Part shown: positions 1-51,553 of the stretch, in pieces
Layout of the letters: every line of letters starts with the position of its first letter
Position numbering within the stretch: position 1 is the stretch's first letter
Assembly: GCA_963790795.1 (NCBI GenBank)
Contig: CAWBPO010000002.1
Location: 1-51,553 of the forward strand
DNA length: 51,553 nt
Direction: 5' to 3'
DNA from: an uncultured bacterium
GTDB taxonomy: Bacteria > Patescibacteriota > Minisyncoccia > Minisyncoccales > RBG-13-42-11
The notes under the pieces: generated by a model
Databases searched by the model: none
What the model saw: the letters and a program-made list of their open reading frames with translations, nothing else
What the model was told of the DNA's origin: nothing
Position numbers and translations under genes: made by a program

Positions 1-57
1 TTTAAATTAAATATTAAATACAAAATATTTAATTATTTGAGAGGATTAATCCTAAAA

Positions 58-810
58 TTATGATAGATGTTCTTCTATTTCCTTTTGTAAACGTTCTTTC
101 AAATCTTTTAAGATTGAATGATAACTTATAGGTAAAAAAACTTTCAATTCTCCCTTTAAACCATTTTGTTGTTTTATAATCCCTAAAATCTGATTTCCTA
201 AATTAGGAATAGATGGTATAAATTTTGTTAGTTTACTATGTGTTAAAATAAAATATAAATCAAAAAAATCACGAGGTTTTTTTCGTTCTAATAAAGCTTG
301 TATTTTTTCAGAAACCAAGAGAGATTCTGTCAAGAAAATAACTACATAAGGAGCAATAAGCTCATTTTGGATTAACATAGTGTTGCTTATCACTTTATCT
401 GGAGAACGGAAAGAAATCTGTAATTTTATTTCAGAATCAAATTCCAACATTTTTAGTTTTATAATAGCAAAATAGCCTCCACTGGTTTCTCCTTGAGTGC
501 CAGGATTAACTTCTTTTTCAAATTCGATACCCTCGTTCTTAATGTCACCGAGCGCACTATCAACTAACTGATTAATTTCTGAAATAGTAACCATTCCTCC
601 GTTTGAGGCAGAGAAATCAAGATCTTCTGAAAATCTCGGGCTATTAAAAATTATTCTTAAAGCAGTTCCTCCCTTAAAAACAATTTTCTCAGATCCTCTT
701 TTTTTATAAAAATAGGATAAAAATAAATGTTGACAATATTCTCTTGCAATATTTCCTTCGGTTGTTTGAAGTTTTGTAGCAAGTTCTGTTACAAATTGTC
801 GTGTAATCAT
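58..810 (-). CDS. abiEii: AbiEii-family nucleotidyltransferase toxin (type IV TA)
   Basis: FKGGTALR, RFSEDLDFS, EKIQAL and KPRDFFDLYF motifs typical of AbiEii/DUF1814; 4-bp overlap with the upstream gene. Confidence 0.9.
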   Translation of the reverse strand: MITRQFVTELATKLQTTEGNIAREYCQHLFLSYFYKKRGSEKIVFKGGTALRIIFNSPRFSEDLDFSASNGGMVTISEINQLVDSALGDIKNEGIEFEKEVNPGTQGETSGGYFAIIKLKMLEFDSEIKLQISFRSPDKVISNTMLIQNELIAPYVVIFLTESLLVSEKIQALLERKKPRDFFDLYFILTHSKLTKFIPSIPNLGNQILGIIKQQNGLKGELKVFLPISYHSILKDLKERLQKEIEEHLS

Positions 811-1429
811 ATAGGTTTATAAATCTTATTAATTAAATTTAAAAACACTTTATTCTTTTTGACAGCTTTTTTAAAAAAATTCACAAAATAACCCAACCGA
901 TCTTTATTTATTTTACTTAAATCTAATCTTTCAATAAATGGTTGTTTTTTAAGTGATAGAAAATAAATGTAATCTAATAATGCTTTTTCTTTTTCTGCTA
1001 TTAATATTGTTTTATTTCTAATTTTTTGCGGCTGATAACCAAAGAAAAGTCTTTTTTTGATTTTGCAATATTTAAAAACAGAATTTTTAATAGTAAATTC
1101 TCTACTTCTTTTTGTGGTAGCGGAAGTTACTATATAAACTGTTTCTGGGATAATATTGTAATAAGATAAAGCAGTTTCAAAAGAAATATAGGACGGTTGA
1201 TACACTTTATTTGCGATTTCAAATTCTGTTGGTGGATTAATAGAAAAAGCATATACGCCCCTTTTTAATTTTGAAAAATGAAAGCCTTTTTTTTAGAGTT
1301 CCGACTTAAAAATGACCTTGCTGTAGTTGGTTTAATATTAAAAATTTTACTGAATTCGCTAGTAGAAAAAACAGAGATTCCTAACTTGATTAAGGCATTT
1401 TCAACTTGGCCAAGATTTATATAAGACAT
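807..1429 (-). CDS. abiEi: AbiEi-type antitoxin/transcriptional regulator, split by one frameshift near the T8 run at 1287-1294
   Basis: N-terminal wHTH-like part (MSYINL...FSTSEF) continues in another frame as KKGVYAF...YQPSYISFETALSYYNIIPE...EKALLDYIY; directly upstream of abiEii. Confidence 0.8.
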
Positions 1430-1452
1430 GAATAAGTGTGTGGAGAGCGTCA

Positions 1453-1500
1453 AAATGGGTGTCAGCTAGTTGCAATTTCGTTACTATTGAGCACCCATTT
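1453..1500 (-). promoter_or_regulatory. Long imperfect inverted repeat in the abiE leader (possible autoregulatory operator or 5' hairpin)
   Basis: AAATGGGTG(1453-1461)/CACCCATTT(1492-1500) with further inner pairing; minus-strand TATAAT just upstream. Confidence 0.45.
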
Positions 1501-1743
1501 ATACTCTTATTATATAAAAAATATGCTATTCGTACATATAGATAACTTTACCATATTTGGCACCTAAATCAAAGTGGATACAAATACTAAGGTGAAATAG
1601 TATTATTTAAATACCTTTATTTTAATATCCCTTCTGAATAACCGAACGCCTCTTCTCATCTCAAAGTTCTAAAATCGTCTGCTAGGGCGAGCAAGATAAT
1701 TGAGGTTCAGCCTTAATAGACTAAACAGAGAACTTTATTTTAG

Positions 1744-1752
1744 TTTTCCACA
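1744..1752 (+). promoter_or_regulatory. DnaA-box-like TTTTCCACA upstream of a promoter
   Basis: Matches TTWTNCACA; the same GTTTTCCACA occurs at 14538 and 49262. Confidence 0.4.
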
Positions 1753-1797
1753 GATAGAAGGTTGTTTTTTATTTTGGGACTTGTATGATAGGGAAAT

Positions 1798-2403
1798 ATG
1801 CCAAATTTCAAAAAATTTTTAAATAAAAAATTTCTTTTTCTTTTTATTTTTGTTTTAATCCTTGCTACCGGAGGATTATTTTTTTGGTGGCAAAACAGAG
1901 AAACAAAAGGAAATGTTGATGATTATATAATTAAAGAAACTGCGGAAGGAACAATTGTGGAAAATGAAAAAGCGGGATTTAGTATTAAAGTGCCAGAGGG
2001 ATGGCAAATAGAAAAAATAGAAGCACGAGAAGGATCAATATTAATTCATACTTTAGACATAGAGGGTAAAGAATGGGATGGCAAAGTGGTACCTCCTTTA
2101 ACCAAGGGATGTGGTATAGAAACATCAGTGGTGTATAAAAAAATGACTTTTGAAGAAATTAAACAAGAAGCTTTAGCAATCCATTGGGGGTTAAATATAA
2201 AATCTGAGGAATTTGAAGAAATTACAGTAAATAATTACTTGGCATTAAAAAACAATTTTGATAGTGAAGTTTTGGGATCTGTTTTAGTTATTTATATTCC
2301 CAGAGAAAACAAATTATACGATTTTGATCTATATTTTGCACTAGATGAAAAAGAAAAATGTATGCAAGAATTTGATAAATTTTTAGAAACAATAATCGAT
2401 TAA
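1798..2403 (+). CDS. Membrane-anchored extracytoplasmic protein, PsbP-like fold possible
   Basis: N-terminal TM helix, GFSIKVPEGW motif, C-terminal FDKFLETI helix. Confidence 0.6.
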   Translation: MPNFKKFLNKKFLFLFIFVLILATGGLFFWWQNRETKGNVDDYIIKETAEGTIVENEKAGFSIKVPEGWQIEKIEAREGSILIHTLDIEGKEWDGKVVPPLTKGCGIETSVVYKKMTFEEIKQEALAIHWGLNIKSEEFEEITVNNYLALKNNFDSEVLGSVLVIYIPRENKLYDFDLYFALDEKEKCMQEFDKFLETIID

Positions 2404-2519
2404 ATAGCTCTTTCAGTTCTTTTTTCAACAAAGCGAACCTCGGCTAGAGAGAGGCATATAGTTCTTTGAAAAGTAAAAACAAATTCAATAAAGAAAATTG
2501 ATATTTCATCAATTTTTAA

Positions 2520-3671
2520 ATGGAAAAATTTCTGAAAAATAGCCGTTTTTTTTATATTCTTACGCTAATTTGTTTAACGGGATTTTTGGTTTTACCGAAT
2601 ATTTGTTTAGCAGATGATTTTGAAAATATTACCATTGAAGAAATTGGAAAATATTTGGAATTGCCAGAAGATAAAGTTGAAAATTTATTAGATTCATTAT
2701 GCATTTATTTAATTCTGAATGGTTGGATTTGGAAGTCATATCGGCTATTCAACGATGAAGAAAGGGCAGTGCCGTGCATTATGCGAGAAGCGGTAAGAAT
2801 CCAGGCGTTAAATCATCTTTTAATAGATGCCCCTATACAAGTTAGCTGGGCGATAATAAAAAACGCGACAAAAATAGCTAAGCTTTTTTTAACGCAGGAC
2901 CCTTCAGGAATTTTAAATGAATTGGAAAAAGAAAGCGTTGAAAAAGCAGTTGCCTACGGAATTAATTTTTTATTTGGGAATGAAATTAGAATGACGCCTG
3001 GTGCGATAGAATTAAAATATGAATCAAGAAACAGAGAAGAAAAAAAGTTATTTTTCAATACATAATAATTTATCAACCTTCTAGACAATAGAGGAGAGGT
3101 TTTAATAAGATTTTATTCTCCGCAATCCAATTGATCCACCAAAGAACATGAAGGTAGTATTGGAGGAAGTTGGGGCTCTTATACTGAATAAAACAGAATC
3201 TTCCTCCTTTTATCGTTGATATTCGTGGGCACTGTAGAGAATTATCAATGGGTTGGAAGTCCTTCAATGGAAATAGATTTCCCGCCAGACGTACCGGATT
3301 TAGGGATCAAACCTTTAAGTTTTTGGGAAAAGTATTTATTAAAGCCGATAACAAACAAAATTAAAGAAGTAGAAATATTGATAACTAAAACCGTTGGGAA
3401 AACTCCGATATTAAGCGATATTTGGGACAAGATAAGATCATTTATATCCGAAATTATTGATTTTTCTCCAGCTGATATTAGTGAAACATTACCAACTAAA
3501 GAAGAATAACCTTGTGGGTGAAAAGGCATCGGGACTTTAACAGTGAATAGAAACCACCAAAGGACTTGTTGAAGTTGGTCCTCAACAATCTAATAAGGAA
3601 GAAGCTGACGAGGATCGACCTCTCCAAGATTCTGTTGAAGTTAGTCTTCAACAGACAGAGGGGTACCGACA
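2520..3671 (+). CDS. Multiply frameshifted N-terminal part of a large secreted protein, probably continuous with 3672-6368
   Basis: Signal peptide at 2520; protein-like fragments in alternating frames (2520-3065, 3216-3509, ~3560-3660) leading into the next ORF. Confidence 0.5.
3566..3588. repeat. TGTTGARG-N5-CYTCAACA palindrome, copy 1
   Basis: ttgttgaag-ttggt-cctcaacaa-tcta. Confidence 0.8.
3631..3655. repeat. TGTTGARG-N5-CYTCAACA palindrome, copy 2
   Basis: tctgttgaag-ttagt-cttcaacaga, perfect 10-bp arms. Confidence 0.8.
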
Positions 3672-6368
3672 TTGGAAAAAATGCAGGAGATGTTAGACGA
3701 TATTGCAGAACAAATAGATATTGTTACCCAAAAGATTGCCGAATTAAAGGAAGTAAAAAAACAAGAAGTTGAAGAAGAAATTGATGAAATTGAGGAAGTT
3801 GAAGAAGAAGAAATTTTAGACGAAGATTTAGATAAAAAAGAGAAAGAAGATGATATTTGTTTTAAAAGCATAAATATCAACACTGCTTCAAAAGAAGAGT
3901 TGCAAAAATTAACCGGTATTGGACCGGTATTAGCCCAAAGGATAATAGAAGCAAGGCCATTTTATTCTCTTAATGATTTATTAAAGGTTAATGGAATTGG
4001 AGAAAAGACTTTGCAAGGAATAATAGAGCAAGACTGCGTTTATGCTTTGGGTTTCGCCGGCGGCGGGTCGGTTCCGCTTCTAATCCTGAATACTTCCTCT
4101 TCTCCTCAAATTACTCTTAATTATTCAGAAGAAAATCCCGTAAATAAAGAAATTAAAGTTGAACTTTCTGCTTCAAATCTAAAAAGTGCCACTTATGATG
4201 TAAAAATTTCAATAGAAAAAGAAGAAGTCCTTTCTGAAATTTATGATGAAAGAGAAGATAAATGGCAGTCTTCTCAATATTATTTAAAGGAATTCTTTTC
4301 TGAAACCTCATTTTCCGGGAATTTTAAACTAAAAATAAAAGAAGAAAAAAGCGATTTCAGGGGTGAAGCAGATATTTTTGCCAGGGTCAGAGAAAGCGGG
4401 AAAAGCAGTTATTCAGAATTTAAAGGAAAAATTAATATTACTGATCCGGAACAAGCAACTTCTACTTCTGAACAGGATGAAGAAGAACAAGAGCAAGAAG
4501 AACAAGAGCAGCCACAAGAAGCTACAACAACATTAGAAGTAGTTATTAATGAAATTGCCTGGATGGGGACAAATAGCTCGGCGAATGATGAATGGATTGA
4601 GCTTTATAATAATACAACTTCAACCATTGATATTACTGGCTGGCGTTTAATTTCTTCTGACGGCAGCCCGGACATCACTTTTTCTACATCAAGTATTTCA
4701 GCCAACGATTATTATTTACTGGAAAGAACGGATGATACAACTATTAGCAACATTTCAGCTGATTTAATTTATAATGGCGCTTTAGAGAACATTGGCGAAA
4801 GATTAGAGTTAAGAAATGCTTTGGGCGATTTGATTGATTTAGTTGATTGTTCTTCTAATTGGTTTTCTGGCAACAGTGATACAAAACGAACAATGGAACG
4901 TATTAATTCTAACGAATACGGATCCGATTCCGCCAACTGGGAGAATAATAATTTAATCATGAGAAATGGCTTGGATACTGACAATAATAAAATAAACGGC
5001 ACGCCAAAAGCCGAAAATTCAGTTTCAGTTTCTTCAACAACTGTTTCCAGCTTGTCTTTTGATGAATTTCCTGAAATTACCCTAACTTATCTAGGGAGTC
5101 CTTATTTTTTTCAAAATACTTTAACTATTCCTGCTAGTTCTACTTTAGATATTGAGCCTGGAGTAATATTACAATTTAAAGGAAGCGGCCCAAACGATTA
5201 TAAAAACGTCGACTTGATAGTATATGGGACCCTTTCGGCCCAAGGAAGTGAAAATGAGAAAATTGTTTTTACTTCAAACTCAGAACCGTCAGAAGGAACG
5301 GGATGGTGGGGTCAGATTTATTTTTCTCCTTCCAGTCAGAATTCTATTTTAGAGCACTGTCAGATTAGATATGGAGGCAAAAAGAGCAATAATGCTTCTA
5401 TTATAATAGTTGATTCAACTTCAATTGAGTTCAAAGATTGTCTTTTGGAAAATTTTAACGTTTCCGGATTAAAATTGATTGATTCTTTTAGCCAGATAGA
5501 GAATTCAACAATTCAAAACGCGCCGGCGGGTTCGGCAATCAGTATTTCAGGGGGCGCGCCGATAATCAAAAATTCAATTTTTAAAAATACTTACAGCGGA
5601 ATGATTATTGAGGAAGACAGCGAGGCAGAAGTTATTGGAAACCGTTTTGAAGAAATAAAATATTTACAAGGCGCGCTGTTCGCCAGCAACAGCTGCCCGA
5701 TTTTGAAAGATAATACCGGCCAAAATAATGTTTTAAACGGAATTTATTTTTTCGGTCCAATTGCCAAAGATTGCACGCTTTATCTAAACAATGATTTTCC
5801 TTACATTGCAAACTTTCAAGTGACTAACAGCGGCAATTTAATTATTGAGCCGGGAGTAATAATAAAATTTCAGGAGCGCGACCAGATAAATATAGATGGA
5901 AAGCTATTTGCCCAGGGGTCTTTAGACAAGAAAATTGTTTTTACTTCAGTGGCTGATGACGAATACGGCGGCGATACCAACAACGATGGCAGCACAACTC
6001 AGGCGACTTCTTCTTTTTGGGATAAAATTTATTTTAGCGCAGGCAGTGAATGTTCTTTGATTAAGAATGCTGAAATTAGATATGGAGGAATTCCTAGAAG
6101 TCCAAATCCTTATCGGGGAGTGGTTTATGTTTTGGGAACAGGAGTTGAATTTGAGAATGTCTATTTTAAGAACACAGGTCCCTCGGGTTATACCCTTTAT
6201 TTGGAAAATTCAAGCTCTACGGTTAGAAACTCCTTTTTTGACAATAGTGAAATAGCAAAAGGGACGGCAATTAATATTGTTGGTCAGGACCAGAATATTC
6301 TTGAGAATAATACTTTCCAAAATTTTCATTGCCATATTATGAAAGATAATCAGTGTCTTTCACCTTAG
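3672..6368 (+). CDS. ComEA-like helix-hairpin-helix + lamin-tail domain + right-handed beta-helix surface protein (C-terminal part)
   Basis: ININTASKEELQKLTGIGPVLAQRII...VNGIGEKTL (HhH); VVINEIAWMG...DEWIELYN (LTD); two IEPGV..F/GxLxAQG..IVFTS beta-helix units. Confidence 0.85.
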   Translation: MEKMQEMLDDIAEQIDIVTQKIAELKEVKKQEVEEEIDEIEEVEEEEILDEDLDKKEKEDDICFKSININTASKEELQKLTGIGPVLAQRIIEARPFYSLNDLLKVNGIGEKTLQGIIEQDCVYALGFAGGGSVPLLILNTSSSPQITLNYSEENPVNKEIKVELSASNLKSATYDVKISIEKEEVLSEIYDEREDKWQSSQYYLKEFFSETSFSGNFKLKIKEEKSDFRGEADIFARVRESGKSSYSEFKGKINITDPEQATSTSEQDEEEQEQEEQEQPQEATTTLEVVINEIAWMGTNSSANDEWIELYNNTTSTIDITGWRLISSDGSPDITFSTSSISANDYYLLERTDDTTISNISADLIYNGALENIGERLELRNALGDLIDLVDCSSNWFSGNSDTKRTMERINSNEYGSDSANWENNNLIMRNGLDTDNNKINGTPKAENSVSVSSTTVSSLSFDEFPEITLTYLGSPYFFQNTLTIPASSTLDIEPGVILQFKGSGPNDYKNVDLIVYGTLSAQGSENEKIVFTSNSEPSEGTGWWGQIYFSPSSQNSILEHCQIRYGGKKSNNASIIIVDSTSIEFKDCLLENFNVSGLKLIDSFSQIENSTIQNAPAGSAISISGGAPIIKNSIFKNTYSGMIIEEDSEAEVIGNRFEEIKYLQGALFASNSCPILKDNTGQNNVLNGIYFFGPIAKDCTLYLNNDFPYIANFQVTNSGNLIIEPGVIIKFQERDQINIDGKLFAQGSLDKKIVFTSVADDEYGGDTNNDGSTTQATSSFWDKIYFSAGSECSLIKNAEIRYGGIPRSPNPYRGVVYVLGTGVEFENVYFKNTGPSGYTLYLENSSSTVRNSFFDNSEIAKGTAINIVGQDQNILENNTFQNFHCHIMKDNQCLSP

Positions 6369-6379
6369 CCCCAATAAGA

Positions 6380-6402
6380 CTGTTGAGGTTAGTCTTCAAC
6401 AA
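6380..6402. repeat. TGTTGARG-N5-CYTCAACA palindrome, copy 3
   Basis: ctgttgagg-ttagt-cttcaacaa just after a stop codon. Confidence 0.8.
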
Positions 6403-6455
6403 GTTTTTTAACTTTGACCTCTTTTTTAATTTCTGATATATTAAAAAAACGTTCA

Positions 6456-6983
6456 ATGAACAGAGAGTTTTTAATACAATTAACAAACACGCTTTACCGC
6501 TTGACTTTGTTTTTCCCCAAAAAAGAGCCTTTGCGGTATAAGATGAGGGAATTGGCTGACAGTTTTTTAATCAAGCCGAATGAGAAAGACCTGGAAGCTT
6601 TGGATAGCTTTTTTGAGGTGGCTTTGATTCAAAATTGGGTAAGCCCTTCTGACATGTTGGCAATTAAGAGAGAATATGCTAATTTGGTTGGAGAGCTAAA
6701 AAAGTCAAAACAGGAGAAAAAGAAAGACAATCCCGGGCCAATAAAAGTTTACGCTGAGGCTATGCCAATAATGGCAAAGCACAATTCAGATAGGCAGGAA
6801 AAAATAATGGAGTTTTTGAAAGAAAACGGCAGAGCCCAAGTTTGGCAGATAAAGCAAATTCTGCCAGAAGTCAGTAAAAGGACTTTACGCCGTGATTTTG
6901 AGAATATGCTAGGTATAGGAAATATTGAAAGAATAGGCGAAAGAAACAATACTTTTTATCAAATTAAAAATCTTGAGTCATAG
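6456..6983 (+). CDS. Helical-bundle + C-terminal DeoR-like winged-HTH regulator
   Basis: RQEKIMEFL...PEVSKRTLRRDFENM wHTH; ATG at 6456 preferred over TTG at 6414. Confidence 0.8.
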   Translation: MNREFLIQLTNTLYRLTLFFPKKEPLRYKMRELADSFLIKPNEKDLEALDSFFEVALIQNWVSPSDMLAIKREYANLVGELKKSKQEKKKDNPGPIKVYAEAMPIMAKHNSDRQEKIMEFLKENGRAQVWQIKQILPEVSKRTLRRDFENMLGIGNIERIGERNNTFYQIKNLES

Positions 6984-7025
6984 GTAGGACATACATAATA
7001 GGTGGTAGGACAGAGTGTCCTACCT
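6982..7025. promoter_or_regulatory. GGTAGGACA direct plus inverted repeat (candidate operator)
   Basis: aggtaggaca 6982-6991, ggtaggaca 7004-7012, inverted tgtcctacct 7016-7025. Confidence 0.55.
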
Positions 7026-7036
7026 TCTGTAAGTTA

Positions 7037-7059
7037 CTGTTGAAGTCTAACTTCAACAA
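7037..7059. repeat. TGTTGARG-N5-CYTCAACA palindrome, copy 4
   Basis: ctgttgaag-tctaa-cttcaacaa-tcta. Confidence 0.8.
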
Positions 7060-7069
7060 TCTATCAGAT

Positions 7070-7579
7070 ATGGCAAACTATAAAAAAAAATTCGGAAAAA
7101 TATACGACCAGTGCATCAGTAAAATATATCGGTTCATATTCTTGAAAGTGAATTCTGAGGAGATTGCCCAGGATTTATGTTCAGAAACCTTTTTAAAAGG
7201 ATGGGAATCATACAAAAACAACCCTAAGATTGAAAATCCTTCTGCTTTTTTATATCGGATAGCAAGGAATCTGGTAATTGATCATTATAGGCAAAAGGCT
7301 AGGATACAGTTTGTTTCCCCTGAAATAGTGCCGATTATTGACCCCAGCCAGGAAATAGAGGCAAAAGCAGCCTTGAATTCCGATATGGACCAAATTAAGA
7401 TAGTTTTGGCAGATTTAAAGGAAAGTTACCAGAATATGATTATCTGGCATTATTTGGATCAGTTGTCCATACCGGAAATAGCTAAAATGACAGGAAAAAC
7501 AGAAGATGCCACAAGAGTAATGCTTTGCCGGGCCTTAAAAAATCTTAGAAACGAGATTAACCGTATTCAAACCTCTTAA
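7070..7579 (+). CDS. ECF RNA polymerase sigma factor
   Basis: Region 2 (AQDLCSETFLKGW...FLYRIARNLVIDHYR) and region 4 (LSIPEIAKMTGK...RALKNLR). Confidence 0.92.
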   Translation: MANYKKKFGKIYDQCISKIYRFIFLKVNSEEIAQDLCSETFLKGWESYKNNPKIENPSAFLYRIARNLVIDHYRQKARIQFVSPEIVPIIDPSQEIEAKAALNSDMDQIKIVLADLKESYQNMIIWHYLDQLSIPEIAKMTGKTEDATRVMLCRALKNLRNEINRIQTS

Positions 7580-7580
7580 G

Positions 7581-7606
7581 TGTAATAAAACAGGTGATTT
7601 TTCGTC
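7581..7606 (+). promoter_or_regulatory. Candidate ECF-sigma promoter TGTAAT-N16-CGTC
   Basis: Resembles SigX/SigW/SigM-type consensus; 8 nt before ATG 7615. Confidence 0.55.
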
Positions 7607-7614
7607 ATAATAGT

Positions 7615-8309
7615 ATGACCGAGAAAGAACTCATTGGCAAAATACAGGAACTCCGCCAAATCAAACCCAGAAAAGACTGGGTTCTTTCTAATAAAATCAG
7701 TATTTTAGGCCCTTCGACAAAACTCAGCGCAAGCGAAAGCCAGGATTACTTTTTCCCTTATTTCAACCAGCCTTAGTAGGCCTGGTTTCTGTTTTTGTCT
7801 TTGTCGGTTTGTTCGGTTTTGCTCAAAATTCTTTACCTGGCAATTTCTTATATTCTATAAAAAAGATTACTGAAAAAAGCCAGGCGCTTTTTGTATCGGA
7901 TAAAGGAAAAACAGAATTCAGCTTTAATTTAGCTGACAAGAGACTGGAAGAATTAACCAAAATAGCGGAAAACAACCAGGTTAAAAATCTGCCTCAGGCC
8001 ATAAACGAAGTTCAGGCCAGTATTTCTGAAGCAGTCAAGAATTTATCAAACAGTTCAGATACGCAAATGCTTGAAAAGCTGGCTGAATTAGGCAAGAACA
8101 AACAGAATGCCGAGCAGATTTTAGCCACTCAGATTGATTCTGAAGAATTGGACAATGCTTATAAAAGTTTGACTGAAAGCTTAATTAAAGACTTGGAAAC
8201 AAGAACTTTAACCGAAGAAAAACAGGAAATATTAAGCCAGATGAAAGAGCTTTTTGAAGCTGGCAATTTTCAGCAGGCTTTGGAGCTTTATCTGGTAAAT
8301 CAACAGTAA
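7615..8309 (+). CDS. Putative anti-sigma factor (DUF5667-like), frameshifted at ~7760-7805
   Basis: MTEKELIGKIQELRQIKPRKDW N-terminus, hydrophobic segment, then AQNSLPGNFLYSIKKITEK...ADKRLEEL; follows the ECF sigma gene. Confidence 0.7.
7710..7734 (+). repeat. CCC(T)TCGAC-N4-CTCRG palindromic element, in frame (GPSTKLSAS)
   Basis: cccttcgacaaaactcagcgcaagc aligns with 10693-10716. Confidence 0.6.
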
Positions 8310-8407
8310 ATTTGAAAATTCGCGAATCTCGTGACTAATACGTAAGGTCGCGAAGATACAAGGTCGACGCGATTGAGATAAATTATCATTAAATTAAAAT
8401 TATAAAA

Positions 8408-10385
8408 ATGACTAGTTTAACAAAGAAAATTGTAGCAATCGTAACAACAGTTACTTGCGCAGCCTGGATGATCAGTCCTGGAATCGCTTCAGCTTTAACC
8501 GCTGAAGAGCTTCAGGCTCAGATCGCTACCTTGACCGCTCAATTAGCTACTCTTCAAACTGAATTAACATCCTTAACGGGAACAACCGCTGGGTACAGTT
8601 CCAACAGATTGCACTGGTATAACCTTTACTGTCAATTTGGCACTGGGTTCCACTGGTGCTGATGTTAAATGCCTTCAGGCATTATTGAACACCGATGCAG
8701 CAACTCAAGTTGCTGCAACCGGTGCAGGTTCTCCTGGAAATGAAACAACGTACTTTGGTACTTTAACCAAAGCTGCTGTTTCTAATTTCCAGGCAAACAA
8801 TGCTATTTCTCCAACAGCCGGTTTTGTTGGTCCTATAACTCGCGCCAAATTAAACGAAATATTGACAACAGGTACAACAACCCCAACAACTCCGACAGGA
8901 CTTCCAGCTGGTTGTACATCAACCGCTGGTTACAGCCCAACAACAGGCGTGTCTTGTGCCACTGTAACACCGACAACTCCAACAGGAGGCGCAGAGGGTA
9001 GCATTTCAGCATTAACAGCTGCCACACCGATTACCGGGCAGACTATTTATGCTGGACAGGCTGAAATAGCGATAAATGGCCTTAATATAAAAGCTGTTGG
9101 CTCTGACGTATTGGTCAATCGTATTGACATCAAATTTATCCAGAGACCATGGCTTTATGTTCCAAAGATTACAATCACTGATGGCACAAACATCTTAGCC
9201 ACCTTTGATGTAACTCAGGCCAGCACCATTGAAGTGACTGTTGGTTCAAATTACGTTGTTCGTATTGAAGGTTTGAACCTCAACATTCCAAAAGACACAA
9301 CAGTATCTCTTGTTATAAAGGCTGATGTTACATTGCCTGTGGGAATATCTGCTAATACAACCATCACTTACCAGGTTCTTGCTAACGCAATTCGTGGAAT
9401 TGATGGAGCTGGTTTGACACAATACGCTCCGCTTGGCAATTTAACCGCAAGAACCTTTATTATAGCGAGAAGTACTGTTGCCCAGCTTGATGTCGCTGCT
9501 GCCGCTGACAACCCGTTAGCCAAAGCAGTTGTCATCAGTGAAACAGAAACAACAGAGAATGTTGAGATGTTGAGAGCTAATGTCAAGGCAAAATACAACG
9601 ATGCTATTATAAGAACAGTCGTTGTTGATTTGGTAGACGCTAACAGCAGAATAGGAGCTTTGAAGCTTTATGACGGCTCCACTCTGTTGGCTGCTACAAG
9701 CACAGCAGGCTCAGCCAGTTCTACTTTCACTGACCTTAGCTTGAGAGTTAACAAAGATACTACCAAGACATTGATTGTAAAAGGTGACGTTTTGGCTACC
9801 AGCACAGAAGGCTATGCAGCTTCAGTTTCCTTACCGGCTACTGTTACTGCAATCGTTGCCGAAGATGCTGGCGACTACACAACAGTTACAACCATTACCG
9901 GTTCAAAGGCTTTAGGTTATGCAGCTCACTTCTACACTCTAGCTCCGAGCTTGGCTTTGGTCAGCACTTCCATCACAGGAATTGCAGCAACAGGAAGCGC
10001 TTCACCTCAGCAAGCAGAAGGCAAGATTAAGATCAATGTGACTGCTCAGGGCGGAGACATTTACGTGCCTAAGTACGCTGCCTTAGTAGCTTCTAGCGGT
10101 ATTTCAGCTAGCGCTACCGGAAACACAGCAGCATCTCCTACTTGCACTTTCACCAGCAACGCAACCGAGAAAACAAATTCTTGGTTGGTTTCATCCGGTG
10201 AAACCAAATGGTTTGAGGTGTCATGCATGATAACCAGCGCTGGAAACGCTGCTTTTGCCCGAGTATACTTAACAAACTTCAAGTGGGATATAAGCGACGC
10301 AGCAGCTACCACGCCTGATCACAACTGGACTTGGGGTCTTGAAACATTCAAGACAAGCGACATCTTCTTACAGGCTCAAGGATAG
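8408..10385 (+). CDS. S-layer-like major surface protein with signal peptide, coiled coil and peptidoglycan-binding-like domain; +1 frameshift at GGG 8591-8593
   Basis: Removing one G joins MTSLTKK... to [28 protein letters not shown]...[14 protein letters not shown]...[15 protein letters not shown]-rich beta body; strongly biased codon usage. Confidence 0.8.
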
Positions 10386-10457
10386 TTTCAGCTTTAACTT
10401 TCTTGTAAAGTTTTCGTTTCTTGCCGAGAATATTCCTTGTGTGTTCTGCGGGCAAGA

Positions 10458-10492
10458 CAAAAAGCTCCCAGCTTTAAAGCTGGGGCTTTTTG
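10458..10492 (+). terminator. Intrinsic terminator
   Basis: aaaaagctcccagcttt/aaagctggggcttttt plus T-rich tail. Confidence 0.8.
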
Positions 10493-10521
10493 TTTTCTTT
10501 GTATTTTGGTAAAATATTTTA

Positions 10522-12738
10522 ATGAAGTCAGTGACAAAAATACTGCTGTTTTTCGTAATAATCATTACTCCTTTTTTAAAAGTAGACTCTCTTTACTTTC
10601 CCTACGTTTCAGGGAAAATATATGTTTTCCGGCTTTTGGTAATACTCGCTTTTTTCTTCTGGATTTGGCTGATGCTGAAAGAAAGGGAATGTCCCTCGAC
10701 TTCTCTCGGGGCAAGCAGCCCAAATTTTAAAAACATTTTGGTAATTGCTTTGGTTTTGTTTTTTTTAGCCCAGGTTTTGGTTTCTTTTTTTAGTGTTGAC
10801 ACTGCATATTCTTTTTTTTCCAGTATTGAAAGGGGAGAAGGAGTTTTACAGTACGGCTTCTGGCTTTTATATTTTTTAATGCTCATTTCCGTTTTAAAAA
10901 GAAGCCAAGATTGGAAAATGCTTTTTTCGATTTTTGTGATTGTCGCTTTTTTGGTTTCTTGCTATTCCTGGCTGAATCTTAGCAGCCAGGGCCAGTTGCA
11001 GGGAATTTTCGGCAATCCCGCTTATTTTGCCTCTTTTTTGCTTTTTGCTATCGGTTTTGCTTTGTTAGCGGTTGAAAGAAAGTTTTTTGAAAGCCGTCTT
11101 ATCAATAATTTGTTTATTACGGTAGCTGGCTTTTTTGTTCTTACTTTAGTTTTTACTCAGATTCGGGGAGCTTATGCCGGACTGGCGGCCGGTGTCTTTC
11201 TTTTTTGCCTTTTATCTGTTTTGTTTTTAAGAAAAGAAAACAAAAAAGCGGCTGTTTTTTGCGGCATTTTGCTGTTAGTGGGTTTTGGCTCAATCGCTTT
11301 GCTTTTTTCCGCTAGAGAGAGCAATTTCGTTAAAAGCACTCCTCTTTTATCAAGGGTAACTGAGGTAACTAATATCTGGGAAACAGGTTCTACCAGAGAG
11401 CGTCTTTTAACCTGGGAAATCGCTTTGAAAGCTTTTAAGGAAAAGCCGATTTTCGGGTACGGTCCTGAGAACTTTGGAGTTGTTTCTAATAAATATTACG
11501 ATTACCGGATAGGCAGGGGAGAAGCCTGGTTTGACAGGGCGCACAACAATGTTTTTGAGATTCTGGCAACAGGCGGCATTATTCTTTTTTCTTTTTATCT
11601 TTTCTGGCTGGCTGCTGCAGCTTTTCTTATTTTTAAAATATATAAAGAGAAAAAACTTCTTTCTTTTCTTTTGGCTTCCCTGTTCTTGGCGTATTTTACG
11701 CAAGGGCTTTTTCTTTTTGACGTTTTTGCCTCGTATCTCGGCCTTTTTCCGTTTCTGGCGTTTTTGGTTTTTAAATGCAGTTCTTCAAAAGAAGATTTTT
11801 CAGAAAGAAGCAATTTAAAAAGAAATCCTCCTTTGTTTATTTTGATTCTTGCCGGTATTTTTTCTTTTTTCGTCGTTTTTACCTCTTGTTTTTTGCCTTA
11901 CAAAGCCAATGCTGCGCTTTTAAACTTTTGTAATTCTACGGAAAACGGCTTTTACAAGGAAGCTGAGCTATTTTTGGAAGAATCTTTCAAAGTACAGTCG
12001 CCATATACTTTTTGGGAAACAAGAAAAAGGGCTGGCTGGCAATTTTTAAAAATTCTTGATTACGAGGTGGATGAGAATACAACTTCCGGAGACCTTCAGA
12101 CAGTCAAAGACATTTATGATTTTATTGTTCCTGAACTTGAAGGGCTTGCTCAAAATCGGCCTTCTGAACAGCAGACATATTATCTTTTAGGCAGGATTTA
12201 CCGTTTGGGTTCTGAGAAATTAGATAGAAATGATTTGGACAAAGCAGTAGATATTCTTGAAAAAGGATTCGCATATTCTGATTTAAGAGTTGATTATTTC
12301 AGTGAATTGGCCCAGGTTTTGCTTTCTCAGGGAAAATTTGAACAAGGCGAAGCATTGGTCAAGGATTATGTTAACAGGACGCATTTTCAGAATTATTTCC
12401 CCTTTTTGACTTTAGGACATTTTTATTTTGTGGCAGGCAAGTACGATTTAGCATTGGAACAATATGAAAAAGCAAGGGAAGTGGGCTATGATTTTTGCGA
12501 GATTGAGGCGGAATACAGCCGCTATATGACCGTGGCTGAACAAATGCAGGAATACCAGAAAATAGTTGACATGGCTAAAAGGCATTTGGAGGAGAAAGGG
12601 CCAGATTCAGATACATATTTTAATATTGCTGTTGGCTATTTCAATCTTGAAGAAAAAGAAAAGGCAAAAGAATTCTTTTTGAAAGCTTTGGAACTTGATG
12701 CGCAGTACGAGTCATACCGGACAATTTTCATTTATTAA
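10522..12738 (+). CDS. O-antigen ligase/O-oligosaccharyltransferase (Wzy_C) family protein with C-terminal TPRs, paralog 1
   Basis: Many TM helices, GIFGNPAYFA, TQIRGA, RLLTW...PIFGYGPENF, FDRAHN; TPR tail. Confidence 0.88.
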   Translation: MKSVTKILLFFVIIITPFLKVDSLYFPYVSGKIYVFRLLVILAFFFWIWLMLKERECPSTSLGASSPNFKNILVIALVLFFLAQVLVSFFSVDTAYSFFSSIERGEGVLQYGFWLLYFLMLISVLKRSQDWKMLFSIFVIVAFLVSCYSWLNLSSQGQLQGIFGNPAYFASFLLFAIGFALLAVERKFFESRLINNLFITVAGFFVLTLVFTQIRGAYAGLAAGVFLFCLLSVLFLRKENKKAAVFCGILLLVGFGSIALLFSARESNFVKSTPLLSRVTEVTNIWETGSTRERLLTWEIALKAFKEKPIFGYGPENFGVVSNKYYDYRIGRGEAWFDRAHNNVFEILATGGIILFSFYLFWLAAAAFLIFKIYKEKKLLSFLLASLFLAYFTQGLFLFDVFASYLGLFPFLAFLVFKCSSSKEDFSERSNLKRNPPLFILILAGIFSFFVVFTSCFLPYKANAALLNFCNSTENGFYKEAELFLEESFKVQSPYTFWETRKRAGWQFLKILDYEVDENTTSGDLQTVKDIYDFIVPELEGLAQNRPSEQQTYYLLGRIYRLGSEKLDRNDLDKAVDILEKGFAYSDLRVDYFSELAQVLLSQGKFEQGEALVKDYVNRTHFQNYFPFLTLGHFYFVAGKYDLALEQYEKAREVGYDFCEIEAEYSRYMTVAEQMQEYQKIVDMAKRHLEEKGPDSDTYFNIAVGYFNLEEKEKAKEFFLKALELDAQYESYRTIFIY
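10693..10716 (+). repeat. CCCTCGAC-N4-CTCGGG palindromic element, in frame (PSTSLGAS)
   Basis: ccctcgacttctctcggggcaagc, a GC-rich islet in a loop between TM helices. Confidence 0.65.
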
Positions 12739-12800
12739 CGATTTTTTCTGCTAACCTGGTTTTCAAAATTCTATAATTTGATAATATATATATTGAGCTA

Positions 12801-14498
12801 ATGAAAAGCATTTTTAAGGCAAATTTTTTATTTCTCTTTCTTTCTTTTTTAATTTTGGGAAGCGCTTTTGCTGTTGGAGTAAACGCCCAGTCAGAAACAA
12901 AGTCTTTCTACGTTGAAAGCTCATATGATTTGTACGCCAGAAAAAGTGTTGAAACGGTTTTGGTGCGCACTTCCGACAATCTCTATTTCTACGTTGAAAA
13001 GCCTTGGTGGGATAATCGTTCTTCGGCAGAGCAGAACGACATCAGAGTTTCCTTATATAATCTGGGAGAAGAATTCAAAAATAAGATTTATCCTATTTTA
13101 ACTTCCAATTTCGGCTCTGAATGGAGTCCAGGAATTGACAATGACAGCAGAATCACGGTTTTGATTCATGAAATGGAAAGAGGCGTGGGAGGATATTTCC
13201 GCAACCACGATGAATACTACAAGCCCCAGATATACAGCTCAAACGAGGCAGAAATGCTGTATCTTAATTCCCAGTTTATTACCGCTTCCTTTGCCAAGAG
13301 CTTTTTGGCGCACGAATTCGTCCATTTGATAACTTTCAACCAGAAAGACAGGTTGAGGAACGTTATAGAGGACGTCTGGCTCAATGAACTAAGGGCAGAG
13401 TATGCTCCCACTCTTTTGGGATATGATGATATTTACGAAGGGTCCAATCTTCAAAAAAGAGTAAATACTTTCTTAAACAATCCCTCTATTTCTCTGATTG
13501 AGCGGCAGAATGAGGTTGAAAGCTATGGAGTTTTGAACGTTTTCGTCCAGTATTTGATTGACCATTATGGATTTAAAGTCCTACAGGATTCTCTTTTTTC
13601 TTCAAAAGTGGGCATTGAATCGATAAATTACGCTCTGCAAAGAAACGGCTTTCAGAAGGATTTTTCCCAGATTTTCAGCGACTGGTCGGTAACTGTTTTG
13701 GTCAATGACTGCTCTTTGGGAAGTAGCTATTGTTATAAAAACAGCAATTTGAAGAATTTCAGGATTACTCCAGAAACCAACTTTATTCCGACAACTGCCG
13801 AAAGCACCTTGATCACTTACAACCAGATTAAGGATTGGTCAGCCAAGTGGCAAAGAATATTCGGTGGCAAAGGAAGCTTAACTTTGAATTTCAGCGGAGG
13901 CGTAGGAATCAATTTTAAAATTCCTTACGTTGTTTGTGATTTTGACAACAAATGCTTTGTTAAAATCTTAACTTTGGATAAAGACGGGAATGGGCAGATA
14001 TTGATTTCCGATTTCAGCTCAAAGTACTTTTCCCTGACTTTGGTGCCCTCTGTCCAGCAAAGGCAGTCAGAGTTTACGGGTAACGGATCTTATTATCCTT
14101 TTTCTTTGGAAATAAAAACAAGGGAAGTGTCAGGCGATGGAGATGCTTTGATTCAGAGCCTTCTTGACAAGATAGCTTATTTGCAAGCTGAGATTGCCAG
14201 GGTGCAATCAGCCATTAACGCTTTTTTGGCTTCGCAAGGCAAGGAACAAATGAATTTTTCTTCTTGCAAGAATTTTGGAAACGATCTTTACTACGGAATG
14301 AAAAACAGCCAGGAAGTTTCCTGCTTGCAGCAATTTTTGAAATCCAAGGGTTCCGATATTTATCCTGAAGGATTGGTGACTGGAAACTTTCTTTCTTTGA
14401 CTTTTACCGCTGTTCAAAGATACCAGGCAAATAAAGGAATAATCCAGACAGGCTATTTTGGTCCTTTAACCAGGGCAGCCGCTAACAGCGAATTATGA
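12801..14498 (+). CDS. Secreted zinc metallopeptidase (M30-like) with C-terminal coiled coil and PG-binding-like domain
   Basis: GGYF, AHEFVHLI, WLNE; CLQQFL...GYFGPLTRAAAN. Confidence 0.8.
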   Translation: MKSIFKANFLFLFLSFLILGSAFAVGVNAQSETKSFYVESSYDLYARKSVETVLVRTSDNLYFYVEKPWWDNRSSAEQNDIRVSLYNLGEEFKNKIYPILTSNFGSEWSPGIDNDSRITVLIHEMERGVGGYFRNHDEYYKPQIYSSNEAEMLYLNSQFITASFAKSFLAHEFVHLITFNQKDRLRNVIEDVWLNELRAEYAPTLLGYDDIYEGSNLQKRVNTFLNNPSISLIERQNEVESYGVLNVFVQYLIDHYGFKVLQDSLFSSKVGIESINYALQRNGFQKDFSQIFSDWSVTVLVNDCSLGSSYCYKNSNLKNFRITPETNFIPTTAESTLITYNQIKDWSAKWQRIFGGKGSLTLNFSGGVGINFKIPYVVCDFDNKCFVKILTLDKDGNGQILISDFSSKYFSLTLVPSVQQRQSEFTGNGSYYPFSLEIKTREVSGDGDALIQSLLDKIAYLQAEIARVQSAINAFLASQGKEQMNFSSCKNFGNDLYYGMKNSQEVSCLQQFLKSKGSDIYPEGLVTGNFLSLTFTAVQRYQANKGIIQTGYFGPLTRAAANSEL

Positions 14499-14502
14499 GT
14501 GC

Positions 14503-14590
14503 TTGACAATAATTTTTATGCTACAATGAATAAATGAGTTTTCCACAGGCAAAATTGTATTTACCTGTGGTATAATTTGCTATATAATAA
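14503..14590 (+). promoter_or_regulatory. Promoter region with DnaA-box-like site and CCACAGG/CCTGTGG inverted repeat
   Basis: TTGACA 14504, TTTTCCACA 14539-14547, TGG-TATAAT at ~14568-14576. Confidence 0.5.
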
Positions 14591-14716
14591 ATTAATCAAA
14601 AAATTGTCGAATAAATACATACATATAATAAATTAATTAACTTTTAAAGCCGCAGAATTATTTTTGCTTGCGGTCGATTTCAAGTAAAAATCAATCTTCG
14701 CGGCGAAAAAAAACAT

Positions 14717-17700
14717 ATGAATACAATAAAAAAATTAAGCAAATTTAACAAAATTTTTATTTTTCTATCTGTCGTTACGGTTTTAAGTGTCGCAGCTTGG
14801 TATGTTTTGGCAGACGCAGTTACTGAGTTTATCACCCAGCCGATAGAATCAACCTCAGCCAATGTGACGGTTAAGGCTGGCAGCGACTGGCAGAATATGA
14901 TTTATTTTTCTGCCCAAGCGAGCAGTACAGATGATTATTTGGAGCAAGTTCAGTTCACGATTAATTGGGGTGGCGGCACTTTTAACGGCGATGAAATTAA
15001 TTCAATCGCTCTTTACAGAAGTGATGATGACGCAATGGATCCTTCGGAGGATACATTGGTTGCTTCAAAAGGCGCAGGTTCAATAAACTATGGTTCCTTA
15101 ACCACTTTTTCTTGGTCTGCAACGGGAACAAACAATATTTTCCCGGCCATTTCTACAGAATACTGGTTTTATTTAGTTTTCAAAACTGACAGCAGTTCTT
15201 GGAGCGATAACGGAGTTGGTGCTGACGACCAATTTACAGTAAGTATGGCAGTAGGCGATGTAATAATAAGAGAAGCAACTACTCCGGTAGATATTACTTC
15301 TACAGGAACTCCCACAACCGATAATTTTATTGCTGATAACACTGCGCCAACAGTTGATGATTTTGCAGTAGAAACAAACCCTATCTGTGACAGTACTACT
15401 ACCCAAGAAGTGGTTGTTACTTTCAGCGAAGAAATGGATAGTACAGCTACGCCGACTATCGCTTTTGCCACTACTACTGGCTTTTGGACAAGCAATGATG
15501 ACGGCGCCTGGAACGTTGGTACGACCACCTGGACAGAGACCTTTACTTTGGATGATCAAAACGAAGAAGTAACAGGCGTCTCTGTACTTATTTCCGACGG
15601 TGTAGACGTAGCTGGCAACTCGCAAGGGGGAACCCATGAAGTAGCACCCGCCTTTGACGTAGACACCGAAAATCCGACAGCTGTGGAGGTTATTGCACAA
15701 ATTCCTACGATATTTGAAAGTCAATTAACTCAAACCGTGCAAGTCGTATACGACGAATCAATGGATACCGGCACTACTCCGGTAATCACTCTGACTGGAA
15801 CTAATTGGGAAGCCCAGACCAATGTAGGTTGGTCAACAAGCACTGCTCCCGGAGATACCTTTACTGCCACCTTTACTCATGACGGCGATGAAGAAACGAT
15901 AGCTGCGGAAACCGCCACAGTAGCCAATGCCAGTGGCGCGACAGACTTGGCAGGCAATGATGAAATAGGAGACACTTCAGACCCGTTTGTAGTTGATACT
16001 GGAAAGCCGACAGTAACCGGCGTTACGCCGACTACTTTAAACCGGAATGAGGTTGGGCCAGCAGTTACTTTCACAATCACTTTTGATGAAGATATGGATC
16101 AGACTAGCGTCATTGTGGCAACTGTTGAAGGATTAACTGCTTCCTCCTCGATTCCTGTTGCGGGAGATTGGACGTCAACTACAACTTGGGGAGGAACATT
16201 CGCTTTATATGATGATGATGAGGAAGTTGATGACGCTTTCTACGCCATTGCCGGAGCCCAAGATGTAGCAGGTAATGTTATAGCACCTTTAGTTGTCAGA
16301 GGAGCAAACAATCCTCTTGACGTTGATACGCTTGAACCAACCGTTACTAATGTCGCAGTGGGTACAGCCATTATTTATGATACTGATTTAACCCAAGAAG
16401 TTACTCTTACTTTCTTAGAAGCTATGGATGTAGGGATTGACCCAACCATAGTATTTAGTAATGGCACCTGGACAAGCGCAGGAGCCGGAGTTTGGGCAAG
16501 TAGTACTGAATATTCTGAAAGTTTTGACCTAACGGATAACGGAGAGACGTTTACAGATGTTGATATTATAGTAAGCGAAGCCGAAGATTTGGCCGGGAAT
16601 GCAATGTTTGAAGATGATTCAACTGGCGCAGACGCCTTTAATATTGACACCCAGAATCCGACAGCCACAGTTAATGTAGGCGTTCCTACGATATTTGAAA
16701 GTTCATTAACTCAGACCGTAATCGTGGTCTATGATGAAGAGATGGACCCAACTGCTACCCCGACTATTACTGTTGACGGCGGAGTTGCTTGGGGGCCTCA
16801 AGTTGAAGTCGGTTGGTCAGCAACCAACACCACTTATACAGCTACTTTCTTGCACCCTGGAGATGAAGAAGAGATAGCCGTAGCCACAGCCACTGTTTCT
16901 TCAACTAGCGGAGCCAAAGACTTAGCCGGCAACACTGATATTGGCAATACTGCCAATTTCGAAATAGATACTCAGAAACCCACAGGTACCGTTGCTGTTG
17001 ATACTGACCCAGTATATGATACTGATTTAATTCAGATAGTTACTATTACCTATGATGAAGAGATGGATGGAGCGTCTACTCCAGTTATTACCTTTGATGG
17101 AAACACTGGTGCCATTGCCACTGCAGGTGATGGTGCTTGGGACGCTGGTACAACCACCTGGACAGAAACATTCAATGTTACTGATGCTGAAGAAGAAACA
17201 CCAGCTGTTACTGCCAGCAGCACAGGAGCTGCTATAGATGCAGCAGGCAATGCTGAAGGAGAGTGTGTTTCAACTACTTTTGAAATAGATACGATAGCTC
17301 CGACAATCACCGATGTAAACTCAGATAAAGCTGACGACGATTACACAATAGGAGAAGTTATTGACATTGATGTTACTTTTTCTGAGAATGTCACCTCCGC
17401 GGAAATTACAGTCACTTTAGATACAGGCGGAAGCTGTATTACTACAGCTGCAGCAACTGACACTGTTACCTGCGATTATACGGTGGGTGAGGGAGAAAAT
17501 TCAGCTGATTTGGATGTTGCGAACATTGCCGGCGTCATAGCTGATGCTGCAGGTAACTTGGTGATTGATTTTGTCCCGGCAACTAATTTAATCGCTAACA
17601 AAGACATTGTTATTGACACTACTGCTCCGGCAGTTGATGCAGGAGAAAGCCCGGGCACAGTATACGCAGAATTTAACCAAGACGCCACAGCTTCAGACGA

Positions 17701-19021
17701 CGGTTCGGGTATTGCCACTTACGCTTGGACTAAAGTAAGCGGTCCTTATGGCGTAACTTTTACTACGGCTGATATAGAAGATCCTGATGTATCTGCAGCT
17801 GGCCCTGGTGCTTATGAGATAATGTTAACTGTGACTGATAATACCGGAAATAGTGCCACTGATACAGTTGCCTTTACTTGGAGCTGGCTTAATGTTCCCA
17901 TTTGGGCTTATAGTCCACTTGGTTCTGGTGTTGCCATAGCAGATGGAACAGCCACTATTACTTTTGGAGATTCGGAAGATTCAACCACAACTATTACTTT
18001 ATTGGACGCTAACAAAGTTAATTTGGTTGATAATGCCAGTGGTATTTCTATGAAAACTGGAGTAGAAGTTCGTGATGGCGATGGTAATTCCAAATACCTT
18101 GATATTTCTTACTCTGGTTTGGAAGCTGATAAAACCTATAGAATTAATATTCTATCTGGGGCTGTTAAAAATGATGTTGGTAACATCAATTCCGATGACA
18201 TATCCTATTTCAGTACGGGAAATGGCGACATAACTCCTCCGGAAGTTGAGGATGTTTATCCTGCTGATGGAGCTGAAGACGTGAATGTTTTTTATGCTCC
18301 AATCCAAATATTCTTTAATGAGGGAATGGATGTCACTACCATTATTAATGACAACATTAAACTTTATAACGATGCTGACGAAGAAATTGTCTTGGACCCT
18401 GACTATGGTGTAACTGCTTTGTCTGGAATAGCTTTTGGCGGAGTATATAAAACCTATGTTGAAATTGTTCCCGCCACTATATTGGATGCCAGCACTACTT
18501 ATTATGTAACCATTTCTACCGATGTTACTGATTTGGCAGGAAATCCTTTTGACGGCTGGATAAAAGGTAATTATTCATTCACTACCGCAGAAACACCGAC
18601 AGGAGAATTGAATATTGATAATGTGAGAATTAATCCTTTAAGAACCTATGCCCTTGCAACCGATGATTATGACGATGGCTGGGAATGGTGGATTTCTTTG
18701 ACTATTCCGACTGACGAGCCGCTTGTTCAACTGAAATTCAGCGACTTTTTCGGCCCTTCAGACCAGATTGCTGCTGCAGACAACATAAGATACTTTTCCG
18801 AACGATCAACAGACGTTAACAGTACAACCACAGCGATAACTGTTGAAGGAGCTAATGATTATGGAGAGGATTCTATGACTTTTGACGTAGACAGTGACAC
18901 TCAGCTGGGCATGGACGGGTGGCAGATAGTAGTTACAGTTCAGGTTAAAGTGCCCACGACAGCAGATGGCGGCGCATATTCAGCTCAGTTCTCTGTTCAA
19001 TCGTCTGAGGAGGAATTGTAA
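14717..19021 (+). CDS. Large acidic surface protein/adhesin with tandem bacterial Ig-like repeats
   Basis: Signal peptide; ~110-aa repeats with TF.E.MD and DxAGN; C-terminal Big_5-like units (DVYPADGAEDV...FNEGMD). Confidence 0.85.
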   Translation: MNTIKKLSKFNKIFIFLSVVTVLSVAAWYVLADAVTEFITQPIESTSANVTVKAGSDWQNMIYFSAQASSTDDYLEQVQFTINWGGGTFNGDEINSIALYRSDDDAMDPSEDTLVASKGAGSINYGSLTTFSWSATGTNNIFPAISTEYWFYLVFKTDSSSWSDNGVGADDQFTVSMAVGDVIIREATTPVDITSTGTPTTDNFIADNTAPTVDDFAVETNPICDSTTTQEVVVTFSEEMDSTATPTIAFATTTGFWTSNDDGAWNVGTTTWTETFTLDDQNEEVTGVSVLISDGVDVAGNSQGGTHEVAPAFDVDTENPTAVEVIAQIPTIFESQLTQTVQVVYDESMDTGTTPVITLTGTNWEAQTNVGWSTSTAPGDTFTATFTHDGDEETIAAETATVANASGATDLAGNDEIGDTSDPFVVDTGKPTVTGVTPTTLNRNEVGPAVTFTITFDEDMDQTSVIVATVEGLTASSSIPVAGDWTSTTTWGGTFALYDDDEEVDDAFYAIAGAQDVAGNVIAPLVVRGANNPLDVDTLEPTVTNVAVGTAIIYDTDLTQEVTLTFLEAMDVGIDPTIVFSNGTWTSAGAGVWASSTEYSESFDLTDNGETFTDVDIIVSEAEDLAGNAMFEDDSTGADAFNIDTQNPTATVNVGVPTIFESSLTQTVIVVYDEEMDPTATPTITVDGGVAWGPQVEVGWSATNTTYTATFLHPGDEEEIAVATATVSSTSGAKDLAGNTDIGNTANFEIDTQKPTGTVAVDTDPVYDTDLIQIVTITYDEEMDGASTPVITFDGNTGAIATAGDGAWDAGTTTWTETFNVTDAEEETPAVTASSTGAAIDAAGNAEGECVSTTFEIDTIAPTITDVNSDKADDDYTIGEVIDIDVTFSENVTSAEITVTLDTGGSCITTAAATDTVTCDYTVGEGENSADLDVANIAGVIADAAGNLVIDFVPATNLIANKDIVIDTTAPAVDAGESPGTVYAEFNQDATASDDGSGIATYAWTKVSGPYGVTFTTADIEDPDVSAAGPGAYEIMLTVTDNTGNSATDTVAFTWSWLNVPIWAYSPLGSGVAIADGTATITFGDSEDSTTTITLLDANKVNLVDNASGISMKTGVEVRDGDGNSKYLDISYSGLEADKTYRINILSGAVKNDVGNINSDDISYFSTGNGDITPPEVEDVYPADGAEDVNVFYAPIQIFFNEGMDVTTIINDNIKLYNDADEEIVLDPDYGVTALSGIAFGGVYKTYVEIVPATILDASTTYYVTISTDVTDLAGNPFDGWIKGNYSFTTAETPTGELNIDNVRINPLRTYALATDDYDDGWEWWISLTIPTDEPLVQLKFSDFFGPSDQIAAADNIRYFSERSTDVNSTTTAITVEGANDYGEDSMTFDVDSDTQLGMDGWQIVVTVQVKVPTTADGGAYSAQFSVQSSEEEL

Positions 19022-19043
19022 GATGTTTTGAATTTTCTATGGG

Positions 19044-19071
19044 AAAGCGAGGATAATTCTGTCCTCGCTTT
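19044..19071 (+). terminator. Hairpin/terminator
   Basis: aaagcgagga/tcctcgcttt. Confidence 0.6.
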
Positions 19072-19104
19072 GCCTAAATAATTATTAGTTAAGACAAAAT
19101 AATT

Positions 19105-20415
19105 ATGCCAAAACTTAAATTAAGTATTTTACTTTTTGCGTTCGCGATGTTTTTAACCTTGAGCGGAGTTTTTGCTTCGGAAGAAACTGGCAATTTGGGC
19201 GGCCAGACATTAAACCCCGGATTGCCCCCCGGCACATTAGTGGTCAGTCCTACCGCATCAGTAGCTTCAGGCACATATACTTCATCGCAATCAGTGACTT
19301 TAACAGCGCCCGGTTCAAATTCCATTCGCTACACTTTAACCGGAGCCGCCCCTGCTTGTCCAAACACAGGAACTCCTTATACCGGAGCAATAAGCATTAC
19401 TTCCACTAAAACACTGAAAGCTATTGCCTGCTATGTTTCAGATAACAGTGTTTCTTCAACAGTATCCACCTATAATTACACCATTAGCACTTCTTCTTCT
19501 ACTACTCCTCCTGGCGGCGGAGGGACTGTAACCACTCCGACAATGCCCACAACAACCAATGGCCAGGTAACAGCTACAGCTTCACTCGGAGGAAAGACAA
19601 CTTTGACCAGGTCAGACGGCACCAAAATCACAGTTGAAGTGCCAGCAGGAGCAGTAACATCTGATACTGTTATAAAAGTTGAAGAAGCGGCCACAGGTAC
19701 GATTGTTCTTGGTGCTCCCACTCCGACAGGTCAGACAATAATCAGTGGCTTTACCATTACTGCTACTTCTGGCGGAAATCCTGTAACTAGTTTTTCAAGC
19801 GCCGTTACCATTACTGTTACATATACTGATGCGCAAGTAGCTGGAATTGACGAATCAACTCTAAAGCTTTATCGCTGGAATGGTACACAGTGGGTTGCTT
19901 TAACCTGCACAATTAATACTGCTACCAATACCATTACTGCCACGACCACTTCTTTTTCCAAGTTTGCCGCAATAACCAGCGCTTCAATGACTTCAACGAC
20001 CAAAACACTGGCTGAAATGAGCATTACGGAGCTTCAGGCTGAGATTGCCAGAATTACTGCCTTAATTGTCCAATTACAGGCTCAAATAGCCCAAATCCAG
20101 GGCGGAGGGGCGGTTTCTTCTTCGCTTTGCGCTGGTATATCCTTTAGCAGGAATTTATCTGAAGGCATGATAGGAGATGATGTCAAATGCCTGCAGTCAA
20201 TCTTAAACCAGTCATTGGACACCCAGATAGCAGCTTCAGGAGTCGGTTCTCTAGGGCACGAAACCAATTACTTTGGCGTTTTGACCAAAGCAGCAGTGAT
20301 TAAATTCCAGGAAAAATACAAAGCTGAAGTCTTGACCCCGGCAGGTCTTAGCGCTGGAACCGGATTTGTCGGTCCTTCTACCAGAACCAAATTAAATACG
20401 TTATTGGGACAGTAG
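19105..20415 (+). CDS. Secreted protein with FN3-associated/chitobiase-C-like domain and C-terminal coiled coil + PG-binding-like domain
   Basis: SGTYTSSQSVTL...IRYTLTG...YTGAISI..TKTLKAIA; DVKCLQ...YFGVLTKAAVIKFQ...GFVGPSTRTKLN. Confidence 0.82.
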   Translation: MPKLKLSILLFAFAMFLTLSGVFASEETGNLGGQTLNPGLPPGTLVVSPTASVASGTYTSSQSVTLTAPGSNSIRYTLTGAAPACPNTGTPYTGAISITSTKTLKAIACYVSDNSVSSTVSTYNYTISTSSSTTPPGGGGTVTTPTMPTTTNGQVTATASLGGKTTLTRSDGTKITVEVPAGAVTSDTVIKVEEAATGTIVLGAPTPTGQTIISGFTITATSGGNPVTSFSSAVTITVTYTDAQVAGIDESTLKLYRWNGTQWVALTCTINTATNTITATTTSFSKFAAITSASMTSTTKTLAEMSITELQAEIARITALIVQLQAQIAQIQGGGAVSSSLCAGISFSRNLSEGMIGDDVKCLQSILNQSLDTQIAASGVGSLGHETNYFGVLTKAAVIKFQEKYKAEVLTPAGLSAGTGFVGPSTRTKLNTLLGQ

Positions 20416-20438
20416 GAAAACAGAAATTGTTTGAAACG

Positions 20439-20471
20439 AAAAAGCCGGCGAATTATGTTCGCCGGCTTTTT
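20439..20471 (+). terminator. Intrinsic terminator
   Basis: aaaaagccggcgaa/ttcgccggcttttt. Confidence 0.85.
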
Positions 20472-20492
20472 GTTGAGGTTTAACCTCAACAG
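20470..20492. repeat. TGTTGARG-N5-CYTCAACA palindrome, copy 5
   Basis: ttgttgagg-tttaa-cctcaacag-tcta. Confidence 0.8.
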
Positions 20493-20536
20493 TCTACCTC
20501 ATTCCTTTTTTACCAATTTTATGATATAATTAACCT

Positions 20537-20591
20537 AGTCGAAGAAGATTACTTCTTTTCCACCTTCGTCCGCCAGAGGCGGACTCGGCAT
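20537..20591 (+). repeat. Two-hairpin element abutting a start codon, copy A
   Basis: agtcgaagaag-atta-cttctt...cttc-gtccgcc-aga-ggcggac-tc..atATG; homologous to 32917-32973. Confidence 0.7.
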
Positions 20592-20894
20592 ATGAAAGAA
20601 CAGTTAGCGTTGAGGCCGACCTTATTTTGGGATGTAAACCATAAAAAGATTGATAAGCAAAAAGACGCTGAGTTTGTCATCGGACGGGTTTTGGATTTCG
20701 GCAATTTAAGAGAGTGGAAAGTTATAAAAGATTTTTATGGTTTAGCCAGGATAAAAAAGACGGTCCTGAGGCATATTTTTTCCGACCCGCGCAGCGCTAA
20801 TTTCTGGGCAATGATATTCGGCATTAATTTAAAAAATTTACAATGCAAGAAGAAGTTCTCACTAAAAACACCAAGAGCGTTCTCAATGCGTTAA
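20592..20894 (+). CDS. DUF6922-like small protein (putative antitoxin)
   Basis: LFWDV...FVIGRVLDFG..EW...FYG pattern; overlaps an AbiEii gene. Confidence 0.75.
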   Translation: MKEQLALRPTLFWDVNHKKIDKQKDAEFVIGRVLDFGNLREWKVIKDFYGLARIKKTVLRHIFSDPRSANFWAMIFGINLKNLQCKKKFSLKTPRAFSMR

Positions 20895-21475
20895 ACGCCT
20901 CCGGTATTGCAAAGAATTTTTATTTGGCGGGCGGAACGGCGCTGGCTCTTTATTTTGGGCATCGTTTTTCTGTTGACCTTGATTGGTTTGCTGAGAAATT
21001 TGATTACAATCTCTCTTTCCGCAGGCAGTTGGAAAAACTTGGAAAACTGGGCGTAGACAGCGAGTCTGAAAAAACTTTTAACGGCACATTGAACAGAGTA
21101 AAAATCAGCTTTTTTGAATATCCATATCCCTTGGTAGCATCAAAGCAACGATACAAAGACAATATTTATCTGGCTGGTATTCCTGATATAGCGGCAATGA
21201 AGATGGAAGCTATCGGCAGGAGAGGTTCTCACAAAGATTTTATTGATATATATTTTCTTTTGCAACATTATTCTTTAGAAGAACTTCTTGGATTTGTGCA
21301 CAAAAAATTTGCCAATATTGAATATAACGAAACTCATCTTTTAAAAGCGCTGACTTATTTTGAAGATGCAAAAGGCTCTATCATGCCGCAACTTATAAAA
21401 CAGGTAAGCTGGCAGAAGATTACAGGCACAATTAGACGCAATGTAGAAGCTTATTTAAAAAACTACGGTAAATAG
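20843..21475 (+). CDS. AbiEii/AbiGii-family nucleotidyltransferase
   Basis: FYLAGGTALALYFGHRFSVDLDWF, DIAAMK..AI.RRG..KDFIDIY. Confidence 0.9.
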   Translation: MQEEVLTKNTKSVLNALNASGIAKNFYLAGGTALALYFGHRFSVDLDWFAEKFDYNLSFRRQLEKLGKLGVDSESEKTFNGTLNRVKISFFEYPYPLVASKQRYKDNIYLAGIPDIAAMKMEAIGRRGSHKDFIDIYFLLQHYSLEELLGFVHKKFANIEYNETHLLKALTYFEDAKGSIMPQLIKQVSWQKITGTIRRNVEAYLKNYGK

Positions 21476-21514
21476 ACGCTATTTTTAAATTAAAAATTAA
21501 AAATTAATAAAAAT

Positions 21515-21826
21515 ATGTTAACTTTTTTCTTCGCCGGCTTTCTGGGCGGCGCAATAAGGGGACTTCTTGGCATTATTAAGTACACTCTTTCTTACAAGGA
21601 CGTGAAAATACGCTGGGGGTATTTTAGTTCCCTGGCTTTTATTTCCGGATTTATCGGACTGATTTCAGCCTGGATAATACAGGAAATGGGCATTGCTTTT
21701 CTTGAGATTAAAGTGCTTTCTCCGGCAATTGCTTTGATTGTTGGGTATGCCGGAGGAGATTTTCTGGAAAATATTTTCAAGGTTATAATCAAAAAACCGA
21801 TTCTTTTCGAACAGAAGGAAGAATAA
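21515..21826 (+). CDS. Small 3-TM glycine-rich membrane protein
   Basis: GFLGGAIRGLLG, SGFIGL, ALIVGYAGGDFLE hydrophobic segments. Confidence 0.75.
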   Translation: MLTFFFAGFLGGAIRGLLGIIKYTLSYKDVKIRWGYFSSLAFISGFIGLISAWIIQEMGIAFLEIKVLSPAIALIVGYAGGDFLENIFKVIIKKPILFEQKEE

Positions 21827-21839
21827 ATTTGTTCGTATT

Positions 21840-21888
21840 TTGATACTTTTTGACACCTATTGACACCCTTTCTTGGGTGTTTTAATAT
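21840..21888 (+). promoter_or_regulatory. Promoter TTGACA-N17-TAATAT with three TTGAYAC direct repeats at 10-bp spacing
   Basis: ttgatac 21840, ttgacac 21850, ttgacac 21860; TAATAT 21883; ATG 7 nt later. Confidence 0.7.
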
Positions 21889-21895
21889 TAAGTAT

Positions 21896-22141
21896 ATGTC
21901 AGAAATTAATCCAAAAGAAGTATATACAACCAAAGAAGCACAGGATTTCTTGAAAGTTAGTTCGAGCACGATTAAACGACTGTTGAAACGGGGAATAATC
22001 AAAGCTTATAAGGTTGGCGGCACTTACCGGATCTGGGGGAGCGAAATTTTAGAATTGGTTTCTCCGAAATTGGAGAAAAAAGTTTACAGAGTTTATAAAA
22101 AGGTCAAAGATAAAACAAGAGAAACCATTGAGAAGTGGTGA
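21896..22141 (+). CDS. Excisionase/MerR-like HTH (HTH_17, BldC-like) DNA-binding protein
   Basis: YTTKEAQDFLKVSSSTIKRLLKRGIIKAYKVGGTYRI. Confidence 0.88.
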   Translation: MSEINPKEVYTTKEAQDFLKVSSSTIKRLLKRGIIKAYKVGGTYRIWGSEILELVSPKLEKKVYRVYKKVKDKTRETIEKW

Positions 22142-22159
22142 TTTTTTATTGCTAATTTT

Positions 22160-22912
22160 ATGAAAAATAATGTTTCAAAAATCGGAATATTGGGTTACGG
22201 AGAAGTGGGCCAAGCAATAGCCGAGTTTTATGGTTTGGCAGGCTCACCACGAGCAAAAATAAAAGATTTAAAGAGAGATGATGGATTGGAAGGAATTGAA
22301 ATTTTGCACATTTGTATTCCCTGGAGCAAGAAGTTTGTCGGAATCGTAAAAAAGGAAATTAAAAAAACAAGACCAAAGCTTACTATAAATCATTCTACCG
22401 TGGCTCCGGGAACGACAAAAAAAATTGCCTTAGGTTTGCCCAAAGGCTGCATGATCGTTCATAGTCCAATTAGGGGCATGCATCCCCGTTTATATAAAGG
22501 GATTAAGCTTTTTGTAAAATATATTGGCGCTGACAGCAAAAAAGCAGGAGAAATGGCCAAAAAGCATTTAGAAAGGTTGGGAATAAAAACAAAAGTTTTT
22601 TACCCTTCCATAACCACTGAAGTTGGAAAGCTTTTAGATACTTCATACTATGCTTTATGTATTGCTTGGCATGGAGAAATGAAAAGAATTTGTGATAAAG
22701 CCAAAATAAAATTTGACGAAGCTGTGGTTGATTTTAACAGAACATACAATGAAGGATACAATAAATTGGGCAAGCTGAACGTTATTAGACCCGTTCTTTA
22801 TCCGCCAAAAGGCGGTATCGGCGGTCATTGCGTTATTTATAATACGAAAATTATTAGCAAATATCTGAAAAGCAAAGCATTTGATCTAATTCTTGAATAT
22901 AAGAAAAAATAA
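22160..22912 (+). CDS. Short UDP-glucose/GDP-mannose dehydrogenase-family protein
   Basis: GILGYGEVG, HSTVAPGTT, HSPIRG, catalytic GGHC; no C-terminal domain. Confidence 0.75.
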   Translation: MKNNVSKIGILGYGEVGQAIAEFYGLAGSPRAKIKDLKRDDGLEGIEILHICIPWSKKFVGIVKKEIKKTRPKLTINHSTVAPGTTKKIALGLPKGCMIVHSPIRGMHPRLYKGIKLFVKYIGADSKKAGEMAKKHLERLGIKTKVFYPSITTEVGKLLDTSYYALCIAWHGEMKRICDKAKIKFDEAVVDFNRTYNEGYNKLGKLNVIRPVLYPPKGGIGGHCVIYNTKIISKYLKSKAFDLILEYKKK

Positions 22913-22914
22913 AG

Positions 22915-24384
22915 ATGAACGCTATTTTGCCAGACATAAAATCAATTTTCTTTCATAATAAAACGACCAAACAAACGATATTTAAAAATAGTTTTTGGTT
23001 GGCAATAAATGAAGGCATAAGTAAGCTGGCAAAGCTGGTTTTGCTTATCTATGTGGCAAGAATATTGGGAGCCACCGATTACGGAAAATTTACTTTCGCT
23101 TTGGCTTTTGTTAGTTTGTTTCTTATATTTTTTGATTTTGGTCTGGCGCAAATTACCACTAGAGAATTTTCCCGCGAAAAAGAGAAAGAAAATGAGTTTC
23201 CCTCTCTCTTTTCTTTGAAGCTTATTCTGGGGTTAGGAACCTTGCCCTTGATATTAATCGTTTCTTTCTTTATTACTCCCAGCCTTTTAATTCAAAAGAT
23301 AATCTGGATTTTAGCTGTTTGCTTTTTCATTGAAGGTCTTTTTGAAATACTTGTTGCTTTTTTCAGGGCTCGTCAAAAAATGGAGTATGAAGCTTTTGTA
23401 AAGACCTTAGAGTCTTTAATACTGGTTGGCGTCGGACTTTTTACCCTGTTTTATTGCCCGTCAATAATCAATTTAAGCTACAGCTATTTGTTCGGTGCCT
23501 TTGTTGCCTTAATTTTTGCTTTAGTTATTTTTCACTTTAAGTTTCAGAGAATCTCTTTCAATTGGAATAAGTCAGTTTGGAAAAAATATTTATATATATC
23601 CTGGCCATTGGGATTGGTGGCAATTTTAAGCACGATTTATAACCAGATTGATTCGGTTATGATGGGCTACTGGGGGATGATTACGGAAACCGGTTGGTAT
23701 AACGCAGCTTACAGGATTGTCTGGCCGACTTTAATCCCGATAAGCCTGATTTCCGTTAGCTTTTTTCCTGTTTTAAGCAGATGTTTCAAAGAGTCAAAAG
23801 AAAAACTCCAGAAAGCCTGGGATTATCAGAATGAAATAATGATTTTCCTGGCAATTCCTTTAACAGTCGGAGGAGTAATTTTAGCTCCGAAAATCATTGA
23901 TTTTATTTACGGTTCAAGTTTTGTCCCTTCAATTTTGGCCTTTCAAATTTTGATAACAACGTCAGGGATTATGTTTCTTTACAACGCTTTTTACCAAGTA
24001 TTGGTGGTAGTTGACCAGCAAAAAAATATTTTTTGGGCAGTTCTGGCAGGAGCAATAATAAACATTATTTTGAATATAATTTTAATTCCGAAGTTCAGCT
24101 TATATGGAGCAGCTGTAGCCACGGTAATCGCTCAAATTTTAGTGTTCTTTTTGCTGTTTAGATTTACTTTGAAATTTACTTCCATTAATCTTTTTACTTC
24201 AAGAACTTTTCTGTTTTTTCTCGGCGTTATTGGTTCCAGCGCAGTGATGTATTTCACGATAATCCAGCAGCAGATTTATAATCTTCATGTTTTGCTTTCC
24301 ATTTTGATCGGCATTGCCGTTTATTCTGCTGCTATTTTCGCCTTTAAATATGTGATAAAATATTTTAGTAGTTTAATTCATTAA
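22915..24384 (+). CDS. wzx: Polysaccharide flippase
   Basis: IFKNSFWL, ARILGATDYG, DFGL, QIDSVMMG, GWYNAAYRI; many TM helices. Confidence 0.9.
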   Translation: MNAILPDIKSIFFHNKTTKQTIFKNSFWLAINEGISKLAKLVLLIYVARILGATDYGKFTFALAFVSLFLIFFDFGLAQITTREFSREKEKENEFPSLFSLKLILGLGTLPLILIVSFFITPSLLIQKIIWILAVCFFIEGLFEILVAFFRARQKMEYEAFVKTLESLILVGVGLFTLFYCPSIINLSYSYLFGAFVALIFALVIFHFKFQRISFNWNKSVWKKYLYISWPLGLVAILSTIYNQIDSVMMGYWGMITETGWYNAAYRIVWPTLIPISLISVSFFPVLSRCFKESKEKLQKAWDYQNEIMIFLAIPLTVGGVILAPKIIDFIYGSSFVPSILAFQILITTSGIMFLYNAFYQVLVVVDQQKNIFWAVLAGAIINIILNIILIPKFSLYGAAVATVIAQILVFFLLFRFTLKFTSINLFTSRTFLFFLGVIGSSAVMYFTIIQQQIYNLHVLLSILIGIAVYSAAIFAFKYVIKYFSSLIH

Positions 24385-24396
24385 ATAAATAAAAAT

Positions 24397-25416
24397 ATGC
24401 AAGAAAACAACTCAATTCAAATAAATAAAGTTTTAATAACCGGCATAGGCGGTTTCGTCGGCAGCCACTTGGCAGATTATATTGTTACTAAGTTTCCTAA
24501 TGTTCAGGTTTTGGGGTTGACGCGCTGGTGGGAGCCGAGAGAAAACATCAAGCAAAGCGCCAATAAGATTAAATTATGTTACGGCGATTTGGTAGATTTA
24601 CCATCACTTGAAACTGTTTTACAGGAACACAGGCCTGACGTAATTTTCCATTTAGCTGCCCAGTCATACGTAGATTTCAGTTTCTGGGCGCCCATTACCA
24701 CTTTGGACACCAATGTGATAGGCACAGCGAATTTATTGGAAACTGTAAAAAAGTTGAAAGCCAGTTCAGGGTACGATCCGATAATCCAAATAGCTAGTTC
24801 TTCAGAATGCTACGGTCAGGTAAAAGAAAATGAAGTTCCGATAAAAGAGACAAATCCTTTCAGGCCGGCTTCTCCATATGCCGTAAGTAAAGTGGCAGAA
24901 GACATGCTGGCTTTTCAGTATTGGTTGTCCTGGAAAGTTAGAACCATCAGGACGAGGATGTTTACCCATACCGGGTCCAGAAGAGGAGAAGTTTTCGTTG
25001 AATCCAATTTTGCCAAACAAATTGCTGCCATCGAAGCAGGATTGCAAGAGCCGGTAGTTAAAGTTGGGAACTTGGACAGTGTGAGAACCTTTTTAGACAT
25101 CAAAGACGCTATCAGAGCTTACTGGCTGTTAATAAACAAATGTTCTCCCGGCGAAGTTTACAATGTCGGCGGAAAAGAGACTATGACCGTGGGCGAAATG
25201 CTGGATAAGCTTTTAAAGCTTTCAACCGTAAAGGATATAAAAGTTGAAGTTGACCCTGTCCGCTTAAGGCCCTCGGATGTTACCTTGCAGATTCCATGCG
25301 TTGATAAGTTCAAGCAGGCAACCGGCTGGGAGCCAGAGATTAAATTCGATCAAACCTTGGAGGATATTCTGAATTATTGGCGGGATTATTACAAAAGAGA
25401 AAAGCAAAATGTCTAA
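24397..25416 (+). CDS. gmd: GDP-mannose/GDP-heptose 4,6-dehydratase family SDR
   Basis: LITGIGGFVGSHL, FHLAAQSYV, ASSSE, SPYAVSK, GNLDSVR. Confidence 0.8.
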   Translation: MQENNSIQINKVLITGIGGFVGSHLADYIVTKFPNVQVLGLTRWWEPRENIKQSANKIKLCYGDLVDLPSLETVLQEHRPDVIFHLAAQSYVDFSFWAPITTLDTNVIGTANLLETVKKLKASSGYDPIIQIASSSECYGQVKENEVPIKETNPFRPASPYAVSKVAEDMLAFQYWLSWKVRTIRTRMFTHTGSRRGEVFVESNFAKQIAAIEAGLQEPVVKVGNLDSVRTFLDIKDAIRAYWLLINKCSPGEVYNVGGKETMTVGEMLDKLLKLSTVKDIKVEVDPVRLRPSDVTLQIPCVDKFKQATGWEPEIKFDQTLEDILNYWRDYYKREKQNV

Positions 25417-26380
25417 GTTGAATTTAGAACTTTATAAAAAGTTATATTTAATCAGGAAAGCTGAGGCAGAGATTCGCAAACATTATCCAGAAGATGAAAT
25501 GAAAACGCCTATGCACATGTCTATGGGAGGCGAAGCTATTTCTGTCGGGGTTTGCCAGGCCCTTAAAAAGAAAGACCAGGTTTTCGGCACTTACCGTTCG
25601 CACGCTCTTTATTTGGCAAAAGCATCGGAAACTGATAAATTTTTTGCTGAAATGTATGGTAAAACAACCGGTGGCGCCAAAGGAAAAGCAGGTTCCATGC
25701 ATTTATCCGCGCCAGAAGATGGAATGATGGGAGCCTTTGCCATTGTCGGGAGTATTATTCCCGTGGCGGTAGGCGCGGCTTTCGCAAATAAAAAAAAGAA
25801 AAACGGCAAGATTGTGGCTGTATTTTTTGGCGATGGCGCCATTGATGAAGGTAATTTTTGGGAAAGCTTGAACGTTGCCTGTTTAATGAAATTACCTGTT
25901 TTGTTTGTTTGCGAAGACAACGGTTTTGCGGTTCATACTCCTGGGTTCATAAGACACGGGTATAAATCTATTACTGACATTGTTTCTAAATTTCACTGCA
26001 AAGTATTTCAGAAATCAACCACAGACGCGGAAGTTATTTATAAATTGAGCCGCAAGGCGATTGGAGCGCTGAAAAAGAGCCAAATGCCTTGCTTTTTACA
26101 CTTAAAATATTATAGGTATTTAGAACACGTTGGGATTAATGAAGATTTTGATGCCGGTTATCGTTCAAAAAAAGAGTTTGAGAAATGGTATAAAAAAGAC
26201 CCTGTGGCTATCCAGAGAAAAAAACTTTTAAAATCGGGCATAAAAGAAAAAAAGATAATAAAATTGGAAAAAGAAATAGATGGCCAGATAAAAACAAGTA
26301 TAATATTGGCCGAAAAAGCGCCCCTTGCTAAGGTTAGTGAGGTTTATAAAGATGTTTTCCATGAACACAGTCAAAAATAG
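25409..26380 (+). CDS. TPP-dependent dehydrogenase E1 alpha-like subunit
   Basis: GSMH, FFGDGA..EG..WESLN, CEDN, YRYLEHVG. Confidence 0.9.
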   Translation: MSKLNLELYKKLYLIRKAEAEIRKHYPEDEMKTPMHMSMGGEAISVGVCQALKKKDQVFGTYRSHALYLAKASETDKFFAEMYGKTTGGAKGKAGSMHLSAPEDGMMGAFAIVGSIIPVAVGAAFANKKKKNGKIVAVFFGDGAIDEGNFWESLNVACLMKLPVLFVCEDNGFAVHTPGFIRHGYKSITDIVSKFHCKVFQKSTTDAEVIYKLSRKAIGALKKSQMPCFLHLKYYRYLEHVGINEDFDAGYRSKKEFEKWYKKDPVAIQRKKLLKSGIKEKKIIKLEKEIDGQIKTSIILAEKAPLAKVSEVYKDVFHEHSQK

Positions 26381-27416
26381 AAAAATCACTTACTGTCAGG
26401 CATTAAATGAAGCGATGACTCAGGAAATGGAAAGAGACCAAAATGTGTTTGTCTATGGGATAGGAGTGTCCGACCATAAAAGAGTTTTTGAAAGCACTGC
26501 TGGATTGGTAGAAAAATTTGGTAAAGAAAGGTGTTTTGATACCCCGCTTTGTGAAGATAGTATGGTTGGTTTTGGATTGGGTGCGGCTCTTAATGGAATG
26601 AAACCAATTAATATTCATATCCGGGTAGATTTTTTGCTTTTAGCAATGAATCAGCTTGTTAATATGGTTTCCAGTTTTCGGTACGGTTCTGGCGGAAAAT
26701 TGAAAGTGCCCTTGGTTATAAGAGCTATTATCGGCAGGGGATGGGGACAGGGTTTTCAGCACAGTAAGAGTGCCTATTCGGTTTTTGCTCATATTCCGGG
26801 ACTAAAGGTTGTTTTGCCTACGACTCCGCGAGATGCTAAAGGACTTCTGATTGCGGCAATCAGAGACGACAACCCGGTAATTTTTATTGAACACAGATGG
26901 CTTTATTGGCAGGAGGGAGAAGTTTTGGAAAAACCTTTTGTCATACCTTTAGGGACGGCAAATGTTTTAAAGGAAGGCAAAGATTTAACAATTGTGGCCA
27001 CTTCTTGGATGAACGTAGAAGCCCTTAAAGCAGCGGAGATTTTAGAAAGAAGAGGTGTAGAAATTGAAATAGTTGATCCGAGAACAATAGCTCCTTTCAA
27101 CGACGAACTTATCATTAAATCCGTAAACAAAACAGGTCGCTGCATTGTAGCGGATAACGACTGGCTGCATTGTGGGTTTAGCGCTGAGGTGGCGGCTAGG
27201 GTTTCGGAGAAGTGTTTTGGCAAATTAAAATATCCGGTTCAAAGAATAGGTTTTATCTCAACTCCTTGTCCTACGGCAAGGCATTTAGAAAACGAATTTT
27301 ATCCTAATGCTGTAAAAATCATAAGAATGGTTGAGAAAATGCTAAAATTGAGCCCAACAGATTTATCTAAAGAAGAATTCTATAGTCATGAGAAAAAGTT
27401 TAAAGGACCGTTTTAA
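26361..27416 (+). CDS. TPP-dependent dehydrogenase E1 beta-like subunit
   Basis: FDTPLCE, GQGFQHS, DAKGLLIAAIRDDNPVIFIEHR; ATG 26361 preferred. Confidence 0.9.
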   Translation: MNTVKNRKITYCQALNEAMTQEMERDQNVFVYGIGVSDHKRVFESTAGLVEKFGKERCFDTPLCEDSMVGFGLGAALNGMKPINIHIRVDFLLLAMNQLVNMVSSFRYGSGGKLKVPLVIRAIIGRGWGQGFQHSKSAYSVFAHIPGLKVVLPTTPRDAKGLLIAAIRDDNPVIFIEHRWLYWQEGEVLEKPFVIPLGTANVLKEGKDLTIVATSWMNVEALKAAEILERRGVEIEIVDPRTIAPFNDELIIKSVNKTGRCIVADNDWLHCGFSAEVAARVSEKCFGKLKYPVQRIGFISTPCPTARHLENEFYPNAVKIIRMVEKMLKLSPTDLSKEEFYSHEKKFKGPF

Positions 27417-27496
27417 TTTTTAAAAACTAGAAGGAAAATCAAGGCTAAAAAAATTTTAAATTGGTTGAAGTTAAGATTTTTATAATTATTTAATTT

Positions 27497-28447
27497 ATGA
27501 AAGAAAAGATTTACAAACTAGTTCTGAATGATTTTGCTAGATTGTTGAGAACAAGTCCTAAAGCAATACCTAGAGAGTGCCGAGATTTAATTAATAAATT
27601 TGATTTTCGCTATAGAAAAATTAACCAGTTACAAAGAAATCAAATTATGTTGTCAGTTTTGAGGCGATTGGATTCTAATGAGTTACCGAAGTCTGGTAAA
27701 CGAAATAAGGCTCGTTGGGAGAAGGGATGGTCGGAAAATCTGAAAGATTTTATTGAACATAACTACAATATAGAAAAACTTGTTCCTCGGTATGTGAGAT
27801 CAAACCAACCAATGAGACTTTACGGAGACTATATTATACCTTTGGACCCCCACTTTGAAATTAACTGGTATACCATTTTTAGGATTTGGTTTTTTTCAGA
27901 ATATCTGAAAGAGGCAGCTGCTATCTATGAATTTGGTTGTGGTTCGGGTTATAATTTGCCTATTCTAGCCAAGTTGTTTCCCGAAAAAGAACTACATGGT
28001 TTAGATTGGGTTGTCGCTTCAAGAAAGATAGTTAACAAACTGGCCCAACGTTATGGTTATAATATGAAAGGTCATTTATTTGACATGTTTTCACCCGACG
28101 AAAAACTCAATTTTAAAGCGAATAGCGCGGTATTAACAATGGGCGGATTGGAACAATTAGGAGAAAATTATAAAAAATTTCTACGATATCTTTTGCAAAA
28201 AAAACCTTTGGTTTATATACACATGGAGCCGTTTATTGAATTATATAATCAGGATTCTTTATTTGATTATCTAGCTATTAAATTTCACAAAAAACGCAGG
28301 TACCTAGGAAATTATTTAGCTAGTTTGAAAAAACTAGAGGCAAAAAATAAAATTAAAATAATTAAAATAAATAGAGTATCATTAGGTAGTTTATATCAAG
28401 AAGGATATTCTTTCGTGGTTTGGAAGCCCATATCCGCAAAAAATTAA
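27497..28447 (+). CDS. Class I SAM-dependent methyltransferase
   Basis: IYEFGCGSGYN, GLDW, LEQL. Confidence 0.75.
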   Translation: MKEKIYKLVLNDFARLLRTSPKAIPRECRDLINKFDFRYRKINQLQRNQIMLSVLRRLDSNELPKSGKRNKARWEKGWSENLKDFIEHNYNIEKLVPRYVRSNQPMRLYGDYIIPLDPHFEINWYTIFRIWFFSEYLKEAAAIYEFGCGSGYNLPILAKLFPEKELHGLDWVVASRKIVNKLAQRYGYNMKGHLFDMFSPDEKLNFKANSAVLTMGGLEQLGENYKKFLRYLLQKKPLVYIHMEPFIELYNQDSLFDYLAIKFHKKRRYLGNYLASLKKLEAKNKIKIIKINRVSLGSLYQEGYSFVVWKPISAKN

Positions 28448-28448
28448 T

Positions 28449-29621
28449 ATGAAATATAAAAAAGTTAACGAAGGATTTTCTAGTGTTCCTTTAATCGGCC
28501 AAGGCACTATGGGGATGGGTGGTTTTTTATCTAAAGATACTACTTACGATTTTGAGAGTGTTAAATCCTTAAGATTGGGCATAGAGATAGGCATGACTTT
28601 TGTTGATACGGCAGAAAGTTACGGGGCTGGACACTCTGAAGAATTGGTTGGTAAGGCAGTAAAAGGAATGAGGAAAAAAGTTTTCATCGCGACAAAATTT
28701 TCTCCTGAAAACAATAATTATAAAAAAGTATTACAGGCAGCTGAAAGGAGCCTCGAAAGATTAAACACAGATTATATCGATCTTTATCAGGTTCATTGGC
28801 CTAATCCTCAAATCCCTATTGAAGAGACAATGGCAGCTATGGAAGATCTCGTTAAACAAGGTAAAGTGAAGTACATTGGAATTAGCAATTTTTCATTAGA
28901 ACAAATGAAGGAGGCCCAAAGATCACTTCGGCAAAATAAGCTTTTTTCAACAGAGATGGAGTATAATCTTTTTGACCGTTTTATTGAAAAAAATATACTC
29001 CCTTATTGTGAAAAAGAAAAAATAATAACTGTAGCCTATAGTCCTTTAGATCAGGGAAGGATTGTCTCTAACGAAGAGAATAAGTTAAAAGTATTACAAT
29101 CCATCGCCAGAAAATACAAAAAGACAGTTTCTCAAATAGTTTTGAATTGGTTGGTTTTACACCCCACCGTTATTGCCATTCCCAAAGCAACCGAAGAAAA
29201 ATATATTAAAGAAAATGCCCTAGCTGCCGATTTTGAGATAAGTAAAGAAGATTTTAATGAAATTGCCAGAATTTATACTAACGAAACAACATATGTACCA
29301 ACAGAAGAAATTAACGTGAGTACGACTGGACAAGGTAATAGGAGAGTTTATCAGACTATAACAGAGGCAATAGAAAATAAACTAAGTTTCGTTCCAAGTC
29401 CTACAAATTTAGCTCAATATATTAAAAATCATTCCGAGGAAGAAATAAAGCCAGTTAGACTGGTTCCTGCCCAAGACAGTAAATTTAAATATGATTTAAT
29501 AGAAGGAAGAGTGCGTTATTGGGCTTGGGTTATTGCTCAGATAAGGGTGAAAAACCCATTCCGGCATATATTAGAGCAAAACTTTAATTTTTTAATAATA
29601 ATTATTAATAAGTCGAATTAA
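28449..29621 (+). CDS. Aldo/keto reductase with C-terminal ParB/Srx-like extension (probable late frameshift at ~29540)
   Basis: DTAESYG.G.SEE, IATK, DYIDLYQVHWP, IGISNF, AYSPL, IPKA; tail YDLIEGRVRYWA. Confidence 0.85.
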   Translation: MKYKKVNEGFSSVPLIGQGTMGMGGFLSKDTTYDFESVKSLRLGIEIGMTFVDTAESYGAGHSEELVGKAVKGMRKKVFIATKFSPENNNYKKVLQAAERSLERLNTDYIDLYQVHWPNPQIPIEETMAAMEDLVKQGKVKYIGISNFSLEQMKEAQRSLRQNKLFSTEMEYNLFDRFIEKNILPYCEKEKIITVAYSPLDQGRIVSNEENKLKVLQSIARKYKKTVSQIVLNWLVLHPTVIAIPKATEEKYIKENALAADFEISKEDFNEIARIYTNETTYVPTEEINVSTTGQGNRRVYQTITEAIENKLSFVPSPTNLAQYIKNHSEEEIKPVRLVPAQDSKFKYDLIEGRVRYWAWVIAQIRVKNPFRHILEQNFNFLIIIINKSN

Positions 29622-29645
29622 AATAATTATTTAATCAAAAAAGCT

Positions 29646-30398
29646 ATGGAAAAAAATATACCAAAAATTTACAGCAGTTCTGAAGAAAATAAAGTTCGGG
29701 AACAATTCGTCGAACATTTCAGAAATTGTCCTATTCCAGACGATCAAATTCTTTCCAATCTTGGGTTATTTTTGAATTCTAAAACCTTAGCAAGGATCCT
29801 TTTTATGGACCACCTTTACAGACAGATTGTTGATGTTCAGGGAATTGTCATTGACTTTGGAACATGGTGGGGCCAGAATTCGTCTTTATTTGCTGCCCTT
29901 AGAGGAATATATGAGCCGTTCAATCGTCACAGAAAGATAGTTGGTTTTGATAGTTTTACTGGTTTTCCTTCTATCTCGGAAAAAGATGGCGGTTCCGATC
30001 TTATGGTTAAAGGCAATCTTGCCTTAAGCGAAAATTATGTTGAATATCTAAGAAAAATAATGGAACTTCAGGAAAAAGATAATCCTTTGTCCCATATTAA
30101 GAAATTCGAGATTATACCCGGAGACGCTACGGTAACGATAAATAAGTTTCTTGAGGGTAATCCGGAAACAATTATTGCTCTAGCTTATTTTGATTTTGAC
30201 ATTTACGAGCCCACTAAAAAATGTTTGGAAGCAATTAAGTCTAGATTGGTAAAGGGAAGCGTTTTGGGATTTGACGAGCTTAACGATCATGATTCTCCCG
30301 GTGAAACTTTAGCGCTTAATGAAGTTTTCGGATTAAACAACATAAAATTAAAGAGATATCCATACGCTTCAAGGACTTCTTATTTTGTCGTTGAATAA
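29646..30398 (+). CDS. TylF/MycF/NovP-type sugar O-methyltransferase
   Basis: GIVIDFGTWWG, GFDSFTGFP, AYFDFDIYEPT, FDEL. Confidence 0.85.
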   Translation: MEKNIPKIYSSSEENKVREQFVEHFRNCPIPDDQILSNLGLFLNSKTLARILFMDHLYRQIVDVQGIVIDFGTWWGQNSSLFAALRGIYEPFNRHRKIVGFDSFTGFPSISEKDGGSDLMVKGNLALSENYVEYLRKIMELQEKDNPLSHIKKFEIIPGDATVTINKFLEGNPETIIALAYFDFDIYEPTKKCLEAIKSRLVKGSVLGFDELNDHDSPGETLALNEVFGLNNIKLKRYPYASRTSYFVVE

Positions 30399-30423
30399 AA
30401 TAATTTAGGCAGTCAAAATAATT

Positions 30424-31415
30424 ATGATAGAAGACAATATCCTTAAGAGTTTTGTCAAAAAGAATGTTTTAGTAACCGGAGGAACCGGATTGATCGGCAG
30501 GCAGGTAGTAGATATTTTATGCAAGGCCGGAGCAAATGTCAGAATTGTTTCTTTGGATAAGATAAAGGTAGACAAGAGAGTCAAACATATCTTCGGCGAC
30601 CTTGCTGATTTTGAGTTATGTAAGAAAATTACCAAAGGCATGGATTTTGTCTTTCATTTAGCTGGAATCAAAGGTTCAGTTGAGGTAACAAAAAGGCAAC
30701 CTGCCAGTTTTTTCGTCCCGCTTTTGCAGATGAATACCAATATTTTGGAAGCTTGCAGGATAAACAATGTTAAGAAAGTGGTATATACCAGTTCAATTGG
30801 CGCCTATGCTTCGGCTGAAGTATTTAAAGAAGGGGAGAATCTGGAAGGGCCTCCCATGGATATGTTTCCCGGCTGGGCAAAGAGAATGGCTGAATTGCAG
30901 ATACAGGCATACAATATTCAGTACGGGCTGGATAATTTCGCCATTGTCAGGCCGTGCAATGTTTACGGTCCTGGAGACAATTTTGATCCGGAAAATGCCA
31001 TGGTTATCCCTTCATTGATGTACAGAATTTATCACAAGGAGAATCCGGTAGTTGTTTGGGGAGACGGTACAGCCATTCGCGATTTTGCTTTCAGCCGCGA
31101 TGTGGCTGAAGGCATAATTCTGGCTCTGCATTTCGGCACCAAATCAAAATTCGTAAATCTGGGGAGCGGGCAGAGGATATTCCATTAAAGAACTGGTTGA
31201 AACTTTACGAAGTTTTATTGATTTCAACTATGAATTTGATGCCAGCAAGTCAGGAGGTTTTCCAAGAAGGGTAATGGATATTTCTTTGGCCAGAGGAGTT
31301 AATTCACTACAATCCGAGTACTTCTTTGCTGGACGGCCTGAAAGAAACTTGGGATTGGTTTATAAACAATCAAGACGAGTATTTGAAAAGAAAAAATTAT
31401 TTTAAAGAATCATGA
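30424..31415 (+). CDS. NAD-dependent epimerase/reductase (GDP-fucose synthase-like), frameshifted at ~31170 and ~31295
   Basis: TGGTGLIG, RPCNVYGPGDNFD, VWGDG.AIRDF; C-terminus continues in shifted frames to TGA 31413-31415. Confidence 0.82.
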
Positions 31416-31942
31416 TAAAAATATCGAAAACAAAATTAAATAATGTCTTACTTTTCCAGCTGGAGCATTTCAAGGACCACCGGGGCACTTATACTTCAAT
31501 TTACAATAAAGAAGAGTTTGCCAAAGCGATAAAAAGGGAGTTGGATAAAGAAGTGGAATTTCTTGAAGACGATTACGCTTTTTCCAAGAAAAACGTTATA
31601 AGGGGGATTCACGGAGATAACAGAACCTGGAAGCTGGTAACCTGTCTTTTCGGAGAGTTTTACATTGTTGTTGTCAATTGCGACGAAGAATCAAAAGATT
31701 TTGGCAAGTGGGAAAAGTTTGTTTTAACAAGAGAAAACGGCAAGCAGGTTTTAATTCCGCCAAAACACGGCCATGCCTATGCAGTTTTGAGCGACAAAGC
31801 AGTTTTCCATTATAAGCAGTCTTGTTATTACCGGGGCATGGAAAAGCAGTTTACTTATAAGTATGACGATCCAAGGTTTAATATTCCCTGGCCAGTAAAA
31901 AATCCGATTCTTTCCAAAAGAGACGAACAGGGACACATATAA
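31412..31942 (+). CDS. rmlC: RmlC-family NDP-4-keto-sugar 3,5-epimerase
   Basis: DHRG, VIRGIH, KLVTC, LIPPKHGHAY, YDDP.FNI.WP. Confidence 0.85.
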   Translation: MIKISKTKLNNVLLFQLEHFKDHRGTYTSIYNKEEFAKAIKRELDKEVEFLEDDYAFSKKNVIRGIHGDNRTWKLVTCLFGEFYIVVVNCDEESKDFGKWEKFVLTRENGKQVLIPPKHGHAYAVLSDKAVFHYKQSCYYRGMEKQFTYKYDDPRFNIPWPVKNPILSKRDEQGHI

Positions 31943-31947
31943 AAATC

Positions 31948-32898
31948 ATGTCTATTAATACAAATTATTTTAAGAATAAAAAAGTTTTGGTAGCTGGCGG
32001 GGCCGGCTTTGTTGGCACAAATTTAATTAAAAAATTGCTTGAAATAGGGGTGAAAGTAAGAGCTATTGATATAAAAGAATTACAAATCCAAGACGATCGC
32101 GTTGAGTATCTCCAGGGTGATCTTACAAAAAAAGAAGACTGCCAGAAAGCAGTTAAGGATATTGAATATGTTTTTATGTTGGCGGCGAATACTTCGGGCG
32201 CTGCGGTTATGGAGAAAACTCCACTAGTTCACGTTACCCCAAATATTATTATGAATAGCTTGATGTTGGAATCGGCGTATGAGGCTGGGGTCAAAAAATT
32301 CTTATTCCATAGCAGCAATACGGTTTATCCAGTTTTAGATCGTCCTGCAAAGGAGGAGGATATGAAATATGGCGATGTTTTCTCAAAATATTATTTTGTT
32401 GCTTGGATGAAGCAGTTTTCTGAAGTTCTTTGCGAAATGTACACAAAGATAAAGAATCCGATGAAAACAGTAGTTACTAGGCCCGCAAATATTTACGGTC
32501 CGTATAGCGGTTTTGATCCAGAAACATCTCATGTAATACCTGCTTTAATAAGAAGAGTGGTCAAGAGAGAGAATCCATTAATTGTTTGGGGTGATGGCAA
32601 TGATATAAAAGATTTTATTTATATAGATGATCTTATTGAAGGAGATTTGTTGGCAATGGAAAAAATTGATAATTTTGAGCCGATAAATATAGCTTCTGGT
32701 CAATCATACACAATTAAAGATGTCTTAAGGGCCATTTTGGAAGCAGATAACTATCAGGATGCCGAAATTGTTTTTGATGTCTCTAAACCGACTATGATAC
32801 CAAAACGATTGATTGATAATTATAAGGCTAAGGAGCTTTTAGGTTTTGAGGCTAAAACACCATTAGCAGAGGGTATTAAAAAAACGGTAGATTGGTAA
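31948..32898 (+). CDS. NAD-dependent epimerase/dehydratase
   Basis: AGGAGFVG, RPANIYGP, SHVIPALI, VWGDG; the stop may be slightly premature (next in-frame TAA ends at 32913). Confidence 0.88.
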   Translation: MSINTNYFKNKKVLVAGGAGFVGTNLIKKLLEIGVKVRAIDIKELQIQDDRVEYLQGDLTKKEDCQKAVKDIEYVFMLAANTSGAAVMEKTPLVHVTPNIIMNSLMLESAYEAGVKKFLFHSSNTVYPVLDRPAKEEDMKYGDVFSKYYFVAWMKQFSEVLCEMYTKIKNPMKTVVTRPANIYGPYSGFDPETSHVIPALIRRVVKRENPLIVWGDGNDIKDFIYIDDLIEGDLLAMEKIDNFEPINIASGQSYTIKDVLRAILEADNYQDAEIVFDVSKPTMIPKRLIDNYKAKELLGFEAKTPLAEGIKKTVDW

Positions 32899-32916
32899 AG
32901 AAAACAGGTTTAAAAA

Positions 32917-32973
32917 AGTCGAAGAAATGCATTTCTTCTTTATCTTCGTTTCCGCTTCGCGGAAACTCAATAT
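32917..32973 (+). repeat. Two-hairpin element abutting a start codon, copy B
   Basis: agtc-gaagaaatg/catttcttc...cttc-gtttccgc-ttc-gcggaaac-tc..atATG. Confidence 0.7.
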
Positions 32974-33972
32974 ATGATTATTACTAGAACGCCTTTTCGT
33001 ATTTCGTTTTTTGGGGGAGGGACAGATTACCCGGTTTGGTATGAAGAAAACGGCGGGGCCGTATTAAGCACCACTATAAACAAATACTGCTATATAACGA
33101 CAAGATACCTTCCTCCATTTTTTAATCACAAGTACAGGATAAGATACACTCTCCGCGAGGAAACCAAAGACATTTCTGAAATAAAGCATCCTTCTGTCAG
33201 AGAATGTTTGAAATACCTTAATATTAATCGCGGTATTGAAATGGTTCATGCGGCTGACTTACCAGCTCGCTCAGGCCTTGGTTCCAGTTCCGCTTTTACT
33301 GTCGGTTTCTTGCACAGCTTATATGCCTTAATTGGGAAAATGATAACCAAAAGACAGTTGGCTCTTGATGCGATTCATGTTGAGCAGGATTTAATTAAAG
33401 AAAACGTTGGTTCTCAAGATCAAACAAACGCTGCTTTTGGCGGTTTGAACAAAATAGAGTTTGGCGGACAAGAGAAAATACTCGTTCAGCCCATAACCAT
33501 CAGTGGAGAGAAATTAAAGTTGCTTCAGGACCATTTAATGCTGTTTTTCACCGGTTTTTCCCGAGACGCTTCAGAGGTTGCCAAAGAGCAGATTAAAAAA
33601 ACTCCTTCAAAGGGACAGGAATTAAAAACAATGAGGCAGATGGTAGATGAAGCAATTGATATTCTTAATAGCGATACTGATAAAATTGATGATTTTGGCA
33701 GGCTTCTTCACGAATCATGGAAAATTAAACGAAGTTTAACTAATAAAATATCAAACGGTCAAATTGATAGTATTTACGAAACAGGTCTTAAAGCGGGAGC
33801 CTTAGGAGGGAAATTATGCGGAGCCGGCAGCGGCGGATTTATGTTCTTTTTCGCGCCGCCCGAAGCGCAGGCGCAAATAAAAGAAAGATTGAAACATCTT
33901 TTGTATGTGCCGTTTCGCTTCGACGATTTAGGCAGCCAAATAATTTTTCACAGCGCTCAAGACTTTTTTTAA
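32974..33972 (+). CDS. hddA: D-glycero-alpha-D-manno-heptose 7-phosphate kinase (GHMP)
   Basis: RTPFRISFFGGGTDY, PARSGLGSSS, VGSQDQ, GGKLCGAGSGG. Confidence 0.88.
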   Translation: MIITRTPFRISFFGGGTDYPVWYEENGGAVLSTTINKYCYITTRYLPPFFNHKYRIRYTLREETKDISEIKHPSVRECLKYLNINRGIEMVHAADLPARSGLGSSSAFTVGFLHSLYALIGKMITKRQLALDAIHVEQDLIKENVGSQDQTNAAFGGLNKIEFGGQEKILVQPITISGEKLKLLQDHLMLFFTGFSRDASEVAKEQIKKTPSKGQELKTMRQMVDEAIDILNSDTDKIDDFGRLLHESWKIKRSLTNKISNGQIDSIYETGLKAGALGGKLCGAGSGGFMFFFAPPEAQAQIKERLKHLLYVPFRFDDLGSQIIFHSAQDFF

Positions 33973-33977
33973 AAAAT

Positions 33978-34580
33978 ATGAACAAAATATTTTTAATCAA
34001 CAAAGCAATAAAAAACAGTTGTGAAACAAAAAGAAAAATCTTGGAAAACAGGGAGATTTTGTCAATGATTGAAAGAATCACTGAAGAAATGATAAAAGCG
34101 TTCAAAAGCGGAAAGAAAGTTCTTTTTTGCGGAAACGGCGGAAGCGCGGCCGATGCCCAACATTTAGCAGCAGAACTTTCCGGGAAGTTTTACTTAGACA
34201 GAGATCCTTTGCCCGCAGAACCCTTGAATATCAACACTTCTTTTTTGACTGCAGTGGCCAATGATATTTCCTATGAAGAGGTTTTTGCAAGATTAATAAA
34301 TGCTATAGGTCAACCAGGAGATATTTTGGTTGCCCTTTCAACTTCTGGCAATTCAATGAATATTATAAAAGCTATTGAAGCTGCTAATAAGAAGAAAATG
34401 ATTACAGTTGGCTTAACTGGGGAAACCGGCGGCAAGGTGAGACATCTTTGCAATCATTTGATTAAGGTGCCATCAGCTGACACTCCGAGAATTCAGGAAG
34501 CTCATACTTTGATCGGACATATTATTTGCGAAATAGTGGAAAAGGAAATTTTTGGAGATAAAAACATTAAAAAATCATGA
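33978..34580 (+). CDS. gmhA: Phosphoheptose isomerase
   Basis: CGNGGSAADAQHLAAE, STSGNS, TPRIQEAH; ATG 33978. Confidence 0.92.
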   Translation: MNKIFLINKAIKNSCETKRKILENREILSMIERITEEMIKAFKSGKKVLFCGNGGSAADAQHLAAELSGKFYLDRDPLPAEPLNINTSFLTAVANDISYEEVFARLINAIGQPGDILVALSTSGNSMNIIKAIEAANKKKMITVGLTGETGGKVRHLCNHLIKVPSADTPRIQEAHTLIGHIICEIVEKEIFGDKNIKKS

Positions 34581-35868
34581 AAGCAGTAATATTGGCTGGA
34601 GGGAAGGGTACGCGCTTATTTCCTTTGACTAGAAGGATTCCAAAGGCATTGGTGGAAATAGGCGGAAAACCGGTTATTGAACACCAAATTGTGCTTTTGA
34701 GGGATTACGGGATTAGAGAAATCTGGATACTTTCCGGCTATTTGGGCAGCCAAGTGAAAGAATATCTTCAAAACGGCAGAAAATGGAATGTTAATATCCA
34801 TTATCTGCAGGAGAAAAAACCTTTAGGAACAGCAGGAGCCCTTAAGACTTTGGAAAAGCTAATACAGAAAGATGGTTTTTTAGTTTTGTCCGGAGACGTA
34901 ATGCTGGATTTTGACATTAAGAGGTTTATCAACTATCACCGCCAAAAGAAAGCTGCTACAATCATTGTTCATCCCAACGACCATCCGGCAGACAGCGATT
35001 TGGTTGAAGTTGATAATCAAGGGAAAATTATTTCTTTATTAAAACGGCCTCATCCTAAAGCTAGTGTTTTCCGCAATTTAAGCATTGCTTCCGTTTATAT
35101 TTTTTCACCAAAGATTTTTAAATATATACCCCAAAGGAGAAAATGCGATATCGAAAAAGATATATTGCCTTTAGTTTTGAAATTAAAAGAGAAAATTTAT
35201 GCCTATAATACTCCAGAATACATAAAGGATATCGGGACTTTAAAAAGGCTGAAAGAAGTAAGGGGAGATTACAGTTCAGGGAAGATCAGGAGGATTAACC
35301 TTAAAAATAAAAGGAAAGCCGTGTTTCTCGATAGAGACGGCGTTATTAATAAGGAAGTAGATCAGCTTTCTAGGATAAAAGATTTTGAATTATATAGTTT
35401 TGCCGCCAAGGCCGTAAAGAAGATTAACGATTCCGATTATCTGACCATTATAGTTACCAATCAGCCGATGATTGCTAAAGGCTTTATGACGGAGAACGAT
35501 TTAAGTGAGATACATAAAAAATTGGAAACAGAGCTCGGCTTAAGGGGAGCGAAAATAGATGCCATTTATTATTGCCCCCATCATCCGGAAAAGGGGTTTG
35601 TCGGCGAATGCCGGAATTGAAAATTAAATGCAGCTGCCGCAAGCCGTTGCCAGGTCTTTTTCTGAAAGCGCGCAAAGACTTCAATATTGATTTTAAAAAG
35701 TCATATTTGGTTGGCGATCAGGAAAGGGATATTCTGGTTGGCAGGAAAATCGGCTGTAAGACTATTCTGGTCAGAACCGGTCTCGGGAAAAATTACAAGA
35801 ACGCCGTTAAGCCGGATTTTATTGCTAAAAATCTGTTAGAAGCAGTTACTAAAATAATAATTAAATAG
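34577..35868 (+). CDS. gmhB: Fused heptose-1-phosphate guanylyltransferase (HddC-like) + heptose bisphosphate phosphatase (GmhB-like), frameshift at ~35610
   Basis: ILAGGKGTRL..PK, PLGTAG; FLDRDGVIN, YYCPHHP, then CSCRKP.PG..VGD in the next frame. Confidence 0.85.
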
Positions 35869-35874
35869 CTTTAA

Positions 35875-36986
35875 ATGAAATACGATAAAATTAATTTTTT
35901 ATACCGCGCGCCAACGTCAATTTATTCTTCCTACATTTATTTTGAGGGATTGAGAAGAGCTTTGGAAAGAAACGGCCTTTTGCATTACGCTTTCGGCGCA
36001 GGCGGCAAAGAGTCTTTGAATATGAAAGAGCTTTTGAAAGTATCCGATTTTATGCATTAACGGTTCGTGGGAGCCTGTTTTTAGTATTGTAAAATCGGTT
36101 GCCAGGACGGCAGTTCGTAGCCGAGATGAATTCGGAACTCTTATTCAAAGGCGAGTACTACAAAGGACTGAAGAATACGCTCGTTACAAAATTGTCTCGG
36201 CTAAAAAGATATCTTAGTGTTTTGAAATCTTCTCCGCAGCAGAGATACAAGGAATTTCTGCAGGAGATTAAAATGTTCTTTAATGTGAATATTTTAAAAG
36301 ATTATTTATATCCTTATAAATTATTGAAAGAAAGATCAAAGTATTTTAACTTGTATTTTTCCGGTTTAGAAGAAGACCTGGACAAATACTTTGGAAAACC
36401 CTGTTATTTTTTCATAAGCTGGGCGCATACGGAACTATTAGACGATATTACCAAGCCGATCAGCGATAAAATATTATTTGTCGGCGCTCTCCACTGCACA
36501 AGAGCAGATTTTTTGAAAGAAGACAAAAACAAGATTGTTGAGGCAAGAAACACTGAGTTCAAAAGTGATCCGGCAGAAAACGTCAGAGAATTGGCTAGAT
36601 TGATTAACGAATATAAATATACGCTTTGTCCTGTAGGCATAATTGATCAATATATACCGGGCAAGATTTTTGAATATTTGGCTTGTAAAAGATTATGTTT
36701 TTGCCATTTTCCGAAGAAAGGCAGGGTAAGAATTGAAAAATTCTTCAGGGATGGAAAAGAAGTGGTTTATTTCAGGAATTTTCCCGAACTGGAAGAAAAA
36801 TACCAATATTATCTGAAGAATCCAGAAAAAGCAGAACGGATTGCTCAGACAGGTTATGAAAAAGTCAGGAAATACCACAATGCCGACGTCAGAGCAAAGT
36901 ATTTTGCTCAAACAGTTCTGCACCATGCCAACGGCGGAAAATACAGCGAGAATTTTAGCGATTTGGCTATTTTTGGCATAGAATAA
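35875..36986 (+). CDS. Glycosyltransferase (Glyco_trans_1_2-like), frameshift at ~36040
   Basis: ILFVG, KIFEYLAC, F.DGKEVVYF, Y.KNPE.AERIA..GY. Confidence 0.75.
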
Positions 36987-37004
36987 ATTATTAAGGCAAT
37001 TAAA

Positions 37005-37734
37005 ATGGAAAAATACGATAATTTCAATTATCAAAATCACTATCAGAATTTAAAGACTATGGGCAGCTCCGGAGTGGAAAAAACCGTTTTTAATTTGATA
37101 CGTAGCGACATTTCCAAGGATAAAAGAGCTGCTGCAAGAATACTTGAAATAGGATTCGGGAGAGGCGATTTAATTTTTAAATTGGCTGAAAATAATTTTA
37201 TCGTCAGTGGCCTTGATATTTCGCTTGAGAACGTAAAGGCTGTCCAAAGTGTATTAAAAGAAAGGGGATTGCGAGCTGATGTGCGCCAAGGGGATATTTT
37301 GAAAAGCTCTTTTGGAGAACGAGGAATTCGATGTTGTTATGGCTTGCGAAACAATTGAGCATCTTACTGATTTGGAAGAAGCAGCCAAAGAAATAACCAG
37401 AATTTTAAAGCCGGGCGGAATATTGGTCGTTTCCGTTCCTTATTGCCAGAAAATAAAGCTTGAAGAATGCATTTTTTGCCACAAGCTGACGCCCCGCGAC
37501 GGCCATCTGCATTCTTTTGATAAAGAAAAGCTTTTAAGTCTTTTTAAAAAATACGATATGGAGGCTCAAAAGATAAAGACATGCTTTTCAAAAGGAAACG
37601 TATTTCCTTTTTTGAATAAGATATACGTTTTTCCTTTTTCTTGGATTATTGATCGGTTTGACTTGATTGTTTCCAGAATGTTCGGCTTATTTCCACCATT
37701 TTTATTAGTAAAATTTCGTAAAAGAGAAATTTAG
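37005..37734 (+). CDS. Class I SAM methyltransferase, frameshift at ~37310
   Basis: ILEIGFGRG, GLDIS; FDVV..ETIEHL..RILKPGG...SVP. Confidence 0.82.
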
Positions 37735-37737
37735 AAT

Positions 37738-38690
37738 ATGAAAGAAAACTTTCCTTTTGTTTCAATTATTATTCCTTGTTTCAACGAAGAAAAATACATT
37801 GGAAAATGCTTGAGTTCTTTATTGGAACAGGACTGTCCCAAAGAGAAAACAGAGGTTTTGGTAGTTGACGGCGATTCTAAAGATAAAACCAGGGAAATCA
37901 GTAGAAAAATTCAAAATTGCGAAATAAAAATAAAAATTAGATTTTGGATAATCCGAAGAAATTTACCCCCTTTGCTTTGAATGTCGGCATTAAAAATGCT
38001 AAAGGCGATATTATTATCAGGATGGACGCTCATGCCGGCTATGAAAAAGATTATATTTCAAAATGCGTAAAATACTCCATTAAGTACAACGCAGACAATG
38101 TTGGCGGATTTATGAAAACTTTGCCGGCCGGAAAGAGTTTAATGGCAAAGGCCATTGCTTATTGTTTGTCTAATGTTTTTGGCGTGGGCGGTTCATATTT
38201 CAGGATCGGGGTAAAAGAGCCTCGCTGGGTGGATACGGTTTTTGGCGGATGCTTTAAAAAGAAGGTTTTTGACAAGATAGGGCTTTTCAACGAAAACCTG
38301 TTCCGGAGCCAGGATATGGAATTTAATTTAAGATTGAAAAAGGCCGGAGGTAAAATTCTTTTAGCTCCAGATATTGTAAGTTATTATTATCCCAAATCCA
38401 CTCTTAAAGATTTTTTTGTTCACAATATTAAAGACGGGATTTGGGCGATTTATCCTTTGAAATTTGTTAAATTTCCCCTAAAATTAAGGCATTATATTCC
38501 TTTGATTTTAGTTTTGACCTTGCCTTTGAGCATTTGGCCATATATTCTGCTTTCTTTGTTTTTTTCCTTTAAAGTCGCAGTTAGAGAAAAAGATATCAAA
38601 TTGTTTTTCATAATGCCCTTGGTATTTGCTGCTAGGCATATAGGATATGGATTAGGTTCAATTTGGGGCATTGTAAAATTATTATTTTAA
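37738..38690 (+). CDS. GT2 glycosyltransferase (ExoA-like), frameshift at ~37920-37940
   Basis: SIIIPCFNEE, VVDGDS.D.T, RMDAH, QDMEFNLRL. Confidence 0.85.
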
Positions 38691-38694
38691 AATA

Positions 38695-39489
38695 ATGGAA
38701 TCTAGAAAAAAGAAAGAAATTGAATATTACGATAAGCAGGCAGAAAATTGGCTGAAAGACAATCCGAATAAAATACAAGAAGGGGACTTTGAAGGTTTTA
38801 ATCCGTTGGTTTTATCTAGTTTTCAATTCTGCTACAAGCTTCTTAGCAGAAACTGCCAGAAAAAGAAAGTTTTGGATTTTGGCTGCGGTAACGGCGTTCA
38901 TTCCATTTTTCCCGTAAAAATGGGAGCAAAAAAACTCGTCGGCATTGATTTGTCAGAGTCTTCTCTCAAAATAGCCATAGAAAGGGCAAAAAAAGAAGGA
39001 GTGCTAGATAAAACAGAATTTTTAGCAATGGATTGCGAGAAAATGGATTTTCCTGATAATTCTTTTGATGTTATTTTAGACGGGGGAACTTTTTCTTCTT
39101 TAGATTTGAAGAAGGCGTATCCTGAACTGTTCCGCGTTTTAAAGCCAGGAGGCATTTTAATCGGAATTGAGACTTTCGGACACAATCCCTTTACCAATTT
39201 GAAGAGAAAAATAAACAAATTGATCGGTAAAAGAACTGGATGGGCGGCAGAACATATTTTTCAAGCTAAAGATTTAAAAGAAGCGGAAAAATACTTTAAA
39301 GAAATTAAAGCTCATCATTTTCATTTAATATCTTGGCTGGCTTTTCCGTTTTTAAGATTGCCTGGCGGAAAGTTTATACTGAAGATTCTGGAAGCAATTG
39401 AAAAACCTTTTCTTAGGGTATCATTTTTGAATAAGTACGCATTTAAAGTAGTATTTATCTTTAAAAACCCAAAGAAGATAAAAAAATGA
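38695..39489 (+). CDS. Class I SAM methyltransferase
   Basis: VLDFGCGNG, GIDLS, FPDNSFD, RVLKPGG. Confidence 0.88.
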   Translation: MESRKKKEIEYYDKQAENWLKDNPNKIQEGDFEGFNPLVLSSFQFCYKLLSRNCQKKKVLDFGCGNGVHSIFPVKMGAKKLVGIDLSESSLKIAIERAKKEGVLDKTEFLAMDCEKMDFPDNSFDVILDGGTFSSLDLKKAYPELFRVLKPGGILIGIETFGHNPFTNLKRKINKLIGKRTGWAAEHIFQAKDLKEAEKYFKEIKAHHFHLISWLAFPFLRLPGGKFILKILEAIEKPFLRVSFLNKYAFKVVFIFKNPKKIKK

Positions 39490-40079
39490 CGAAAAGATTA
39501 TTTGATATTGTATTTTCTTTTTTCGGATTGATATTAACTTCTCCTTTGTTTTTGCTTTTTTCCTTTTTGATAAAACGGGAATCACCGGGGCCTGTTTTTT
39601 ATCGCGGCAAAAGAGCAGGAAAAGGAGGAAAAGAATTTCTTATCTTCAAATTCAGAACCATGGTCGTTGATGCTGAAAAGATAGGTGGACCTTCAACTTC
39701 CGGCGACGACCCTCGGCTTTTGAAAATCGGCAGGATTTTAAGAAGATACCAATTGGACGAGCTGCCCCAGTTTATCAATATTTTAAAGGGAGAAATGTCC
39801 TTTGTCGGACCAAGGCCGGAAGTGCCTTCTGAAGTGGCAAGATATGACAAGGAAGACAGGAAATTGATTCTATCCGTAAAGCCGGGATTGACTGATTTGG
39901 CAACTTTGGAAAATGTGCATGAAGAGGAAATTTTAAGAGGAGCACAAGATCCCCACGAAGCTTACAGAAGGTTGATTCAGCCCCAAAAGATAAAACTGGC
40001 CAAAGAATACGTGAAAAGGCGCTCTTTCTTAATGGATATTAAGATTATTCTTAAAACCCTCAAATCTGCGATTTTTTAA
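39486..40079 (+). CDS. Initiating polyprenyl-phosphate sugar phosphotransferase (Bac_transf)
   Basis: KRLFDI, FKFRTM, DDPR, LDELPQ, MSFVGPRP, KPGLT. Confidence 0.92.
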   Translation: MTKRLFDIVFSFFGLILTSPLFLLFSFLIKRESPGPVFYRGKRAGKGGKEFLIFKFRTMVVDAEKIGGPSTSGDDPRLLKIGRILRRYQLDELPQFINILKGEMSFVGPRPEVPSEVARYDKEDRKLILSVKPGLTDLATLENVHEEEILRGAQDPHEAYRRLIQPQKIKLAKEYVKRRSFLMDIKIILKTLKSAIF

Positions 40080-40101
40080 ATATTTTCTTTTTTAATAAAG
40101 T

Positions 40102-40130
40102 AACCCTCCATATTTTGCGTATGGAGGGTT
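40102..40130. terminator. Hairpin between convergent genes
   Basis: aaccctccata/tatggagggtt. Confidence 0.7.
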
Positions 40131-40152
40131 GTTTGTTGTTTCTCTTCGAAAC

Positions 40153-40995
40153 TTAGCTGAATTCCAGAACTATACCTGTTGCTTCATCAGGCTTTTTTCC
40201 ATTCGTCCTCTTTTTGATTAGCATCTCTTCAAGAGTCAATCCCTTATCTTGATAGTCGTTAATCAGTCTTTTTGCTAGTCCAGGCAGCCTTTCAGGAGAA
40301 GTCTCTTCATAAGGGAAAAAACCGTCAGAACAGAGAATAATAATTTCAAGGTTTTCAATGGGAAGCGAAAAGGAATTCCAGTATTTTTCCAGAATCGGCT
40401 GGCCGTTTAAAACATAGTAGCTGTCTTTTGATTGGGGATTGTTAATATCTTGCTGCCGGAGTTTGGCAAGTATGGGCGCGAATTCCGTCCACATTTCTTC
40501 CTCGTTGTTGCCGTTTCTTCGAAGAATTTCCTCCCGGATTTCCATGGTTTTCTTTTCATGACTGTAAACGGGATTGGGAGTATAACCAATTTTCCCTGAT
40601 CGATAGCGCCAGAATATCAGACAGTCGCCAAACTGCAAGAAATTCAGTACATTTTCTTTGACCTTTGCGATGGCGAAGCAGGCTCCTGGAATGCGGCCGG
40701 CATTTTCTAGGGGTAACCCGTGAGCTTTGATGGTTTTTCCGACTACTATATTTATGATAGAAGTATAGGACTCTAGAGAGATATTAGCTTTTGCTTTTTG
40801 GAAAACTTCCACTGCCGTGGCAGCGATCATTTCCCCGCCGGTCCTGCCGTCAAAAAGCATCGGCGGTTCCCTGTGTGAATGAGGTGCGCTTAAAGCGTCA
40901 ATCGCTCCGTAAAAAGGATATTTCATGATGATGGCATCTTCTTCTCGCTTATGTCTTCCGTGGTCACAAACTCCAATAGCTCTTCTAAAAGCCAT
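40153..40995 (-). CDS. PP2C-like phosphatase-fold protein
   Basis: EDA, AIDA, QFGDC, VLNG, ILCSDGF, DEATGI. Confidence 0.7.
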   Translation of the reverse strand: MAFRRAIGVCDHGRHKREEDAIIMKYPFYGAIDALSAPHSHREPPMLFDGRTGGEMIAATAVEVFQKAKANISLESYTSIINIVVGKTIKAHGLPLENAGRIPGACFAIAKVKENVLNFLQFGDCLIFWRYRSGKIGYTPNPVYSHEKKTMEIREEILRRNGNNEEEMWTEFAPILAKLRQQDINNPQSKDSYYVLNGQPILEKYWNSFSLPIENLEIIILCSDGFFPYEETSPERLPGLAKRLINDYQDKGLTLEEMLIKKRTNGKKPDEATGIVLEFS

Positions 40996-41139
40996 TTCTT
41001 TGCTCCTTTACTCTTATTTCGGAAAGATTCTGATGTTAAAGGGCTGTTTTTCCCTCCGATTGAAATTATCATAACTAAATTGATATTTTTTGTCAAATAT
41101 TGATTCTTTGTCTGGAATTGAGTAAAATTAAGATATTGT

Positions 41140-41967
41140 ATGGATAAAACAAAAGAGAACAATATTGAAGAGCTGGAGGAGTTGTCCAAAGAAACCAGAA
41201 AGGAAATTCTGGAAATGATTTATCGCACAAAAAGTCCTCATATCGGCTGTTCTTTTTCAATGGTTGAATTATTGGTTTCTTTGTATTTCAGAATTCTTAA
41301 TATTAATTCTGACAATCCAGCAGATAAGAATCGTGATAGGTTTGTTTTGAGCAAGGGTCACGGCTGTCCTGCTTTATATGCTGTTTTGATTAAAAAAGGG
41401 ATTATTGATAAAGAATTTTTAGAAGGATTTGCCAAAGAAAACGGAACTTTGGAACAGCATCCTACGCGCAACCCGAATATCGGAATTGAGATTACCAGCG
41501 GTTCTTTGGGCCATGGGTTGTCAATCGGCGTTGGTATGGCATTGGCTGCAAAATATGACAATGCTCCTTGGCGAGTTTTTGTTTTTTTGGGAGACGGCGA
41601 GCTTAACGAAGGTTCAAACTGGGAAGCGATGATGTTTGCTAAGCAGCATAATTTGGATAATTTAGTGGCTATTGTTGACCACAACAAGCTTCAAGCCATG
41701 GAAAAAAGCTCGGAAATCATTAATCTCGAGCCTTTAAAGGCAAAATGGGAAGCATTCGGCTGGAATATCAAAGAAGTTAACGGACACAATGTTGAAGAAA
41801 TTGTTTCTGTTTTGAAAAATATTCCTTTTGAAAAAGGAAAGCCCTCTTGCCTTGTTGCTCATACGATAAAGGGCAAGGGAGTTTCCTTTATGGAAAACGA
41901 GCCTCGATGGCACGATAAGTATCCTGACGACGAAGAATATCAAAAAGCTTTAAATGAATTAAAATGA
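41140..41967 (+). CDS. Transketolase, N-terminal (TPP-binding) subunit
   Basis: RDRFVLSKGH, SGSLGHG, GDGELNEGSNWEA, HTIKGKG. Confidence 0.92.
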   Translation: MDKTKENNIEELEELSKETRKEILEMIYRTKSPHIGCSFSMVELLVSLYFRILNINSDNPADKNRDRFVLSKGHGCPALYAVLIKKGIIDKEFLEGFAKENGTLEQHPTRNPNIGIEITSGSLGHGLSIGVGMALAAKYDNAPWRVFVFLGDGELNEGSNWEAMMFAKQHNLDNLVAIVDHNKLQAMEKSSEIINLEPLKAKWEAFGWNIKEVNGHNVEEIVSVLKNIPFEKGKPSCLVAHTIKGKGVSFMENEPRWHDKYPDDEEYQKALNELK

Positions 41968-42893
41968 GGAAAATTTTCTTTCAAACTTTGGAAGAATACG
42001 CAAAAAAAGACAAAAGCATTTTTATACTGGCCGCTGATTTAGGAGTGAAATTCTTCCAAAACTTCAAAAACATTGATCCTAAAAGATTTTTAAATGTCGG
42101 CGTAGCAGAAGCCAATATGATAGATATTGCCGCTGGCCTTGCCATGTCCGGCAAAAATGTTTATTGCTATTCAATTACTCCTTTCTTGATAGATAAAACT
42201 TTAGAACAGATTAAAATTGATTTGTGCTATAACAAGCTGAACGTTAAATTATTGGGAGCAGGTTCAGGTTTCATTTACGGAGCTGAGGGAGTGACTCACC
42301 ATGCTTTGGAAGATTTGGCTGTGATGCGTTCTCTGCCCAACATGACCGTTGTTGCGCCGGGAGATGCTTTAGAAGCTGAAGCTTTAGCTAAAGCTTCAAT
42401 TGATTTTCAAGGACCCCTTTTTGTCCGTTTTGGCCGCGATATTGATCCTGTTGTCCATGAAAAAGGTTTTCATTTTGAAATAGGAAAGGGGATTGTTGTT
42501 AAAGAAGGAAAAGATATTTGCTTAATTGCCATTGGCACCATGCTTTATCCTAGCAAGCTGGTTTGCGAAATTTTAGAGAAACAAGGATTGAATCCGACTT
42601 TAATTAGTTTGCACACCTTAAAGCCTTTGGATAAAAAACTGATTGAAGATTGCGCCAGGAACTATAAAGCCGTATTTACCATTGAAGAGCACAATATCAT
42701 CGGCGGATTGGGCTCGGCAGTGGCTGAAGTTCTGGCTGAAACAAAGTATTCTGGGGTTTTTCGTCGTTTGGGCATTCCGGACAAGTTTTCAGCTGATTTT
42801 GGAATTGGCGGCCCAAATTATTTATTGGAAAAGATTGGTTTGACGCCGGAGAAGATAAGCGAAGTTGTTTTAAATGAAATTAAAAAAATATGA
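41964..42893 (+). CDS. Transketolase, C-terminal subunit
   Basis: ADLG, NVGVAEANM, GVTHHALED, TIEEHNIIGGLGS. Confidence 0.92.
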   Translation: MRKIFFQTLEEYAKKDKSIFILAADLGVKFFQNFKNIDPKRFLNVGVAEANMIDIAAGLAMSGKNVYCYSITPFLIDKTLEQIKIDLCYNKLNVKLLGAGSGFIYGAEGVTHHALEDLAVMRSLPNMTVVAPGDALEAEALAKASIDFQGPLFVRFGRDIDPVVHEKGFHFEIGKGIVVKEGKDICLIAIGTMLYPSKLVCEILEKQGLNPTLISLHTLKPLDKKLIEDCARNYKAVFTIEEHNIIGGLGSAVAEVLAETKYSGVFRRLGIPDKFSADFGIGGPNYLLEKIGLTPEKISEVVLNEIKKI

Positions 42894-43996
42894 AACTTGA
42901 GGTTCCTTTCGTAAATTATAAATTGCAATATCAGAATTTGAAGAAAGAAGTAGACAATGTGATCCAAGGCGTTCTGAGCAGGGGAGATTTGATTTTAAGG
43001 CAGGATGTCGAAGAGTTTGAAAAGAATTTAGCTTCGGTTGCCGGCACTAAATACGCAGTGGGTCTGAATTCTGGTACAGATGCCTTAATTTTGTCTTTAA
43101 GGGCAGTTGGCATTGGTCCGGGAGACGAGGTGATAACAGTTTCCCACACTTTTTTGGCTTCAATCGCCGCTGTTGTTCACGTTGGAGCCAAGCCGGTTTT
43201 AATAGAAGTAAAAGAAGATTTTACGATTGACGTTGAGCAGATAGAAAAGGCTTTAACAGAGAGAACAAAAGCCATAATACCCGTTCATCTGAACGGCAGA
43301 GTTTGCCAGATGGATAAATTAATGGACATTGCCAGAAAGAACAATTTAATTGTCATTGAAGACGCTGCCCAGGCCTTACAAGCTGAATTTAAAGGCAAAA
43401 AAGCAGGGTCTTTTGGTAAGACAGGCTGTTTCAGTTTTTATCCGGCAAAGATTCTTGGGGCTTACGGCGATGCTGGCGGAGTGACCACCGACGACGAGGA
43501 GATTGCAGAAAAGATAAGGCTTTTCAGAGATCACGGGCAAAAAACAAAAACTGAAATTGTTTGTTATGGATGGAATTCAAGACTGGATAATATTCAAGCA
43601 GCTGTTCTTAATCTTAAATTCAAATATTTGCCAGAATGGATAAAAAGGCGAAGAGAGGTTGCTGCAATTTATAGTAATGGTTTGAGCGGCGTTTCTGGAG
43701 TGGAACTCCCTCCTGCTCTTGATTCTGACGATAAACATTTTGACGTTTTCCAGAATTACGTTTTAAAAACGCAAAAAAGAGACGAACTTTTTAATTTTTT
43801 GAAGGGAAAAGGAGTGGAAACTTTGATTAAAGACCCGATTGCCAACCATCTTCATCAGAATTTGGGACTTTCTCATTTTAAGCTTCCTTACACGGAAAAA
43901 CTGGCAAAAGAAGTTATTTCTTTACCTCTTTATCCTGAATTAACCCAGGAGCAAATAGAATACGTTATTGAATGCGTCAGAAATTTTTATGAATGA
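42890..43996 (+). CDS. DegT/DnrJ/EryC1/StrS sugar aminotransferase
   Basis: NSGTDAL, GDEVI, IEDAAQA, SFYPAKILGAYGDAG. Confidence 0.92.
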   Translation: MKLEVPFVNYKLQYQNLKKEVDNVIQGVLSRGDLILRQDVEEFEKNLASVAGTKYAVGLNSGTDALILSLRAVGIGPGDEVITVSHTFLASIAAVVHVGAKPVLIEVKEDFTIDVEQIEKALTERTKAIIPVHLNGRVCQMDKLMDIARKNNLIVIEDAAQALQAEFKGKKAGSFGKTGCFSFYPAKILGAYGDAGGVTTDDEEIAEKIRLFRDHGQKTKTEIVCYGWNSRLDNIQAAVLNLKFKYLPEWIKRRREVAAIYSNGLSGVSGVELPPALDSDDKHFDVFQNYVLKTQKRDELFNFLKGKGVETLIKDPIANHLHQNLGLSHFKLPYTEKLAKEVISLPLYPELTQEQIEYVIECVRNFYE

Positions 43997-45860
43997 TTTT
44001 TTCAAAAAAATCTTATTTGAGAAAAGGCCGTTTGCCAAGCTGTTTTTCTTTTCTTTTACTGACGGACTCTTAATTGTTGTTTCTGTTCTTTTGGCCTTTC
44101 TTGTCCGTTTTGAAGGATATATTCCAGCCCGCTATCTTTTGAATATTGAAGGGATAATAATTTTAGCTCTATCAATTACCCTTCTCATTTTCTATCTTTT
44201 CAAACTTTATTATTTCACCTGGTCGTACGTCAGCGCCGAAGAAATGATTGCTTTGGTCAAGGCCGTATTTTTAAGCTTTCTTATTTTAACCGCCACCTTT
44301 TTCGTTTTAAGAGACCATCCGATTTTCAGCGGTTTTCCCCGTTCCACTCTTTTTATCACTTATTTCTTTGTTTTTGTGCTTTGTGGCGGCTTTCGTTTCA
44401 GCAAAAGAGTTTTTTTGCAGGTTTTTCCCTCTAAAAAACAAAAAGAGAAAGAAAGAACTTTGATTGTTGGCGCTGGAGATGCTGGCGAACAGCTCTTAAG
44501 AAGCATATCAGTTTTTTCTTCCAGTCCTTACTTGCCTGTTGGTTTTGTTGACGATAGTCCGGCAAAACTGGGAGTTTTAATTCATGGCTTGAAGGTTTTT
44601 GGCGCGATTAAAGACATTCCCAAGATTGTCAGGGAAAACAGAGTTGAAGGCTTAATTATTGCCATGCCTTCTGCCGATTCGCAGATCATACAGGAAGCAG
44701 TTGAAAAAGGCAGGGAAGCAGGCTTAAGAAAGATAAAAATAGTCCCGCCGATAGAAGAATTGATTTCTGGCAGAGTAAGCATCGGCCAGCTTCGCGAAGT
44801 GGAAATGAGCGATTTGCTGGATAGGGAACAGGTTTCTTCCGAGCAAAAACCAATTGAGAATTTTATCAAAAATAAGACAGTTTTGGTTACAGGTGCTGCC
44901 GGCTCCATTGGTTCTGAACTTTGTCGGCAAATAGCCAAATTCAGGCCTTTGTCTTTAATTTTATTAGACCAGGATGAAACAGGCATTTTTAATATTTCCG
45001 AAGAATTGGAAGATACTTTTCCAAAACTGAAAAAATCCTCTTTAATAGCTGATATTAGAGACGAAGAAAAGATTGAGCGCGTTTTCAAGGAGTTTCGTCC
45101 CAATATTGTTTTTCATGCTGCTGCTTACAAGCACGTGCCTTTGATGGAAGAAAATCCAGACGAAGCTGTTAAGAACAATGTTTTTGGCACGAAAATCGTT
45201 GCTGAAACTTCAATAAGAAACGGCGTAGAAAATTTTATTTTCATTAGTACTGATAAAGCGGTAAATCCAAGTTCAGTAATGGGAGCGACCAAAAGAATGG
45301 GAGAAATGATTTGCCAGGTTTTCAGCCAGAGAAACTCAACCAGCTTTATTTCAGTCAGATTTGGCAATGTTTTGGACAGCCGGGGAAGCGTCATTCCGAT
45401 TTTTAGAGAGAAAATCAAGAAAAGAGAGCAAATAGAAGTTACTCATCCTGATATGACCAGATTCTTTATGACCACTCCTGAAGCCTGCCTTTTGGTTATG
45501 AGGGCAGGAGCAATGGGCCGAGACGGAGAGGTTTTTATTTTAGATATGGGCGATGCCGTTAAAATAGTGGATTTGGCGAAAAAAATGATTTTTCTTTCAG
45601 GGTTGAAGCCGGATGTGGACATCCCCATTGTTTTTACCAAACCCAGGCCAGGAGAAAAGCTGTTTGAAGAGATTCTGACAGCCGAAGAAGGAACGGTTGC
45701 CACCCAGAGCCAAAAGATTTTCATGGCAAAATTATCTGTGATTAACAAAGAAAAAATGGATGCTAAGTTGTCAGAATTAAAAAAAGCAGCTGAAAGCGGA
45801 GACAAGCAAACGACAATAAAGATATTGAAAGAAGTCACTGATTATGGCAGACAAAAATAG
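43989..45860 (+). CDS. capD: Membrane-bound UDP-GlcNAc 4,6-dehydratase (PglF/CapD/WbpM type)
   Basis: 4 TM helices, IVGAGDAG, TGAAGSIGSELCRQ, HAAAYKHVP, STDKAVNP, RFGNVLDSRGSV. Confidence 0.9.
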   Translation: MNDFFKKILFEKRPFAKLFFFSFTDGLLIVVSVLLAFLVRFEGYIPARYLLNIEGIIILALSITLLIFYLFKLYYFTWSYVSAEEMIALVKAVFLSFLILTATFFVLRDHPIFSGFPRSTLFITYFFVFVLCGGFRFSKRVFLQVFPSKKQKEKERTLIVGAGDAGEQLLRSISVFSSSPYLPVGFVDDSPAKLGVLIHGLKVFGAIKDIPKIVRENRVEGLIIAMPSADSQIIQEAVEKGREAGLRKIKIVPPIEELISGRVSIGQLREVEMSDLLDREQVSSEQKPIENFIKNKTVLVTGAAGSIGSELCRQIAKFRPLSLILLDQDETGIFNISEELEDTFPKLKKSSLIADIRDEEKIERVFKEFRPNIVFHAAAYKHVPLMEENPDEAVKNNVFGTKIVAETSIRNGVENFIFISTDKAVNPSSVMGATKRMGEMICQVFSQRNSTSFISVRFGNVLDSRGSVIPIFREKIKKREQIEVTHPDMTRFFMTTPEACLLVMRAGAMGRDGEVFILDMGDAVKIVDLAKKMIFLSGLKPDVDIPIVFTKPRPGEKLFEEILTAEEGTVATQSQKIFMAKLSVINKEKMDAKLSELKKAAESGDKQTTIKILKEVTDYGRQK

Positions 45861-48024
45861 CTTGGAAAAGATATATTTTAAAATAATTGAATGGGGGACT
45901 TATCTTGTTCTTTTTACCCCTTTTATTTTTATAAATGATTATTTTTTTCCTTTTGTCGTTCCTAAAACAATTTTTTTCAGAATTATTGTTGATGTTATCT
46001 TTATTGCTTTTATTCTTTTGGCGACTGTCAACGCTAAGTATAGGCCGAGAATTACTCCTTTGACTGTGGCTGTTTTTATTTTTTTGGCAGTACTTGTTTT
46101 AACTTCCATTACCGGTGTAAATTTTACAAGGAGTTTTTGGAGCGTTTTTGAAAGAATGGAAGGTTTATTAACCTTTTTTCATCTTTTTGCTTTTTACATC
46201 GTTTTAACCAGCGTTTTTAAAGAGAAAAAATATTGGGAAAGAATTTTGTCCGTTTCAATCTTAGTCGGAATTTTCATTGCTTTTAACGCCTTGACTTCAA
46301 CAAACCCGGCCACCCGAGGAGGAGGAACGCTTGGCAATTCTTCTTTTTTTTCAGCTTACATTCTTTTCAATCTGTTTTTTGCCATAATCTTTCTTGTTAC
46401 TAAGAAAGGAGTTTGGCGGTTTTTTTACGCTGCCGCCTTCATTGTTTTTATCTGTTCTTTGTTTTTTAATCCTGGCGGCTTTACCAAAGGGGCTGTTACC
46501 GCTTTCATTATGGGATTGCTTGTTTTGTTTTTTGGTTTTCTGCTGTTTGTTTTATTTTCGTCCGACCAGAAAAAGCTTAAAATCATTGTTCTTTCTTTGA
46601 TGATTTTATTCGTCTTGGCAGCGTTTGGTTTTTCCCAGCTTGATTTTGTTAAGGAAAAAATGGATAAATTGTGGCAGTCAAACAGCGTTCAAGCAAGATT
46701 GGTAGTTTGGAATATTGGCTGGCATGGCTGGCAGGAAAGATTTTGGTTTGGCTGGGGCTTGGAGAATTTCAATGTTCCTTTTGCCAAGCATTATAATCCT
46801 GAACTTCCTCTTTCCGGCGACATTTGGTACGATAGGGTCCATAATATTGTTCTGGATACGGGAATTAACTCTGGAATTATCGGGTTATTAAGCTATTTGT
46901 CTGTTTTCGGCGTTGCTATTTTCGGTTTATTAAGGCTTTTGCCGAGAATAAGCGAGAAAAAGAACATTATTGTTCCTTTGGCTATGGTTGCCTTGTTTTT
47001 GGTTTATTTTTTTCAGAATCTTTTTGTCTTTGATATGATTTCCACCCATATGATGTTTTTCTTAAGTTTGGCTTTTGCCGGCTTTCTGATTTCTTCAGAT
47101 AAAGAAGAAGTTAAAGAGAAAATTTTTCCTTTGCCTTCTTTTACTGCCGGCTTTTTAATAATTCTAACTGTCTTTGTTCTTTTTTTCGGAAACATCCAGG
47201 TTGCCAAAGCTTCAAAGTTTTTACTCAAAGGAATAATTTCTCCTTTAGATCAGTCCATTTCCTATTTCCAAAAAGCCTTTAAAGCTTCGCCAATGGTGCA
47301 GTTTGAAGGTTCTGAGCAGTTTTTTTCAAGAATGAGCACATTGTCTTCCCAGGCCGACCAGAATAAAGAATTGTTAAACCAGGGATTCATTTTGGCTGAG
47401 GAAGAGCTTGAAAAAAGCATTACTCAGAATCCTTTGGATTTTCGCCTTTATTTGTCTTTAGGAAGGTATTACAATAATTTTTATCAGTTTTCCGCCGATA
47501 AGGAAAAACTGACATTGGCTGAAAAAACTTTGAATAAGGCAATTGAATTAAGCCCGGGAAACCAGCAAGCCTATTTTGTTCTGGCCCAGACTTTCCTTTT
47601 TGAGGGCGATTACGAAAAGGCCATTGAAGCTTGTAAGAAAACGGTTGAACTTGAACCGAACCTGGCCCAGTCGCATTGGTATTTAATGAAAGTTTACAAG
47701 GCAGCAGGGGAATACGAGCTGGCTTTTTATGAATTAAAGGAAGTGGAGGGCTTGGGATTCAGCTGGCAGGGCGATGCTTCCACCTTAAAAGAAGGTATAG
47801 AGGTTCTTAAGGCAGTTGGCGTGGATATCAAGATTATAATTGCTCTTTATGAAAAAGGGGCAGAAATTAGTCCTAAAGATTACTATTTTTGGGCAAATTT
47901 GGCTGATAGTTATGCGGCAGTAGGGGAAAAAGAAAAAGCGAAAAATGCGGTAGAAAAGCTTTTGGAGTTGAAACCAGAACTTTCTCCCCAGGTTGAACAG
48001 TTTCTAAAAGAGTTGGGCTATTAA
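45844..48024 (+). CDS. O-antigen ligase/O-OTase family protein with TPRs, paralog 2
   Basis: SFWS.FERMEG, GTLGN, ARLVVW, FGWGLENF, YDRVHN; TPR tail. Confidence 0.88.
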   Translation: MADKNSLEKIYFKIIEWGTYLVLFTPFIFINDYFFPFVVPKTIFFRIIVDVIFIAFILLATVNAKYRPRITPLTVAVFIFLAVLVLTSITGVNFTRSFWSVFERMEGLLTFFHLFAFYIVLTSVFKEKKYWERILSVSILVGIFIAFNALTSTNPATRGGGTLGNSSFFSAYILFNLFFAIIFLVTKKGVWRFFYAAAFIVFICSLFFNPGGFTKGAVTAFIMGLLVLFFGFLLFVLFSSDQKKLKIIVLSLMILFVLAAFGFSQLDFVKEKMDKLWQSNSVQARLVVWNIGWHGWQERFWFGWGLENFNVPFAKHYNPELPLSGDIWYDRVHNIVLDTGINSGIIGLLSYLSVFGVAIFGLLRLLPRISEKKNIIVPLAMVALFLVYFFQNLFVFDMISTHMMFFLSLAFAGFLISSDKEEVKEKIFPLPSFTAGFLIILTVFVLFFGNIQVAKASKFLLKGIISPLDQSISYFQKAFKASPMVQFEGSEQFFSRMSTLSSQADQNKELLNQGFILAEEELEKSITQNPLDFRLYLSLGRYYNNFYQFSADKEKLTLAEKTLNKAIELSPGNQQAYFVLAQTFLFEGDYEKAIEACKKTVELEPNLAQSHWYLMKVYKAAGEYELAFYELKEVEGLGFSWQGDASTLKEGIEVLKAVGVDIKIIIALYEKGAEISPKDYYFWANLADSYAAVGEKEKAKNAVEKLLELKPELSPQVEQFLKELGY

Positions 48025-48034
48025 GCTTTAAGCA

Positions 48035-48063
48035 TTGACAATTTTTACGCTATTTGCTATCAT
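48035..48063 (+). promoter_or_regulatory. Sigma70 promoter TTGACA-N17-TATCAT (with TG extension)
   Basis: Near-consensus; no ORF follows before a terminator. Confidence 0.75.
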
Positions 48064-48069
48064 TGAATC

Positions 48070-48136
48070 AGTGAGTGCGACCCGAAAGGGCTCCATTCAA
48101 AAGTCGGCGAAAAACCTCCCTTAAGCGAGGTTTTTT
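48070..48136 (+). ncRNA. Candidate ~67-nt small RNA (RNA1)
   Basis: Promoter upstream; CCC-GAAA-GGG tetraloop hairpin in a GAG/CTC stem; terminator aaaacctc/gaggtttttt. Confidence 0.55.
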
Positions 48137-48143
48137 GCTTTTT

Positions 48144-48236
48144 AAAATTCAAAAACCCAAATGTTTTTTGGGTTCTTGAAAGGGCCAACGAGTTTACTCC
48201 AAAACAAAGTCTTTAGTGAGTGCTGTCCGTTGGCCC
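48144..48236 (-). ncRNA. Candidate ~90-nt small RNA (RNA2), convergent with RNA1
   Basis: Minus-strand TTGTAT-N17-TAAAAT with TG extension; GGGCCAACG/CGTTGGCCC 9-bp closing stem; downstream hairpin 48148-48180 with a G-U pair only on the minus strand. Confidence 0.5.
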
Positions 48237-48273
48237 GATGTTATTTTAGCAATTTTTCTGTTAGAATACAAAA

Positions 48274-49224
48274 ATGGATATCAATAATTTTCTGCCCTCG
48301 GTCAAAAGAAACATTCCTCTGAAAAATCACACTGCCTTTAGAATCGGCGGGCCAGCCAGATATTTTTTTGAAGCAAAAAGCAAAGATGATTTGCTTTTGG
48401 CGTTGAAGATGGCAAAAAGATTCAACTTGCCTTTTTTTAATTCCCGAGTAAAACGAGGGAGTCAAAGTTCCCGACGAGCAAAGCGAGGAGGGGTTTTTAT
48501 TTTGGGCGGAGGGAGCAACCTGTTGGTTTCTGATAAAGGTTACAAAGGATTGGTTATTAAAATGATGAATGATGATTACCGGATATTAAAGAACGAGATT
48601 ATTGCAGGAGCAGGAATACTTTTGGGAAGATTGGTTATTGTTGCCACTGAACATGGTCTGTCTGGATTAGAATGGTCTTTTGGAATTCCCGGGACGGTCG
48701 GAGGAGCTATTTTTGGAAATGCCGGAGCTTTCGGAAAATCGATGAAAAATGTCATTAGAAAGGTTGAAGTTTTCAATGCAAAAAATTTGAAATTTGAAAC
48801 ATATAATTTAAAAGACTGCAGATTTGATTATCGAGAAAGCGTTTTTAAGAAAAAAAAGAATTTAATTATAGTATCTGTGTTTCTAAAATTGAAAAAAGGA
48901 AAGAAATCTGAAATCAAAAAGAGAATGGAAAAGAATATTGATTACAAAAAAAGTAATCAGCCCTTAAATTATCCTTCAGCTGGGTCTGTGTTTAAAAATC
49001 CGGATAAAAAATCTGCCGCAAAGCTGATTGAAGATTGCGGTTTGAAAGGAAAAAAAATAGGAAAAGCAAAAATTTCCTGGAAGCACGCCAATTTTATTGT
49101 TAATTTGGGCGGAGCTCGGGCAGAAAACGTTAAAAATTTGATAAATTTTACAAAAAAGGCGGTAAAAAAACGTTTCGGCGTGTCGCTAAAAGAGGAAATT
49201 CAATATTTGGGTTTTGAAAATTAG
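48274..49224 (+). CDS. murB: UDP-N-acetylenolpyruvoylglucosamine reductase carrying a 20-aa insertion
   Basis: HTAFRIGGPA, ILGGGSNLL, GIPGTVGGA..GNAGA, YRES, PSAGSVFKNP, KHANFIVN. Confidence 0.95.
   Translation: MDINNFLPSVKRNIPLKNHTAFRIGGPARYFFEAKSKDDLLLALKMAKRFNLPFFNSRVKRGSQSSRRAKRGGVFILGGGSNLLVSDKGYKGLVIKMMNDDYRILKNEIIAGAGILLGRLVIVATEHGLSGLEWSFGIPGTVGGAIFGNAGAFGKSMKNVIRKVEVFNAKNLKFETYNLKDCRFDYRESVFKKKKNLIIVSVFLKLKKGKKSEIKKRMEKNIDYKKSNQPLNYPSAGSVFKNPDKKSAAKLIEDCGLKGKKIGKAKISWKHANFIVNLGGARAENVKNLINFTKKAVKKRFGVSLKEEIQYLGFEN
48434..48499. mobile_element. 60-bp in-frame palindromic insertion flanked by TTTTTA direct repeats
   Basis: TTTTTA at 48434-39 and 48494-99; contains tcccgagtaaaacgaggga and cccgacgagcaaagcgaggaggg. 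Confidence 0.7.
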
Positions 49225-49312
49225 ATTTTTTCCATTTTCCATTTTTATTTTCTATTTTTCGGTTTTCCACACTTGACAAAGTTTTTCAAAATGAAAAAAT
49301 ATACTAATGGAT

Positions 49313-49336
49313 GCGAATAGTTAGTCGACTATTCGC
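49313..49336 (+). promoter_or_regulatory. 5' leader hairpin GCGAATAGT-tagtcg-ACTATTCGC
   Basis: Perfect 9-bp stem downstream of TTTTCCACA (49263) and TTGACA (49273). Confidence 0.6.
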
Positions 49337-49367
49337 TGAGACTCTTTTAAAAATCGTTACCATTCTC

Positions 49368-49403
49368 ATGGCAAAGAAAAAAGCAAAGAAAAAGAAGAAA
49401 TAA
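49368..49403 (+). CDS. Candidate 11-aa lysine-rich micropeptide MAKKKAKKKKK
   Basis: ATG GCA AAG AAA AAA GCA AAG AAA AAG AAG AAA TAA between a leader hairpin and a terminator. Confidence 0.55.
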   Translation: MAKKKAKKKKK

Positions 49404-49414
49404 ATTATTTTCTC

Positions 49415-49447
49415 CCCCTCACTTAAAAAGTGAGGGGTTGTTTTTTT
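49415..49447 (+). terminator. Intrinsic terminator
   Basis: cccctcactt/aagtgagggg plus T tract. Confidence 0.85.
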
Positions 49448-49511
49448 ATTACTCTTTACAAAAAAGTTTTTTAATGCTAAAAAGATAAAAAGAATAATTT
49501 TAACAAGATAA

Positions 49512-49625
49512 CCAGTTAATCGCTTTTTGTTTCACTCTTTGTTTTTCCGAGCACATAATCAGCAAACTTATATGCTCGGTTAGCTGGGGAAAGTTTAAAA
49601 TCTTTCCTGTGGTAAGCGATTGACT
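49512..49625 (+). promoter_or_regulatory. Structured speD leader, candidate RNA switch
   Basis: 12-bp closing stem 49514-25/49614-25 enclosing two hairpins; alternative 11-bp pairing 49512-22/49577-87. Confidence 0.55.
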
Positions 49626-49633
49626 ACAGTATT

Positions 49634-50029
49634 ATGACTGGCAAAACAAAGAGATCCATTCAATGGGTCAAAAAATTCAAAAAACAAAAATACGCCGGCA
49701 TTCATTTGATTGCCGAATTTTGGCATGGAGAAATTATTGAAGACCCCAAAAAAATCAAAAAAATCCTCATAGCAGCAGTTAAAGAAGCAAAGAGCGCTCC
49801 TTTGGAAGTGGTTATCCATAAATTTTCACCCCAAGGCCTGACCGGGGTTGTTTTGTTGAAAGAGTCTCACATCGCTATCCACGCCTGGCCTGAATTTGAT
49901 TATGTGGCCATTGATATTTTCACCTGCGGGGACCGGGCCAAGCCCCAAAAAGCCTTGCAATATTTAAGGAGAAAATTAAAGCCCAAAAAGGTTGTGATAA
50001 AAGAGATAAAAAGAGGGATAATGAAATAA
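49634..50029 (+). CDS. speD: S-adenosylmethionine decarboxylase proenzyme
   Basis: GIHLIAE, HKFSPQG.TGVVLL.ESHIAIH.WPE, DIFTCG. Confidence 0.95.
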   Translation: MTGKTKRSIQWVKKFKKQKYAGIHLIAEFWHGEIIEDPKKIKKILIAAVKEAKSAPLEVVIHKFSPQGLTGVVLLKESHIAIHAWPEFDYVAIDIFTCGDRAKPQKALQYLRRKLKPKKVVIKEIKRGIMK

Positions 50030-50038
50030 TTTCAAACG

Positions 50039-50926
50039 ATGCAAAAGAAATGGTACACCGATAAATATATTAAAAATTGCCATGTTCGCTTCAGAGTAAA
50101 GAAATTTCTCTTTCAGAAAAAAACAAAATTTCAGAAAATAGAAATTTTTGATTTGTTTGATTATGGAAAAAGTTTGGTGATTGACGGTATTGCTCAAAGT
50201 GCGGAAAAAGATGAATGGGTTTATCATGAATCTTTGATTCATCCGGCTTTGATTTTGCAGCCGGTTAATAAAAAATTAGAAATATTAGTTTTGGGGGCTG
50301 GCGAAGGAGCAACTTTAAGAGAATTATTGAAATATAAGAACGTAAAAAGGATAGCTGCCGTTGATATTGATTTGGAGGCGGTAAAAATATTCAAGAAATT
50401 TTTTCCGAAAATGCACCAAGAGTCTTTTGACGATAAAAGGGTGAATTTGGTCATTGACAGCGCCGAAAATTTCCTTAAAAAAACAGAGAAGAAATATGAT
50501 ATTATTTTTTCTGATATCAGCGACTTTACTTTTTTTAATCTTGGTTCAAAAGAAAATAAATCACAAATAAATTTTTATAAGCTTATCTTTGAAAAGTTAG
50601 ACAAAAATGGAATCTTTGTCATGCATACTTACGAATTTGATGAGATAGATTATGAAGACCATTTTAAAATTAAAAGAACAGTTGAGAAAGTTTTTCCGAA
50701 AACATATTCTTATCGAAGTTATATTCCATTTTTTACTGCTTATTGGGGATTTTTGATTTCTTCTCCGAATAGGAAATTTAATCCTTTAAATGTATCCTCT
50801 AAAATCATTCAAGAAAGGATGAGAAAGCAAAAATTAGAGAAAAAACTCAAATATTTCAGTCCTGACATTTTTAAGGCGATTTTTACTTTGCCGCCATTTT
50901 TGAAAAAAATTGAAAATAAAATATAA
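50039..50926 (+). CDS. speE: Spermidine synthase/polyamine aminopropyltransferase
   Basis: TKFQKIEI, LVIDG..Q, DEWVYHESLIHP, LVLGAGEGATLRE, VDID. Confidence 0.92.
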   Translation: MQKKWYTDKYIKNCHVRFRVKKFLFQKKTKFQKIEIFDLFDYGKSLVIDGIAQSAEKDEWVYHESLIHPALILQPVNKKLEILVLGAGEGATLRELLKYKNVKRIAAVDIDLEAVKIFKKFFPKMHQESFDDKRVNLVIDSAENFLKKTEKKYDIIFSDISDFTFFNLGSKENKSQINFYKLIFEKLDKNGIFVMHTYEFDEIDYEDHFKIKRTVEKVFPKTYSYRSYIPFFTAYWGFLISSPNRKFNPLNVSSKIIQERMRKQKLEKKLKYFSPDIFKAIFTLPPFLKKIENKI

Positions 50927-50933
50927 TTAAAGT

Positions 50934-51488
50934 ATGCCTTTAGCGCTAAGAATATTATTATTGACCGATGGGCTTTATTTGCTTGCTGCTGCAATGTTGG
51001 GTCCGATTTATGCGATTTTTGTTGAAGAAATTGGAGGAGACATTTTGACAGCAGGAGCTTCATTTGCGGTTTTTTCTTTGGTAATGGGAATATTAATTCT
51101 TTTTATTGGAAAAATTGAAGACATTGTTTTGAAAGAAACAGAACTGTGGATATGCGCAGGTTATTTTATAATTGCCCTTGGTTTCTTTGGATATCTTTTT
51201 CTTCAAACTCAGTGGCATTTGTTTGTTATTCAAATAATTTTGGGCATTGGGTATGCTGTTCAATGCCCAGCTTTTAGTGCGGTTTATTCAAGACATTTAG
51301 ATTACAAGAAAACCGCTTTCCAGTGGGGTTCTTGGGACGCGACAAACAGCTTCGCTACAGCTGGCGGAGCAATAGTAGGTTCTGTTTTGGCTACGATTTT
51401 CGGATTCAAAATTTTATTCGTCATTATGGGAATATTGCCCCTTATATCTGCTTTGATAATTTTATTTTTGCCGCGTAAACTTTTATAA
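50934..51488 (+). CDS. Half-size (6-TM) MFS transporter
   Basis: Six hydrophobic helices, GKIED motif-A-like, QIILGIG. Confidence 0.75.
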   Translation: MPLALRILLLTDGLYLLAAAMLGPIYAIFVEEIGGDILTAGASFAVFSLVMGILILFIGKIEDIVLKETELWICAGYFIIALGFFGYLFLQTQWHLFVIQIILGIGYAVQCPAFSAVYSRHLDYKKTAFQWGSWDATNSFATAGGAIVGSVLATIFGFKILFVIMGILPLISALIILFLPRKLL

Positions 51489-51519
51489 GAATTTGTTGAA
51501 AAAAGTTCAATTATTTAGT

Positions 51520-51550
51520 AATCGGCTGCATTTTAAAGAAGCCGATTTTT
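51520..51550 (+). terminator. Intrinsic terminator
   Basis: aatcggct/agccgatt plus T tract. Confidence 0.65.
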
Positions 51551-51553
51551 ATT

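Follow-up and report, generated by a model that had tools for sequence, protein, structure and literature searches.

The recurrent leader motif studied here is supported as a strand-specific signal, positioned relative to the ATG and apparently acting at the RNA level, whose most likely role, judged from sequence comparison, is in translation initiation. In the preliminary description of this DNA the motif had been given as GTCGA. The motif is real, but its consensus, (A)AAGGTCG(A/G), is wider than GTCGA alone. Since the same word lies behind the 16S gene and changes with the loop of 16S helix 26 (h26) across lineages, we think it probable that the leader word serves as a second Shine-Dalgarno-type ribosome tether, docking on the h26 tip loop.

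Enrichment, strand and spacing of the leader motif

Gene starts were taken from the analysis's own gene caller, and table 11 was used for translation. Genetic codes 4/25 and 15 were considered and dropped; table 11 gives 84% long-ORF coverage, and a tRNA-Trp(CCA) is present. In the window, that is, the whole stretch of 51,553 nt that was analysed, GTCGA occurs 17 times on both strands against 36 expected, and the 27 leaders of the window hold 4 sense and 3 antisense copies (1.2 expected, p 0.027). The window alone gives a weak signal for the motif, while the genome-wide signal is strong. In the 708-kb CPR genome G000, GGTCG was found in 27 of 410 leaders, with 5.1 expected and 4 antisense. About 6.6% of scored leaders are motif carriers. 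Genome-wide, no 6-mer ranks above AGGTCG in the non-coding leaders, which hold 25 copies, against 2.5 expected and 5 in antisense.

When 11 genomes were pooled, GGTCG at 25-49 nt before the ATG was counted 53 times in sense and 7 times in antisense orientation, and 29 and 4 times when G000 was left out. The 1238 leaders contained no GGTCG at 5-19 nt, one at 20-24 nt and 53 at 25-49 nt. Motif distances span about 26-50 nt overall, with a lower edge near 26-28 nt, a peak at 28-40 nt and a second group at 44-48 nt. The fixed spacing of 44-45 nt suggested earlier is therefore not the main one and belongs to the second group only. The signal had also been called lineage-specific; it is class-wide instead, and the same word occurs in the pre-rRNA of many phyla. 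A loose class-wide pattern matched 330 of 341 genomes and is too noisy for ranking lineages. In G586, a genome without an anti-Shine-Dalgarno (anti-SD) sequence, the motif was not enriched (3 vs 1.9).

Of 59 GGTCG copies, 48 are followed by A or G and 2 by C, which fits pairing, because both A and G can pair with U. Apart from A/T richness, the AAGGTCGA leaders have no common flanking sequence. Display in hairpins, which had been put forward as the rule, does not hold for most genomic copies; these lie in unstructured A/T-rich leaders and not in hairpin loops. The word carried in CPR leaders is AAGGTCGA. The energy needed to open the motif was 2.9 kcal/mol, as against 4.6 kcal/mol for other GC-rich 5-mers, and did not differ from that of in-place permutations; the weak folding near the motif is thus due to the A/T-rich context and not to the word itself. 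The spacer between motif and ATG is more A/T-rich than other leaders (0.85 vs 0.75, p 4e-5). Scanning the window against Rfam gave no match at gathering score.

Could the motif instead act in DNA, as an oriented transcription-factor site or as an element belonging to a promoter or to the initially transcribed region? Strand bias is compatible with an oriented DNA site, and of the 17 copies that have an extended -10 box, 4 follow it at 7-11 nt, close to +1. However, the distance to the box is not fixed as it would be in a sigma-70 promoter: over all 17 of the 58 copies that have such a box it ranges from 7 to 95 nt, and 41 of 58 have none. The copies are in non-coding leaders; 44 of 58 lie behind a gap of >70 nt or a divergent gene, and 11 of 58 fall in co-directional, operon-internal gaps of <=70 nt, which speaks against a DNA element. 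The copy in the 16S trailer, which behaves as an RNA pairing strand, also argues against this reading, and we consider it very improbable.

Sites in the window

The preliminary description had listed six GTCGA sites (8363, 14673, 29612, 49324, 20538 and 32918), and all six coordinates and ATG distances were as given. As members of the motif class they are unequal: besides two clear cases there are a weaker variant, a doubtful site and two insertions of a repeat. The features concerned are as follows.

8360..8367, + strand: AAGGTCGA leader motif, GGTCG 46 nt before ATG 8408, inside hairpin 8347-8373
8344..8350, + strand: second copy, AAGGTCG, on the 5' strand of hairpin 8347-8373
8408..10385, + strand: gene for a secreted protein with a peptidoglycan-binding domain, frameshifted in the window (8408-8662 and 8637-10385)
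14672..14677, + strand: GGTCGA, 45 nt before ATG 14717, occupying part of the 10-nt loop of hairpin 14660-14691
14606..14610, + strand: a further copy upstream, TGTCGA, at 111 nt from ATG 14717
14717..19021, + strand: largest ORF of the window, encoding a surface protein of 1434 aa that has Ig-like (Big_5) and PKD domains
29611..29616, + strand: AGTCGA variant, GTCGA 34 nt before ATG 29646, at an operon-internal junction
49313..49336, + strand: conserved hairpin with AGTCGAC mostly in the stem, behind a TTGACA/TATACT promoter-like pair
49368..49403, + strand: ORF of 11 codons, rich in lysine; its conserved counterpart in G013 is one lysine shorter
20538..20590, + strand: insert of a dispersed hairpin repeat, starting GTCGAAGAAG; empty site on contig C1, related copies in G013
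32918..32971, + strand: second insert of the same repeat type as 20538; empty site on C1

The site at 8363 is a true AAGGTCGA; its leader is conserved in G013, and a matching row was found in G030. In the predicted fold a weak stem of 3 bp within the hairpin sequesters part of the motif. The second copy at 8344..8350 lies within a 28-nt stretch that is identical in G013. An intact 656-aa copy of the gene at 8408, with an identical leader, is present at C1:270378-272345. A PDB sequence search with the ORF at 8637 returned no match. The site at 14673 is a true GGTCGA, is not part of a repeat and is unique among the sequences compared. The extra copy at 14606 is present, but as a full GTCGA and not just GTCG; in the C1 leader similar to this region, TGTTGA stands some 35 nt ahead of the ATG. 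The ATG at 29646 starts a TylF-like methyltransferase gene, and a near-duplicate of this locus on C1 carries GGTCGA in place of AGTCGA. The 49324 site stands in front of the 11-codon ORF, and its membership in the motif class is doubtful.

At 20538 and 32918, GTCGA marks the 5' edge of a dispersed hairpin repeat, which the corresponding sites on C1 lack, and the two were excluded from the leader motif for this reason. They share a palindromic body and occur as filled and empty alleles, as REP-like repeats do, and lie outside the AAGGTCGA class. An origin as remnants of a dispersed repeat inserting before start codons holds for these two sites. The repeat itself, however, starts AGTCGAAGAAG or GGCGAAG, occurs on both strands and lies mostly far from starts, and the unrelated flanks of the motif copies largely refute such an origin for the genome-wide class, so that we regard it as extremely improbable.

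The helix 26 loop and the 16S trailer

The 16S rRNA of G000 has no anti-SD; as a check proposed earlier had anticipated, its tail lacks CCTCC. The complement of GGTCG was absent from the first bases of this tail. An exposed UCGAC, for which a search of the 16S had likewise been proposed, is found as UCGAC(C) in the predicted h26 loop, an 8-nt loop of sequence UGUCGACC that is complementary to GGUCGA. The predicted duplex of GGUCGA with h26 has an energy of -8.5 kcal/mol, similar to the -8.6 kcal/mol predicted for AGGAGG with CCUCCU. The TCGACC loop does not change across the class sample, unlike its stem; 142 of 341 genomes were matched, a count that includes a few chance non-16S hits. A single deviant loop, in G414, was set aside as that of a likely chimeric contig end, because the loop is canonical in G497, another member of that family. 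The role of the conserved h26 of Parcubacteria is called unknown in the accessible part of PMC9297842. Genomes without CCTCC had 87 motif hits in 42 genomes (control 49), and those with CCTCC had 35 in 16 (control 31); since genomes that keep the anti-SD carry the motif too, the idea that it strictly replaces the anti-SD was rejected. SRP RNA was also considered as a pairing partner and dropped, as the one genome searched, G000, gave no match to SRP RNA or to the SRP54 family.

The motif word is also found directly behind the 16S 3' end, single-stranded, in many phyla. Among trailers of genomes with the canonical loop, 52 of 56 contain GTYGR or GGTCG, against a mean of 23 and at most 34 after shuffling; the word is present at 10 of 10 loci labelled cyanobacteria and at 31 of 33 other or unlabelled loci. 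Of 9 genomes from 6 CPR lineages whose loop has changed, 7 carry within 121 nt of trailer a hexamer exactly complementary to that of their loop, while cross-tests against the loop hexamers of other lineages matched once in 54. By eye, the element is absent from the trailer in both of the two short-h26 genomes. A seventh pair, loop G/A with trailer C/T, covaries within the class: by eye, C was found in 10 of 14 G-loop trailers and in at most 1 of 25 A-loop trailers. This covariation is not strict in other lineages, nor in mRNAs. Because the trailer changes in step with the loop, we infer that the h26 loop pairs with RNA and that the trailer word is its partner. On the evidence of these comparisons, the word is an old pre-rRNA element of many phyla.

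On the mRNA side, no clear matching leader word was seen in the variant-loop lineages, and neither family f75 nor its sister f51 gave a clear leader class for GACCGA. As judged by eye, AAGGTCGA is followed by C in 12 of 140 rows from G-loop genomes and in 8 of 122 from A-loop genomes. In the family of G295, whose loop was taken for all 12 members, GGTCGA leaders outnumber the predicted GATCGA by 14 to 7, and GGTCGA is still able to pair there by G-U wobble. Outside the class, raw pattern counts were alike in TCGACC-loop genomes (60 in 57) and in those of the short or variant kind (25 in 23).

Leader words lacking a clear matching change in variant-h26 lineages suit an alternative in which single-stranded AAGGUCGA in leaders is read by a protein, be it a nuclease, an assembly factor or another RNA-binding protein, that sets translation or stability, the h26 match being relevant for the rRNA trailer only. 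A short fixed word with conserved A's before GG would also suit a protein site, and GTCG-type words stand in leaders of genes that we take, from their N-termini, to encode RRM, cold-shock and KH proteins, so autoregulation is possible. Yet the leader word is identical to the trailer word that covaries with h26, the lower spacing edge at 26-28 nt suits a ribosome-bound partner, and the base after GGTCG obeys A/G pairing rules. We judge a protein reader unlikely, though deserving some weight.

Pairing with h26 might also occur without raising initiation, the bound subunit shielding the 5' end, serving as a standby or brake, or guiding a cut in RNA processing as it may do in the pre-rRNA. The best-supported h26 pairing does sit in a processed precursor RNA, genes with the motif lack ribosomal-protein-like codon bias (p 0.27), as would genes not highly expressed, and some copies lie 6-9 nt behind a -10 box, likely at the 5' end. 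Against this, the A/T-rich spacer resembles strong initiation regions, and large surface-protein genes are among the carriers; such a role seems to us quite unlikely.

A candidate tether and its relation to known systems

In the tether model that we favour, the trailer word would pair with h26 in the immature subunit and block the loop until processing, and mRNA leaders would reuse the site freed by 16S processing. The A/U-rich spacer would thread the mRNA exit channel, probably with help from protein S1, and the effect of pairing on translation would be positive. Loop pairing does not explain the three A's before GG.

A Shine-Dalgarno sequence is complementary to the 16S 3' tail (CCUCC) and stands about 5-15 nt before the start. 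The proposed leader-h26 duplex is likewise a 5-6 bp mRNA-16S pairing of similar predicted strength upstream of the start. In contrast to Shine-Dalgarno pairing, its partner is an internal loop and not the 3' tail, and its spacing of 26-50 nt is loose; the motif shows neither tail complementarity nor the 5-15 nt distance. Some single leaders of other classes contain both elements. In many CPR trailers the anti-SD is folded into a hairpin, much as the trailer word would block h26.

According to the accessible part of PMC5972666, the calicivirus TURBS pairs with the tip of 18S h26, which is close to where the mRNA exits, and is rescued by compensatory changes in the 18S rRNA. Like motif 1 (UGGGA) of the calicivirus and influenza B TURBS, the word described here is short, G-rich and complementary to the tip loop of h26 near the mRNA exit, placed upstream of a start codon by a set distance and sometimes displayed in a stem-loop (PMC5972666, in part). 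Unlike it, the word is not viral or eukaryotic and does not hold a post-termination 40S from inside an upstream ORF (PMC5972666, in part); it lies in bacterial, non-coding, mostly unstructured leaders, with many carriers off stop-start overlaps. The motif has the loop complementarity, sense strand and defined start-codon distance of TURBS/Gtx-type h26 elements, and lacks the upstream ORF before a stop-restart overlap and the display by motifs 2/2* of a strict TURBS. In the Gtx and FGF2 leader element and HCV IRES IIId, too, pairing of a 5' leader with h26 recruits the small subunit, as far as the part of PMC6316650 seen describes; those cases concern eukaryotic ribosomes and single mRNAs, whereas ours is a genome-wide bacterial word with predicted pairing.

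Initiation independent of Shine-Dalgarno sequences in Bacteroidetes is similar in its A/U-rich leaders, little SD use and likely reliance on S1, and pairing there was argued from natural covariation (PMC7797042, in part). The anti-SD is kept in Bacteroidetes, hidden by bS21, bS18 and bS6, but lost in the order studied here, and the accessible part of PMC7797042 names no upstream GGUCG word. Pre-16S leader-trailer helices resemble the proposed interaction in that trailer sequence pairs during 30S biogenesis, and differ in that the partner here is a loop of mature 16S (PMC11404451, in part); h26, helix 26, pseudoknot and Patescibacteria were not found in the main text of that article as far as accessible. 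In the literature searched, which was main texts and few subscription papers, neither the motif nor a pairing of the trailer with h26 turned up. The portions of PMC10783764 and PMC13000453 open to term search do not mention the motif, h26 or Patescibacteria, and 'h26' in the portions of PMC7038931 and PMC11602121 seen is a strain name, not helix 26.

The wider picture falls just short of what we would call probable. Bacteria with the UCGACC loop may have a second mRNA site on the 30S subunit, locked during assembly in many phyla by the trailer AGGUCG; Parcubacteria-type CPR may use it as a second Shine-Dalgarno system, 26-50 nt upstream, preferentially for exported proteins, in cells without anti-SD and SRP. 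The covariation of the trailer with h26 suggests an interaction in 30S assembly, one undescribed in the literature searched and open to testing in culturable cyanobacteria and actinobacteria. The tether offers a testable answer to an open question, namely what h26 does in Parcubacteria without an anti-SD (PMC9297842, in part). If true, mRNA-h26 tethering, known from eukaryotic viruses, would extend to bacteria, and the motif could sharpen start-codon calls and expression design in Patescibacteria.

Leader motif in the source genome and the window

The source genome (G000; 708 kb, 38% GC) has three contigs, the window being the entire contig C2. Its 16S rRNA is matched best, among the named loci listed, mostly by Patescibacteria-labelled (CPR) sequences at only 74–77% identity; the genome encodes a four-domain S1 and bS21, and SRP RNA and SRP54 gave no match in it. 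These 16S matches, the lack of an SRP match and the small genome size assign it to the CPR, and its loss of the anti-SD suggests a Parcubacteria/Paceibacteria member (PMC9297842). C2 is largely a second copy of C1:268-315 kb, 87–96% identical (window 6404-50018 versus C1:268341-314800), probably as a strain variant or co-binned relative, and the genes at 14717 and 19105 lack a counterpart in the matching C1 region. Sites in the window therefore cannot be counted as independent of those on C1, but the duplication supplies allele pairs. Genes were called with a purpose-written hexamer-model caller (803 genes, 90% coding; 741 retained). Errors in called starts would smear the spacing between motif and ATG and could not produce it.

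The preliminary description proposed GTCGA as a recurrent leader motif. When all k-mers were ranked across 412 non-coding leaders of G000, AGGTCG came out as the top 6-mer (25 observed against 2.5 expected; 5 antisense) and GGTCG as the top 5-mer, with GTCGA in 17th place; a strand-biased leader word was thus upheld, and GTCGA as its core was not. GGTCG occurred at -60 to -20 in 27/410 leaders, compared with 5.1 expected. The consensus reads AAAGGTCG(A/G), followed by an A/T-rich spacer of 20–40 nt. We consider the leader motif a real feature.

Within the window, GTCGA was about equally frequent on both strands of 27 leaders (4 sense, 3 antisense). The coordinates of the six sites first proposed were all correct, and their membership was as follows.

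Proposed sites and neighbouring features in the window
8363 and 14673: true members
8328-8373: surface-protein leader around the first of these; 28 nt identical in G013 (own order), flanks and protein diverging; a regulatory switch is suggested by its two hairpins and paired GGTCG copies
8408-10385: surface-protein gene, intact on C1 but carrying a frameshift on C2 that reflects either assembly error or real inactivation
20538-20590 and 32918-32971: not members; hairpin repeat GAAGAAG..TTCTTC..CTTCG inserted immediately before start codons, C1 alleles empty; the pattern was matched 23 times across 240 kb of G013
20592-21475: DUF6922 and AbiEii-family genes, a probable type IV toxin-antitoxin pair
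29612: AGTCGA allele of a GGTCGA site
49313-49403 (site 49324): doubtful member; promoter-like pair, conserved hairpin and 11-codon lysine-rich ORF with terminator-like hairpin, an arrangement conserved in G013; another very short lysine-rich ORF of this kind precedes the rRNA operon (G000 C1:385529)

The distance from motif to ATG was narrow (26–60 nt by selection, most at 28–48), the distance to a -10 box was scattered or no such box was present, and 11/58 copies lay in short co-directional gaps; together these favour a signal acting at the RNA level. Motif carriers more often encoded N-terminal hydrophobic segments, both in G000 (14/26 versus 84/382, p 7e-4) and in ten relatives (15/32 versus 186/796, p 0.005), and showed no ribosomal-protein-like codon bias.

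Distribution among relatives

The same leader analysis was applied to 16 relatives, using 100–240 kb from each.

GGTCG in leaders of relatives (observed/expected/antisense)
Own order: G013 6/1.6/2; G037 3/1.2/0; G031 1/0.4/0; G027 3/0.7/0; G040 2/0.2/0
Other orders, no CCTCC in the 16S tail: G583 6/0.6/0; G313 4/1.3/1; G397 3/1.4/3; G367 1/0.6/0; G586 3/1.9/2
Anti-SD (CCTCC) kept: G558 2/2.0/1; G462 2/2.6/0; G063 1/1.4/1; G136 2/1.3/3; G081 6/6.3/7
G227: 0/0.3/1

We pooled G000 with the first two groups, the anti-SD state of G037, G031 and G027 being assumed from their order. At 25–49 nt, these 11 genomes had 53 sense and 7 antisense copies of GGTCG; the five anti-SD genomes had 9 and 10. Pooled counts in 5-nt bins starting 5 nt before the ATG were 0, 0, 0, 1, 5, 12, 18, 7, 11 and 1; since background in that range is 1–2 per bin, the absence of copies closer than 25 nt can be taken as no more than suggestive.

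A search with AAGGTCGA-N14-38-WWWWATG yielded 140 matches in 27 genomes, of which 22 belong to the own order; the backward control yielded 42. Almost all of the 140 had A/T-rich spacers. Class genomes without CCTCC, some of which retain CTCC, gave 87 matches in 42 genomes (control 49), and those with CCTCC gave 35 in 16 (control 31), with clear leaders in G442. Outside the class, raw counts for 80 genomes were close to background. Visual inspection showed about 16 leader-like rows in the 57 of these genomes with the canonical TCGACC loop of 16S helix 26 (h26), several also with an SD, and about 1 such row in the 23 genomes with a short or variant h26. The motif is class-wide and richest in the own order. 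Its occurrence also in CCTCC-bearing genomes rules out a strict SD substitute.

Covariation of the 16S trailer with helix 26

Anti-SD loss and an exposed UCGAC, which the preliminary description had proposed to look for, were both found in the 16S rRNA of G000: the gene ends without CCTCC, and TCGACC occurs twice, once as the 8-nt h26 loop UGUCGACC and once, by reading, in a stem. All 14 tails read in the own order lack CCTCC. With this tail and a position of 25–49 nt, the motif is ruled out as an SD. Across the class sample the core of the h26 loop does not vary, and changes in the stem come in pairs. One report describes anti-SD loss in Parcubacteria and notes h26 conservation, calling its role unknown (PMC9297842).

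A GGAGG peak lies 10–14 nt before the ATG of 21 G000 genes (e.g. C3:12130-35693), many accessory-looking, and the sole 16S found is without anti-SD; either recent acquisition or another GGAGG reader would explain it. SD-like leaders make up 12% in G037. In G227 (C1:568650-568702) the 16S tail is altered (CACCCCTT) and SD use is almost nil (2.6%); the h26 loop has changed, and the trailer, the stretch 3' of the 16S gene in the precursor, matches it. In G000, the 16S carries an insertion near C1:386540-386830, a 23S insertion contains an ORF, and the 16S-23S spacer holds a 226-codon membrane-protein ORF (C1:388042-388719) with the leader AAAGGTCGA.

A conserved GTCGA-type strand lies 3' of the 16S end between two variable hairpins, in AGGTCG-type form at G000 C1:387550-387690 and in loci L001-L014, L022 and L171-L304. 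In the phylum sample, where 99/261 genomes gave a match, several lineages have changed loops.

Changed h26 loops and their trailer words
TCAATC, GATTGA: G227
TCGATC, GATCGA: G295
TAGATC, GATCTA: G081
TTGACC, GGTCAA: G068
TCGGTC, GACCGA: G136, G223 (5/6 in G113)
TCGACT, AGTCGA: G112 (5/6 in G191)

The nine genomes with changed loops, from six lineages, showed 7/9 own loop-trailer matches versus 1/54 cross matches (shuffle chance of an own match 0.01–0.12 per genome). Among 56 canonical-loop trailers, 12 had full GGTCGA, 49 had at least five of six Watson-Crick pairs, and 52 contained GTYGR or GGTCG (shuffle mean 23). G000 itself has GTCGGC, with one G-U in the pairing and an extra loop G used. 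The trailer of G048 had no clear element. Since trailers changed to match changed loops, we conclude from this covariation that the h26 loop is a true RNA-pairing site.

Among the 80 named-genome loci listed, 61 had both parts; in those with TCGACC loops, the trailer word occurred in 10/10 loci labelled cyanobacteria, 12/18 labelled CPR and 31/33 others. The listed loci with the strand include cyanobacteria, Elusimicrobia, Actinobacteria, Acidobacteria, Chloroflexi, Verrucomicrobia and others. In cyanobacteria, part of the word also serves as the 3' side of the first spacer helix (D1-D1'), so that it may switch partners there. Further downstream in the own order (G000 C1:387630-387665, L001-L014), a probable pseudoknot joins an AGGTG-type strand to a matching CACCT-type stretch within the next hairpin's loop; L007 and L014 show compensatory changes. 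The preceding hairpin is often capped by GAGAATTCT.

Proposed pairing of leaders with helix 26

The trailer is proposed to pair with h26 while the subunit is still immature; in lineages keeping the anti-SD, a hairpin adjoining the trailer word folds the anti-SD away. Processing would release the h26 loop for pairing with leaders that share the trailer's word, AAGGUCGA; the resulting 6-bp duplex at the mRNA exit is predicted to be as strong as an SD duplex, and the A/U-rich spacer would bridge mRNA exit and P site. In keeping with such pairing, A or G follows GGTCG in 48 of the 59 copies, and the wobble-compatible GGTTG was found at 25–49 nt 28 times in sense and 11 times in antisense. Covariation of mRNAs with h26 was not detected, motif use being too rare in variant-loop lineages: the G227 family had neither GGTCGA among 18 rows nor a clear GATTGA peak, and GGTCGA was still found in the G295 family (loop TCGATC). 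Extending trailer pairing to mRNAs, and assigning a sign to the effect, is therefore a matter of inference. Eukaryotic h26 serves as a tether for the viral element TURBS (PMC5972666) and for Gtx and the HCV IRES (PMC6316650). Strictly speaking the leader motif is no TURBS, though its working may be likened to an h26 tether. No report of the motif or of trailer-h26 pairing was found in the literature searched, subscription papers and supplements lying outside its reach. The h26-covarying trailer strand merits separate study as a 30S assembly element.
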